Source of the DNA: a virus
Taxonomy: Duplodnaviria; Caudoviricetes
DNA length: 48,688 bases
IMG/VR virus record: IMGVR_UViG_3300044631_002939
Span: 1 to 48,688 of that record
Reading direction: 5' to 3' (one strand)
Shown: positions 1 to 48,688 of the stretch, one piece after another
How positions within the stretch are numbered: position 1 is the stretch's first letter
Layout of the letters: each line of letters opens with the position of its first letter
Translations under genes and position numbers: made by a program
Notes under the pieces: generated by a model
The model's input: only the letters and a program-made list of their open reading frames with translations
The model's database searches: none
Told to the model about the DNA's origin: nothing

Positions 1-1935
1 CGCCAACAGGCGGCGGCTGAGAAGGCCCAGGCGGCCGCGGCCGCAGCAGCCAAGGCAGCTACGCCCCCCTCCAACACCAGCACCGGCATGGCCCCGGCCG
101 GCACGCCCAGGGGAGAGGCCGATCGGGCCGCCAAAGCAGGCGACCCTGACTATGAGTTTGCCCGAGCCTCGGCCGTGGGCAACGTCGGAGAGGATTTGAA
201 GGGCTCCGCCCGCCACAAGCGCAACGCCTGGCGAACCCTGGCAGAAGCAGAAGCAGAGGGGACGGCCGAGGCCCTGGTGACCCGGGACAAGCTCCTGAAG
301 GCGGAACCCCTTGATCTAACGGAAGGCATCACCAACGCCAACTACCTCACCCGCCTGGCCGGCCACTTGGCGCTGAAGGCCTTCCCTGCGCAGCCCTACA
401 CAGACAAAGCCTTCTCGGCCTACAACCGGTCCCAGATCGGCGGCAAAAAGACGCCGGCCGAGATGCGCAAGCTCTATTACGACCACCTGCAGCAGGTGAA
501 GGGCATCATCGACAAGCGCCGGGACGACGCAAATCCCCGCAACATGCTTTCGGAAATTGCCAGGGCGACCGTCGATCGGATTAGGGCCATCAGGGGCGAT
601 CAATCCCAGGGCACCGCTGATAACTTCAACCCTCTGGCCAACTCCCTGGTGGACCTCACAAAGAAGGCGAGCCAAGGTGGCTACGCCAAGTCGTCCATCA
701 CTGGGCAGATCAACACCCTTGGCCTCCGCCTCAGAAAGGCCAACGGCGGGAAGAGCCTTGCCGAGCTGGCCGATGTGATGCGCAACGCCACGGAGGAGGT
801 TGTGGGTGGCGCGTCGATCGACAAGGTCACCGGGGTGCAGCGTGGCGGGGTGACCATCAACCCTGCGGACCTCTACGTGAAGCGGGCAAAACGCACCGGC
901 GGCCGCGCCCTGGGTGTGGATGACACGCCGGCCGGATCCACGGCGGTGCTGGCCAATCGCATGGGGATGAGGGGCCTGCAGTTTGGCAACAGCGTTACTG
1001 ACGATGAGCGGGCCCACCACTTGCGCAAGACCGCAGAGGCCCTGGTGGACCTGGCGGACGTGACCGGCCTTCCCGATCGGGCCATCTCCCTGGACGGTCA
1101 GCTGGGCCTGGCCTTTGGAGCCAGGGGCAAGGGACGGGCCTCAGCCCACTACGAACCGGGCACAAAGGTGATCAACATCACCCGCAAGAACGGCGTCGGC
1201 ACCTTGGCCCATGAATGGGGACACGCGCTCGACGACTACATAGGGGCGCGGACTCCACGAGGGCAATCGTTTGCAAAGACCGGCGACATTTACCTCAGCG
1301 AGCAAACAAGCGACAAGTTCTGGGATAGCACCAGAGGCATCACCAGCAGCCAAGAAAACGATCCTGTCTGGAAAGCCATGGCTGGTGTGCGCAAGGCCAT
1401 CTATGAGGACAGCGACTACCCCCGGACCCTGGAAGATGGCCTCTACGGTCATGGCATCAAGCCAACGACCGGTCAGTGGAAATATTGGACATCAGGCCGT
1501 GAGGTGTTCGCCAGGACCTTCGAGCGGTACGTGCAGCACAAGTTGAGGAGCAAGGGGCAGGAAAACACCTACCTCTCGGGCATCGGCGGTGAGAGCCCCC
1601 TGTGGCCCACCAAGGAGCAGATCGCGAAGATGGCGCCGGCCTTCGATGAGCTGATGGAAGCCGTTGGCACCAACACTTTTGCCGGCATGACGCGCCGCAC
1701 CGACAGCCGGGAAGAGCGGATTCAGCGGCTGATCCAGGAGGCACGCCAGGCCGCAGCCGCCAATCACCGGGTCGATGCCGTGCCGGCGGGGCTGGAGGCC
1801 GTAGGCCTGCGCAAGCAGCCCTGGGCCGACTCCCTGGAAGCCCGGATCGACGCTCTGCGTCGGAAGTGCCAGACCGGCTCAGCAGTGAAGCCCGCCGCCG
1901 CCGGCAACTGCCCAAGGGCTGATTCATGGCGGTGA
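1..1935 (+). CDS. Polyvalent-type protein with zincin-like metallopeptidase (HExxH) and LPD1-like domain; 5'-truncated by window
   Basis: Frame open from base 1 (RQQAAAEK...). Motifs GLQFGN, LGLAFGARG..ASAHYEP..VINITRKNGVGTLAHEWGHALD and C-terminal YWTSGREVFARTFERYV...NTYL...P..EQIAKM..AFDELM resemble LPD1-containing phage/plasmid polyvalent proteins. Confidence 0.8.
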   Translation, partial: RQQAAAEKAQAAAAAAAKAATPPSNTSTGMAPAGTPRGEADRAAKAGDPDYEFARASAVGNVGEDLKGSARHKRNAWRTLAEAEAEGTAEALVTRDKLLKAEPLDLTEGITNANYLTRLAGHLALKAFPAQPYTDKAFSAYNRSQIGGKKTPAEMRKLYYDHLQQVKGIIDKRRDDANPRNMLSEIARATVDRIRAIRGDQSQGTADNFNPLANSLVDLTKKASQGGYAKSSITGQINTLGLRLRKANGGKSLAELADVMRNATEEVVGGASIDKVTGVQRGGVTINPADLYVKRAKRTGGRALGVDDTPAGSTAVLANRMGMRGLQFGNSVTDDERAHHLRKTAEALVDLADVTGLPDRAISLDGQLGLAFGARGKGRASAHYEPGTKVINITRKNGVGTLAHEWGHALDDYIGARTPRGQSFAKTGDIYLSEQTSDKFWDSTRGITSSQENDPVWKAMAGVRKAIYEDSDYPRTLEDGLYGHGIKPTTGQWKYWTSGREVFARTFERYVQHKLRSKGQENTYLSGIGGESPLWPTKEQIAKMAPAFDELMEAVGTNTFAGMTRRTDSREERIQRLIQEARQAAAANHRVDAVPAGLEAVGLRKQPWADSLEARIDALRRKCQTGSAVKPAAAGNCPRADSWR

Positions 1936-2858
1936 GCACTGACCTCAATGCCCGGTTTGCCGCCCTTGGGGCCCGTATCGATGCGGCCAGAAAGCGCTGC
2001 CAGACCGGTTACAGCTGCGGCAACAGCTGCATCAGCCTTCAGAAGGAGTGCAGGGCCAGGCCTGGCAGCTCGATCAGCAAGGAGCGGCTCAAGCGGCTGC
2101 AGCAGCTGGCCCGGGGCGAGGTGGCACCCAGAGGGTTAGGTGTGCCCGGGCAGGCGGCTGCGGTGGCCATGGCGGCCAACCTGCAACAGCGGCGCAGCCA
2201 GCACGCAACCGAGCTGCGAAGCAGCCGCCAGGCGAGGGCCCCCCAGCGCACTCCAGTGGCGGCGATCACGGCGGCGGAGATTAAGCAGGCCTTCCCGCTG
2301 CCCACCGCCCAACAGCGCCAGCAGCGGGATCAGCTGCAGCAGGCCACCAACCTGGCCGCGGCAGAACGCCAAGCGGTTTTCGATTACAGCGCCATCACCA
2401 GAGGGCCTCGGGCGGCATCAGCGCTAAACCGCTGCCTGCGACAGCCGGCCAGCTGCCGCCAAAAAAAGGCCACCGCCGCCATGGCAGCAGATTTTGATGC
2501 CGCATTGCAAAAATTGCCCAAGAACATAGAGGGGGCACAGTTTTATCGGGGCCTGGCCGTGAAGGATCCACAGATGGAACGCCTGTACCAGCAATTGCTC
2601 AAGGCCAGGCCTGGTGAGAAATTTGCGGATCAGGGTTACGGCTCCTATTCCGACGACCGGCGAGTGGCGGCCATCTATGCGGAGGCCAATGGCCCCGCCC
2701 CAGCGATCGTGTTGGTGAGCCGCAGCCAGGCCATCACCGGCATCAGTGCCATCTCCGGCTACCGCAAAGAGCGGGAATCGATCCTGCCTCGGGGCACAGC
2801 GCAGACCGTGCGGCGCGTGCGGCGCCAGGGGGCCACCATCTACGTGGAGCTCGATTGA
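1926..2858 (+). CDS. ADP-ribosyltransferase (R-S-E, VIP2/C2-like) with N-terminal Cys-rich leader
   Basis: DYS...LNRCLR...DAALQKLP, catalytic-type YRG, GYGSYS (STS-like) and ISAISGYRKERESILPRG (ExE). N-terminal CxxGxSCGxSCIxxxKEC cluster. Confidence 0.8.
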   Translation: MAVSTDLNARFAALGARIDAARKRCQTGYSCGNSCISLQKECRARPGSSISKERLKRLQQLARGEVAPRGLGVPGQAAAVAMAANLQQRRSQHATELRSSRQARAPQRTPVAAITAAEIKQAFPLPTAQQRQQRDQLQQATNLAAAERQAVFDYSAITRGPRAASALNRCLRQPASCRQKKATAAMAADFDAALQKLPKNIEGAQFYRGLAVKDPQMERLYQQLLKARPGEKFADQGYGSYSDDRRVAAIYAEANGPAPAIVLVSRSQAITGISAISGYRKERESILPRGTAQTVRRVRRQGATIYVELD

Positions 2859-2918
2859 CACAAGCGGCAGGGGGCCTAGCGTGGCAACTTGCAAGCCAGC
2901 CTTACAACTTCAGGCGCC

Positions 2919-3095
2919 ATGGAAATCCGCCGCACCGCTCGCCCGATCCCGGCCACCACTCCCAGCGATGCCGCCGCCCGCGAGGCGTTCCGGGCCCGGA
3001 TGCAGGATTGCGGTATGCAGCCCGTGCCCCCTGCAGCCAAGCCCGCCACCAAGACGGCCACAGCATCCACCAAATGGCAACGGCCCCAGCGGTAA
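2919..3095 (+). CDS. Small hypothetical protein (58 aa)
   Basis: ATG at 2919 in the 2889..3095 ORF, directly after the ART on the same strand. Confidence 0.45.
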   Translation: MEIRRTARPIPATTPSDAAAREAFRARMQDCGMQPVPPAAKPATKTATASTKWQRPQR

Positions 3096-3292
3096 AGCTG
3101 AGGCCGCGGCCTTGCAATTGGTGGAGCCGGGCTTTAGGACCGTTTCAGACCGACCCCAACAAAAATCGGCCACGGCGCCCCCCTTGCGGAAGATGGGTCA
3201 ACCCGACCCCAGGGCCAGTGTAGGGCGTGGCGGTGGTGTCAGGCATGGGTCAGTCCGCAGGGCGTGTTAAGGTCTTTTGGGCGGTATGCTGT

Positions 3293-3544
3293 CTATATGC
3301 TGTCTGCGATTCCAGCATACTGGAATGGGTAGCTGGGTGGAGGTGGGTAGCCGTAATTTCTCTTGTATAAATAGTGGCCTTGGCCACTTGTGTGGCGAAA
3401 GGGGACTACGATAGACTCAGTGTAAGGGTCAACACCACCGCAAACCTCGCCATCAAGTGGACCACCTACCAGTGTGACTTGAACAAAGCTTGGATAACAC
3501 TGAATCCAGGCGCCCCGGTCGTCTTTTGGCAGTTGGTTGACCAT
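3293..3544 (-). CDS. Hypothetical protein (83 aa)
   Basis: ATG at 3544 just after the 41-bp intergenic repeat. Contains an LVGGPLDG motif common in small phage proteins. Confidence 0.65.
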   Translation of the reverse strand: MVNQLPKDDRGAWIQCYPSFVQVTLVGGPLDGEVCGGVDPYTESIVVPFRHTSGQGHYLYKRNYGYPPPPSYPFQYAGIADSI

Positions 3545-3566
3545 GGATAAATTCGCAGAATGGATG

Positions 3567-3607
3567 GGTTGCCGGAATAGCCTCCCGTCGGGCCGTGGTG
3601 GTGTCAG
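3567..3607 (-). repeat. 41-bp intergenic repeat, copy B (with hairpin)
   Basis: 36/41 identical to 4120..4160. Begins at the stop codon of the upstream gene. Confidence 0.9.
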
Positions 3608-4086
3608 GCATTGGGCCAGCATCCCCGGCACAAATGCAGAGGCATGTGCACGGGCTGCGCACCGCAGCCCGTGCACGCTTCCCACAGCTCGCCGCTCATG
3701 CGCGGCACAGCTGCGACCGGGATTTGAGCAGCTGCAGCATCACGTTGCTCGGCTTTGAAAACAAATCCACGGCGCTGGTGCAGCGTGTTGGGGATCCCAC
3801 GCTGTCGGCGAGACTCGGCAGTTGCGAAATAAGTGCCCAGGTCGTAGTTTCCGATTACATACTGAGTAGTTTGATGATCCTCTAGAGGCGTCACGCCTAG
3901 CTCTGCACAGGCTGCTAGATAGGCCGCACGATCCAGGAGATTTGGCAGCTTGAATATCGACCAGACGGCAACAAAGAACTCGTCTGGATTGTCAACGTTA
4001 TACAGGGAGCCGTTAACTTTGACATTACAGCCGCGCTCGTTAATGCGCTTGAATCCGTGGTAGAGGGAGCAGGGATCAGTAGACAT
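3604..4086 (-). CDS. Hypothetical protein with C-terminal CxxC...CxxC zinc-finger-like motif
   Basis: 160-aa ORF ending CTGC...CRGC, flanked by the two 41-bp repeats. Confidence 0.75.
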   Translation of the reverse strand: MSTDPCSLYHGFKRINERGCNVKVNGSLYNVDNPDEFFVAVWSIFKLPNLLDRAAYLAACAELGVTPLEDHQTTQYVIGNYDLGTYFATAESRRQRGIPNTLHQRRGFVFKAEQRDAAAAQIPVAAVPRMSGELWEACTGCGAQPVHMPLHLCRGCWPNA

Positions 4087-4119
4087 GGCTGGTTTGTGAG
4101 TGATGAAAAATGGTTTACA

Positions 4120-4160
4120 GGTTGCCGGGATAGGCTCCCGGCGGGCCGTGATGGGGTCAG
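4120..4160 (-). repeat. 41-bp intergenic repeat, copy A (hairpin GCCGGGA-gccta-TCCCGGC on minus strand)
   Basis: Direct repeat of 3567..3607. Includes the TGA of the 4157..4480 gene. Confidence 0.9.
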
Positions 4161-4480
4161 CTAGCTAGGACGGCCAGGGCTTTGCTGTTCATCCAAGCCG
4201 GCACTTCGGAAGTCATGGTCAGCCCATCTCGCATCATGGCTGCCACTAACTGAGCTGCTTGCCACGGTGTAGCGCGACGAATTGCCATCGAAATAGTGCC
4301 AGAAGTCCGCCCTGTTGCGTCAGAGTAAAGCACTCCATACGCCAGTTGTTTAATGTCAAAATTATTTGTCTGCTGCTCCAGGCTGCGTAATTGCTTTTCA
4401 GCTCCGCCAACTGTGGTGCGCTTGGCTCTGCCGGCAGCAGGGATAGTTGCTAGTACGGCAGTAGCCGTTGATGCAGTCAT
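4157..4480 (-). CDS. Hypothetical early protein (107 aa)
   Basis: ATG at 4480 (MTASTATAV...) immediately follows promoter/stem-loop module copy 1. Confidence 0.75.
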   Translation of the reverse strand: MTASTATAVLATIPAAGRAKRTTVGGAEKQLRSLEQQTNNFDIKQLAYGVLYSDATGRTSGTISMAIRRATPWQAAQLVAAMMRDGLTMTSEVPAWMNSKALAVLAS

Positions 4481-4485
4481 TTTCC

Positions 4486-4553
4486 GTGTTGGTGGTGGGG
4501 CCCCTCGGCCCCGGTGCATGAATGGTAACACGCCCGTAACGATCTGGCAAGGG
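4486..4553 (-). promoter_or_regulatory. Repeated early promoter/stem-loop module, copy 1
   Basis: Minus strand: TTGCCA (4550-4545), 17-bp spacer containing CGTTACGGGCGTG, TACCAT (4527-4522), hairpin GGGGCC-GAGG-GGCCCC, ACCACCAACAC leader. Confidence 0.85.
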
Positions 4554-4599
4554 CAACTGCTTGGAATTTCCAGATAGTCGCCCTTGCCCTGCAGGACCA

Positions 4600-4635
4600 C
4601 CAGACCATTTTCCTGGCGCCAGGAAAATGGTCTGG
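4600..4635. repeat. Perfect 36-bp palindrome
   Basis: CCAGACCATTTTCCTGGC|GCCAGGAAAATGGTCTGG, with no loop. Confidence 0.95.
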
Positions 4636-4647
4636 CCCGGCCCCTGG

Positions 4648-4878
4648 CTAGAGCATCAGCAACAGGTCGGCGCTAACCCCCAACACCTGGCAGATGGCCC
4701 GCAGCTGCTCCGGGGCGGCTGCAGCTTGGCCCAGCTCCAGTTTTGCGATCCATGGTTGCTGGCAGCCGATTGCTTCCGCCAGCTGGGCCTGGGTGAGGTT
4801 GCGCTGGTGGCGCAGGTTGCGCATGCGGCCCCCGAGCACTCCGCGCACGTAAAAAGCAGGGGCGATGGCTGATTGCAT
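4648..4878 (-). CDS. XRE/Cro-C1 family helix-turn-helix regulator
   Basis: LGGRMRNLRHQRNLTQAQLAEAIGCQQPWIAKLELG...LRAICQVLGVSADLLL, an HTH_3 pattern. Start is ATG 4878 or a nearby downstream codon. Confidence 0.85.
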   Translation of the reverse strand: MQSAIAPAFYVRGVLGGRMRNLRHQRNLTQAQLAEAIGCQQPWIAKLELGQAAAAPEQLRAICQVLGVSADLLLML

Positions 4879-4941
4879 TCCATGGCGGAATAATTCACCC
4901 CAGGATGGGCGGATTGCCTCAGCCTGGCCACAGAGATCAGC

Positions 4942-6279
4942 GTGCCTGTGGCCTATGAGCTGAGATTTGATCGGGGCGCAATCGGCCCGAACTGGAGCAA
5001 AACTCCAGAGGGCTTTCTGCAGGCCCGCGGCAATTTCTCGCGCACTGGCTGCCAGACCTACCGCCGGCAGGACGGCAGCACGGTGGTTGAGTACCGCCCC
5101 GAAAGCGAGGTTGCGCATCGCGACAGCATCCTTTCGCTGGGAGGGTTGCCGGTCACGCATGAGCATCCGCCCACCCTGTTGACACCGGACAATGCCCGCG
5201 AATATCAGCGGGGCTCCACCGGCACTCACGTCACCTACGACAACGGGTTCACCAGCGGTGTCGTCACGATCACCGATCGGGAGTTGATTGAGGCGGTGGA
5301 GCGGGGCGATGCAACGGAGCTCTCGGTGGGCTACCGGGTGGAAATCGACCGCACCCCTGGCGTCGCCCCAGACGGCACCCGCTACGACGCGGTGCAACGC
5401 CGCATCTCCGGCAACCACTTGGCGGTGACGCGCCGGGGGCGCTCCAACGACGCCGGTGCACCCACCGATGGCCGCCGGGTGGCCCTGCACCTGGATTCGG
5501 CCGATGTCACCGACTGGGCCGAATCGGTGGACTGCCATCAATTTGATTCCCTATCTGCCCCGGAGGGCAACCACATGAGCACTGAATTTTCCAGCCGCAG
5601 CGATGGCTACGGCAAAAAGCCCATGCCACCTGTCATGGAGGAAGAGATGGAGGAGGAGATGGAAGAAGACCCCGATGAGGAGGGGATGGAAGAGGAGGTG
5701 ATGGATCCCCCCGTGGCGCCCAAAAGCCGTACCAGGCGGGCCCCCGGCCGCCGCGACAGCAACGACAGCGTTCCGCGTGCTGAATACGACCGGGTGCGCT
5801 CGACCCTGGCCGCCCGTATCTCCCAGCACGAAGCCGATCTTGGACGCCTCGACGCTCTATCCATCCGCCTGGATGAGCTGGAGGGCGAGATCGCTGATCA
5901 GCCAGGCGAGCGGCTGGATGCCGACCAGTTCAATGCGCTGGTGAGCGAACGGGTGGAGCTGCTGGAGAAGGCCCACGCCATGACGGGCGAGCGGATTGAT
6001 TCCGCCGGTAAAAGCGCCCGTGAAATCCAGCTGGAGGCCCTGAATGCCGTTGGCTACGAAACCGATCGGTTGGATGGCAAATCGGACGAATACGTGGCCG
6101 CCACCTTCGATGCCATGACGGAGCGGGCCGATGGCCAGCCGCTGGACAGCTCCACAGGCCTGGCCCTGCTGTTGGGCAAGGCCCGCCGCTCCGGCGGCAA
6201 CCGCAATGACGGCTTGGCGGCCTACAAGGCGGCCACCGCCGCCGCCTCAACGCAGCCCCTGATGAATCACGTGCCCTGA
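4942..6279 (+). CDS. DUF2213-family prohead protease/scaffold protein
   Basis: TPEGFL, RTG.Q.Y, EYRPESEV, PVTHEHP, ELSVGY, NHLAV motifs. Acidic and coiled C-terminal half. Sits before the decoration and capsid genes. Confidence 0.9.
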   Translation: MPVAYELRFDRGAIGPNWSKTPEGFLQARGNFSRTGCQTYRRQDGSTVVEYRPESEVAHRDSILSLGGLPVTHEHPPTLLTPDNAREYQRGSTGTHVTYDNGFTSGVVTITDRELIEAVERGDATELSVGYRVEIDRTPGVAPDGTRYDAVQRRISGNHLAVTRRGRSNDAGAPTDGRRVALHLDSADVTDWAESVDCHQFDSLSAPEGNHMSTEFSSRSDGYGKKPMPPVMEEEMEEEMEEDPDEEGMEEEVMDPPVAPKSRTRRAPGRRDSNDSVPRAEYDRVRSTLAARISQHEADLGRLDALSIRLDELEGEIADQPGERLDADQFNALVSERVELLEKAHAMTGERIDSAGKSAREIQLEALNAVGYETDRLDGKSDEYVAATFDAMTERADGQPLDSSTGLALLLGKARRSGGNRNDGLAAYKAATAAASTQPLMNHVP

Positions 6280-6333
6280 TCGCTACTTGACGGCTACTTG
6301 ATTGGCCCTTAGCAAACCCACACTGGAGATCGC

Positions 6334-6900
6334 ATGTCCCCTCTTGTTTTTACCACCAACGCATCATCCGTTGATGATGGCGCTCAAATCAGCTACACGG
6401 CCCAGGCCGATCGTGGCTTGCCGGGCCAAATCGCCACCAGCGCCACCACCACCACCCTCACGGGCAACAATGAAACCGGCAGCCGGCTGCTCTACGGCGT
6501 GCCGCTGGCTGCCAATGGATCGGGTCTGCTGCCCAACTCGGTGATTACTCGCACCACGGCAGGGGCCATCCTGGGGATCTCCGCCCGCACTGCCGCATTT
6601 GAGCGCGGTGGCCCCGATTCATCGCCCGCCTATGCCGATGGCATCCCTGATGGCCGGGCCGTGAACATTCTCACCCGTGGCGTGATCTATTTCGATGCGT
6701 GGGAAGCCATCCCCGTGGGCACCACCCTGCGTTATTTCAAATCCGGCACCAATATTGGCCGTTGGGGTGTCACGGCTAGCGCCGGCAACAGCCTGCTGTT
6801 GGCTGCTGGTGGCTGGGCCATCCGCAAAGCCGCCGCCGCTAATGGTGTGGTGATGGTGGAAATCAACACACCCGCAGCGCTCACCTTCACCGCCGACTAA
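6334..6900 (+). CDS. Capsid decoration/cement protein
   Basis: Between protease and capsid genes. GLPGQIA...ILGIS...VNILTRGVIY pattern. Confidence 0.7.
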   Translation: MSPLVFTTNASSVDDGAQISYTAQADRGLPGQIATSATTTTLTGNNETGSRLLYGVPLAANGSGLLPNSVITRTTAGAILGISARTAAFERGGPDSSPAYADGIPDGRAVNILTRGVIYFDAWEAIPVGTTLRYFKSGTNIGRWGVTASAGNSLLLAAGGWAIRKAAAANGVVMVEINTPAALTFTAD

Positions 6901-6945
6901 GAAACCGACTGCATTCCCCATTTATCCAATCGCACTATTTCTCCA

Positions 6946-7887
6946 ATGGGCTACAGCCAAACCCGACAGGATGCCCAGGCCGCGGCCGGCATCTTTCTTG
7001 AAAACGAACTGCGTCAGAATCTCAACCGCTCATTTGAGAAACAGTACCCGGAGTACCATTACGCCCGGATCGTCCCCGTAAGCTTTGAATTGGATCCAGG
7101 CGCCGAAACCTATAAGTATGACCTATTCGACCGCGTAGGCGATTTTGATCTGGTGGCCGATGCTGCCGACGACCTGCCCATGTCTGATGTAAAGCGCGGC
7201 GAGGTTATCAACACTATTCGCCAGTTTGGTGGCGCAACGAAATACACCACCGATGAGGTGCGAAAGGCGCAATTCAGCAAAATACCGCTTCAGCAGCGCC
7301 GCATAGACGCAATGCGCATGGCCTATGAGGAGCGGATGCACCGCACCTGCCTGTTTGGCTATGCCGGCACTGGACTGCGAGGATTTTTCAATCACCCGGC
7401 CGTGGACCGCCTGGTGGTCACGGGCACCGCCACTGACGGTTGGTTTGATGCGCCTAGCATCACACCCGACCAGATGAACTCCCTGCTTTGTGAGGGCATT
7501 ACCTACCAGGGCAGCTTGACCGGAATGGTCGAAACTCCAGATACGCTGCTGCTGCCCTTTAGCGATTGGCGCAGGGTAAGCACCACCCCCAGAAGCAGTA
7601 ACAGTGACACCACTGTGCTGGAGTTTTTCCTCAAAACCAACGGCACGATCAAGAATGTAGAGCCAATCAACGAATTGGATTTGGGTAAGAGCTTTGGTAA
7701 TCTGACGGCCAAGCGGATGATCTACTACAAGCGAGATCCGGCGAAGCTGGAATTTCATATTTCCCTCCCGCTCACGTTGCTGCCGCCCGAGCCCCGAAAT
7801 CTTGCCTTCATCGTGAATGGAGAATCAAAATCTGGTGGCTTTGCTCCCTACTACCCCAAATCGATCACTTACGTCGATAAGGGCTAA
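6946..7887 (+). CDS. Major capsid protein (DUF2184-type, HK97 fold)
   Basis: FLENEL...EKQYPE, GAETYKY, ADDLP, GLRGFFNHP, PDTLLLP, DTTVLEFF, GG..YYP motifs; position in head module. Confidence 0.9.
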   Translation: MGYSQTRQDAQAAAGIFLENELRQNLNRSFEKQYPEYHYARIVPVSFELDPGAETYKYDLFDRVGDFDLVADAADDLPMSDVKRGEVINTIRQFGGATKYTTDEVRKAQFSKIPLQQRRIDAMRMAYEERMHRTCLFGYAGTGLRGFFNHPAVDRLVVTGTATDGWFDAPSITPDQMNSLLCEGITYQGSLTGMVETPDTLLLPFSDWRRVSTTPRSSNSDTTVLEFFLKTNGTIKNVEPINELDLGKSFGNLTAKRMIYYKRDPAKLEFHISLPLTLLPPEPRNLAFIVNGESKSGGFAPYYPKSITYVDKG

Positions 7888-7938
7888 TCGTGCCTGCTCC
7901 CTGACGCGACCGCACCACCACCACTCCAGCAACCGCCC

Positions 7939-8451
7939 ATGGCCTCTGCTACCTTGACCAGCCCAATCACTCCTGCCGCCGCCGTCAAAGCGGCGGCCCC
8001 GCCGGCCGACCAGTCGGCGGCTACCGGCACCCTGGCAATTGCCTACACCCCTGAGGTGATCGATGCCGTTACCGCCAGCGTGCCGCCCGGAGCGTTTGCG
8101 ATCAGCGTTATCAATTCGATCGGCGAATTTGAGCGGCTCAGCCTGGAGCCGGGCCTCAATTTTGGCATTGATGCCGATCTGTGGCAGCGCCTCCAGGAGC
8201 TGCCGGCCGTGCAACAGCTGAACACCCTGCGGGCACTGGAGGTGATCCCGCTGGAGGGCAACGGCGTGGGCGACACCGCCGCCGCTGGCGTGACCGCCCT
8301 GAAGGGGGTGGAGGAGAAACAGGCCCTGCGGCTGGTGCATGTCTGCCGCGATCTGAAACAGCTGCAGACCTGGCAGCCCATAGAAGAGCGCCATGCCGTG
8401 CGCCAGGCGATTCAGCGCAAAATCAACGCCATCAAGGCGGGCCAGGGCTGA
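7939..8451 (+). CDS. Hypothetical virion-associated protein
   Basis: 170-aa ORF after the capsid gene, TGATG-coupled to the next gene. Confidence 0.75.
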   Translation: MASATLTSPITPAAAVKAAAPPADQSAATGTLAIAYTPEVIDAVTASVPPGAFAISVINSIGEFERLSLEPGLNFGIDADLWQRLQELPAVQQLNTLRALEVIPLEGNGVGDTAAAGVTALKGVEEKQALRLVHVCRDLKQLQTWQPIEERHAVRQAIQRKINAIKAGQG

Positions 8452-8771
8452 TGGCCGCTCCCACCCTGACCGTTTTCCTGGAGCGCTTTCCGGAGCTGGG
8501 AATTCATCCGGTGCCGGTGCTGGAGCATGCCCTGGAGATGGGGGCAATCATCTGCCCCGATGCTGTGTGGGGCGACATTGCGGAAGCCGGGGCTGGCTAC
8601 TACGCCGCCCACCTGGTGGATCTGCGCCACCGGGAGATTGGAGCCATGGTGGGCCAGCCGGTGACTGGTATCAGCGGCGGCAACAACCAGGAGGGCAGCA
8701 GCGCCACCTTCTACGGCCAGCAGTACGAGGCGCTGCGCAAAACGCTACCCACCACTGGTTTTGTGTTCTGA
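8451..8771 (+). CDS. Head-tail adaptor (DUF4054-like)
   Basis: FLERFPEL, YYAAHL, TFYGQQY motifs. ATG overlaps the upstream TGA. Confidence 0.8.
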   Translation: MAAPTLTVFLERFPELGIHPVPVLEHALEMGAIICPDAVWGDIAEAGAGYYAAHLVDLRHREIGAMVGQPVTGISGGNNQEGSSATFYGQQYEALRKTLPTTGFVF

Positions 8772-9175
8772 TGAACAGCACCCTGGCCGCCACCACCAAC
8801 GGCAACCCATGGGGCGCCTGGGGCAATGCCACGCTCACCTTTTTGGTGAGTGGCCTCACCACCGTGGACGACCCGGAAACGGGTAACCCGGTGCCCCGCC
8901 AGGACCGCTTGATTTATCAGGCGGCCCTGCAGCTGCGCAGCCCCAACCACACCAGTCAACCCGGGGCGGACATGACCGCCTATTCAGTGACGGGCCAGCT
9001 GCTCAATCCAGCTCAGTTCGATTCGCGGATTGGCAATGGGGCGCAGGCAGAGGCCGTGATCAATGGTCATCAGGGCCGGCTGGAGCTGACGCTGGATCTA
9101 ACGGCACCGGCCGCGTTGCAGCAGCACCTGCGGCAGCGCGTGCAGGGCACATTCCGCCTGTTGGGGGGCAGCTGA
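8771..9175 (+). CDS. Putative head-closure protein
   Basis: MNSTLAA... TGATG-coupled at both ends; assigned from position. Confidence 0.65.
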   Translation: MNSTLAATTNGNPWGAWGNATLTFLVSGLTTVDDPETGNPVPRQDRLIYQAALQLRSPNHTSQPGADMTAYSVTGQLLNPAQFDSRIGNGAQAEAVINGHQGRLELTLDLTAPAALQQHLRQRVQGTFRLLGGS

Positions 9176-9585
9176 TGGCAATCCAACTGCAACAGCTGGA
9201 TGAGGCGCTGGAGGAAACCTTCAACGGTCTGGCTGCCTTCCTGGCCAAAAAATTCACCGATGAGATTCGCGCCGAGAAATGGGCCTGGCCCAACCAACCA
9301 TCCCCTCGGGACATCGTTGACACCGGCAACCTGGCCAAATCGCTGCGGGTGGAACCAGCCACCGTGGAAAGCGATGGCCGCATCCTGGTGGAATTCAAGT
9401 GGGCCACTGAATACGCCGCTGCGGTTCATGACGGGGCGGTGTTCAGGCGCCCGGATGCCCGGGGCAACCTGCGCACCATGCCGGCCCGCCCCTGGACCCG
9501 GCCGGTGCTCTATCAGCGTGAAAAAATCCAGGCCTATGTGCGCAAGCGCTATGCCCTTGCCATGCGCCGGAGGCCGGGCCCATGA
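9175..9585 (+). CDS. Tail-completion/neck protein (HK97 gp10-like)
   Basis: RDIVDTGNL.KS, YAAAVHDG, MPARPW motifs. Confidence 0.75.
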   Translation: MAIQLQQLDEALEETFNGLAAFLAKKFTDEIRAEKWAWPNQPSPRDIVDTGNLAKSLRVEPATVESDGRILVEFKWATEYAAAVHDGAVFRRPDARGNLRTMPARPWTRPVLYQREKIQAYVRKRYALAMRRRPGP

Positions 9586-10022
9586 GCAGTAACCAGCTGA
9601 TTGAACGGGGCCCCACCCTGTTGCAGTTGCGGGCTGAGCTGCTGGCGCTGTTTGGCGATCAGCTGGGTTTTTACCAGCTCCCGTCGGGCGACACCAAGCC
9701 GGCATTTTGGATCACCGGTGGGGGCAAAGGCCAAGACCGCACACCTCCTGATTGGCAGATCGAGGGGATTGAGTGCATCCTCAACCGCCGGCCAGTGCGC
9801 CAGTCGCTGGGGGGCGTGGGCACCATCCATGCCCTGCGCCGCTGGACGCTCACCCTCACCAGCTACGACACATCTCAAAGCCTGGACGCAATTGATCTGC
9901 TGCTGTTCCGGGCCTACCCGGATGCGCAGCGGCGGCCGCGGCCTTTGACCGACGACCTGTACGAGCAGCTCACCGTAGAGCTGCCCGATGCGGTGACCAT
10001 CCAACCACTCCCCCTCACCTAG
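9582..10022 (+). CDS. Putative tail terminator protein
   Basis: 146 aa, ATGA overlap, immediately before the major tail gene. Confidence 0.6.
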   Translation: MSSNQLIERGPTLLQLRAELLALFGDQLGFYQLPSGDTKPAFWITGGGKGQDRTPPDWQIEGIECILNRRPVRQSLGGVGTIHALRRWTLTLTSYDTSQSLDAIDLLLFRAYPDAQRRPRPLTDDLYEQLTVELPDAVTIQPLPLT

Positions 10023-10031
10023 GTATCCACC

Positions 10032-11051
10032 ATGGCTGATTTTGCAATTGGCGGCTCTTTTCACAAGGCCTCCCGCTCCCTGATCAGGGCCATCCCCTTG
10101 ACCCTGCCCAACCGCTACTACGCCGTGCGGGATGCCGCCGGCATGATTACGCTGCCCACCTTGGTGACAGGTGACAGCTACATCGAAATGCAGGGGATGA
10201 CTAAGTTCTCGTTTAAAGTTGACGCGAATGAAAACGAATTCCGCCTGTTCGGGGAAGATGGCTGGGCCGATTCGGTAACCACCGGCGGCAAAGTCTCCGC
10301 CAGCTACGAAAGCTACTTTATGCGCAATATCGAGCTACCAGGCGGCGCCGCCGCCCCAGAGTTTCGGGGCAATTATTCGGAAGATTTTGCGATCATTGAA
10401 CGATCTCGCTCTGATCTGGATTTTGAGGTTTATATCGAGCTGCTTAAGGAAATGGGCCGCGCCAATGGCGCCACCGGGAATTTTATTTATGACTATGCTG
10501 GCTTCAATGGCGTATTCCGTGGCTATAGCGATGGCGGCGACAGCCAAGGCCTGTCCACGATCAGCGGCGAATTCATGTCGCGGGGGCGCCCGGTGTTTGG
10601 CCGCTACGACTCCGGCAGCACGCCACTGAGCATCGGTGCGCTGCAGAGCAGCCAGCTGAGCACCGATCGCGTCAGCGGCACCCGCCGTTGGGCTGTGGTG
10701 CCGCTGGATAACGCCTCGGCCGTGGTGGTGTCCAGCGCAATCACGATCACCTACACCACCGATGGCACCACTGCCCTCACCCAGCTATCGCTGCCCCCCG
10801 CAGGTGGCGGCGGTTTCCGATTGGAAAATGCCAGCTCTGGCGTGCAAATCTCCGCCGGTGTGGCCCTGGGCGGCGGCAGCAACAACGTGATCACCATCAC
10901 CCCCACAGCGTCCCTGCCGGCCGCCACGATCCTGCGGTTGCGGGTGGCCGATGGCGCCATCAACCAAAGCCTTGATGCCAGCGGCAACCCCTCGGCCAGC
11001 GGCATCCGCCGGCCGCTGCAGGGCTTCTCCACCACCTTCCGCACCGCCTGA
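10032..11051 (+). CDS. Major tail tube protein with C-terminal Ig-like (Big_5-like) domain
   Basis: Tail-tube-like N-terminal ~200 aa. C-terminal VVPLDNASAV...ITITPTASL...FSTTFRTA is an Ig-like pattern. Confidence 0.75.
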   Translation: MADFAIGGSFHKASRSLIRAIPLTLPNRYYAVRDAAGMITLPTLVTGDSYIEMQGMTKFSFKVDANENEFRLFGEDGWADSVTTGGKVSASYESYFMRNIELPGGAAAPEFRGNYSEDFAIIERSRSDLDFEVYIELLKEMGRANGATGNFIYDYAGFNGVFRGYSDGGDSQGLSTISGEFMSRGRPVFGRYDSGSTPLSIGALQSSQLSTDRVSGTRRWAVVPLDNASAVVVSSAITITYTTDGTTALTQLSLPPAGGGGFRLENASSGVQISAGVALGGGSNNVITITPTASLPAATILRLRVADGAINQSLDASGNPSASGIRRPLQGFSTTFRTA

Positions 11052-11057
11052 TCCTGA

Positions 11058-11318
11058 GTGCAGGACCCAGGCTTCTACCCCCTCCTGGCCCATGGCGAGG
11101 GGGGGGTGTTTTTAATCCACTGCACCGTGGCCAACGGCCGCATTCAAGCCGCGCTGATGGTTGTGCTGCCAGGGTTCCCCGAGGCCTGGGCACAGCTCAC
11201 CAGCGAAGCCGACTACCAGGGCGACCGCTGCGCCGTGATGTTGCCATCACGCTGTGTGAATGGCAGCAACCCGGCTAAAGTGTATGCAGTGGATTTGCCC
11301 TACCGTCCACTTTCCTGA
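11058..11318 (+). CDS. Hypothetical protein
   Basis: GTG-start 86-aa ORF filling the gap between tube and chaperone genes. Confidence 0.55.
   Translation: MQDPGFYPLLAHGEGGVFLIHCTVANGRIQAALMVVLPGFPEAWAQLTSEADYQGDRCAVMLPSRCVNGSNPAKVYAVDLPYRPLS
11077..11113 (+). terminator. Possible terminator/attenuator after major tail gene
   Basis: CCCCCTC...GAGGGGG stem followed by TGTTTTT. Lies inside the 11058 ORF. Confidence 0.4.
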
Positions 11319-11326
11319 ATGCCTCT

Positions 11327-11893
11327 ATGACATCGGCCAGCGCCCTGGTTTTCGAGAGCTTCGCCCAGCACTTTGAGCAGTTCGGGGCAATCCGTTTGAG
11401 GCGCTATGACGACCTGCTCGGAGGCGAAATCGAGGAGTACGAGCGCCAGAACCGCGAAAGCGCCAATGCGCTGCTGGAGATGAACGAGATGGCCCGGGCC
11501 ATCGGCGAGCATCCAGATAGCGGCCATACGGCCGATGAGGCGATGGAGTTGTTGACCAACCCCGCATTGGCTACACCACCCAAGGTCGCCCTGCTGATGA
11601 AGTACGGCGGTCCGGGTGGGCTCGCGGCGGTGGCGGCCGTGATGCCAGCCCAGGCCGAACAGCAAACCCGCATGCTCACGGTGGTGCTCCGGGCCAGGGG
11701 CTCCGTGCAGAACCCAGACGGCGACTGGCTGCCCCTGGGCCGCTGGGAGGACAGCGATAGCCGTCAACTGCCCGGCAGAATTAGAGAGGGCATCCTGGCC
11801 TTCCTTGGCCGGGAGGCCAGCGGCGGCAAACCGGGAAACGCACCGGCGGCCAAGGACAAAGAAGCCAGCCCGCCAGCATCAACGAACGCATAG
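11327..11893 (+). CDS. Tail assembly chaperone (lambda gpG analog)
   Basis: Upstream of tape measure; slippery heptamer near the 3' end. Confidence 0.8.
   Translation: MTSASALVFESFAQHFEQFGAIRLRRYDDLLGGEIEEYERQNRESANALLEMNEMARAIGEHPDSGHTADEAMELLTNPALATPPKVALLMKYGGPGGLAAVAAVMPAQAEQQTRMLTVVLRARGSVQNPDGDWLPLGRWEDSDSRQLPGRIREGILAFLGREASGGKPGNAPAAKDKEASPPASTNA
11833..11839 (+). other. Programmed -1 frameshift site G GGA AAC
   Basis: XXXYYYZ heptamer in the correct phase. The -1 frame is open from here to 12315. Confidence 0.85.
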
Positions 11894-12315
11894 CTGAACT
11901 GCGGCGCTACCTGGAGCAGCCGCCAGTGGATTGGAACCGCTACTACTGGCGGCTGGTGAGTTCAGATTTGCATGATCCGCGCTTCCATGCCGATCAATTC
12001 GGCCGTCAACCGGTGCGCCACATCCTGGCGGCCATTGAATGGCTCGATGAACAGGATCGGCGCCGCGCCAACCTGGCGAGCCACACCACCGCCCAGCTGG
12101 CCTCTTTGGTGCTGGCAATTGGCAGCGGCGGCAAAGGCCAGGGCGATTACACCCAGTTTCTGCCGTTCCTGGTAGAAAACATTGATGGCCGGCCGCGGCT
12201 GCCATCAGAGGCATTGGCCACGCTGCATCAGTTAATTCGTCAGCGCCGCCTGCCGATGCCGGTGATCGCCCTGCTGGCTGACGATTTGGCAGGGACGCTG
12301 AAACCAGCAGACTGA
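11833..12315 (+). CDS. Tail assembly chaperone extension (gpT analog, made by -1 frameshift)
   Basis: -1 frame reads GKRTGGQ...INERIAELRRYLEQPPVDWNRYY... and joins ORF 11926..12315. Confidence 0.8.
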   Translation, partial: GKRTGGQGQRSQPASINERIAELRRYLEQPPVDWNRYYWRLVSSDLHDPRFHADQFGRQPVRHILAAIEWLDEQDRRRANLASHTTAQLASLVLAIGSGGKGQGDYTQFLPFLVENIDGRPRLPSEALATLHQLIRQRRLPMPVIALLADDLAGTLKPAD

Positions 12316-12330
12316 GCCATAGGGCTTGCG

Positions 12331-15300
12331 GTGATGGCAGAAGGGGGTGAGATCAGCCTGGGCTCAGCCGTATTGCGGCTCTACGGCGATCGATCGGCGC
12401 TGGATAAAGAGATTGCTTCCGCAATGCGCGATGCCAAGCGTTTTGCCCAGGAGACGGTCGCCGTAAAGCTTGGCGCAGATACCAGCCAGGCCAGTAACCA
12501 AATTGATGGCCTCAGGCGCCAGGTGGGCAGCCTGCGGGTAGATGTGGACCGGCTGAATGCAGCCATGGGCTCCATGCCCCGGGGCCCGGCGGGCGGTGGC
12601 GCGGGCTGGCAGCAATTTGGCAACACCATGGCGATCGTGGCCGCCAATGCCAGCACCGCCGCCACCGCTGTAATGGCCCTGGCGGCGGCAAACAGATCGC
12701 TGCTGGCAACGCCTGTGGCAGTGCGCGACCTGGGCGCTGGCGGCGGCAGCGGTGGCGGCGGCAGACAGCCTCCTTTGCCGCTGCCGGCGGCTGGAGGAAG
12801 CGGCGGCGGATCTGGCGGCCGCAGCGGCGGGCCGCCTCTGTTGCCGCCGGCTGCCAGCCAAGGCGGCGATGGTGGCGGCGGCCAATGGTTCGCAAGTCTG
12901 CGCCAAGGCGTCGAGCGCTTCATGCCCGCTGCCAGCCAGGCCCTGGGGGTCCTGCAACAGATAGGCGTGGCGGCACTGGGGGCCCAGACCATTTTTTACG
13001 GGCTAGGAATGGCCATCAATGCCGTAATTGGCCCCATGGAGGCCCTGGCCGGCGCTGCCGGCAAATTCAACGAACAGGTAGCAGAGGCCAGTATTTTCAC
13101 CGCGCAATCGTTTGCAGTGATTGGCCCCGATGGGCAGGTAATAGAAGGCACCGCCAATCAAATGCGAGCTCTGCGGGGTCGGGTGGTCAAAGAATTCAAG
13201 GCGATCCAAAAGGAAGTTGCTGTAATCAGCGGCGCCACATCATCGCAAATCTACGAAGCATTTAACATTATCCTGCAAAACAACTCAGGATTGGGCGCTG
13301 CTGGCGAAAATATTTCTAATATCACGAAACTGAGTACACGCATTGCTGCGGCAATGAATACGCTAAACCTCCCCGGCCAGCAACTGCGAACGGAGGTGGG
13401 GAGTTTGCTGTCTGGTGACATCCAGATGTATGACCAGCTAGCACAAAAGCTCTACGGCAAAGGCGCTGGCGAACAGGTGCGGCGGCTGCAGGCAGAAGGT
13501 AAATACTACGATGACTTGATGCAAAAGCTAGAGAAACTATACGACGGCCAAAAGGTATTGGCCCTGTCGATGACCAATGTTAAAAGCAATTTTGCGGATG
13601 TATTTGAATCAATCAGCACCGGCGGCGGCCAGGCCCTGGAGCGAGGCCTGGCTCGCATGCTGCAAACCATCCTGACGCCGCTCAATGCTCTGAAAGGCAC
13701 CTTCATGGGCATGCTGCGGGGCTTGGGGGAGTTACTGGAGCCGATATTTGGCCACCTGGGGCAGGTGGGATCGGCAGCTATTTCCGTACTGTCAATTTTC
13801 TCGTCTTTGCTGCAGATAATTTTTGACTTTGGGGCGTTGTTTAACAATGCCTTTGGGTCGGCAGTCATGCCCGCCATGCAACATCTTGCGTCAGTGCTTA
13901 CCTTCGTGGCCAAGAGTTTACAGCTGATAGCCAGCCTGGTTTCGGCAGTGCTGCGGCCCATCAGCACATTCTACCGAATTATAAGTTTGCAGGGCCAATC
14001 CCAAGCCGGCTCAAGCTTTGACAATATAAACAAAACACTAGACTCTTTGATCGCCAACTGCGAAAAGCTGTCGATCACCATCGCAAAGCCTTTCGTTGAA
14101 GCGGCCAAGGCCGCCGCCTGGCTGGATGGCAAGGCCAGGGGCCTCACCGACACGGAGATACTCAACAAGCAAAAAGATGTTCAGGCAGAATTTGATAAAT
14201 CGATTGGCGATCAGAGTGATGTCACACTGCGCAGCATTGCTCCGAGCCCATTGGCGCGTCAGATGGATCAGGAGCTGGCCAAGCGCTATGAAGGCCTAAT
14301 TCCAGAAGAAAAGCGATTCAAAATATCTAAAGAAATTGCAGAGCTGAAGGAAAAGCAGTACAAAAATGAGATCACGGCATTGGAGCAGGGGCTCAAGCTG
14401 CTCAATGCTCAAAAATCTGTGCAGCAGGCCCTGAATGAACTGGCCGAAGGACGCCGGGGGCTGGAGCGCAAGCGGGCCGATTTCAACGTTTCACTGGCTT
14501 CTTCTCCTGAGGCCAAGCAGCTGGCGGACGATAGGCGAAATGAGCTCGCTGGCCGCCAAGAACAGCAGCGCATCAACGAACGGCGAGAAGCATTGCAAAG
14601 CGAGCGCAGCATTCAGCAGCAGCAGCTACAGATCAGCATCCGCCAGGCAGCCATCCAGCAGGAGCAGCTTAAAATTCAAGTCGCCCAATTGTTGGTAGAA
14701 AAACAGAAAAATGATTTGGTATATACACAATATTATCTTAAAGCTCGCAATTTTGCGGCAGGTAGTGTGGAGCGGCAGGCGGCGGACAAGGTTGTTAAGC
14801 AGTATCAGGATGTTGGCCAAATCATTGGCCGGCAGGTGGCCGCGGCACAAAGAGCGGTGGGCCTGGCCTTTGAAAATGAAGGCCAACTACGCCAAATCAA
14901 CGGCCTGGAGCAGCAGCGGCTCAATATTCAGCAGCAGGGCCTGGACATCCAAAGCCAGTCGGCCCAGCTGACGCTGGAGCAACAGCGCCAGCTCAGCGTG
15001 CTCAACCAGAAGGAGCAGGCGATCAAAAATGAGCAGGAGGCTCAGGCCCAGCAGCAGAAAGCGATAGCGGACAACCAAACCCGAACGGTGGAACAGCAGC
15101 AGCTGGCGCTCGAGAACATGAGCAAATTGGCCGAGGTGGAAAACCGCCGGGCTCAATTGAGCAAGGCGGTTGCCGATGCCAACGTGAAAGCCGCCGAGCG
15201 GCTGGTGGGATTGGCGGAGGCCCAAGCCAATGCTCAGCGCAATCCCCGCAGCGTGGAGGCGGTGATCGGTGCCCAGATAGAAGCCCTGGCACTGGGGCGC

Positions 15301-17424
15301 ACCGGCTTTGTCAATGCCGCAGAAGCCACCAAGGCCCTGTGGGATGCAAAGGAAAGACAGCTCAAGGCGGAACAGGCCGCAGCCAACCGCCAACTGCAAA
15401 TCCAGCAGTGGCGCGAGGAATCAGAGGAGCGGATCGCCATGCTGCAACTTGAAATTCAACGAGGCGGCATGGCCGCGCAGCTGTTGCAGCTAAAGGCCAC
15501 CAAGGAACTTCTGGGGCTCAGTCGCACCAGGGATGGCCTCAGCGGTGCGCAGGTGGGGACGGCCGGCGGCAGGGCGGGGATGGTGCAGCCGGCGGCGGGC
15601 AGCATGTTTGGCATCAGCCCAGAACGGCGGGCCCTGCTAAACACCATTCGCTATGCGGAGGGCACCTGGGCCAATGGCAGCGACAGGGGCTACCGCACCA
15701 TGCTCGGCGGCGGCCTGATGAACAACCTGGATCGCCATCCAGACAAGGTGAACAGTGCCGGCGGCTTCTCCAGCACTGCCGCCGGTGCCTACCAGTTTCT
15801 GACCACCACCTGGCGCTCCGTAGCCCAGGCCATGGGCCTGAAGCAATTTGGCCCGCAGGTTCAAGATCAGGGCGCCATGCAGTTGATCAAGGGGCGTGGC
15901 GCCCTGGCCCTGGCCGATCAGGGCCGCTTCACACCGGAGCTGGCCAACAAATTGGCGCCTGAATGGGCGAGTTTCCCCACCATGGCTGGCAAAAGCTTCT
16001 ACGGCCAGCCGGTGAAGAAATTTGGTGATCTCAAGCGCTTCTATGACAACCAACTGGCGCAGTTACGGGGGGCCACGCCCCAGGCCGCGGCTGGCATGCC
16101 CACCGCTCCAATCCTGCCCGCGCCCGCCGGCCAGGGGGGCACAAGCCTGGACAACAGCATCAACGAAAACATTTACGCAATGGAGCGGCTTGAGCAGAGC
16201 TTTGCGGACATAACCAGCCGAATCAATACATTGCGCGACACCCTGATGCCAGAGACGCGGCAGGGGCGGCAGGCGCAACGCGATGCCATGGCGGTGGGCG
16301 ATGCGGAGGCTCAAGCCCGGTTCGATTTTGAGCGCCGCAAAGCCGCGGCCAAAGACCGGGTGCTGCAAAGCCCCCGGGGTCAACTGGCCGCCGGCACCAC
16401 CGACAGCCTGGTGGGTGGGTTGAGCGGGGCCATTCGCGGCAGTTTCACGGCGGCAATGAAGGGCGGCGATGTGCGGGGCGCCGTGGCAGAAGCCCTCACC
16501 AGTGCATTTGATCGAGCCACAGCCACCGCCCTGGATGCCCTGCTGCGGCCTCTGGAAACCATGCTCACCAAAAGCTTGTTTGAGCTGCTCTCTGGCATGA
16601 ACAGCAAGCTGATCGCTGAACAGTTGGTGGCCGCCACCCAGAACACAGGTGCCGCCAGTGTGCAAATCACGGCGGCCAACATGAATTTGCAGGCCGCCAC
16701 CATGGCCGCAGCTGGGGCTGGCGGTGGCGGTGGTGGCGGTATCTGGGCCAGCCTGATCAAGGGTGTGGCGGGCGCGGCACTGGGATCTATTGGCGGTGGC
16801 GTTGACAGCCTGTTTCCATCTATGGAAGACAGCTTCCTGGGCAAATTTGACCTGCCGGGCCTCACCGGCGGTGACGCCATGAGCGGATTTGTGCCATCAA
16901 TCAAGGGCTTTGCCCGCAACGGCGGCATCCTCACCCCCTCCGGGATGGAGGCCCTGCGCAGCTACCGGGTGGGCGGCATCTCCAACGGCCCCAACAGCGG
17001 CTATCTGGCGGAGCTGCATGGCAGGGAAGCGGTGATTCCGCTGCCCAATGGCAAGGCGATTGATGTAGCCCTTAAGGCCCCCCTGGGTCTGGATAGCTGG
17101 GAAGCGGCCGGCCGGAGCAGCAATAAATCAGACACATCTCAGGTATTGGCAACATCACTTAATGCAATGGAGAGAAACCAGGCACTATCAACATCGCTCA
17201 ATGCGATGGAGGAGAATTACCAGGCGGCGACCAGCAAGGCCAACCCAGTTGCAGTGACATATGAGCGCATCGGCAGCGGTGATTTGCCATTTGTAACAGA
17301 GGAGCAGTTCCGGCAGGGTGTTGCGCAATCAGCAGAGGAAGTGCGGCGGCAGGCAAGGCGAGAAGCCGATCAGCAGTGGCGTAAAGCTATACGCAATGAA
17401 ACCAGGATTCCGGGGATACGTTAA
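12331..17424 (+). CDS. Tape measure protein with internal lambda-lysozyme-like (GH104-type) muramidase domain
   Basis: 1697 aa, Ala/Gln-rich helical protein. ~15616..16056 encodes RRALLNTIRYAEGT...HP...STAAGAYQFL..TW...F.P..QD..A...EWAS. C-terminal AELHGREAVIPL. Confidence 0.9.
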   Translation: MMAEGGEISLGSAVLRLYGDRSALDKEIASAMRDAKRFAQETVAVKLGADTSQASNQIDGLRRQVGSLRVDVDRLNAAMGSMPRGPAGGGAGWQQFGNTMAIVAANASTAATAVMALAAANRSLLATPVAVRDLGAGGGSGGGGRQPPLPLPAAGGSGGGSGGRSGGPPLLPPAASQGGDGGGGQWFASLRQGVERFMPAASQALGVLQQIGVAALGAQTIFYGLGMAINAVIGPMEALAGAAGKFNEQVAEASIFTAQSFAVIGPDGQVIEGTANQMRALRGRVVKEFKAIQKEVAVISGATSSQIYEAFNIILQNNSGLGAAGENISNITKLSTRIAAAMNTLNLPGQQLRTEVGSLLSGDIQMYDQLAQKLYGKGAGEQVRRLQAEGKYYDDLMQKLEKLYDGQKVLALSMTNVKSNFADVFESISTGGGQALERGLARMLQTILTPLNALKGTFMGMLRGLGELLEPIFGHLGQVGSAAISVLSIFSSLLQIIFDFGALFNNAFGSAVMPAMQHLASVLTFVAKSLQLIASLVSAVLRPISTFYRIISLQGQSQAGSSFDNINKTLDSLIANCEKLSITIAKPFVEAAKAAAWLDGKARGLTDTEILNKQKDVQAEFDKSIGDQSDVTLRSIAPSPLARQMDQELAKRYEGLIPEEKRFKISKEIAELKEKQYKNEITALEQGLKLLNAQKSVQQALNELAEGRRGLERKRADFNVSLASSPEAKQLADDRRNELAGRQEQQRINERREALQSERSIQQQQLQISIRQAAIQQEQLKIQVAQLLVEKQKNDLVYTQYYLKARNFAAGSVERQAADKVVKQYQDVGQIIGRQVAAAQRAVGLAFENEGQLRQINGLEQQRLNIQQQGLDIQSQSAQLTLEQQRQLSVLNQKEQAIKNEQEAQAQQQKAIADNQTRTVEQQQLALENMSKLAEVENRRAQLSKAVADANVKAAERLVGLAEAQANAQRNPRSVEAVIGAQIEALALGRTGFVNAAEATKALWDAKERQLKAEQAAANRQLQIQQWREESEERIAMLQLEIQRGGMAAQLLQLKATKELLGLSRTRDGLSGAQVGTAGGRAGMVQPAAGSMFGISPERRALLNTIRYAEGTWANGSDRGYRTMLGGGLMNNLDRHPDKVNSAGGFSSTAAGAYQFLTTTWRSVAQAMGLKQFGPQVQDQGAMQLIKGRGALALADQGRFTPELANKLAPEWASFPTMAGKSFYGQPVKKFGDLKRFYDNQLAQLRGATPQAAAGMPTAPILPAPAGQGGTSLDNSINENIYAMERLEQSFADITSRINTLRDTLMPETRQGRQAQRDAMAVGDAEAQARFDFERRKAAAKDRVLQSPRGQLAAGTTDSLVGGLSGAIRGSFTAAMKGGDVRGAVAEALTSAFDRATATALDALLRPLETMLTKSLFELLSGMNSKLIAEQLVAATQNTGAASVQITAANMNLQAATMAAAGAGGGGGGGIWASLIKGVAGAALGSIGGGVDSLFPSMEDSFLGKFDLPGLTGGDAMSGFVPSIKGFARNGGILTPSGMEALRSYRVGGISNGPNSGYLAELHGREAVIPLPNGKAIDVALKAPLGLDSWEAAGRSSNKSDTSQVLATSLNAMERNQALSTSLNAMEENYQAATSKANPVAVTYERIGSGDLPFVTEEQFRQGVAQSAEEVRRQARREADQQWRKAIRNETRIPGIR

Positions 17425-17897
17425 TGAGTGCTCCCGCTATTGGCTCGTTCCTGAAGTTATTGTTTCCAAGTGGCTCTCCCACCGGCTACAGGTTTCAGAA
17501 TTTTGCGGCAGGTCGCACCCTAATTTGGAGCGGTGAAAATTATGTTTACGCGGGATTTGGCTACTCAGGCGGCAGCACTGACGCATCTGCATCGGCGGTG
17601 AGTGGCTCTTTGCTGATGGCGCTGAATGAGTTGAGCCTTACGGTTTTTGGCACCGCCGCCAATGATCGGTGGCTGGCGGAAATCAGCACCGTTTGGCTCG
17701 ATGGCGAGCCCCTGGAACCTGTAAGCCTTTGGATGAAGGATACATTTGAAATATTGGCAGTTGGCCACAATGGCGTAGAAAAAGTTAGCATTAGCCTCGG
17801 AAGCCCCTTGGCGGCCGTGGGCTACGAAATCCCCCGCCTGCGCCTTACCCAGGCCATGGTGGGCAACCTGCCCCCAACCGGAAACGTGCCCCTGTGA
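17424..17897 (+). CDS. Minor tail protein
   Basis: TAATG-coupled to tape measure; FQNF..G...Y...FGYSG pattern. Confidence 0.65.
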   Translation: MSAPAIGSFLKLLFPSGSPTGYRFQNFAAGRTLIWSGENYVYAGFGYSGGSTDASASAVSGSLLMALNELSLTVFGTAANDRWLAEISTVWLDGEPLEPVSLWMKDTFEILAVGHNGVEKVSISLGSPLAAVGYEIPRLRLTQAMVGNLPPTGNVPL

Positions 17898-20800
17898 TGC
17901 TGAGCCCTCGCCTAGGCAATGAGCCGCGAAGCCGGCTGCTACCGGAAGAAATTGAGCTGCTAAAGATCACCGGCTGGACAGAGGCCGAATACGACTGGTT
18001 TCTTAGCCAAAACCGCAAGGCATCTATTGAACTGGCAAAAAGTGGAGAGCCGACCGCTCTGCTAATTATACCGGCGCTAATAACTTTGGTTGTAGGCGTC
18101 GCACTAAACTATGCAATATCGGCGCTGTTTGCCCCGCAGCAAGTATCAAACAAGCAGTCGCGCATAGAGTCGGAAACGATAGAAGGCCAATCGATTGTAA
18201 ACAATGCCAAATACGCGCCATCGTCTGGGTTCGATTCCCTGCAAAACGTTGTTGAGCTGGGCAGCGTTGTGCCAGTGGTATTTGCCAAGCGCGAAACCAT
18301 TGATGGAATCACCTATGGTGGGGTGCGTGTAAACACAAACCTGCTTTGGTCGCAGCTATATTCCCTTGGCGATAGCCAGCTGTATAAGGCTCTACTTATG
18401 GTGGGTGTTGCGGGGCTGGGCACGCCTAGGCCGGAACAGATTGCCATTGGCGACAATTTATTAACCAGCTATGATCTGAATCCGTCCGGTAGCTCTGAGT
18501 CTAGAGTTGCTATCTACTATCAAAACGCAGGCCGGCGCATTGTGTCTGGCGACTTTATTGCCGGCAGAAGTGCCGCAGCAGATATTGGTAATTCGCAAAA
18601 CGCTGGCGCCGCTGACGTGTTTGAAGTTCGCGGGGCAGATGGCGCATGGGCGCCTAACTTTTGCTATGCCAGCGCACCCAGCAGTCAAACCGTTTTTGGC
18701 CTTTATGCTCCAATCGGCAATAATCTAAGCATTAGAGTAAATCCAAGAATAGAGCCGATGAGCAGGCCTCAAACTCAGCAAGCAGGCCAAAAAAATGATA
18801 GGTCCTATCTTGTTTGCAAAAAAGACCCTCAGGCGGTACTGCGCAGGGCAAAGCAACAATTTCCATTCAGCTGCCGCAGCGGCTTTGTCCGCATCAATTA
18901 TGTAGGTGGTGGTGGATTTGATACCGCAGCAGACTCCGTACACGCCGTTTCAAAGGGCCAGGAGTGCCTATTCTATATGTCTAACCTATCCGATGATTTA
19001 TCCGTCTGGAAGTACGACAATGGGCAGCAGGAGAGCACCACCAATGGCCTGGACGTGGCGCAGACCCTGGCGGCCAAGCAAAGGGCCTGGGATGAAGCCT
19101 TGGTGCTGGGGGCGCTCTACAAATGCGGTTCCGCCATCTTGGTACTGGCGGGCAAAAGCCCAGATGCACCATTTGTCAGCCGCATAGATATATCGCCAGC
19201 CGGCGGCGGCCAAGCAATTGTTTATGCTTTTAAGGTGCTTGAGCCTGGCCCCATGTGTTTTACATCCTGGGACAAGGTGAACCGAAACATTACCGACGGG
19301 CTTATTGCTGGCGCTTCCGGTACGGAAGACTGCTTCTTTGTAAATAGTGCTATAAGCTACAAAAACGGCACAGGGGGCAGCCACCTGTACCGGCTGGCGG
19401 CAGCCACCTTTGCCATGGCAAGGCCAGGCCAGGTAATTGAAATAGGCTATAAAACAACTGCTTCCTTGCGCTATAGCGGCATCTGCAATTTTGCCGCCAC
19501 TGAGACTTACGAGTATGCCGACTGGAATGGTTGTCTGGCATACGACAACACCTACCTGGCCGGGCCGGGCGCAGCTTCTGGCCGAGTAGTCGTCACATCC
19601 CAGTACCAGTCAGGCACGGTTCAGGCCCCGGAAATTCGCTATGTAGCGTCTCGGCTATCGTTTCGGGTGATGGGCACTGAAAGCTGGACGGATTTTCCGC
19701 ATATTTTCCTGTTCAAGGGGGTGGGAGCCGCCGAAAGCCGTGATTATGCTCGCATCAATTTACCAGCAAATGAGATATATGAATTTAAGCAGTTACCAAT
19801 TGATGGCTGGGAGATTCGCCATGGCTACGCAGCGGGGACCCTGTGCCTGTTGGACGCTAGCCAGTCGTCGTTGCAAACCATTGCTGGCGCTGGGGCCGTT
19901 GTTCAATTCAATGGCAGCTTCTTGCCCCGCAATCAATCCACGTTTGCAATGCCTCCAATGCAAAGCAATAAAGATATTGGCCTTGGCGATTACGAACGCG
20001 GCGACAACGGTGCTTACTGCTATGTTGACCCATGGGGGCGACTTGCTAATATATTCGGCTACGAAGAGATTGCGGTTTCCAACAACTCTCCGGAGTGCCA
20101 GATCGCCTACGTGAACAGCTTTAGCGTTAATGCCGTGAGTCCTACCTACTCGGACCTGAGCACTATTGGTCTATCCATGCGCAGTGCTCTTGAATTTCAG
20201 TCGGCCCAGCAGGTTAGCGTTTACCTGGATCAGGGGGTTGGCAATACCCATTTGATCGGCTCTGTTTTGCGCATTATGGCCACCAATCCCGTGTTCGGTC
20301 TAGGCGAAAAAATCAGCCCCACCTGTATAACTCCATCTTTTGATCAGATGGATACCTGGACTTACAATAGGCGTTATTTCTTTGATGGTGCGCTGTCGGA
20401 ACCATTTAATTTTCGCGTAAAAGGCGCGGAGCTTGCCAATTTCTTTTTACTGGATCTCCTCTCTAAGGGCTCACAGTTTTATTTGCAGCCCATTGCAGAG
20501 CAGGGGCAAATATATACGCCAATGGCAATGTATAGCGCTGGCAATGTCTCTCAGTTTGATTATGCCCAGTATGAGCCCGAACAGCGCACACCGCCTATCG
20601 TTCAGGTACTTTGGCGGCAGGAGCGACCGAGCTCTGCCATCAGCAACCGAGGCATATTTCCCGTCACCATGCAGGTCTCCGTCAGGGAGGCCGGCACCCC
20701 TGAATCTGCCCCGATCATTCCCATTGACGTATCCAAATGGTGTACATCTGAGATCCAAGCAATACATATTGGCAAAATGGAATGCCGCAAAAGAAGACTG

Positions 20801-22357
20801 ATCACGGCTGGTGTGAAGCTAACGACAATCCCTGAACAGGCCGCATTTGAGCCGGGCCGCATTATCAAGGTGGGCTTGCGCACGGTAACTTTTAACATGC
20901 CACGCAGCGGCATCATCCTTGATAACGGCACTGTCGTTTGCATCCCCGCCGCAGCCTCCGAGCCACTGCCTGATGGCACCTACCCCATGCTGCTGTCAAA
21001 TGGCGGCGGCCAAGAGTTGATCCGCGATGACGTAGCTATAACTGACGGCAAGGCGCCAGCCTATGCGGGGGCGGTGTTCATGCTTGGGGAGGTTACACCC
21101 ACATCGCAAACATTCAAAATTTCAAAGGTTGAATTTAACGAAGATGGCGACGTGATCTGCGAAGCATCCGAGTACCCACTAGATGCCGATGGTCGATCAT
21201 TGCTGGTGGCTGGCTGGGATGTTGCCGGAAACTGGGTGATTCAAGGTCAGACATCCGGTGGATCCAGTCTTGCTATTAATCAGCCGTTTTCCAGCGTGCA
21301 AATTCTGGGAAACTCAACCTCGCCGCTGAATGGCTGGAGCACTTTCACCGCCATGGTCACCGGGCCATCGGGCAGCTACACCTATGCCTGGTCGGGCTCT
21401 GGCATGACAATTGACAGCCCCTCCCAGGCCAGCACGCAAGTCACATTCACCGGATCTGGATCAAAAACAATCAGCCTTTCTGTAACACAGGGAGGCATAA
21501 CGCAAACAGCTACAAAAACTATAAATGTAGCTGGGCTTACTGGATTTGAATCCATTGGCGCCGTAACAATTGCCGGAGCCGCTGCCGCCGTCGTTGGCGA
21601 TACCAAAAGCTACACCGCGGCTTGCTCTGGCGCTGTCGCTCCTACGGCCTGGTCGTGGAGTATTTCACCATCCACCAGCGCCAGCCTCACCGCCAGCGGC
21701 GCCAACGCCAGCGTTACCTACACCGCTGACGGGCCATGCCTTCTAAGAGCGATTGCCACCAATGTCACAGCCGTTGACAGCCCGGCAATGGCAACAAAAT
21801 CGGTTGATGTGAGCCCAGCAAACACAATTGGGGATATTGCAATTGCCGGACCCACGGCCCCCGGTGCTGGGATTGCCGCTACCTTTACGGCATCCCAAGC
21901 GGGCCTGGCTGCCGGAACAACGTGGGCCTGGTCGGTGTTTCCCGCCAATGCCACGATCAGCGGCACCGGCTCCAGTGTTGACATCACGTTTCCCACCCCG
22001 AGCACCACCTACACCGTTACGGCCACGGCCACAAACAGCAGCGCAACCGACAGCCCCCGCACTCAAACCAGGGCGGTAACGCCAGTGCCTGTTCTGGGGA
22101 TTGTAACGGTGACAGGTGCCACTGCTCCCACCAGTAACGTAGCCACCACCTACTCTGCCACGGTTGCCGGCACGGCATCGGTAAGCGCCTGGAGCTGGAG
22201 CGTCACCCCAGCGGGGGCCACGATCACCGGCTCAGGTGCTAGCCGCAGCATTGCCTTTCCAATAGCTGGCACTGCCTATACGGTGACTGCCACCGCAACC
22301 AATAGCAGCGCACCGGACAGCCCCAGGGCTGGAACCAGAACCGCAACGCCTGTCTAG
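17894..22357 (+). CDS. Tail tip/central fibre (host-specificity) protein with C-terminal Ig/PKD-like repeats
   Basis: 1487 aa. ELGSVVPVVF, GGVRVN..LLWSQ, FFDG, QVLWRQE motifs, and tandem ~90-aa repeats with W.WS...A.I and TATATN...DSP. Confidence 0.75.
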   Translation: MMLSPRLGNEPRSRLLPEEIELLKITGWTEAEYDWFLSQNRKASIELAKSGEPTALLIIPALITLVVGVALNYAISALFAPQQVSNKQSRIESETIEGQSIVNNAKYAPSSGFDSLQNVVELGSVVPVVFAKRETIDGITYGGVRVNTNLLWSQLYSLGDSQLYKALLMVGVAGLGTPRPEQIAIGDNLLTSYDLNPSGSSESRVAIYYQNAGRRIVSGDFIAGRSAAADIGNSQNAGAADVFEVRGADGAWAPNFCYASAPSSQTVFGLYAPIGNNLSIRVNPRIEPMSRPQTQQAGQKNDRSYLVCKKDPQAVLRRAKQQFPFSCRSGFVRINYVGGGGFDTAADSVHAVSKGQECLFYMSNLSDDLSVWKYDNGQQESTTNGLDVAQTLAAKQRAWDEALVLGALYKCGSAILVLAGKSPDAPFVSRIDISPAGGGQAIVYAFKVLEPGPMCFTSWDKVNRNITDGLIAGASGTEDCFFVNSAISYKNGTGGSHLYRLAAATFAMARPGQVIEIGYKTTASLRYSGICNFAATETYEYADWNGCLAYDNTYLAGPGAASGRVVVTSQYQSGTVQAPEIRYVASRLSFRVMGTESWTDFPHIFLFKGVGAAESRDYARINLPANEIYEFKQLPIDGWEIRHGYAAGTLCLLDASQSSLQTIAGAGAVVQFNGSFLPRNQSTFAMPPMQSNKDIGLGDYERGDNGAYCYVDPWGRLANIFGYEEIAVSNNSPECQIAYVNSFSVNAVSPTYSDLSTIGLSMRSALEFQSAQQVSVYLDQGVGNTHLIGSVLRIMATNPVFGLGEKISPTCITPSFDQMDTWTYNRRYFFDGALSEPFNFRVKGAELANFFLLDLLSKGSQFYLQPIAEQGQIYTPMAMYSAGNVSQFDYAQYEPEQRTPPIVQVLWRQERPSSAISNRGIFPVTMQVSVREAGTPESAPIIPIDVSKWCTSEIQAIHIGKMECRKRRLITAGVKLTTIPEQAAFEPGRIIKVGLRTVTFNMPRSGIILDNGTVVCIPAAASEPLPDGTYPMLLSNGGGQELIRDDVAITDGKAPAYAGAVFMLGEVTPTSQTFKISKVEFNEDGDVICEASEYPLDADGRSLLVAGWDVAGNWVIQGQTSGGSSLAINQPFSSVQILGNSTSPLNGWSTFTAMVTGPSGSYTYAWSGSGMTIDSPSQASTQVTFTGSGSKTISLSVTQGGITQTATKTINVAGLTGFESIGAVTIAGAAAAVVGDTKSYTAACSGAVAPTAWSWSISPSTSASLTASGANASVTYTADGPCLLRAIATNVTAVDSPAMATKSVDVSPANTIGDIAIAGPTAPGAGIAATFTASQAGLAAGTTWAWSVFPANATISGTGSSVDITFPTPSTTYTVTATATNSSATDSPRTQTRAVTPVPVLGIVTVTGATAPTSNVATTYSATVAGTASVSAWSWSVTPAGATITGSGASRSIAFPIAGTAYTVTATATNSSAPDSPRAGTRTATPV

Positions 22358-22359
22358 CC

Positions 22360-22761
22360 ATGCCCATTGCCTTGCCCATTGCCTTCCCGTTAGAAGTGGT
22401 TCCCGCCGCCCGCAAACTGACCCCTGGGGCGCACCCCTCCAGGGTATTCAAGGCGCTGAATGGAGCCGAAACCCCCATCCTCCTCGGCGATCGAATGACT
22501 GGGGCCAGCGTCCAAGCCAGCTGGCCGTGCCTGAGTGATGCGCAAGCCCAGCTGGCCTGGACGGCCTGGACGAACAGCTACAGCGGGGTTTATGGCACGC
22601 AGGTGCCGCCAGGGCTGTTGCTGGGCCTGGCGGCCGATGGACTCAATTTCCCCGCCTACCTGGACTGGGTGATCCAGGCAGAGCCCGAGATCAACAGCAT
22701 CCCCGGTGCACCTGGCCATTCAACTCTGTCATTGATCATGCGCGGTCGATTGCTGGCGTAA
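22360..22761 (+). CDS. Putative distal-tail-like protein
   Basis: FP...P.AR...PG..P...FKALNG pattern; located in tail module. Confidence 0.5.
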   Translation: MPIALPIAFPLEVVPAARKLTPGAHPSRVFKALNGAETPILLGDRMTGASVQASWPCLSDAQAQLAWTAWTNSYSGVYGTQVPPGLLLGLAADGLNFPAYLDWVIQAEPEINSIPGAPGHSTLSLIMRGRLLA

Positions 22762-22798
22762 AGCGCTGGGTAGACTGGATCAATCTGGATGCCGACAA

Positions 22799-23218
22799 AT
22801 GTCCGATGTCCTTACCGGCAGCGATGGTTCCTTCCGTTTCGAGGGGCAAATAATCAATCCATGTCGAGGATGGACGTTAAACATTCAACGGGAAAAGATT
22901 GACACAACTGGCCTCGCCGTTTATGACCGCACGTACAGGCAAACGTTGCGGGCGACAACCGGATCGGCGATCGTGCTCTACGATCCGAACATCCCAAGCC
23001 ATTCGTCATTGTTTAATCGCATCCTGAATGATAGCAGCGCTGTAGACGAAATTCATTTTGTGTTTTACAATAATGCTTTTGGATCTAGTAATGCCCAAGA
23101 GGGCGCCATTAGCGGAGACTGCCTCATTGACAATACATCGGTATCGATGAATGTAGGCGAGGCAATGGCGACAACGCTTAATTTTACCGTTCAGGGCAGA
23201 TTAAGGGGGCAATTCTAA
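22799..23218 (+). CDS. Tail-tube-fold structural protein
   Basis: TGSDG...WTLNIQREKIDTTGL...RTY....TTGSA..LYD...NFTVQG pattern. Confidence 0.6.
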   Translation: MSDVLTGSDGSFRFEGQIINPCRGWTLNIQREKIDTTGLAVYDRTYRQTLRATTGSAIVLYDPNIPSHSSLFNRILNDSSAVDEIHFVFYNNAFGSSNAQEGAISGDCLIDNTSVSMNVGEAMATTLNFTVQGRLRGQF

Positions 23219-24097
23219 ATGCCTGTTCTTGGCCGCGGCGGCAAGCTTGAGCTAAGGCGTGAAACACCTGACCCGACAAGCATTTCTTTTGTTTTGGCGG
23301 ATGTGGGGGTGGGCACCCTGCAGCTGGCTGGTAACACGCTCTGGCCCGGCGATCAGGTGACCATTGCCGCAGACAGGGGGCTGCCCTTTTATGAGGCCAA
23401 CATGGTGCCCCTCTGCCCCGGCGGGATGGGGATGATCCCAGGCACGGTTTTACATCGTCATCCATCCTGGACAAACAACACCACATTCTTTCCCTCCACG
23501 CTCCCTACCAGCTTCTGGCCCAGCCTGCCAATTCAAACAACGGCCAATGTTTATATCGGCGTCAACCGGCTAGGTCGTGTAGGCTTTTACAGCACAAGGG
23601 CCGCAGCACTCAATGGTGGCTCCGTTGGCCGAACGCAGCTGGCACCCGTGGATTTTGATGTATTAACAGTTACACCAATCGATAGTGACTGGCTGGTGCT
23701 TTGCGACTTGCAGAAATGGACGCTCAATCAAGACGCTGCCAGCGTTGATCAAACCGGGCTGGGTGCTAGGTTTGGCGAAAGTGTAAAAACTCTGCTTACG
23801 GGTGGGGGCGACTTGGAGTTTTTTGTAGACCGCAGATCACGGAGTGGAGCGGCCGACACCACCACGCTGCTAAACCTGCTGTTGATGGTGGAGAGGGGCT
23901 GCAAGGCCGATGCTCGCTTTTGGATGCTGAGCGATCGACCGGAAACAGCCAACTCCGAGCTACTGCCAGGAGACCTGTATTACCAGGCAGAGATATTGAT
24001 TTTGGGAACGTCAATCCAAACTGCCGCCGCAGAGCTGATCACCGGCTCCGTGCGTTTTGTGACCACCGGGACAATCCAGTTGCTGATGGGCCTGTAA
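23219..24097 (+). CDS. Structural protein with C-terminal tail-tube-like domain
   Basis: WTLNQDAASVDQTGLG.RF...LLTGGG...RFVTTG.I parallels the preceding gene. Confidence 0.6.
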   Translation: MPVLGRGGKLELRRETPDPTSISFVLADVGVGTLQLAGNTLWPGDQVTIAADRGLPFYEANMVPLCPGGMGMIPGTVLHRHPSWTNNTTFFPSTLPTSFWPSLPIQTTANVYIGVNRLGRVGFYSTRAAALNGGSVGRTQLAPVDFDVLTVTPIDSDWLVLCDLQKWTLNQDAASVDQTGLGARFGESVKTLLTGGGDLEFFVDRRSRSGAADTTTLLNLLLMVERGCKADARFWMLSDRPETANSELLPGDLYYQAEILILGTSIQTAAAELITGSVRFVTTGTIQLLMGL

Positions 24098-24126
24098 CCC
24101 CATACTGGAGTACTGGGTTTGCGGAC

Positions 24127-27100
24127 ATGCCAAAAATCGTTCCGGGTGGTCGCTCGGGCTGGCTGGGTGAAACCAATACGCCTGTGGCCAATACCCTGGC
24201 CCAGTGGTCAGCCATGGTTTCCGCTCTGCGCCAGCTGGTTGGCAATGCAAATATCGCTAGCGGCTCCAGTGAATCTACGGACCCACTTACGGCGCCATTC
24301 CATCTGTATTACGACTGGGATATAGGCCGAGACACCTACGTGACCGGCGATTTTAACAGCTTTGAATCATCTGGTACTGACGAAGAAATAATAGCGCAGA
24401 AACTGAAGCGGTTGCGCAATCAAAAGTTGGAATGCGGCTACAGCAAGCACGCACCATTCAAGACGCTAAATCGCCTGGTGTTAGAGGCCTATATCATTAC
24501 GTCGCTAAACTGGTACACCTACAATGACGAAAGGGCCCATCGCGACTGCGTTATTATCCATGCTGGAGCGGGTCCGCAGCCCCTGTTCAACCATCCTGGG
24601 AGCCACGCTAGCGCTGTTCCCATTACCACCTGGACCAATGGCAAGGAGCCAACCTGGCAGGAGCTAATTGCATTTAATGATAACACCCTCGGCGGCGTAA
24701 TTATACCCAGAGGTTGCGCATTTGACGGGGCGGATTTACGCAAAACATCACTGGTTCATCAATGGGCTCCCGAGCCGGCGGATATTGCCGCAGACTACAG
24801 CAATATCAGGTGCTGTTTATATTTGACGCCTGATGCTCATGTTGTAGATTTTACGTTTCGCGATCCGCCTGGGCAAAATAAGTCTTTGCATTTGCTTTAT
24901 GAATTTGGCTTTGTATCACGGACGCAACTGGACGCGTTTTACGCCAAGGCCTTCACCGCCCTAGGCTCTAGCGCCAACCTGTCGGCTGCGCTCAGCCAGG
25001 CGCGAGCCAGCGAATATCAAACTGTTGGCCCGTTTGTGGGCAGCCCAAGCCCCGCCTATGACACAGTGAAGGGATCATCCCCCTACCCTGAGCGCATCAG
25101 CGGGCGCAGCGAATGGGGAAGGGGCGGCCTGTTTATCGATGGGGACACCCTAGGCGGCCTGAAATCTGTAGTCACAGCACAATACACCGGAGTTAAGCTC
25201 CAAAACGACATAAACTGCCTGCAAATTTATTCTGGTGGCAGCTGGATCACCCCTCCCAGCCTTCAGGCCTACATCGACACGATTCCCGACAACCGTCGAA
25301 TCAAGCCGCAGCGCGTTCACTGCCATTTGCTGGTAATTCGTGATGCTTTCTGTAGCGAAGTTAGCGTTTTCGGTGTTGGTCAAGCCGTAAGGGCTCGAGC
25401 GGACTTGGGGGGAGAAATCGTTTCATCCAACGGCAATTTCACGTTTGGCAGCTGCGCTGCGCTTGCTACCGGCTATGCGCGAACGGCTGTTCCGCTGGAT
25501 ACAGGCTGGCTGATAAATCGAATCAGCGTGCCACTCAATCTATCTGATAAAACACCTGCAATCAGGCGAATCGCACTGGGGACGGTGGCGAGCCATAGCG
25601 CCTCGAACATCACCCTGTCGCAGGCGTTGTCTGCTGATACCACAGGTACAACCCCTCAACTGCTGGCCACAGACGGTTATTCGTTGCCGGGCGGCACCTA
25701 TGTATGGGTTGAAAACCCTGACGGCGACGATTGGCGAGCGTTATTGACCTCGACAGCCTGGGCACCTGGCACCCCTGCCCGAATCAATATCACAGCGGCG
25801 TTGAGCCAGAGTGGTACCAATGCAGACGTACCCAGTAACTTCGGTATTAGCAACGCTATTGGGAAATCAGTCTACATCCGCCGAGTGGTAGATAACCGCA
25901 CTTTGGCAGAGCGCTCAGCATCCCTGGAATTGACAACATATTCTAGTCGCACGCCAAATCGGTCTGCAATATTGCAGACATCGGCAGGCGTATCAGGTGG
26001 CGGCATTAACAGGCCTTTGGCCCCAGATGGGGAAGAGGTGCTGGCTGTTACCAGCACCTCTAAAACAGAATTTGGAGCGCGGGTGACGCTGCGGCGCAGC
26101 TGTCCCAGTACCACGTACACAGTTGGCACTTTTTATCGAAAAGGTGTAGTAGTTAAGGCTGTCAACAAGCACTTCAAGGCTATTCGAGATAATTACGCCA
26201 CCGCATCAACCCCGCCGTTAAGTGACTGGGATGAGGCTTACGTACACATGCCAGAAGCCTATAATCCAGAAGAACCGATTACTAACGAAGCGCCGCAAAT
26301 TGTTTTTAATACTGATACCGACCCGAATGACATAACCACAAGTTGCGGTATAAACTGGACAACAATTTTTACTGATCCCGGCCCTGTCCGGGATCAATAC
26401 CGCACGGGCTCCGACGTACTAGGCCTCTACGCACTGCTGCGCGCATTAGGTTTTTCGGAAAGCGCTACCTGGACAGCTCTGACACCTCGCGCCACAGCTA
26501 CCCGCAGACTGAATCCCGCTAGCGCAGCGGATTTTCCTTCGCCGCCATCTGGCGGCGCCGCGTCTGGCCTCGCCTTGTGGGCTGTGGAGCTTCGCCGCCC
26601 TACTACAATCACACTTTCAAACTTTACCTACGACCAGGGAGCTGGCCACGGCAATTACTCCACCGGTTTGCCGAGGGCGCAGAAGCCGATGTCAGCGTCA
26701 AATCTATTTTCGCTGTATTTCACGAATGGCGGCGGCGGCCGAGTAGTGGTAAATGGCGTAAACGAAAACGGGCAAGTTGTGACAAATAGAGGCATTACTG
26801 ATGCCGAAACAGGTGAAACAGTGTTGGCTGGCGACCAGGCTGGAACGGAAAATAGCAAGCAACAAGATTTCTCCAATATCTTAATTAATGGATTAGTTGG
26901 CTCTGGAGTATGGAACCTAGGCGCTTTAGCTAGCTTGCTATTCCCAAGCTCCAGTGCGGGCAAGACTACAAGCCTGGGAACGGTTAGGTTAGCCAATGCT
27001 GCTGCACTGCGTTCTAGCAATACTCTGAGCGGCGCAAATGACACAGAGCTAAACGCAAGTTTAGACAACACGCCTGAAGTTGTATGTCTTAAAGGCTTGA

Positions 27101-28683
27101 ACTATTGGGCGCGGAACGCGGGGGTGCTTACCCGTAGAACTGGAATTGCCACTCTTTATGTTGTGCCTGATAGCGCAACAGCATCAGGGCAGAGCTTTAA
27201 TTTTGACGGCACGTTGGTCACGCTGACGCTCAACCCAGTTAGGTCAGCTGCAGAAGTTTTCGACGCACCACCTCTAACGGGAGCAACTGCAGTTACATTT
27301 GCGGTTGCCGTCGCCTATGCAAACGCAGTTTTCAGCCCAGGGGAGACGGTAAGGTATCAGTTGGCTAACGGCCCTTACTGGAACAGTCCCGCACCTATGG
27401 GCCATAAGGCTGAAGTAATAGGAGCCACCGCTAGATTTCCAGAAACAGCCGTAGTTGCAAACTACACATCTGCAAACACTAAGCCAACAACAGATGTAAA
27501 AGCTTTGCATGACGCTCGGAGTCCATTCCTTGTGCCGTGTTTCGCTACAGGGATCAGGATCTCTCAGATTGTTCCTCAGCAATATGTATTCATTACAGCG
27601 GTTCCCTTCAGTCTTGACTTGAATTACGGCGGCACAATACGTGCAGTTTGCTGGCTAAGTGTTTCAGCCACGTTGGCCGATACCAGCAATTTTCCTTCGG
27701 ACCCACTTTACGTTGCTGAAACACGGACGTATAGGACATCAGGAATCAGCTTGGCGAACTTTATTGACAACTACTTTGACGGCGCCGTGCCGAGTGGTTT
27801 CAGTGTTTATGGCTTTTGGTCTCTCTATAACATTTCAGTCGGAAAGGGCTTACAATACCTGCGCGACATAGTGTTTGGCGCCAAGAGCCCGTCTATACAA
27901 GCTGATACCCAATCCTTTAATGTCTGGGTTGCTGGCGATGCTGAAGTGTATTCAGGCGGCATTTATTATCTTGGAAACACCAGTTTAACCACTGCAAGCC
28001 TGCCCAAGGCAATAGCGAAAGGTATTACAGTAACCAACGCCCTAGGAGTGCTCAACAGCCGGTTCTATATCGGCTCCTCTACGGGCGGTGCGTCACGAAC
28101 TCTAAGGGTCGGCTTTAATGTGTATTTTCAGAATAATCCTGACAGCGTAGGTAGTGCCGATAAAAATTTTAATACAAATTGCATTCATATTCTGGACGAC
28201 AACGGCAACTACGGACTGGTGGCAAACCGATCGGCCACTGACGGCACACGGGGGGCGGCAGTGAGCGGATTTATCGGCGATCTTGCTTTTGGCTCAACTC
28301 TTATCACGGGCGGTTATGCGCACTGGAATAGCGGTTATACATATCCAAATAAACATCACGGGATAGCGGGAGCGTTTGGAAACCTTAGCCTCGCAATATG
28401 GGGTCTAACTGACCAGCCTTGCGTTGGTCTTGTGGTTCAAGAGGGTCTAAAAATAGCCAGGGAGCCGTCTTACAATAATTCCCTGTGGCAGATGGCCACA
28501 AGCGGAGCGACTTTAACGTCAAACGTAACCTTGACATCGGCTCCGGGAGGTTCACAAATATCCTACGACTTTGCCTACAACAACGCCGCTAACCTCAAAA
28601 TTAGCGCTTTTTACAAAGGCATAGACGTAAATACCGGCACCCAAGTGCTCGGCTCCTTGCCATCCAATCGCTTTTTCGGCTAA
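24127..28683 (+). CDS. Large tail fibre/receptor-binding protein
   Basis: Probable start ATG 24127 (MPKIVPGG). APFKTLNR and IIPRG....G.DLRKT motifs are seen in cyanophage fibre proteins. Thr/Gly/Asn-rich; 3' part more AT-rich. Confidence 0.7.
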   Translation: MPKIVPGGRSGWLGETNTPVANTLAQWSAMVSALRQLVGNANIASGSSESTDPLTAPFHLYYDWDIGRDTYVTGDFNSFESSGTDEEIIAQKLKRLRNQKLECGYSKHAPFKTLNRLVLEAYIITSLNWYTYNDERAHRDCVIIHAGAGPQPLFNHPGSHASAVPITTWTNGKEPTWQELIAFNDNTLGGVIIPRGCAFDGADLRKTSLVHQWAPEPADIAADYSNIRCCLYLTPDAHVVDFTFRDPPGQNKSLHLLYEFGFVSRTQLDAFYAKAFTALGSSANLSAALSQARASEYQTVGPFVGSPSPAYDTVKGSSPYPERISGRSEWGRGGLFIDGDTLGGLKSVVTAQYTGVKLQNDINCLQIYSGGSWITPPSLQAYIDTIPDNRRIKPQRVHCHLLVIRDAFCSEVSVFGVGQAVRARADLGGEIVSSNGNFTFGSCAALATGYARTAVPLDTGWLINRISVPLNLSDKTPAIRRIALGTVASHSASNITLSQALSADTTGTTPQLLATDGYSLPGGTYVWVENPDGDDWRALLTSTAWAPGTPARINITAALSQSGTNADVPSNFGISNAIGKSVYIRRVVDNRTLAERSASLELTTYSSRTPNRSAILQTSAGVSGGGINRPLAPDGEEVLAVTSTSKTEFGARVTLRRSCPSTTYTVGTFYRKGVVVKAVNKHFKAIRDNYATASTPPLSDWDEAYVHMPEAYNPEEPITNEAPQIVFNTDTDPNDITTSCGINWTTIFTDPGPVRDQYRTGSDVLGLYALLRALGFSESATWTALTPRATATRRLNPASAADFPSPPSGGAASGLALWAVELRRPTTITLSNFTYDQGAGHGNYSTGLPRAQKPMSASNLFSLYFTNGGGGRVVVNGVNENGQVVTNRGITDAETGETVLAGDQAGTENSKQQDFSNILINGLVGSGVWNLGALASLLFPSSSAGKTTSLGTVRLANAAALRSSNTLSGANDTELNASLDNTPEVVCLKGLNYWARNAGVLTRRTGIATLYVVPDSATASGQSFNFDGTLVTLTLNPVRSAAEVFDAPPLTGATAVTFAVAVAYANAVFSPGETVRYQLANGPYWNSPAPMGHKAEVIGATARFPETAVVANYTSANTKPTTDVKALHDARSPFLVPCFATGIRISQIVPQQYVFITAVPFSLDLNYGGTIRAVCWLSVSATLADTSNFPSDPLYVAETRTYRTSGISLANFIDNYFDGAVPSGFSVYGFWSLYNISVGKGLQYLRDIVFGAKSPSIQADTQSFNVWVAGDAEVYSGGIYYLGNTSLTTASLPKAIAKGITVTNALGVLNSRFYIGSSTGGASRTLRVGFNVYFQNNPDSVGSADKNFNTNCIHILDDNGNYGLVANRSATDGTRGAAVSGFIGDLAFGSTLITGGYAHWNSGYTYPNKHHGIAGAFGNLSLAIWGLTDQPCVGLVVQEGLKIAREPSYNNSLWQMATSGATLTSNVTLTSAPGGSQISYDFAYNNAANLKISAFYKGIDVNTGTQVLGSLPSNRFFG

Positions 28684-29132
28684 TGACACTACCAGGAACA
28701 CTCTTAATCCCTGTTCTAGCCACCACTCCCCCCGAGTACGACCCCGAAACGGAAGTCCTCATCTCTCTCAACCCCGTTCGTGGCGAAGACGGGATGATGC
28801 GCCAGGCGTGGGCTGTCGGCCCGCGCATCCCTGATGGCGCTCGCTATCGAGCGTTCTACAACGGATTGATAACGACTGACGCCTATCAAGTAATTAAAAC
28901 TCAAACAGCAACCTCGCCGCAGCTGATGACGGCCAACCTGGAGCTAATTGCCAACCTAACCGATGCAAAGCTGGGCTTTGCTAATGTCGCCGCCCTGCAG
29001 CAGTCGCTGACAGACGTAGCCGTTGCAGCCACCAACCTAACCGTAGCCCACTGGGCGGAAATCGGGGGGTTGCTGGCAGCTAATGGCCTGGCGGACACCT
29101 ATCAGCTGCCTGGAGCTGAGATGGAGGGCTAA
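28683..29132 (+). CDS. Putative tail-fibre assembly/accessory protein
   Basis: TAATG-coupled to the fibre gene. PPEYDP...QAWAV motif. Confidence 0.55.
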   Translation: MTLPGTLLIPVLATTPPEYDPETEVLISLNPVRGEDGMMRQAWAVGPRIPDGARYRAFYNGLITTDAYQVIKTQTATSPQLMTANLELIANLTDAKLGFANVAALQQSLTDVAVAATNLTVAHWAEIGGLLAANGLADTYQLPGAEMEG

Positions 29133-29193
29133 GCCCGATGGGGGCAGAGCGGCGCAGCCCAATCTGATTAGCCTGGCATGATTCGTAGCGGCC

Positions 29194-29472
29194 ATGCTAA
29201 AACGCCAGGCCCATGGCCCCCCAATCAGCAGCGCTGGGGCTGAGCCATGGCTCAAAACACTGGCCTTGGCCATCGTAGCCCCAGCGGTATTGGCTATTGC
29301 CGGAGCGTTTTTGGCTTTGCAAATTGACAACGCCAGGGTCAATGCCAGGTTGGGCCAGCTGCTGGAGGCGCAGCGCGATGCCCGCAGCCTCTATCGCGAT
29401 GGGTTGGCGCGATTGGAAACCATCACCGAGAGGCTTGATGGCCGGCTGCGGCTGGTGGAGAACCGGCCATGA
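29194..29472 (+). CDS. Membrane-anchored coiled-coil protein (holin-like candidate)
   Basis: One hydrophobic segment (LALAIVAPAVLAIAGAFLAL), then a coiled coil ending RLRLVENR. Confidence 0.55.
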   Translation: MLKRQAHGPPISSAGAEPWLKTLALAIVAPAVLAIAGAFLALQIDNARVNARLGQLLEAQRDARSLYRDGLARLETITERLDGRLRLVENRP

Positions 29473-29723
29473 TCACCCGCATTTTCAGCAGCCTTACGGC
29501 TGGACATCTGGCCGCGGCGGTATTTGGCATGGCCCTGATCGGTCGCTGCGAAGTGGGGCCCCCGCCACCTGGTGGCTGGATTGCTTGCTGGCTTGGCGGT
29601 GGCCTGGTGGCTGGCGTACCAGGGCTGGCCCAAGCGGCACAGCAAATTGGCTACCTGAGAGGCTATAATACCTACAACCCAAACATCAAAGAGCCCCAGC
29701 AAATAGATCGCCCGCAGAGTTGA
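29469..29723 (+). CDS. Small membrane protein (holin candidate)
   Basis: Two hydrophobic segments, ATGA overlap, GYNTYNP C-terminus. Confidence 0.55.
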   Translation: MITRIFSSLTAGHLAAAVFGMALIGRCEVGPPPPGGWIACWLGGGLVAGVPGLAQAAQQIGYLRGYNTYNPNIKEPQQIDRPQS

Positions 29724-29727
29724 CGCA

Positions 29728-30072
29728 ATGCCCAGTATTACCACCTATCGATACGATTTCAAGCCAATCAAAAGGGGGTTTGACTTTAGCTGGGAGTTTG
29801 AATGGTTCGACGGTGCCGGCGCACCCTTGAATCTCACCGGCTCCAGTGTGAGCTGCGTGGTGTGGGACCGAAAAAAAACAGCAGTGCAAGCCACCCTTGC
29901 TACGCAATACATCAGCCTGTCGCCAGGACGAACCAGCCATGGATTTACAGCAGCCCAAACGGCCATACTGGATGGCAAGCTCCCTTATGAGCTGCGATTG
30001 CTGTTGCCGGATAGCACATTTCACTGCTACATGGATGGCCTGATGCCGTTTGTTGATTTCACCCCCCCATGA
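29728..30072 (+). CDS. BppU-N-like structural protein
   Basis: IKRG.DF.......PLNLTG......LT.AQTA.L....YEL....YMDG pattern. Confidence 0.6.
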   Translation: MPSITTYRYDFKPIKRGFDFSWEFEWFDGAGAPLNLTGSSVSCVVWDRKKTAVQATLATQYISLSPGRTSHGFTAAQTAILDGKLPYELRLLLPDSTFHCYMDGLMPFVDFTPP

Positions 30073-30242
30073 GTGGCCCAATCCTGCCCACTGCTGTGCA
30101 AGTGATCGAGGCTCAGCGAGAGCCGCTGAAGCTGCATCTGACCGTGCGGGGGCAGCAGGGGGTGCCAGGCCCTCCGGGCCCAGCAGCCGACACATCCGAC
30201 GCAGAAGCAACAGCCATTGCCATGGCTTTGATTTTCGGCTAA
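30069..30242 (+). CDS. 57-aa collagen-like mini protein (not in ORF track)
   Basis: MSGPILPTAVQVIEAQREPLKLHLTVRGQQGVPGPPGPAADTSDAEATAIAMALIFG. ATGA overlap upstream; stop lies 4 nt before the next ATG. Confidence 0.7.
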   Translation: MSGPILPTAVQVIEAQREPLKLHLTVRGQQGVPGPPGPAADTSDAEATAIAMALIFG

Positions 30243-30246
30243 CACC

Positions 30247-31995
30247 ATGAAAGGCCCCGTTCGCAATCCAAGCACATATCAATTCAACGCTGCAGACAGG
30301 AGTCTGACGTTTTTGGCGCCAATCCCCACGTTCCAAGGGCAAATTTTAGGCGCTTTTAACATCACTCGGCAAACATGGATTTATCTACCGCAAAAAGTTG
30401 GCGCAAACGGTGTTAGCTATACCGGCACATGGTCCAGCCCCACACTGGCGCTGGCTTTTGATACCACTGCGCATAGTAATACCGACTCGCTGCAGGTATT
30501 TTACGATGATGGGTTGACGGCTCAGGCTGTCGCGCCTGACGTGGAGGTGGGCGGCGGTGTGATCACCGCTAAAACTCAGCGATTCACGCTGGCGACCGAT
30601 GACCTAATTGCAGCTGCGCTGGGCTCGGATGGCATTAACTCGCCAACATTGCCGGGCGCTTCAACGGGTATTCGCGGTTGGCTGCGCTATCTAGCTGGCT
30701 TGCTACCTGCGCTGAACGCTGGACAAGTGCCGGTAACCGGCACGTTTTGGCAGGCCACTCAGCCAATCAGCGCCGTGTCTATGCCACTCCCTGCTGGCGC
30801 TGCCATTGCAGCACTCCAGCCAACATTAGGCACCGCCGGCAGCCCCAGCGCTGATGTGCTGACGGTGCAAGGGATTGCCAACGGCAATCCCTTGCCTGTT
30901 GTCGCATCGCCTAATGCGCCTATAGCTAGCAGCTACCAGCAGACAACGTCGGGGCCGCTAGCTGCCAATACAATCCTGATCGGCCCAATCAACTGCGCCA
31001 ATACGCGCATGTTGACATTGCAAACTATTTCAATGGGCACAGGAGGCATTATCACGTCGGAATGGTCTTTTGATAGCTCGTTCAGCGCTGGAGTAATTAC
31101 CGCGCAAATGTCAAGCGTCGCGAGTGGCGCTGTATCTACGGGCGTTTCGGCTGGTAGCTTTAGCATACCTGTTCTTCAACCTTGGTTTCGGGTGCGTCTT
31201 TCTGCTGCAACCACTGGAGGGATTACGCATGTTCAGCTACAGCAATGGAGCGAAACAGTGTTTACGCCCACTACCCAAGCAATTTTGCCGGTAACTGGTT
31301 CGGTTATTAGCGCAGCCCCATCCGCTAGCGTTACCGACGTGACTTCGTCGTCAATAAACGCCAGCACTACGTCACCTGTTGTAGCCCCCGCGGGGGGGCT
31401 TAGTTATGCTATTGAAATTCCAGTTAGCAGCATATCAGGAGCCAACGCTTGGATGGACGCCAGAATTGAGGAATCCGGCGACAGTGGGGGAAACTGGTAT
31501 ACAATTTACGACTTTTCACGCATTACCGCGAATGGCCAGTATCGAACTCCAAAATTGGCTTTCGGTGGCACACGGTGGCGCTACGTTCAGACTTTAAACA
31601 CCGGAACATCGCTTACCCGCTCAATAGTCAGAAATAGCTTTAATGATAGCATTGCTGCTATTCGCCAGCGCTATGACCGCACCATATCGCTAACTACTCA
31701 ACTTTCAGTGACGCCAGCCCTGATCGTTGGCAATTGCCGCAACCTGCAGATGGTGCTCAGCGCTGATGCTGTCGGCACCACTGCCCCGGTGGTGCAAATG
31801 CAGGGCACAGAGGACAATTGGCAGGCGGCATCAGCATTGTGGTACAACATTGGCGCACCGCTAACTGGAAACGCGTCTAATCCTGTGAGCAATACTGTTC
31901 CCAACGTCAATACCCAGGCTATTCGGGGGATTGTCACCACCGCTGGGGCCGGTGGCACCACAACCTTAAATTATGTACTGCTAAAAGGTTTTTAA
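30247..31995 (+). CDS. Secondary tail fibre/structural protein
   Basis: YQFNAA...FNITRQTWIY...FDTTAHSNTDSLQVFYDD N-terminus, VTGTFWQATQP motif, Ser/Thr-rich beta repeats. Confidence 0.65.
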   Translation: MKGPVRNPSTYQFNAADRSLTFLAPIPTFQGQILGAFNITRQTWIYLPQKVGANGVSYTGTWSSPTLALAFDTTAHSNTDSLQVFYDDGLTAQAVAPDVEVGGGVITAKTQRFTLATDDLIAAALGSDGINSPTLPGASTGIRGWLRYLAGLLPALNAGQVPVTGTFWQATQPISAVSMPLPAGAAIAALQPTLGTAGSPSADVLTVQGIANGNPLPVVASPNAPIASSYQQTTSGPLAANTILIGPINCANTRMLTLQTISMGTGGIITSEWSFDSSFSAGVITAQMSSVASGAVSTGVSAGSFSIPVLQPWFRVRLSAATTGGITHVQLQQWSETVFTPTTQAILPVTGSVISAAPSASVTDVTSSSINASTTSPVVAPAGGLSYAIEIPVSSISGANAWMDARIEESGDSGGNWYTIYDFSRITANGQYRTPKLAFGGTRWRYVQTLNTGTSLTRSIVRNSFNDSIAAIRQRYDRTISLTTQLSVTPALIVGNCRNLQMVLSADAVGTTAPVVQMQGTEDNWQAASALWYNIGAPLTGNASNPVSNTVPNVNTQAIRGIVTTAGAGGTTTLNYVLLKGF

Positions 31996-31996
31996 C

Positions 31997-32362
31997 ATGA
32001 ACACGATTCAAATGCTTGCCGGCAATGCCCAGGCGAAAAAAGCAGCGCTGGCCGTGCAAACCACGGCTTTAAATACTTACGAAGTAATACTAAATTCGTG
32101 GTGCTTAGCAATGGATACAATTTGGGCGGGCCCAGATCCTGTCGGATGCGTTGCCGAATTAGGCAACACTGCAGCTAAAATGTTTGCGCTTTCCCAGGCA
32201 TTTTGTGTGCTGCTAGAAGAGCTATCTCCTGGATGCACGGCCGAGCGACTGCAGCTGATGGCTGCATGGGATGTCTCATTGCATGTTGACGGCACGGCTA
32301 CTGTCGTTCGGCGAACGCCCCAACCGGAACTCACCCTAGGCAACGGTGAGTCATCGGGCTGA
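31997..32362 (+). CDS. Hypothetical protein (possible fibre chaperone)
   Basis: 121-aa ORF directly after the fibre gene. Confidence 0.65.
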   Translation: MNTIQMLAGNAQAKKAALAVQTTALNTYEVILNSWCLAMDTIWAGPDPVGCVAELGNTAAKMFALSQAFCVLLEELSPGCTAERLQLMAAWDVSLHVDGTATVVRRTPQPELTLGNGESSG

Positions 32363-32403
32363 CAAACAAGCAGCAAAAAAGTGTGCAGTAGCTTTTGCTG
32401 GCA

Positions 32404-33213
32404 TCAATAATCCCAGACATCCGCAGGCTGGCGGCCAGCCCCAGGCACAAACCCGCCGCCGCATCGGGTGTCCAGGTGAATGAATCCCTCGTTACGGCCA
32501 TCGCCAATGCCGCCAGTCCACCGCCCATAGATCCAGCTGTAAAATTCGTCCAGCGATCGGTCAATGGGGTAGACGTCCATCGCGCAGCCGGCAACATGCT
32601 GGCTGGCTCTGGCGCCGCCCAGCTGGCTGTTGATCGGCTCGGGGCGGTAGAAGCTGGTAACCCCCAACGGGCCGCCCCAGGCCCTGCGCACCGCATCAAA
32701 CTGGCGGGCGGTATTGAGCAACCGGCCAATGTCTGCGCTGTCAGACGGGGGGCGACGGCGCGGATCAAACTGCAGCACCTCTCCCACCGTCAGGTAGGAA
32801 CCCACCGCGGCGCTGAAATCGCTCCAATCAATTGCCCCACCGGGCAGCCCCGTTGGCAGCTCTGAAAACCCCCGCCAATGGGGCTGCCAGATGATCCAGG
32901 TGCCAGCCCCTGCCGCCAACTCCACCTGCACATGGGCGGTGCGGGGCAGCTCGGAAACCGCCACAACGCCAAAGCGTTGCCCACGGGCCGCGGCCAGCTT
33001 CTGTCCGGCTGGCAGCTCATCGGCGCGTGCGGCGCCTTTCTTGAGCCAGGTATCCGCCGTGGCTGTGATGGTCATCAACACCGGTTTGGCCAACCCTGGA
33101 TCTGGGGCCCTGCTTGCGCCTTGATCCACTGCTGGGCCATCGGCCGCGGTTTGGTCTTGATCGGAGCTGGAGCGCTGCGCCGGGGGGGCGCTGGCCTGGG
33201 GGCGTTTGCTCAT
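32404..33213 (-). CDS. Peptidase M15A-family endolysin with N-terminal SH3-like domain
   Basis: TSFYRP..N...GGA..SQH..G.AMD and FIHLDTR zinc-peptidase motifs. N-terminal DTWLKK...HVQVEL...W.IWQPHW domain. Confidence 0.85.
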   Translation of the reverse strand: MSKRPQASAPPAQRSSSDQDQTAADGPAVDQGASRAPDPGLAKPVLMTITATADTWLKKGAARADELPAGQKLAAARGQRFGVVAVSELPRTAHVQVELAAGAGTWIIWQPHWRGFSELPTGLPGGAIDWSDFSAAVGSYLTVGEVLQFDPRRRPPSDSADIGRLLNTARQFDAVRRAWGGPLGVTSFYRPEPINSQLGGARASQHVAGCAMDVYPIDRSLDEFYSWIYGRWTGGIGDGRNEGFIHLDTRCGGGFVPGAGRQPADVWDY

Positions 33214-33313
33214 CGGTATCAGCAGCAGCGGTTATTCAGTCTGAAGACAAGCCCCGCGAGTGTCCCAAGTGCGGGACACACGCGGGGCAACTGGTCTCTG
33301 AACAAGGGCGGCT

Positions 33314-34123
33314 TCAATCCTCGAACTCAAATGCCGTGGTGACCATCTCGCCATCAGGTCGGCGGGTGAACTCCTCCGCATAGGAAATCGCACCCGTTTG
33401 ATCCCTGTAAACAATTGATGTATTCAGATGCGGCTTAGCTGAGTCCTTGTGGAAGAAATAGCGCTTATGCCACCTGCGCTGTCTGTGGCCAGGCGTTGCC
33501 ACCTTCGCGCTGGCTATTCGGTCTTGAATAGGTGGATCAGCGTAGCCTCCTGCATTGAGAATCGGGCGTGTCAAAACACGCTTGACGCCTTGCCCGCGCC
33601 ATTTGGCTTGCGTCTGCTCCAACAACGTGAGCCCGTTTGTGATTGGCGATGGGGGCGGCTGGTCAATTGGCCGGAGATCGCAGAGGCGCAGCGATCCCAC
33701 CGGCAAATCAAACGTGACCAGGGGCTTGCCCATGAGCCCAGGAATCGGCTCTGGCCGCGCCAGCCACAGGTCGGTCTCACAAGGGGGGGGGGCATCGTGC
33801 CGGAAATCGCAGAAGCGCGGCAATTCCACCGCGCTCAACGTAACGCCAAAGATTACCGTGGCACTAGCTGGCAGTGCCATCTGAATTGTTTGAGTATTGA
33901 ACGAATCCCAAACTTGATATTCTTGACCAGAGCTGCGAATGTGAATGCCTGAGCAAAGAGCTTCGCAAAAGAAATGGGCTGGCACTTCCCTTTCGCAAAT
34001 AAATGGCCGCACGTCAGGGGGCTCGGCAATATCAACCCCCATGCCGCCAGCAGGGGCACTTCTGCCTCTCAAGGTCAGTCGCAGGGGGCCTGCGACAAAA
34101 TCATCAATCAAGTGGCGAGTCAT
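33314..34123 (-). CDS. Hypothetical protein
   Basis: 269-aa ORF with ATGA overlap to the upstream endonuclease. Confidence 0.65.
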   Translation of the reverse strand: MTRHLIDDFVAGPLRLTLRGRSAPAGGMGVDIAEPPDVRPFICEREVPAHFFCEALCSGIHIRSSGQEYQVWDSFNTQTIQMALPASATVIFGVTLSAVELPRFCDFRHDAPPPCETDLWLARPEPIPGLMGKPLVTFDLPVGSLRLCDLRPIDQPPPSPITNGLTLLEQTQAKWRGQGVKRVLTRPILNAGGYADPPIQDRIASAKVATPGHRQRRWHKRYFFHKDSAKPHLNTSIVYRDQTGAISYAEEFTRRPDGEMVTTAFEFED

Positions 34124-34557
34124 CGGGAACGATCCAAAATCAGTTGGCGAAGCTTTGGTAGCCAGATGCGCTCACCTTTGCCGTGAAGCAGCATCCCAGC
34201 AGTGAGGGCAAGACAAGCCCAGCCAGATAGCTGAGCTGTGAAATTTTTGATGGCATCACGCTCGATGCCAGGGCCGGTGCTATGGCCACCAACCACAAAG
34301 GTGGCGCCCTGGATCTCAACGCAGACCCGGGCAGCCGGCCAAGCAAAGTCCGCCCGGAACGGCACGGCACGAGTGACCAGCCCTAGGGACTTTTTTTCGC
34401 GAGCCCAGTCCCGCCAGCCAGGCACCACGTAATTCCGCTCGAAGGGCAGATCGGCGCAATCACGCAACCATTTGCCGGCAAAGGCATTTTCCAGCGGGCT
34501 ACCCCGAGTTGGCCCTGTGGCCGCGGCCGGTTTGCGGCGATAGATGCGGGTGCCCAT
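34120..34557 (-). CDS. PD-(D/E)XK (Vsr/DUF559-like) endonuclease
   Basis: FRADFAWP...VCVEIQG.....GHSTG.G...DAIK...AQLSGW. Confidence 0.8.
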   Translation of the reverse strand: MGTRIYRRKPAAATGPTRGSPLENAFAGKWLRDCADLPFERNYVVPGWRDWAREKKSLGLVTRAVPFRADFAWPAARVCVEIQGATFVVGGHSTGPGIERDAIKNFTAQLSGWACLALTAGMLLHGKGERIWLPKLRQLILDRSR

Positions 34558-35024
34558 TAATGAGGCCGGCTTTCATCGGGCAGCTCCAGGCTGCACAGCA
34601 GCTGGTGGGTGGCGGCCAGCTGCTGCTCAAGCGCTTGCACGCGCTCCAGGGCTTCCCGCAGCGGTGAACCATGCACCTGGCTGGCCAGGGCCCACACCTG
34701 GCAGGTGAGCCACAGGTTCTCCATGTCGAGGGTGTGGCGTGGCAACAGAAACAAATCCTCGGCGGCCTCCACGACCGCCACGGCCTGGTCGAGGTTGAGC
34801 GCCTGGCCATTGATCTCCACCCACTCCCCATAGGCCTTGTTAGGCCATTCGGCAGGGCGCTGCAGCCGCACCAGGGTGCCATCCGCCCGCAATCCCATCG
34901 ATCCGCAGCGAGCAATCAACAACAGGGGCGCGTGACCGGCTTTCGCATCGGCAACATCGGGCAGGAGGCAGCCGGCGGCATCGTGGAAGAAAGCCGCGGG
35001 CCGATTGTCAAGCTGCATTTCCAT
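34557..35024 (-). CDS. Hypothetical protein
   Basis: 155-aa ORF, TAATG-coupled to the endonuclease. Confidence 0.7.
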   Translation of the reverse strand: MEMQLDNRPAAFFHDAAGCLLPDVADAKAGHAPLLLIARCGSMGLRADGTLVRLQRPAEWPNKAYGEWVEINGQALNLDQAVAVVEAAEDLFLLPRHTLDMENLWLTCQVWALASQVHGSPLREALERVQALEQQLAATHQLLCSLELPDESRPH

Positions 35025-35291
35025 GGGATGGGGATGGATTCAGGTAATAGATCAGATTTTGTTGGGTCTTACGACCATTGAGCCTTGCAGCCGTCCCTCA
35101 AACCCACGTGGGGCTGGCATCAACGGCTGCCCTCGCTGGGACCGCCCAAGCTTGAATCAGCGGCTTGGCTCACCCAGAGGCCCTGCCGCTTGGCTGTTGG
35201 ACAGCTTGACGGCGGCCACCACCTGAACCGGGCAGTGGAGGGCATGGGGGCGGAGGCTCACACCCAAGGATCGGGCTGGTCTGCCCAGGCA

Positions 35292-36284
35292 TCAGGCGTG
35301 GACTCTGATGGCTGCGGGCTGCGGCTGGCTGACCGGTGCCGTGCCGTTCGCTGCGCCAGTGGGGCCAGCAGCAGCGCCAATTCGGCGGATATTGGCGGCC
35401 GGCAACGGCGGCGGCTTAGTCGAATCACCACCACCTGGTGGGCGGCCACCGCCCTGGCGACCACCACCACCGCCCCCTCCACCTGTGGGGTTGCCGTCGT
35501 CATCAATATCCGCAGGAAGAATCCCCATCACCGATAAAATGCCCATTCGCTTGGCGGTAGTGCAAGCCGCAGACCATTTCTGCATAGGGCTCCACAGTTT
35601 GTTTTCCTTCTGCAAGAGCGGTACATCGCACCAAATAAACCCACCAGCACTATGCACTAAATAAGTGCGGATCACGGAGTAATCGGCCAATACCACTTCT
35701 CGGTGGAAATGGCTCAATCCCTGGGCACCAGCTGTGCGGGCCAACGCGCTCACATCGCCAGGGGTGGCGAAATCGTAACTGGCTTTTTTGCCGTCGAGCG
35801 TCTCAATATTTGCTGTACCAGTTTTGCCCAGGCTGGGGGCCGCGGCCTGCCATTCAGCCAGGGCGGTAAACAGCTGAGCGAGCTGTTCTGGTGATGGGCG
35901 ATAGCCTATCACTTCATCCGGTGCATCGTGGGGCCTGGCTGAAGGGGGCGGCAACTCGCGCTCGCCAGGATCAGTGCGCTGATTCAAAACTGCAATCTGT
36001 TGCGCCAGAACTGCAATCTGTTGCGCCTCAATGGATTGAGCGTCGCCCATGCTCGCGACCTGAGCGTGGAGAGCGCTCATTTGCCCCTTGACCGTCTCGG
36101 CCCAGGCTCTCACTCCGTTGAGCCGGGCGTCGGCGGCGGCCTGCTGTTCGGTCAACTCCAAGACCGATGTGACCAAATACTGAGCCTTGGTTTGCGAGGC
36201 TGCTGGCTCTTTGGCCGCAGCGTCTGCGGTTTGCGGGCCTGGCGGTGGCGGCTCGGGCGTCAAAGCACGCGCTGGTTCATTCAT
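35292..36284 (-). CDS. ERF-family single-strand annealing protein with N-terminal coiled coil
   Basis: LFTALAEWQ, Y.FA, GLS, RTYLVHSAG, Q..SA.T.AKR..ILSV.GI...DDDGN motifs. Confidence 0.8.
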   Translation of the reverse strand: MNEPARALTPEPPPPGPQTADAAAKEPAASQTKAQYLVTSVLELTEQQAAADARLNGVRAWAETVKGQMSALHAQVASMGDAQSIEAQQIAVLAQQIAVLNQRTDPGERELPPPSARPHDAPDEVIGYRPSPEQLAQLFTALAEWQAAAPSLGKTGTANIETLDGKKASYDFATPGDVSALARTAGAQGLSHFHREVVLADYSVIRTYLVHSAGGFIWCDVPLLQKENKLWSPMQKWSAACTTAKRMGILSVMGILPADIDDDGNPTGGGGGGGGRQGGGRPPGGGDSTKPPPLPAANIRRIGAAAGPTGAANGTAPVSQPQPAAIRVHA

Positions 36285-36338
36285 GAGCCGGTATGGTGGG
36301 GGGGGGGGAGCGAACCCCTACCTTATCACGGATTCAGG

Positions 36339-36593
36339 ATGGTGGCTGCTTCTCCGATGCCGAGCGATGTGAATCTCCAGCTGATCGGCGACACGCTGGA
36401 GCTCTCCACGCACTCGGCTGAAACCGCAGACACCATCTGGCGACAGCGCAACACCTGGCTGCAGCTCTGGCCCTCCGCCCGGCTGCTGCTGCTGCGTTGG
36501 AGCTGTCCCGACAGCTCAGCCGAAATGGAAATCACCCACGAACGGGAACACGAACAGCACCGGCTGGCGCCAAGCCGCAGCATTTCCTGGTAG
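36339..36593 (+). CDS. Hypothetical protein
   Basis: ATG in the 36000..36593 frame, divergent from ERF. Fills the gap and points at a bidirectional terminator. Confidence 0.4.
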   Translation: MVAASPMPSDVNLQLIGDTLELSTHSAETADTIWRQRNTWLQLWPSARLLLLRWSCPDSSAEMEITHEREHEQHRLAPSRSISW

Positions 36594-36742
36594 AATGCAC
36601 CCATCCACACCCATCAACGGGTGCGGGGGCAGGGGTTGGCGCCCCTGAGGTTTCAGATAGAATCATTTCAATGGTTCTTGCTTGAGAAAACCAGCCACTG
36701 CATCGGCTACCAAACTTCTGCAGTGATTGGATTGATTGATCG

Positions 36743-36770
36743 AAAAAGCGGCCGCAATGGCCGCTTTTTT
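36743..36770. terminator. Bidirectional rho-independent terminator
   Basis: AAAAAGCGGCC-gcaat-GGCCGCTTTTTT, 12 nt past the stop at 36783. Confidence 0.8.
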
Positions 36771-36782
36771 GTTGGCCGGTGC

Positions 36783-37865
36783 TCAGCCTTGGGGCGGCTC
36801 CCCCCCCTCCAGCGAGTGGATGGGCAGTTGCTCCAGCTTCAACGCTTTGGCGCCGTGCCGCTGCGCCAATCGAGCCAGTCCAATTTTCACGGCCGCGGCC
36901 TCATCCAAAACCGCATCCACCGGCCAGGTGCCTCGGCCCGTGGCCACGTCCTGGATCCGTGCCAGCCGATCAGGATCGGAGCTTGGATAACACTGAACCC
37001 AAACGCCCCAATCATCCACCAGGTCGAGGCCTGCGTTTTTGATGCCGTCCCTGATGTCGCGGGCCACCTGGGCGCTGAGCTCGGCCGCGGCGCGATCGTC
37101 TAAATCTGGCCGCAGGATGGGGGGTTTGGTGTAGCCCAGGAACACGCTGAAAAATTCCTCGGCGCCGTAGGGACCCTGGGCGTCGGCAATCACAAGGCCC
37201 TCCAGGGCATGGCGCCGCAACCGCTCATCGCTGGGCGGCTCCATGGTGCCAGCCTTGATTGCCGCCAAGTATTCATTCAGACGCCCAAGAGTGTCGAACG
37301 TTATGCAAGTGGCAAGCCGCAGTAGTTGCCGCTGCATGTTGTTCAGCTGGCTGGGAAATACCCGACGCACAGAGGCAACAGCCTCCCAATCGGGGTTTGG
37401 TTCTTTCTCCTGCCGCCTCGGAAGTTCCTGCACCAATACGGCATGGCGGGCCTTCCACACATGGCCATTGGCCAACAGCAATTGGTCAGCCCGGTAACGG
37501 CTGCCAACGGCCATCTCGGGTATCGTCGGCGCCTCCAGCGCAATCACAGCCGCTTCCGCCAGGTCTGCCATGGCGGCATAACTCCAGCCCGATCGAGCCA
37601 TCCAGCAGCGCAACAGCTCCGCAAATACCGCTTGCCCTTCGGCATGCCGCTGCAGGGCCTTGGGCAGTTGTTGAGTCAATTGGTCCCGGCTGTTAGCTAT
37701 AGCTATTCTGCCCTGGTCAGAGCGCCCAGCGTGGTGGATGCCCCATCCATGCGGCGGAATGCAGCGCGAACAGGTTGACGGCGGAGCAGTTGCGCCCCAT
37801 TCTGGATTCTGTTCGCCTTCGGCGGCATAAAAAAGAGGGCGGGGCACCGCTGCCACCGCCCTCAA
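36783..37865 (-). CDS. Putative HTH-containing regulator (start uncertain)
   Basis: FAELLRCWMARSGWSYAAMADLA ... FPSQLNNMQRQ...FDTLGRLN resembles a split XRE-like HTH. Divergent from the replication gene. Confidence 0.55.
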   Translation of the reverse strand: MRAVAAVPRPLFYAAEGEQNPEWGATAPPSTCSRCIPPHGWGIHHAGRSDQGRIAIANSRDQLTQQLPKALQRHAEGQAVFAELLRCWMARSGWSYAAMADLAEAAVIALEAPTIPEMAVGSRYRADQLLLANGHVWKARHAVLVQELPRRQEKEPNPDWEAVASVRRVFPSQLNNMQRQLLRLATCITFDTLGRLNEYLAAIKAGTMEPPSDERLRRHALEGLVIADAQGPYGAEEFFSVFLGYTKPPILRPDLDDRAAAELSAQVARDIRDGIKNAGLDLVDDWGVWVQCYPSSDPDRLARIQDVATGRGTWPVDAVLDEAAAVKIGLARLAQRHGAKALKLEQLPIHSLEGGEPPQG

Positions 37866-37958
37866 GACCTTACACCGCAGTCATTCTATGGCATTTTTTG
37901 CTCCGTGCCACATTCGGGTGCCCATTCTTGATGCCGCCACTGCCAGGAGGGCATCCTG

Positions 37959-39224
37959 ATGCCTGAACCACAGGGCCGTACCCCGTTTGCGGTGGTGCCA
38001 ATTGAGCTGCTGGAGGCCAGCGCCGAATCCAAGGGCAGGCTGCTGGCCTACTGCTGGCTTTGGCACTACGCCGGACCGGAAGACAGGGCCGATCCGTCTC
38101 TGGCCACCTTGTCAAGGAAATGTCGGATGCAGCGCACTGCCCTATCAGAGGAGCTGGCATGGCTGGAAGCCGAGGGCTGGATTTCAGGGGAGCGCCGTCC
38201 GCATCAGTCGAACGTGTACCGAGTGCGTCACCAGCCAAGGCTGTCCAAATCTGGCACTGGGGGTAGTGCCAAATCCGGCACTGGGGGTAGTGCCAAATCT
38301 GGCACTGGGGGTAGTGCCAAATCTGGCACTGGGGGTAGTGCCAAATCTGGCACTGGGGGTAGTGCCAAATCTGGCACTGGGGTAGTGCCAGATTTGGCAC
38401 ACAAACAAGAAGCTTTAACAAGAAAAGAAGAAATCCAAGAGAAAGACCCCCTTACCCCCATTGATCCGGCGGAGCCGTTGGCAACGGTTGGACCCGATCC
38501 GAAGCCAGCGCCAACAGCCCCAAAGCCGCCAGCAGCGCCAGAGCCCGCCGCAATGCAGCCAACGGCCATCGCCCAGCCCCTGGAACCGCCGGCTGCGGCC
38601 ATCGAGCCCCAGGCGCTTGCAGCGCCATGCCCAAACCCATTGGCGCCCATTGCTGCCCCAATGGCGCTGAGCAGCCCCCTGGCGGGGCCCCAGGAGGCCG
38701 CCGGACCCATCGCCGGGCACATGGAGCCGGCAGCCCCCTGCAGCCCCCCTGCAGCCGCCAAGCCGACCCGCAAAGGCCGCAAGCCAGCCGGGCCGGTGCC
38801 GCTGCCCCCCGATGCTCCGCCGCTGGAGCCAGCTGAGCTGGAGGTGCTCACGGCCTGGTGGCAGCTGCGCTGCGAAAAACACCCCAGGGCCAATTGCACC
38901 AAATTGGGCGCCGGCAACTTGGCGGCCATCGCCGCCGCCGCAGATCGGGGCGTGCTGCGGGCCTACCTGCACAAGGGCGAGATGGCCGGTTGGCAATCCC
39001 TTGACCACGCCGGCAGAGCTGAGGCAATCGAGCGCCTGGCCGCGGCTCACCAGCTGGCCACCAACCCCCGAGCCGATTTTCCCGGTGGGGGCCTTCATCC
39101 CGAAAACAGGATGTATGATTCGCGCAGACCGAACCCCGGTCAACCCAGCCGCCGCCAGCAAACCATGGCTCGGCTCAACAACCTGTTCAAACCCGAGGAT
39201 GGAGGCCCCGATGATCACCCATGA
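37959..39224 (+). CDS. Replication initiator (N-terminal winged HTH, lambda O-like layout)
   Basis: PFAVVP..LL, LLAYCWL, PSLATLSRKC....LAWLEAEGWI....SNVYRV. Internal iterons, A-rich tract, Pro/Ala linker. Confidence 0.8.
   Translation: MPEPQGRTPFAVVPIELLEASAESKGRLLAYCWLWHYAGPEDRADPSLATLSRKCRMQRTALSEELAWLEAEGWISGERRPHQSNVYRVRHQPRLSKSGTGGSAKSGTGGSAKSGTGGSAKSGTGGSAKSGTGGSAKSGTGVVPDLAHKQEALTRKEEIQEKDPLTPIDPAEPLATVGPDPKPAPTAPKPPAAPEPAAMQPTAIAQPLEPPAAAIEPQALAAPCPNPLAPIAAPMALSSPLAGPQEAAGPIAGHMEPAAPCSPPAAAKPTRKGRKPAGPVPLPPDAPPLEPAELEVLTAWWQLRCEKHPRANCTKLGAGNLAAIAAAADRGVLRAYLHKGEMAGWQSLDHAGRAEAIERLAAAHQLATNPRADFPGGGLHPENRMYDSRRPNPGQPSRRQQTMARLNNLFKPEDGGPDDHP
38245..38400 (+). repeat. Iteron array/putative replication origin: six ~24-bp tandem repeats plus one inverted copy
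   Basis: Unit CCAAATCTGGCACTGGGGGTAGTG containing dyad GTGCCA-N4-TGGCAC. Followed by an A-rich tract at 38401-38447. Confidence 0.85.
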
Positions 39225-39729
39225 CGATCTAGCCAACGTGCTGTTGGGCCTCCAAACACTGCACCGCTTTGCCAAGCGGCTGGAGCCAGAGGATCTGCAG
39301 TTTGCATACTTGACACTGCCGCCCTGTGCTCGGCAGGAGCTCACGCCCGAGCTGTTGGTTTTTGCCAGCCAGCAGCTGCTGCTGGATCCAGAGCCGGCCG
39401 CGGCCATGGCCCCCCACCTGGCTCTGTTGCGCTACCTCTACCCCTGCAGCACTGGTCGCGACCCAGACACCAAAGGTGTGGTCGTCAAAACCCCGGAGCC
39501 GGCCAAGGGGCTGCGCTTCGATTTGCCTCAACGGCTGGCCAACCCAGACAGTTTTCACCCTCTCTGGGTGCCGTTCGAGCAGCGTCAGCCGGCCCTGCCC
39601 CCAGCGCCGGACCGGCCAACGCCGCAGCCCAGCCGGGCTCAGCGCATTGAACGCCTCGAACGGCTGGCCGCGGCCACCGGTGTCACGAACCCCCGTTTAC
39701 CTGCCCATCAAGAACTTGCCGCCGCATGA
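39211..39729 (+). CDS. Hypothetical protein (possible helicase loader/P analog)
   Basis: MITHDDLANVLL..., GGAGG upstream, overlaps the end of the initiator gene. Confidence 0.65.
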   Translation: MITHDDLANVLLGLQTLHRFAKRLEPEDLQFAYLTLPPCARQELTPELLVFASQQLLLDPEPAAAMAPHLALLRYLYPCSTGRDPDTKGVVVKTPEPAKGLRFDLPQRLANPDSFHPLWVPFEQRQPALPPAPDRPTPQPSRAQRIERLERLAAATGVTNPRLPAHQELAAA

Positions 39730-40046
39730 ACATGATTCAGGAGCTGCACGAACTCACATCCCGTGGCCGGGCTGCCGATCAGGCCGCCGGGCTTACCCGG
39801 GCGGTGGCAACCCAGGCATCCGCCGGCCGGCTGTTGGCCCTTGGGGTGCTCAAAGGCCGGTGGCCATTGGAAGCATTTGATGAGCCATCCGGCTCGGCCG
39901 TAGAGGCCAGGGCCTGGCGTGCTGCCCATGGCTTGCCAGAGATCCCCCATCGCAATTCAGCTCGCGACTGGATTGAAAGCCATGCCGATGAGTGGGATGC
40001 AATGCTGCGCCAAGAATTGGCCGCAGAGCTGGGTGCAGCGGCATGA
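39726..40046 (+). CDS. Hypothetical protein
   Basis: ATGA-coupled 106-aa ORF. Confidence 0.7.
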   Translation: MNMIQELHELTSRGRAADQAAGLTRAVATQASAGRLLALGVLKGRWPLEAFDEPSGSAVEARAWRAAHGLPEIPHRNSARDWIESHADEWDAMLRQELAAELGAAA

Positions 40047-40267
40047 AGGGCTTGCCTATTGGCACCATCGTGCGCCGCCCCTGGGGCAAGGCCAGTCAAG
40101 CCGGCGCTCAGGGCCAGATCATCGGCAGCTTGGTTTGGGTGGATGCCAAAAAACGGCAAATGCCCTATTACCAAATCCAGCGCCAAGGGCCCGGCGGCAA
40201 GCCGTTCTTTGATTGCTGGCCTGTCTCCCATTGCCAGCCAATTGATATGGAGAATGGACTGCCCTGA
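40043..40267 (+). CDS. Hypothetical protein
   Basis: MKGLPIGTIVRRPW..., ATGA overlap. Confidence 0.65.
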   Translation: MKGLPIGTIVRRPWGKASQAGAQGQIIGSLVWVDAKKRQMPYYQIQRQGPGGKPFFDCWPVSHCQPIDMENGLP

Positions 40268-40541
40268 GTGCGGCGGCACCCGCCGGGTGCTGGCCACAAA
40301 CCGTGTAGTGGGGCGAGAAACCGTGACGCTGCCATCAACCGGACAGCAGACGCAGCGAACCCGCTGCGTGCGGCGCAACGAATGTGTGAGCTGCGGTTAC
40401 CGCTGGTATTCGCTGGTGACCGAGCGGGAAATCTTTGACGAAGACATTCACTGGCTGCCCAAAGCAGCCAAAGGTCGTAGCAAGGTGCAAATTCGAGAAG
40501 CCGGCCGCCCGTCTGATGCATCACCCAAGGCTCAGCCATGA
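40254..40541 (+). CDS. NrdR-N-like zinc-ribbon protein
   Basis: MDCPECGG.RRV..T.......VRRNECVSCGYRWYS..E. Confidence 0.75.
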   Translation: MDCPECGGTRRVLATNRVVGRETVTLPSTGQQTQRTRCVRRNECVSCGYRWYSLVTEREIFDEDIHWLPKAAKGRSKVQIREAGRPSDASPKAQP

Positions 40542-40813
40542 ACTGGCCTCCATCCCCCGGCATGGCAGCCACCATTGCTGCGTTGGCCTTGCCTCGCTAC
40601 GGCTGGGGCGTGATCACCACCAAGGGAGAGTTTGCGGTGGTGCCTGTGACGAACTGGGCCCACGCCCAGCGCACCATGCCCTACCAATGGCTGAACACTC
40701 ACCGGCTGCAGCCGGCCCCGCCAGGTGAAACCCTGCCCCTGGTGGAGGAAACCTGGCAGCTAATTCTTAAGCGCCGCAGACAGGCAAATCTCTATTTGCG
40801 GAAGCTTGCATAA
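40538..40813 (+). CDS. Hypothetical protein
   Basis: ATGA-coupled 91-aa ORF. Confidence 0.65.
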   Translation: MNWPPSPGMAATIAALALPRYGWGVITTKGEFAVVPVTNWAHAQRTMPYQWLNTHRLQPAPPGETLPLVEETWQLILKRRRQANLYLRKLA

Positions 40814-40992
40814 TGCCATACAAACGACCTGAATTTAGAGACGCGCCTCGACCCATCACCGTGCAACGGGCGTTGTATTTAATTGCTGAGCAAGAGTTGG
40901 CCAGGCAACAGCAAGCCGAGTTAGCGCTAGCTAAGCCGCGATCGCAATTTGATCTTGAACGAATTGGGGCCGCCTTGGTACAAAATCTCTGA
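40813..40992 (+). CDS. 59-aa hypothetical protein (not in ORF track), overlapping integrase 3' end
   Basis: TAATG coupling. MPYKRPEFRDAPRPITVQRALYLIAEQELARQQQAELALAKPRSQFDLERIGAALVQNL. Confidence 0.45.
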   Translation: MPYKRPEFRDAPRPITVQRALYLIAEQELARQQQAELALAKPRSQFDLERIGAALVQNL

Positions 40993-42282
40993 TACAAAAT
41001 GCAAAAACACTGGGCGCAGCAGTTCATCAGTGGCGTGGCTTAGCGCGTCTGGGGAGCGGAACAGGTTTTCGTAAAGGCCAGGCCAGGCTTCCGCTGGCAA
41101 CGCCTGCATCGTGATGATTTGATCTCGGAGACGAACGATTGAGGTTCCTAGCCCCGTCACCCCCTGGTCCTGCAGCTGCTCCAATTGCGCCAACTGCTCG
41201 CGGTAAGTCAGCAGCTCAGGGCAACCCACTTCTGGTGGTTCGGCTCCCTCAAGCGCCAACCGGGCCATGCGCCGCGCAGCACGGCGCACCAACACATCAA
41301 TTACTGCCGATCGCAGCGTGTCTTCTCGAACCCCCTTCCCCACGTAACAGCAACCGGGGCGTTTGCAGGCATATCGCGCCACGCCGGGGCCGTGAACATT
41401 TGGTTTTTGATGCCATTGCAAATTTTTACCGCACCCCTCGCAACGAATCAGGCCGCTAAATAAATGCCTAACGCTGGCGGCTCGTTGCATTGGGCCCTGG
41501 CTGCGGGTTTCCAGTTGGCGTTTGATCAGCGTCCATTCAGCCGGTGAGATCAGCGGAGTGGTGCGACCCCATTCAATTTCTGTGTAGTCCTGCGTGCCGC
41601 TGGGGGCCCCCCGGCCCAGTCCGCCGCGCAAAATCGGATTGTGCAGCCAACCGGTTAAACCGTGAGATGAGTATTGCCTCGGGAAATCAGCAGGCAGGGC
41701 CTTCAGTGTTGCGTAGATATTGCATTCGTGCTGAATGATCAATTCAACCAACTGCCTGGCTGCAGTCCAGGTAACAGGTGATGGCACAACCTGCCCGTCA
41801 ACGTGGGCATAGCCAAACGGCACAGGCCCCCTGCCTGCATAACCTGCCTCCCGCCGCCGCCGGATGCCATCGCGCACCTTGATGCTGATCATGCGGGAGG
41901 TCACGCGATTCATCACGCTCATCACCCCGGTAAGAGCGAGCCCACTCACCGTTTGGTTCTCCAGCACCATCCCCTGCAGATCAGCGACCGTGCAGCCGGC
42001 GCAATGGCATTCCTCTAGAAAATCCTGATCAGATCCGTCTCGTGCCAATCGCGACAGGTCTACCACCAGTACCTTGGCCACCAGCCCCTTGGCCACCAGG
42101 GCCCTTAATTCTTCCCACCCCGGCCGCCGCTGGCCTGAGTAAGCGCTCCCGCGTTCCACGATCACGCGATCGCAGCCAGCCTGCTGCATGTCCCATTGCT
42201 GCCCCTCTACGGAGGTGTCTTGCGCCTCCTTGCCGGTGCTAACGCGCACATACCCAACGATTAGCCGGCCTACACGGTCCAT
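40927..42282 (-). CDS. Large serine recombinase (integrase)
   Basis: GYVRVST (catalytic Ser), RPG, DLSRLARD, PFGY, LHNPILRG, zinc ribbon LFSGLIRCEGCG...YACKRPGC, coiled coil. Confidence 0.92.
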   Translation of the reverse strand: MDRVGRLIVGYVRVSTGKEAQDTSVEGQQWDMQQAGCDRVIVERGSAYSGQRRPGWEELRALVAKGLVAKVLVVDLSRLARDGSDQDFLEECHCAGCTVADLQGMVLENQTVSGLALTGVMSVMNRVTSRMISIKVRDGIRRRREAGYAGRGPVPFGYAHVDGQVVPSPVTWTAARQLVELIIQHECNIYATLKALPADFPRQYSSHGLTGWLHNPILRGGLGRGAPSGTQDYTEIEWGRTTPLISPAEWTLIKRQLETRSQGPMQRAASVRHLFSGLIRCEGCGKNLQWHQKPNVHGPGVARYACKRPGCCYVGKGVREDTLRSAVIDVLVRRAARRMARLALEGAEPPEVGCPELLTYREQLAQLEQLQDQGVTGLGTSIVRLRDQIITMQALPAEAWPGLYENLFRSPDALSHATDELLRPVFLHFVSEILYQGGPNSFKIKLRSRLS

Positions 42283-42289
42283 TGGTGCC

Positions 42290-42337
42290 TGGGTCGAAAA
42301 CGGCAGTCAAGCAATCTTGAGGTGCGTTTTCGACCCA
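42290..42337. other. Putative attP site
   Basis: 48-bp dyad: TGGGTCGAAAACG/CGTTTTCGACCCA outer arms and TCAAG/CTTGA inner arms, centred on AA (42313-42314), 7 bp from the integrase start. Confidence 0.75.
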
Positions 42338-42344
42338 ACCCCAA

Positions 42345-43085
42345 ATGCCTCCCAAGCGCCCATCTTCCGCCGCATTGACGGCGGAAATCGTGCCCACAGC
42401 CCCCGCCCAGGGCGGCCCAGACTCCAGCCCCAGGGCGGCTTTACTGCCGATCAGCAAGCTGATACCAGATCGAAAAAATGCCCGCCGGCGCACGCCCCGT
42501 TCTCGCGACATGTTGGCCCGCTCGATGGAGGAGTTTGGCGCTGCCCGCTCGATCGTGGTGGATGAAAACGGCCGGGTGGTGGCCGGCAACGGCACGGCGG
42601 AAGCGGCCATAAATGCAGGCATAGACAGGGTTTTGTTCATCCCCAGCGATGGGAACACCCTGATTGCCGTCCAACGGTTCGATCTGAGTGAAACCGAAAA
42701 AACCAGCCTGGCCCTGGCCGACAACCGCACCAGCGACACATCTGAATTTGACGGGGCGATGCTTGCCCAGCTGGTGGAGGAGGATGCCCAGCTGGACGTC
42801 TCCCCCTGGTTTTCCGAGGAGGAATTTGCCGCGCTGGTGGCCGGTGACCAGGTGGATGAGGATGAGACGGAGCCGCCGCCCCCCCCCAGCAAGCCCAATT
42901 CAGGGCTTGAGATCAAGCTGCAGTTCGCAACCCAGGCGGAGTTCGATCGGTTTGGCTCCCTGCTGGTGCAGCTTGCCGCCGCCCTGCCCGAGCCGGCGGA
43001 GCTGACCGGCCGGCTGGCACTGGTGATCGAGGCCTACCTCGACCGTGGAGAACGCCAGCGCCAGCGCCGGCAGCCCAGGGCATAG
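42345..43085 (+). CDS. ParB/Srx N-terminal-domain protein
   Basis: ISKLIPDRKNARR, SMEEFG....IVVDENGRVVAGNG..EAA, LALADNRTS. Confidence 0.8.
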   Translation: MPPKRPSSAALTAEIVPTAPAQGGPDSSPRAALLPISKLIPDRKNARRRTPRSRDMLARSMEEFGAARSIVVDENGRVVAGNGTAEAAINAGIDRVLFIPSDGNTLIAVQRFDLSETEKTSLALADNRTSDTSEFDGAMLAQLVEEDAQLDVSPWFSEEEFAALVAGDQVDEDETEPPPPPSKPNSGLEIKLQFATQAEFDRFGSLLVQLAAALPEPAELTGRLALVIEAYLDRGERQRQRRQPRA

Positions 43086-43096
43086 GCCGCAGCCAG

Positions 43097-43207
43097 CGGA
43101 GGCGGTGGGGGCGGTGGCCGCGGCGACCCCGCCCTTGCCAGATCGTTACGGGCGTGCTACTATTTGTTCACCGGGGCCGAGGGGCCCCACCACCAACACC
43201 AGCCATG
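43097..43207 (+). promoter_or_regulatory. Repeated early promoter/stem-loop module, copy 2
   Basis: TTGCCA (43135-40), 17 bp, TACTAT (43158-63) with TGn extension, hairpin 43173-88, CCAGCCATG. Near-direct repeat of 43431..43546. Confidence 0.88.
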
Positions 43208-43387
43208 AACTCTTACGTCGTCTCCGTCGCCGGTCCCACACCTACCTGGATCCGCTGGAACTCAGACACCAATTTGCCGTGTTTCACATTCAACCTTCCA
43301 GAAGGTGTCAGCCTCCCTGATGCCAAGGCCCTTAAGGCTCGCGCTGACATCTGCTGCGGCGGCACTCTGAGCGTTGTTGAAGCCTGA
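43205..43387 (+). CDS. Hypothetical early protein (60 aa)
   Basis: ATG directly after module copy 2 (MNSYVVSVAGP...). Confidence 0.7.
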   Translation: MNSYVVSVAGPTPTWIRWNSDTNLPCFTFNLPEGVSLPDAKALKARADICCGGTLSVVEA

Positions 43388-43430
43388 CGGCATCCGCGCA
43401 CTCTTCTTTGTCGTCACCCACCCACGCCAT

Positions 43431-43546
43431 CGGAGGCGGTGGGGGGCGGTGGCCGCGGCGCCCCTTTGCCCTTGTCAGACCGTTACGGGCGTGCTACTAT
43501 TTGTTCACCGGGGCCGAGGGGCCCCACCACCCAACTGCCAGCCATG
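43431..43546 (+). promoter_or_regulatory. Repeated early promoter/stem-loop module, copy 3
   Basis: TTGTCA (43472-77), 17 bp, TACTAT (43495-500), the same hairpin, CCAGCCATG. Confidence 0.88.
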
Positions 43547-43945
43547 ACCAACTACCTCCTTTCCACCACCGTTGTCCCTAATGGAGGAGACGGGATTTGG
43601 GAAATCCAAACGACCACCGCCTCGGCGGTCAAAGTAAACCTTACCCAGAACTGGGTCTCGGCCGTAGGCCATGAAAGTACAGCCACAATTATGAGCGAGG
43701 TGCTAAATATCGGGATCCCCGTAAACCGAGTACCCATCGCCCCACGGCCAGGCGATAAACTGTTTTGCTTCAAGCTTAAGGGGCGTGCGCCAGAAGGCGT
43801 TGTTCTCGACCTGGAAGAGATTGAAAAGATGGGGTACGAGTGGCTGGTAATGACTTACCACGGCACGTTAGGCGCCGCACTAGACGCACACCATCGATAT
43901 ATGGCGGATTACATAATGGCCGTCCGCTGTCATCCTGGCTTTTAA
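43544..43945 (+). CDS. acrIII-1: DUF1874 (STIV B116/YddF) family anti-CRISPR ring nuclease AcrIII-1
   Basis: SAVGHESTA, VNR, GDKL..FKLKGR.PEG.VL.LEEIE..GY match the conserved GH, NR and R..EG motifs of DUF1874. Confidence 0.88.
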   Translation: MTNYLLSTTVVPNGGDGIWEIQTTTASAVKVNLTQNWVSAVGHESTATIMSEVLNIGIPVNRVPIAPRPGDKLFCFKLKGRAPEGVVLDLEEIEKMGYEWLVMTYHGTLGAALDAHHRYMADYIMAVRCHPGF

Positions 43946-43963
43946 TTTTTTTCTCGGTTACTG

Positions 43964-44221
43964 GTGACCACTGACCCCACGGCCGCGGCCAGGATGCAGC
44001 GGTGGCGCGATCGTCAGAAGGGGCTGGGGCCGTTGCGGGATCGGCCCACCTGCCAGAGCTGCGGGAAGCGGCACACCGGCGCCAAAGGCCCTTTCTGCCG
44101 CCTTTGTTGGCAAAGCCAAACCACAGAAGGCCGGGCGGAGCGAGCCGCCAGAGTCGCCAAGGCCAAGGCCAAGGCCAAGGCCAAGGCCGATGCCACTCAG
44201 AACCCCTGCATCCGCCGCTGA
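43964..44221 (+). CDS. Small basic zinc-finger protein
   Basis: GTG start. DPTAAARMQRWRDR, CQSC...CRLC and a (KA)n tail encoded by AAGGCC repeats. Confidence 0.7.
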   Translation: MTTDPTAAARMQRWRDRQKGLGPLRDRPTCQSCGKRHTGAKGPFCRLCWQSQTTEGRAERAARVAKAKAKAKAKADATQNPCIRR

Positions 44222-44280
44222 CCCTATTTGTAATCATTGCCAGATTACCAGATTGTTAACCCTCACTTTTTGTTTTTACA

Positions 44281-44934
44281 ATGACTAAACCCGTCTGGTT
44301 CACAAAGTTAGAACGTGACCTGAACGCTCCAGTTATCATGGCGCCGGATGGTGCGGCAATCGACTGGGATCGGTGTCGAGATCTATTTCTGGTTCCACTG
44401 CTCCAGCGTCTGGAGAAGCGCTCCAACAGCCCGCACCCTGCCATCGTGCGGGGACTGCTGCAGCGGCGCCTCGCGGGGGAGGATGTGACGGCTGAGCTGT
44501 CAGCCGCCAACGCCGACGCCAACGCCGCCGCCGCCGCCGCCGACGACGCCGACGCCACCACCTGGGCCAACTATGCCGCCACCTGGGCCAACTGTGCCGC
44601 CAACCTGGCCGCCGCCGCCGTTGACGCCGCCAACTGGGCCGCCAACTGGGCCGCCGACGCCGACGCCGATGCCGAACGCGCCGACCAGGTGGCTGACCTG
44701 CAAGCCGCCGTGGCCGCGTCTAGCCGGCAGCCAGCGCTGCCGGCTAGATGCGGCCACATCACAGGTCTTGACCGCGAACTGCAGGCAGTTTTCTATACGG
44801 CCTGCAACAGCGAGGGGGGTTCCGCTGACGAGATCTATCTCAGGGGGATCCACGCAGTAATCGCGCAAGCTGCCGGTGGAGTGAAGGCCAAGGCCAAGGC
44901 AACAGCCTCTGACAAGCCGCAAACTGGGGCATAG
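44281..44934 (+). CDS. Hypothetical Ala-rich repeat protein
   Basis: 217-aa ORF with AANW/AAD low-complexity repeats. Confidence 0.7.
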   Translation: MTKPVWFTKLERDLNAPVIMAPDGAAIDWDRCRDLFLVPLLQRLEKRSNSPHPAIVRGLLQRRLAGEDVTAELSAANADANAAAAAADDADATTWANYAATWANCAANLAAAAVDAANWAANWAADADADAERADQVADLQAAVAASSRQPALPARCGHITGLDRELQAVFYTACNSEGGSADEIYLRGIHAVIAQAAGGVKAKAKATASDKPQTGA

Positions 44935-44945
44935 CGGCTAAAACC

Positions 44946-45155
44946 ATGCCCACAGCTGGCAGCAACGGCACACCAGCGGAAGCCCAGGGCCAGGCCGCAC
45001 CCCCCGCGATCGACTGGGCCAACGTGGCCAGTGAGGTGAGGATCATGCGCCAGCTAAATAAGCGCCCTGGCCAGCACCGCCAGGGCCCAAAAAGCCAAGT
45101 CCCCACCACCAGCCACCAGCTGAACATCACCGGTAGCCGCCCCATGCAGCCGTGA
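44946..45155 (+). CDS. Hypothetical protein
   Basis: 69-aa ORF in operon orientation. Confidence 0.45.
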   Translation: MPTAGSNGTPAEAQGQAAPPAIDWANVASEVRIMRQLNKRPGQHRQGPKSQVPTTSHQLNITGSRPMQP

Positions 45156-45208
45156 CGCATTGGCGCATTGATGCCGTGTTGCCTACCCTGGTGAATCGCC
45201 ATTGATTC

Positions 45209-45661
45209 GTGAGCAGACTCCCTGCGCCAAAACCTGCGGGGGGTGACGGCTCAAAGAAATCAGGCAAAAAAAACCAGCCAACAAAGTTAGAAAAAATATT
45301 CAGAATACGGGAGCTGCAGACACTCTGCAGAAATGGCTACAGCCCGCTGGAATTGCGTAATCATTGCGAAAAGAAGTGGGCAATGCCGCGCCGCACTGCT
45401 AGTAAATATATCAAGGAGATGTATGAATCCCTTGAAGAAGCGCTTACCTGCATCGACAAGCGGCGCATAGCGCTGATTGTGTATTACCGCTTGGAAAATA
45501 GCTATAAAGTTGCCAGGGCGGCGAATAATCCCAGCGCCATGATTCAAGCCTGTGTGGCGCAGGCAAACCTGTTTGTGGAGCGGGCCCCGGATGACGCTGT
45601 TGCGGCCAACCAGCAGAGCCGAGAGGCAGCTGTTATCGACCCGGATGAGGATTTTGATTAG
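45209..45661 (+). CDS. Putative terminase small subunit
   Basis: HTH-like basic N-terminus and acidic C-terminus; ends 2 nt before the large terminase. Confidence 0.65.
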   Translation: MSRLPAPKPAGGDGSKKSGKKNQPTKLEKIFRIRELQTLCRNGYSPLELRNHCEKKWAMPRRTASKYIKEMYESLEEALTCIDKRRIALIVYYRLENSYKVARAANNPSAMIQACVAQANLFVERAPDDAVAANQQSREAAVIDPDEDFD

Positions 45662-45663
45662 CG

Positions 45664-47127
45664 ATGGTATCGCTAATTGTCCGACCGCCCAGTATCGTTG
45701 ATTGGTATTCACCGGATCCGCTGATTGGTGGCCCGGCCAAGGCCAACCCATGGGATTCGCTGCCTGGGAAGTGGCCAGATTTTGCGGCGCAAACCCAGAT
45801 TGCCTCTGGCGGCAAGTACATCCCTTTTATACCGTTTGCTGCTCAGCGGGAGCTGATAAAAATACATCGCAAGGTGCAAAATGTTTACGTTTTGAAGAGC
45901 CGGCAGACAGGGATCTCCGAGACAGTGATCAGCTACAAGTTGTGTCAAGCCTGCCGCCGGCCGGCCTGGACTGGGGTGGTGTTCAGCAAGACCGGCGATG
46001 ACGCCAGCGAGCTGGCGGGCCGCATCAAGGGGCAGGCGGCTTCACTTCGCGATCGGTGCCCGAAGTTTGCCAAGGAATCAGCCAGGAAGCTCGTCTTTGC
46101 CGGCTTTGGCGCGTTGCATTTTTTGCCGCCCACCGAGCGAGCCGCCAGGGGAATCCCGTCTGCCGCCTCAATCCTGTTTGACGAAGCGGCCTTTATCACC
46201 AAATTGTCCGGCATTGAGCAGGGCGCATTGCCATCCACGTCGATGCTGGGCGACATGGCCCGCCATCTATGGATTACCACGCCAAATGGCCGCAGCGGCA
46301 CCTTCTCAGACCATTGGCACGAAGACCACGGTGAGGTGGTGGTGGATCCCACGCCCATGGGGGTTAATGGCATCCCTAGGCTGCGCATCTCTCCCGACAA
46401 TCAATACGCCAAAGTTTGCATTCATTATTCCCAGCACCCAGTATATAGTCAGGATCCAGATTTTGCAGCAAAAACAAAGCGAGCCCGCCAATTAACTGAG
46501 CAAAAATATCGCAGTGAATACGAACTCGACTTCACCGCATCTGACTACGAAATATACGCTCACGATCTGATCGAGCTGGCGGAGGCTGCAGGGGGCTGGG
46601 ATGCACCTACCTGGGGCCATAACTATGTGCTCGGCATTGATCCAAACGGCGGCGGCAACGATGCCTTCTGCGGTCTGGTGCTTGATGTATCCGAGAGCCC
46701 CTGGCGGGTGGTGGCCGGGTTCAACGAAGCCGGCTGCAGCCGGGATTACGGACTGCAGCGCTGCGCCAGGCTAATTGATGAATATCAGCCCACTCTGGTG
46801 GTGGTGGAAAAAAACGGGGTTGGGGCAGCAGTTGGGGAGGCTCTGTGTCTGCTGCGGCCAGGCACCGAACTGGAAGAGGTTTACACATCCGGCCCCAGCA
46901 AAATCATGATGAGCGATCGGCTGGTGCTGCTGCTAGAGCAGGGCGAGCTCACGATTCCCCCCAACAGCTACGTGGGCCAGCAGATGCGCAATTTTCGCCA
47001 AACAGAAACGGGCGACCGCAAAGCCGCCCCAGGTCACCACGATGACGCGGTAATGGCCCTGGCCATGGCCGGGCATGCCGGCGCCAGGATACGGCCGCTA
47101 ATGAACAGCTGGATTACAATGATTTAG
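45664..47127 (+). CDS. terL: Terminase large subunit
   Basis: Walker A LKSRQTGIS, Walker B ILFDEAAF, TTPNG, nuclease motifs GIDP, VEKNGVG, HDDAVMALA. Confidence 0.93.
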   Translation: MVSLIVRPPSIVDWYSPDPLIGGPAKANPWDSLPGKWPDFAAQTQIASGGKYIPFIPFAAQRELIKIHRKVQNVYVLKSRQTGISETVISYKLCQACRRPAWTGVVFSKTGDDASELAGRIKGQAASLRDRCPKFAKESARKLVFAGFGALHFLPPTERAARGIPSAASILFDEAAFITKLSGIEQGALPSTSMLGDMARHLWITTPNGRSGTFSDHWHEDHGEVVVDPTPMGVNGIPRLRISPDNQYAKVCIHYSQHPVYSQDPDFAAKTKRARQLTEQKYRSEYELDFTASDYEIYAHDLIELAEAAGGWDAPTWGHNYVLGIDPNGGGNDAFCGLVLDVSESPWRVVAGFNEAGCSRDYGLQRCARLIDEYQPTLVVVEKNGVGAAVGEALCLLRPGTELEEVYTSGPSKIMMSDRLVLLLEQGELTIPPNSYVGQQMRNFRQTETGDRKAAPGHHDDAVMALAMAGHAGARIRPLMNSWITMI

Positions 47128-47429
47128 CTGTTGTGGGATTCACGGTAGCGGCGATGACAGCCTCTGGATCTGAAAACCCAAATAGCGGCAAAAAATAAAA
47201 CGGCTGATTGTTTGCACGCATAAAAACGGCGCCTTGAATCTCAAGGGAAGCCCCGGCCGCTGCCCCGGCCGCTTCCCAGGCCGCTTCCCCGGCCGCTTCC
47301 CAGGCCGCTGGCGTCATGCGATCCAGATGTCGCCAAAAGGCCAGAACTATCCAGCCAGCGAGCGGCGAGGCTGAAGCCTCCAATGCCGCTGAAGGTGTCA
47401 ATCATGCGGAGGGGCACAGCTGAAGCCAT
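47114..47429 (-). pseudogene. Chimeric relic: N-terminus of a C5 cytosine methyltransferase joined out of frame to the C-terminus of an AAWEAA-repeat protein
   Basis: LRMIDTFSGIGGFSLAARW (motif I FxGxGG) breaks off after ~26 aa. Another frame reads VLAFWRHLD...AAWEAA...EIQGA...FYFLPLFGF. Confidence 0.65.
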
Positions 47430-47443
47430 TGATCTGTGGTGTT

Positions 47444-47466
47444 GGGGCCCCTGAATCAGGGGCCCC
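47444..47466. other. GC-rich intergenic inverted repeat
   Basis: GGGGCCCCTGA-A-TCAGGGGCCCC between two minus-strand genes. Confidence 0.8.
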
Positions 47467-47473
47467 TTCGGGA

Positions 47474-48013
47474 TCAGGCCGCCATGCCCTGGGGGTACGG
47501 GCGGCGGCGCACCAGGTCGGCCACGGCGTCGTCATCCCAGCCATCGGCCTGGAGCCAGCCGGCCAGTGAGACACGGCGGCGGGGGGCAGGGGCCAACACC
47601 GGCAGATGGGGGGCTGCTGGGGCTGTGGGCGCCACTGGTGCGGTTGGCTGCTGTTCGGCTGGCTGTTCGGCTGGCTGCTCAGCCCTTGGCACATCAGCAT
47701 CCTGCTGGTGCCGGGTGGGATCGGCCAGATCCCCGGCGATGGCGGCCATCCAGTTGTTGACGGCCTCCACCGCCAGGCGGGTGGCGCGGCCTGCCTGCCA
47801 TGTGCCCAGCACGAGGGCACCGGCGAGCTCGACGGCCAGCCAGATGGCGGCGATCACCGGCAGGGTGCGCTCGGCCGCGGCCTTCAGGTGCTGGCCCCAA
47901 TCGGCGCGGGCAACCGTTTGCAGGTGAGGGGCAGAAGCCCTGGCCGCTGTCTCGACAGAGACCGCAGCGGCTTCAATTGTGGCGAGGAAACTTGTGGCGA
48001 GGGAACTGGTCAT
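47474..48013 (-). CDS. Hypothetical early protein with a hydrophobic segment
   Basis: 179 aa; ATG follows module copy 4. LPVIAAIWLAVELAGALVLG segment and AEQP repeats. Confidence 0.7.
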   Translation of the reverse strand: MTSSLATSFLATIEAAAVSVETAARASAPHLQTVARADWGQHLKAAAERTLPVIAAIWLAVELAGALVLGTWQAGRATRLAVEAVNNWMAAIAGDLADPTRHQQDADVPRAEQPAEQPAEQQPTAPVAPTAPAAPHLPVLAPAPRRRVSLAGWLQADGWDDDAVADLVRRRPYPQGMAA

Positions 48014-48020
48014 TTCTTTT

Positions 48021-48073
48021 GTTGGTGGTGGGGCTCCTCAGCCCCGGTGAATAAATGGTAACACGCCCGTAAC
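48021..48073 (-). promoter_or_regulatory. Repeated early promoter/stem-loop module, copy 4
   Basis: CGTTACGGGCGTG-T-TACCAT (extended -10; -35 degenerate), hairpin GGGGCT-GAGG-AGCCCC, ACCACCAAC. Confidence 0.82.
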
Positions 48074-48456
48074 GCAACCCCGAGGCGTGGGGTCAAATTC
48101 ATTTACGAAACGCAATGTTTGGCCTGGCCGTTCTTGGTGGTGGACGCCAATGGGGGCTGCTCAGGGTTTTGGATGGCTTTGTTGGCCAATAAACCACGGT
48201 CAGCCGTTCGATTTCTGGCCAGGGGCTACCGGGTTCCCTAGCCTGGCCCTGCCAATGCGCAAGTCAGGTGCAGGTCACTGCGGCAATCATGGTGTTGTGG
48301 ATTTTGTATTGCGCCAGCTGCTTTTGGAGCTGGCATCGACCTGCCCGGCTGTCGCTGCGAAATCGGGCCCTGGCTCTGGCCGCCGGCTCTGGCCGCCGCA
48401 GGGCTCGATACCGGAGCCAGGTCCGGCACGTGAATCGGGCCTGGCTAGCCAAGCCG

Positions 48457-48687
48457 CTAGCCAGGCAGCAATGAGAGCTGCAATTGCTGGCAGGCTGCCG
48501 GCACTGGAGCCAGCGCCGCGCCATAGCCCACCTGCAAGCCGGCATCCTGCTGGGCTACCAATGCCTGCAGGTGAGCTATGGCGCGGCGCTTGAGTTCTCC
48601 CACCGCGCTCACCGAAATATTCAGGATCTGGGCCACCTCGACTCGGGGCACCTCCTCCACCACTCGCAGCTCCCATACCTGGCGTTC
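48457..48687 (-). CDS. Sigma-70-family factor, region 4 (5'-truncated by window)
   Basis: ERQVWELRVVEEVPRVEVAQILNISVSAVGELKRRAIAHLQ, a sigma70 r4-type HTH. Confidence 0.7.
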   Translation of the reverse strand, partial: ERQVWELRVVEEVPRVEVAQILNISVSAVGELKRRAIAHLQALVAQQDAGLQVGYGAALAPVPAACQQLQLSLLPG

Positions 48688-48688
48688 G

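What the first reader, a model, noticed from the sequence alone, without database searches (positions are those of the whole stretch)
4486..48073. Four dispersed promoter-operator-stem-loop modules define a modular early regulon that includes an anti-CRISPR
Seen: copies at 4486-4553(-), 43097-43207(+), 43431-43546(+) and 48021-48073(-). All share an invariant CGTTACGGGCGTG, an extended -10 (TGn-TAC[C/T]AT), a 6-bp hairpin with GAGG loop and a CA-rich leader before ATG; three have TTG(C/T)CA 17 bp upstream. Copy 4 has a compensatory pair change (GGGGCT/AGCCCC versus GGGGCC/GGCCCC), supporting RNA structure. Each heads an unrelated small gene, and copies 2 and 3 bracket one gene as direct repeats. 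Known: T4-type PeSL elements shuffle early genes, and acr genes use strong early promoters with operators. Inference: a plug-in anti-defence expression cassette system whose module could serve as bait for new anti-defence genes.
Basis: partly seen in the sequence, partly recalled or inferred. Interest (0 to 1): 0.82.

Follow-up and report, generated by a model that had tools for sequence, protein, structure and literature searches.

The report
Zinc-finger Aca-like regulon in cyanophages
A lake virus, likely of small cyanobacteria, puts the same promoter-and-hairpin cassette in front of four small genes, one of them an anti-CRISPR-family gene, and a tiny zinc-finger protein that travels with this cassette in dozens of related viruses likely switches these genes off, which would be a new type of anti-CRISPR regulator.

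Summary
The four copies are real (51-nt core, 46-51 of 51 identical). Each is a sigma70-type promoter with a CGT-N-ACG box in its spacer, a predicted start at a C|A step, a covarying 5' hairpin and a C/A-rich leader. The gene behind copy 3 is an AcrIII-1-family ring nuclease with the catalytic His. Only the copy 2/3 slot swaps genes among relatives; copy 4 keeps its gene. Homologues in 31 non-redundant viral loci sit among the same cassettes: 33 on their strand nearby, none opposite, 32 with the box. Best reading, inferred: an autoregulated Aca-like repressor of an early accessory regulon. All Aca families in the papers read are HTH or RHH, and a 2026 paper asks whether zinc fingers can do this. 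Binding, start sites and timing are untested; few payloads have known anti-defence families; excision was not seen. The scan noted similar cassette classes on other DNA, but no look-alike of this module or protein.

The parts
4481..4550 (-). Module copy 1: -35 4550-4545, box CGTTACG 4541-4535, -10 4527-4522, predicted start 4515, hairpin 4512-4497, C/A leader
4157..4480 (-). 107-aa gene behind copy 1; family of unknown function (53 clusters); a homologue in L182 also follows a promoter with a CGTAACG box
3604..4086 (-). 160-aa gene of unknown function, likely second gene of the copy 1 transcript
   Evidence: co-transcription inferred
4648..4881 (-). XRE-type HTH gene upstream of copy 1, divergent from the head protease; rival regulator candidate
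43092..43204 (+). Module copy 2 with GC-rich 5' flank: -35 43135-43140, box 43144-43150, -10 43158-43163, predicted start 43170, hairpin 43173-43188
43205..43387 (+). 60-aa gene between the direct repeats; no family; a homologue lies in the zinc-finger island of L188
43426..43543 (+). Module copy 3: -35 43472-43477, box 43481-43487, -10 43495-43500, predicted start 43507, hairpin 43510-43525
43544..43945 (+). AcrIII-1 / DUF1874-family ring nuclease gene, 133 aa; His43, Arg62, Arg81 align to positions 47, 66, 85 of PDB 2x4i
43964..44221 (+). Basic-helix, four-cysteine zinc-finger gene, 85 aa from GTG (75 aa from the next ATG); candidate Aca-like repressor; similarity to relatives resumes at its start
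48014..48074 (-). Module copy 4, no -35: box 48074-48068, -10 48060-48055, predicted start 48048, hairpin 48045-48030
47474..48013 (-). 179-aa gene behind copy 4, kept in both relatives (91% and 73% identity)
47253..47441 (-). Remnant of a C5 DNA methyltransferase gene (about 30 codons match); full-length in relative L018 behind the copy 4 orthologue

Best explanation
The four repeats are copies of one promoter cassette of a likely temperate picocyanobacterial phage, and the small zinc-finger protein encoded behind acrIII-1 likely binds the CGT-N-ACG box in the promoter spacer to repress its own operon and the other copies, as Aca proteins do. Shown: the cassette anatomy, the AcrIII-1-family gene, the variable gene slot between cassette and zinc-finger gene, and the tight co-occurrence of cassette, box and zinc-finger gene across phages. 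Inferred: host RNA polymerase starts at the A seven bases behind the -10 as soon as the DNA enters; payload proteins and the zinc-finger protein are made in a burst; the protein then builds up and occupies the box (about -26 to -20), shutting all copies. The 5' hairpin likely stabilises the message or is a second binding site, and the unstructured C/A leader likely serves translation without a Shine-Dalgarno sequence. New genes likely enter by recombination with the cassette as the 5' arm and the zinc-finger gene as the 3' arm; copy 3 likely arose that way.
For: Promoter: A at +7 behind the -10 in 43 of 47 modules, preceded by C in 39 of 47, neither required by the pattern. Hairpin: 4 of 6 pairs change on both sides, 97% of cells paired in 28 selected modules. 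Slot: similarity to L017 and L018 stops at 43198 and resumes at 43965 and 43971, at the zinc-finger start, with three unrelated payload sets. Co-occurrence: operator-free scan of 31 non-redundant zinc-finger loci gave 33 sites on the gene's strand within -2.0/+1.2 kb (94 kb), 0 opposite, 9 in the other 312 kb; 32 of 33 carry the box against 0 of 5 in 35 AcrIII-1 control loci. With looser scans 29 of 31 loci have a module. G005, found by DNA architecture alone, holds a divergent zinc-finger-HTH fusion (E 2e-20) beside cassettes with another spacer motif. S-CBS4 has one cassette without the box and no zinc-finger match. Copies within a phage share the central base of the box in 28 of 35 pairs against 38% of 868 pairs between phages. 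The protein is basic (21 K+R, 6 D+E) with four invariant cysteines and two predicted helices.
Against: No binding, start-site or timing data. The -35 is weak in much of the family (TTG in 11 of 62 modules), which also fits an activator. The residue-to-base pattern is not significant once relatedness is considered: one independent pair on supported branches, and 3 of 12 Ala/Ser proteins go with A rather than C. All 30 between-phage pairs with near-identical hairpins also share the central base, so descent explains part of the uniformity. Six of the 34 loci come from records first found through the motif, so they are not independent. L170 and L183 have the gene but no module was found. Known anti-defence families are scarce: 0 of 51 first genes, and one Lar and one methyltransferase among 126 other nearby ORFs. 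AcrIII-1 did not act as an Acr from its native late promoter in SIRV2, and few freshwater picocyanobacteria have CRISPR.
Confidence: 0.55

Rival explanations
1. The zinc-finger protein binds the same box but activates, as P2 Ogr-type zinc fingers do (recalled), making these delayed-early promoters.
For: Only 11 of 62 modules start their -35 with TTG and copy 4 has none; the same co-occurrence data fit.
Against: Copies 1-3 have a near-consensus -35 at the optimal 17 bp; the gene is last in a box-bearing operon, the Aca position; no Ogr family match in 11 members at E up to 1.
Confidence: 0.15
2. The cassette is simply a strong promoter read by host polymerase, or one under a host factor, spread by duplication; the zinc-finger gene is a conserved passenger of the same islands.
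For: The promoter-hairpin-leader architecture also occurs without the box or a nearby zinc-finger gene (S-CBS4 and several one search hits); descent confounds the uniformity test; the covariation is not significant on the tree.
Against: 32 of 33 cassettes near the gene carry the box against 0 of 5 in controls; hairpins, -35 and payloads vary within a phage while the box mostly does not; phages with divergent homologues have different spacer motifs; no picocyanobacterial genome was among the 3 genome-collection matches, none of which has the hairpin (one strict pattern only).
Confidence: 0.15
3. The zinc-finger protein acts mainly on the RNA hairpin, like Mu Com or the RNA-binding mode of Aca1 and Aca2; this can coexist with DNA binding.
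For: A structured leader follows nearly every promoter; Com is a small phage zinc finger that binds a hairpin in an anti-restriction mRNA (abstract); Aca1 and Aca2 bind 5' UTR hairpins.
Against: Stem and loop sequences vary widely within one phage while the DNA box is steadier; the hairpin also occurs where the protein was not found (S-CBS4); no Com family match.
Confidence: 0.1
4. The XRE-HTH protein at 4648-4881, or a prophage immunity repressor, binds the box.
For: It lies directly upstream of copy 1 and of the equivalent promoter in G009/G010.
Against: The same gene position exists in S-CBS4 without a cassette behind it; no homologue was reported in the partial records G002-G005, G007, G008 that carry cassettes.
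Confidence: 0.05

Closest known systems
acr-aca operons (Aca1-Aca14; PMC13551039)
   Same: Small regulator gene directly behind an acr gene; symmetric box in the promoter; further boxes before other operons; hairpin in the 5' UTR; methyltransferase among co-regulated genes.
   Different: The candidate is a basic-helix zinc finger, not HTH or RHH; copies lie up to 39 kb away; binding and repression are untested; only one acr payload was seen.
PeSL cassettes of T4-type phages (PMC2839356, PMC4122927)
   Same: Repeated sigma70-like promoter plus GC stem-loop before small variable genes; direct repeats around one gene; gene exchange that ends at the cassette.
   Different: PeSL stem-loops are reported terminators at varied positions, mostly upstream of the start, with an AT-rich upstream region and a Shine-Dalgarno; here the hairpin is at a fixed place behind the predicted start, the flank is GC-rich, there is no SD, there are four copies rather than about 50, and a box and candidate regulator are added.
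Conserved early regulatory sequences of archaeal viruses, Aca8 and SMV2 gp37 (PMC11065993)
   Same: A shared promoter motif before small unrelated genes, usable as bait for anti-defence genes; virus-specific motifs with virus-specific predicted repressors, one a predicted leucine zipper.
   Different: Archaeal TATA/BRE promoters; no zinc finger mentioned (0 occurrences); acrIII-1 there mostly lacks the early motif (prevalence 0.13).
Reg576 establishment regulon of plasmid p576 (PMC6294495)
   Same: Four promoters before establishment genes under one self-regulating repressor, giving a burst after entry.
   Different: Conjugative plasmid, RHH repressor, paired heptamer operators; shown by experiment.
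AcrIII-1 ring nuclease (10.1101/778746)
   Same: Pfam PF08960 match; GH motif and the two arginines named for cA4 binding are in register.
   Different: C-terminal extension of about 30 aa; Thr/Ala in place of some cA4-contact residues not checked one by one; activity untested.

Membership tests
Aca regulators | Encoded directly behind an acr gene in one operon | tested here: met
   Starts 18 nt after the acrIII-1 stop, same strand; no terminator-like site listed there; co-transcription inferred
Aca regulators | HTH (or RHH) DNA-binding domain | tested here: not met
   No HTH or RHH family in 11 members at E up to 1; four invariant Cys; model is helix, zinc knuckle, helix
Aca regulators | Symmetric binding site in the operon promoter | tested here: met
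   CGT-N-ACG in the spacer; in 32 of 33 nearby cassettes; some subgroups are not symmetric (CGTCAG)
Aca regulators | Binds the site and represses | not testable with these tools
   Needs EMSA and reporter assays
Aca regulators | Associated with several distinct acr genes | tested here: inconclusive
   One AcrIII-1; 51 other first genes have no anti-defence match in Pfam or PHROGs; no dedicated Acr library was available
PeSL | Repeated sigma70-like promoter with stem-loop before variable small genes | tested here: met
PeSL | Stem-loop acts as terminator of upstream transcription | tested here: inconclusive
   No U-tract; not listed by the terminator scan; lies behind the predicted start; function not assayed
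PeSL | AT-rich region upstream of -35 and Shine-Dalgarno at the 3' end | tested here: not met
   GC-rich flank and C/A leader in the sequence
PeSL | Mini-circles from exchange between neighbouring copies | tested here: inconclusive
   No joint in 8 runs of contigs, which cannot resolve a crossover in the 51-nt identical core
AcrIII-1 / DUF1874 | Family profile match | tested here: met
   PF08960 80.2 bits, cut-off 26; PDB 2j6b E 4e-17
AcrIII-1 / DUF1874 | Catalytic His47 and cA4-binding Arg66, Arg85 | tested here: met
   His43, Arg62, Arg81 align without gaps at +4 to 2x4i; residues named; that 2x4i is SIRV1 gp29 is recalled
AcrIII-1 / DUF1874 | Degrades cA4 and protects the phage in its host | not testable with these tools
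   Needs assay
Ogr/Delta and Mu Com zinc fingers | Sequence family match | tested here: not met
   Neither family listed for 11 members at E up to 1
Known Rfam RNA motif | Match at the gathering score | tested here: not met
   0 matches in the window; only sub-threshold unrelated hits

The most novel reading that the evidence does not exclude
This is the first zinc-finger family of Aca-type regulators: two basic helices clamp a 7-bp pseudo-palindrome, one helix residue (Gln, Ala/Ser, Met) reads the central base (A, C, T) and gives each phage its own operator, and the islands it marks are a large untapped set of anti-defence genes of picocyanobacterial phages (44 clusters among 55 first genes here).
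Probability: 0.3. Interest if true: 0.88.

Novelty: new variant of a known kind. Interest (0 to 1): 0.72.

Why it matters
[quoted passage not shown] This locus offers a 75-85-aa candidate in the Aca position, a 7-bp target and natural protein-box variants, so the question can be tested with a gel shift and a reporter. The protein and the cassette also give a marker for small accessory genes of freshwater picocyanobacterial phages, almost all without a known family, and an acrIII-1 that here sits behind its own promoter, unlike the late SIRV2 copy.

Tried and rejected
Terminator reading of the hairpin: no U-tract on either strand. Direct-repeat reading (GTTAC-N6-GYTAC): lost in the CGTAACG and CGTCACG variants. 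Rfam: nothing. The module in GenBank phages: only chance hits. Exact 20-mer scan: 1 real relative and 4 coding look-alikes. Metagenome and genome collections: 3 matches each, none with the hairpin. A promoter-plus-box scan gave 52 loci, most without hairpin and near my rough chance estimate; only those with a hairpin were followed. Does acrIII-1 travel with the cassette? Not seen by eye upstream of 35 viral homologues, and 0 of 5 architecture hits there carry the box. Excision of 43092-43425: no joint in 8 runs; in X1 the unit's contig depth (529.7) equals the downstream contig's (526.6; upstream 449.6), but X1 may be the source sample and contigs cannot show a crossover in the identical core; inconclusive. 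No RNA holder listed. Fold searches of the zinc-finger model: no match at E 0.001 in PDB or BFVD, best Z 2.8; this does not show a new fold. ESM Atlas: unnamed viral clusters only; nothing for the 107-aa protein. Tree test of the residue-base pattern: not significant. No prediction of self-association was obtained. Papers: no paper held at least 5 of 6 terms in two cyanophage-regulator searches; the one supplement file held for PMC13551039 has no 'zinc' or cyanobacterial term, but other supplements were not visible.
Full report
Setting. The window is a whole linear virus record, estimated 69% complete. It has head, tail, lysis, replication and terminase genes and a serine recombinase. The best capsid match is Synechococcus phage S-CBS4 at 47%, the best terminase matches are cyanophages, runs that hold it are lake and freshwater metagenomes, and a homologue of the regulator described below is on record in Candidatus Regnicoccus frigidus, Synechococcaceae. 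A temperate phage of picocyanobacteria is the likely source; the host is inferred.

Observation. The 13-mer occurs four times at the stated places. The 51-nt cores are 46-51 of 51 identical. Copies 1-3 have a -35 at 17 bp, copy 4 none. A scan using only a -10, a GC hairpin, a C/A leader and an ATG found these four sites alone, against 0-4 hits in 30 shuffles. No Rfam family matches.

Payloads in the window. Copy 3 heads a PF08960 protein (80 bits, cut-off 26). It aligns to solved AcrIII-1-family structures, with His43, Arg62 and Arg81 opposite positions 47, 66 and 85, the residues named as catalytic and cA4-binding in 10.1101/778746 (passages). The genes behind copies 1, 2 and 4 have no family. 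Copy 4 is followed further on by a methyltransferase remnant that is full-length in relative L018.

Relatives. Two close phages, L017 (G001) and L018 (G011), keep the module behind the ParB-like gene but carry unrelated genes there. Similarity ends at 43198, the start of the leader, and resumes at 43965 or 43971. A third study's run holds the L017 type of payload (X11). Copy 3 with its flank is 94% identical over 110 nt to the post-ParB module of L017, which fits arrival of a cassette-plus-gene unit by a single crossover; this is inference. Copy 4 keeps its 179-aa gene in both relatives, so only one slot is shown to be variable. The three copies seen in G011 and G006, records of one metagenome that cover different parts of the genome, share a spacer variant that differs from all four window copies, a hint of homogenisation within a phage.

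The missed part. Comparing all ORFs of the records that carry the spacer box, one small protein was shared by the window, G001, G011, G002-G004, G007 and G008: 43964-44221, beginning where similarity resumes. It has an Arg-rich N-terminal helix, four invariant cysteines and an Arg/Lys-rich C-terminal helix. The AlphaFold2 model (mean pLDDT 84.8, pTM 0.54) shows helices 7-18, 46-52 and 54-74. The window member scores below the curated cut-off of its best Pfam match, a zinc ribbon; PHROGs gives only weak unknown families; a homologue found no match in 50,697 GenBank phages; fold searches gave nothing clear. A profile finds 154 representative clusters at E 0.001, 64 at 1e-10; the tail includes long multi-finger proteins that are probably unrelated.

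Co-occurrence. A protein-based search gave 34 viral loci; three near-duplicates (L158, L165, L187) were dropped. With a pattern that ignores the spacer, 33 promoter-hairpin-leader sites lie on the gene's strand within -2.0 to +1.2 kb (94 kb), none on the other strand, and 9 in the remaining 312 kb; 22 of 31 loci have at least one. Of the 33, 32 carry the box in register; of 5 such sites in 35 AcrIII-1 control loci (210 kb), none does. Looser scans find modules in 29 of 31 loci, not in L170 and L183. Five of the 31 come from records first found through the motif or as close relatives; of the other 26, 24 have modules. The patterns were shaped on these loci, so the strand, distance and control contrasts carry the weight, not the raw counts. 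In the other direction, G005, found by architecture alone, holds a divergent homologue fused to an HTH-like end next to cassettes with a different spacer motif; G009/G010, found through the head protease, have a divergent homologue and a GTTAGCA motif; S-CBS4 has one cassette without box and no homologue. Other architecture hits (L027, L032, L037, L043, L044) showed no homologue in the 5-6 kb fetched, so the promoter-hairpin design is wider than this regulon.

Anatomy across the family. In 47 in-register modules the box reads C44 G47 T46 [A27/C12/T8] A47 C45 G42 (several of these positions were required by the pattern); the base seven behind the -10 is A in 43 and the one before it C in 39, the usual bacterial start context (established knowledge); T of the extended -10 is present in 10. 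Only 11 of 62 modules begin the -35 with TTG. In 28 of the 62, chosen for stems of similar length, 97% of cells pair and 4 of 6 pairs change on both sides; 0 of 500 shuffles reach the covariation score, but 122 of 500 reach the number of such pairs, and the selection favours the structure. The hairpin usually starts three bases behind the predicted start. A 5' stem-loop can stabilise mRNA, but B. subtilis RppH accepts two or three unpaired bases (PMC3997798, passages), so that role is not assured.

Does the box track the protein? At one helix position, Gln goes with central A in 12 of 13 loci (one mixed), Ala or Ser with C in 9 of 12, Met with T in 3 of 3 (one clade), Arg or Lys with A in 2 of 2; labels were read by eye. 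On a tree of the rest of the protein both states recur in two subclades, but support is poor and only one independent pair rests on supported branches, so the test is not significant. Within a phage 28 of 35 module pairs share the central base, against 38% of 868 pairs between phages (0 of 10,000 permutations); with unlike hairpins 14 of 21 against 259 of 727. But all 30 between-phage pairs with near-identical hairpins also agree, so descent contributes (offset-register loci such as L169, L172, L173, L175 were not captured).

Are the genes anti-defence? The 55 first genes are small (median 71 aa) and fall into 44 clusters, some shared between phages. Of 51 from relatives one passes a Pfam cut-off (DnaJ) and none is a known anti-defence family. 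Of 126 further ORFs (123 from the first 150 of 256 listed, plus 3), one is a Lar restriction-alleviation protein beside the L174 island and one the L018 methyltransferase. AcrIII-1 failed as an Acr from its native late promoter in SIRV2 (10.1101/2023.01.10.523387, abstract), and only a few freshwater picocyanobacteria carry CRISPR, one a putative type III (PMC9361551, passage). The anti-defence label is therefore plausible but thinly supported.

Mechanism. Most likely (0.55): host polymerase fires the cassettes on entry, and the zinc-finger protein, made last from the copy 2/3 transcript, binds the spacer box and shuts all four. Rivals: activator (0.15), promoter only with a passenger gene (0.15), mainly RNA-binding (0.10), the HTH protein (0.05). 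Every regulatory step is inferred.

Comparison. It works like acr-aca operons, including multi-operon control and 5' UTR hairpins (PMC13551039: abstract, passages, sections 22 and 25), like the Reg576 regulon (PMC6294495, abstract) and like archaeal early-gene motifs (PMC11065993, abstract and passages). It is not a member of a described Aca family by domain. It resembles PeSLs in layout but lacks their AT-rich flank and Shine-Dalgarno (PMC2839356, abstract and section 13; PMC4122927, first third). Mu Com was seen as an abstract (PMC6483171); Ogr is recalled. The 2026 paper names zinc fingers as an open possibility. Searches showed no report of such a regulator in cyanophages; subscription papers and most supplements were not visible.

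Verdict. Observation confirmed, interpretation partly supported and extended. New variant of a known kind; interest 0.72.

Noticed in passing
window 42280-42347: Imperfect inverted repeat with 32-nt arms between the serine recombinase start and the ParB-like gene; looks like an intact attP; also present in L018.
   Followed up: no
window 38221-38406: About six tandem 24-bp units inside the replication initiator gene, likely iterons of a lambda-type origin.
   Followed up: no
window 88-2858: An LPD1 polyvalent-type protein and an ADP-ribosyltransferase-domain protein just upstream of the head genes, possibly injected anti-defence proteins.
   Followed up: no
window 4601-4638: Perfect inverted repeat with about 16-nt arms between the HTH gene and copy 1, no U-tract; a related stretch lies at 12981-13009.
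   Followed up: no
L054 (G005) 1-3468, minus strand: Zinc-finger-HTH fusion followed by at least four tandem paralogues of a gene that looks like an FGE-sulfatase domain (label recalled, not scanned), most behind their own cassette; such genes are common targets of diversity-generating retroelements.
   Followed up: partly
L020 9200-9720 (G009/G010): Related phages use a TAGCA-N3-TGCTA palindrome overlapping the -10, three copies in G009, with a different hairpin stem.
   Followed up: partly
L119 32636-32720 (S-CBS4): One promoter-hairpin cassette without the box; its gene resembles by eye payloads in L157 and L175.
   Followed up: partly
L018 about 2880-2900; L109, L108, L125, L188: A second recurring hairpin-plus-C/A-leader motif sits between genes inside the islands and also matches window 4121-4151 between the two copy 1 genes; possibly a processing or translation signal.
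   Followed up: no
L017 about 5670-6290 and L018 8117-8920: A sigma-factor-like gene lies upstream of copy 4 in relatives; its 3' end is at the right edge of the window (by eye).
   Followed up: no
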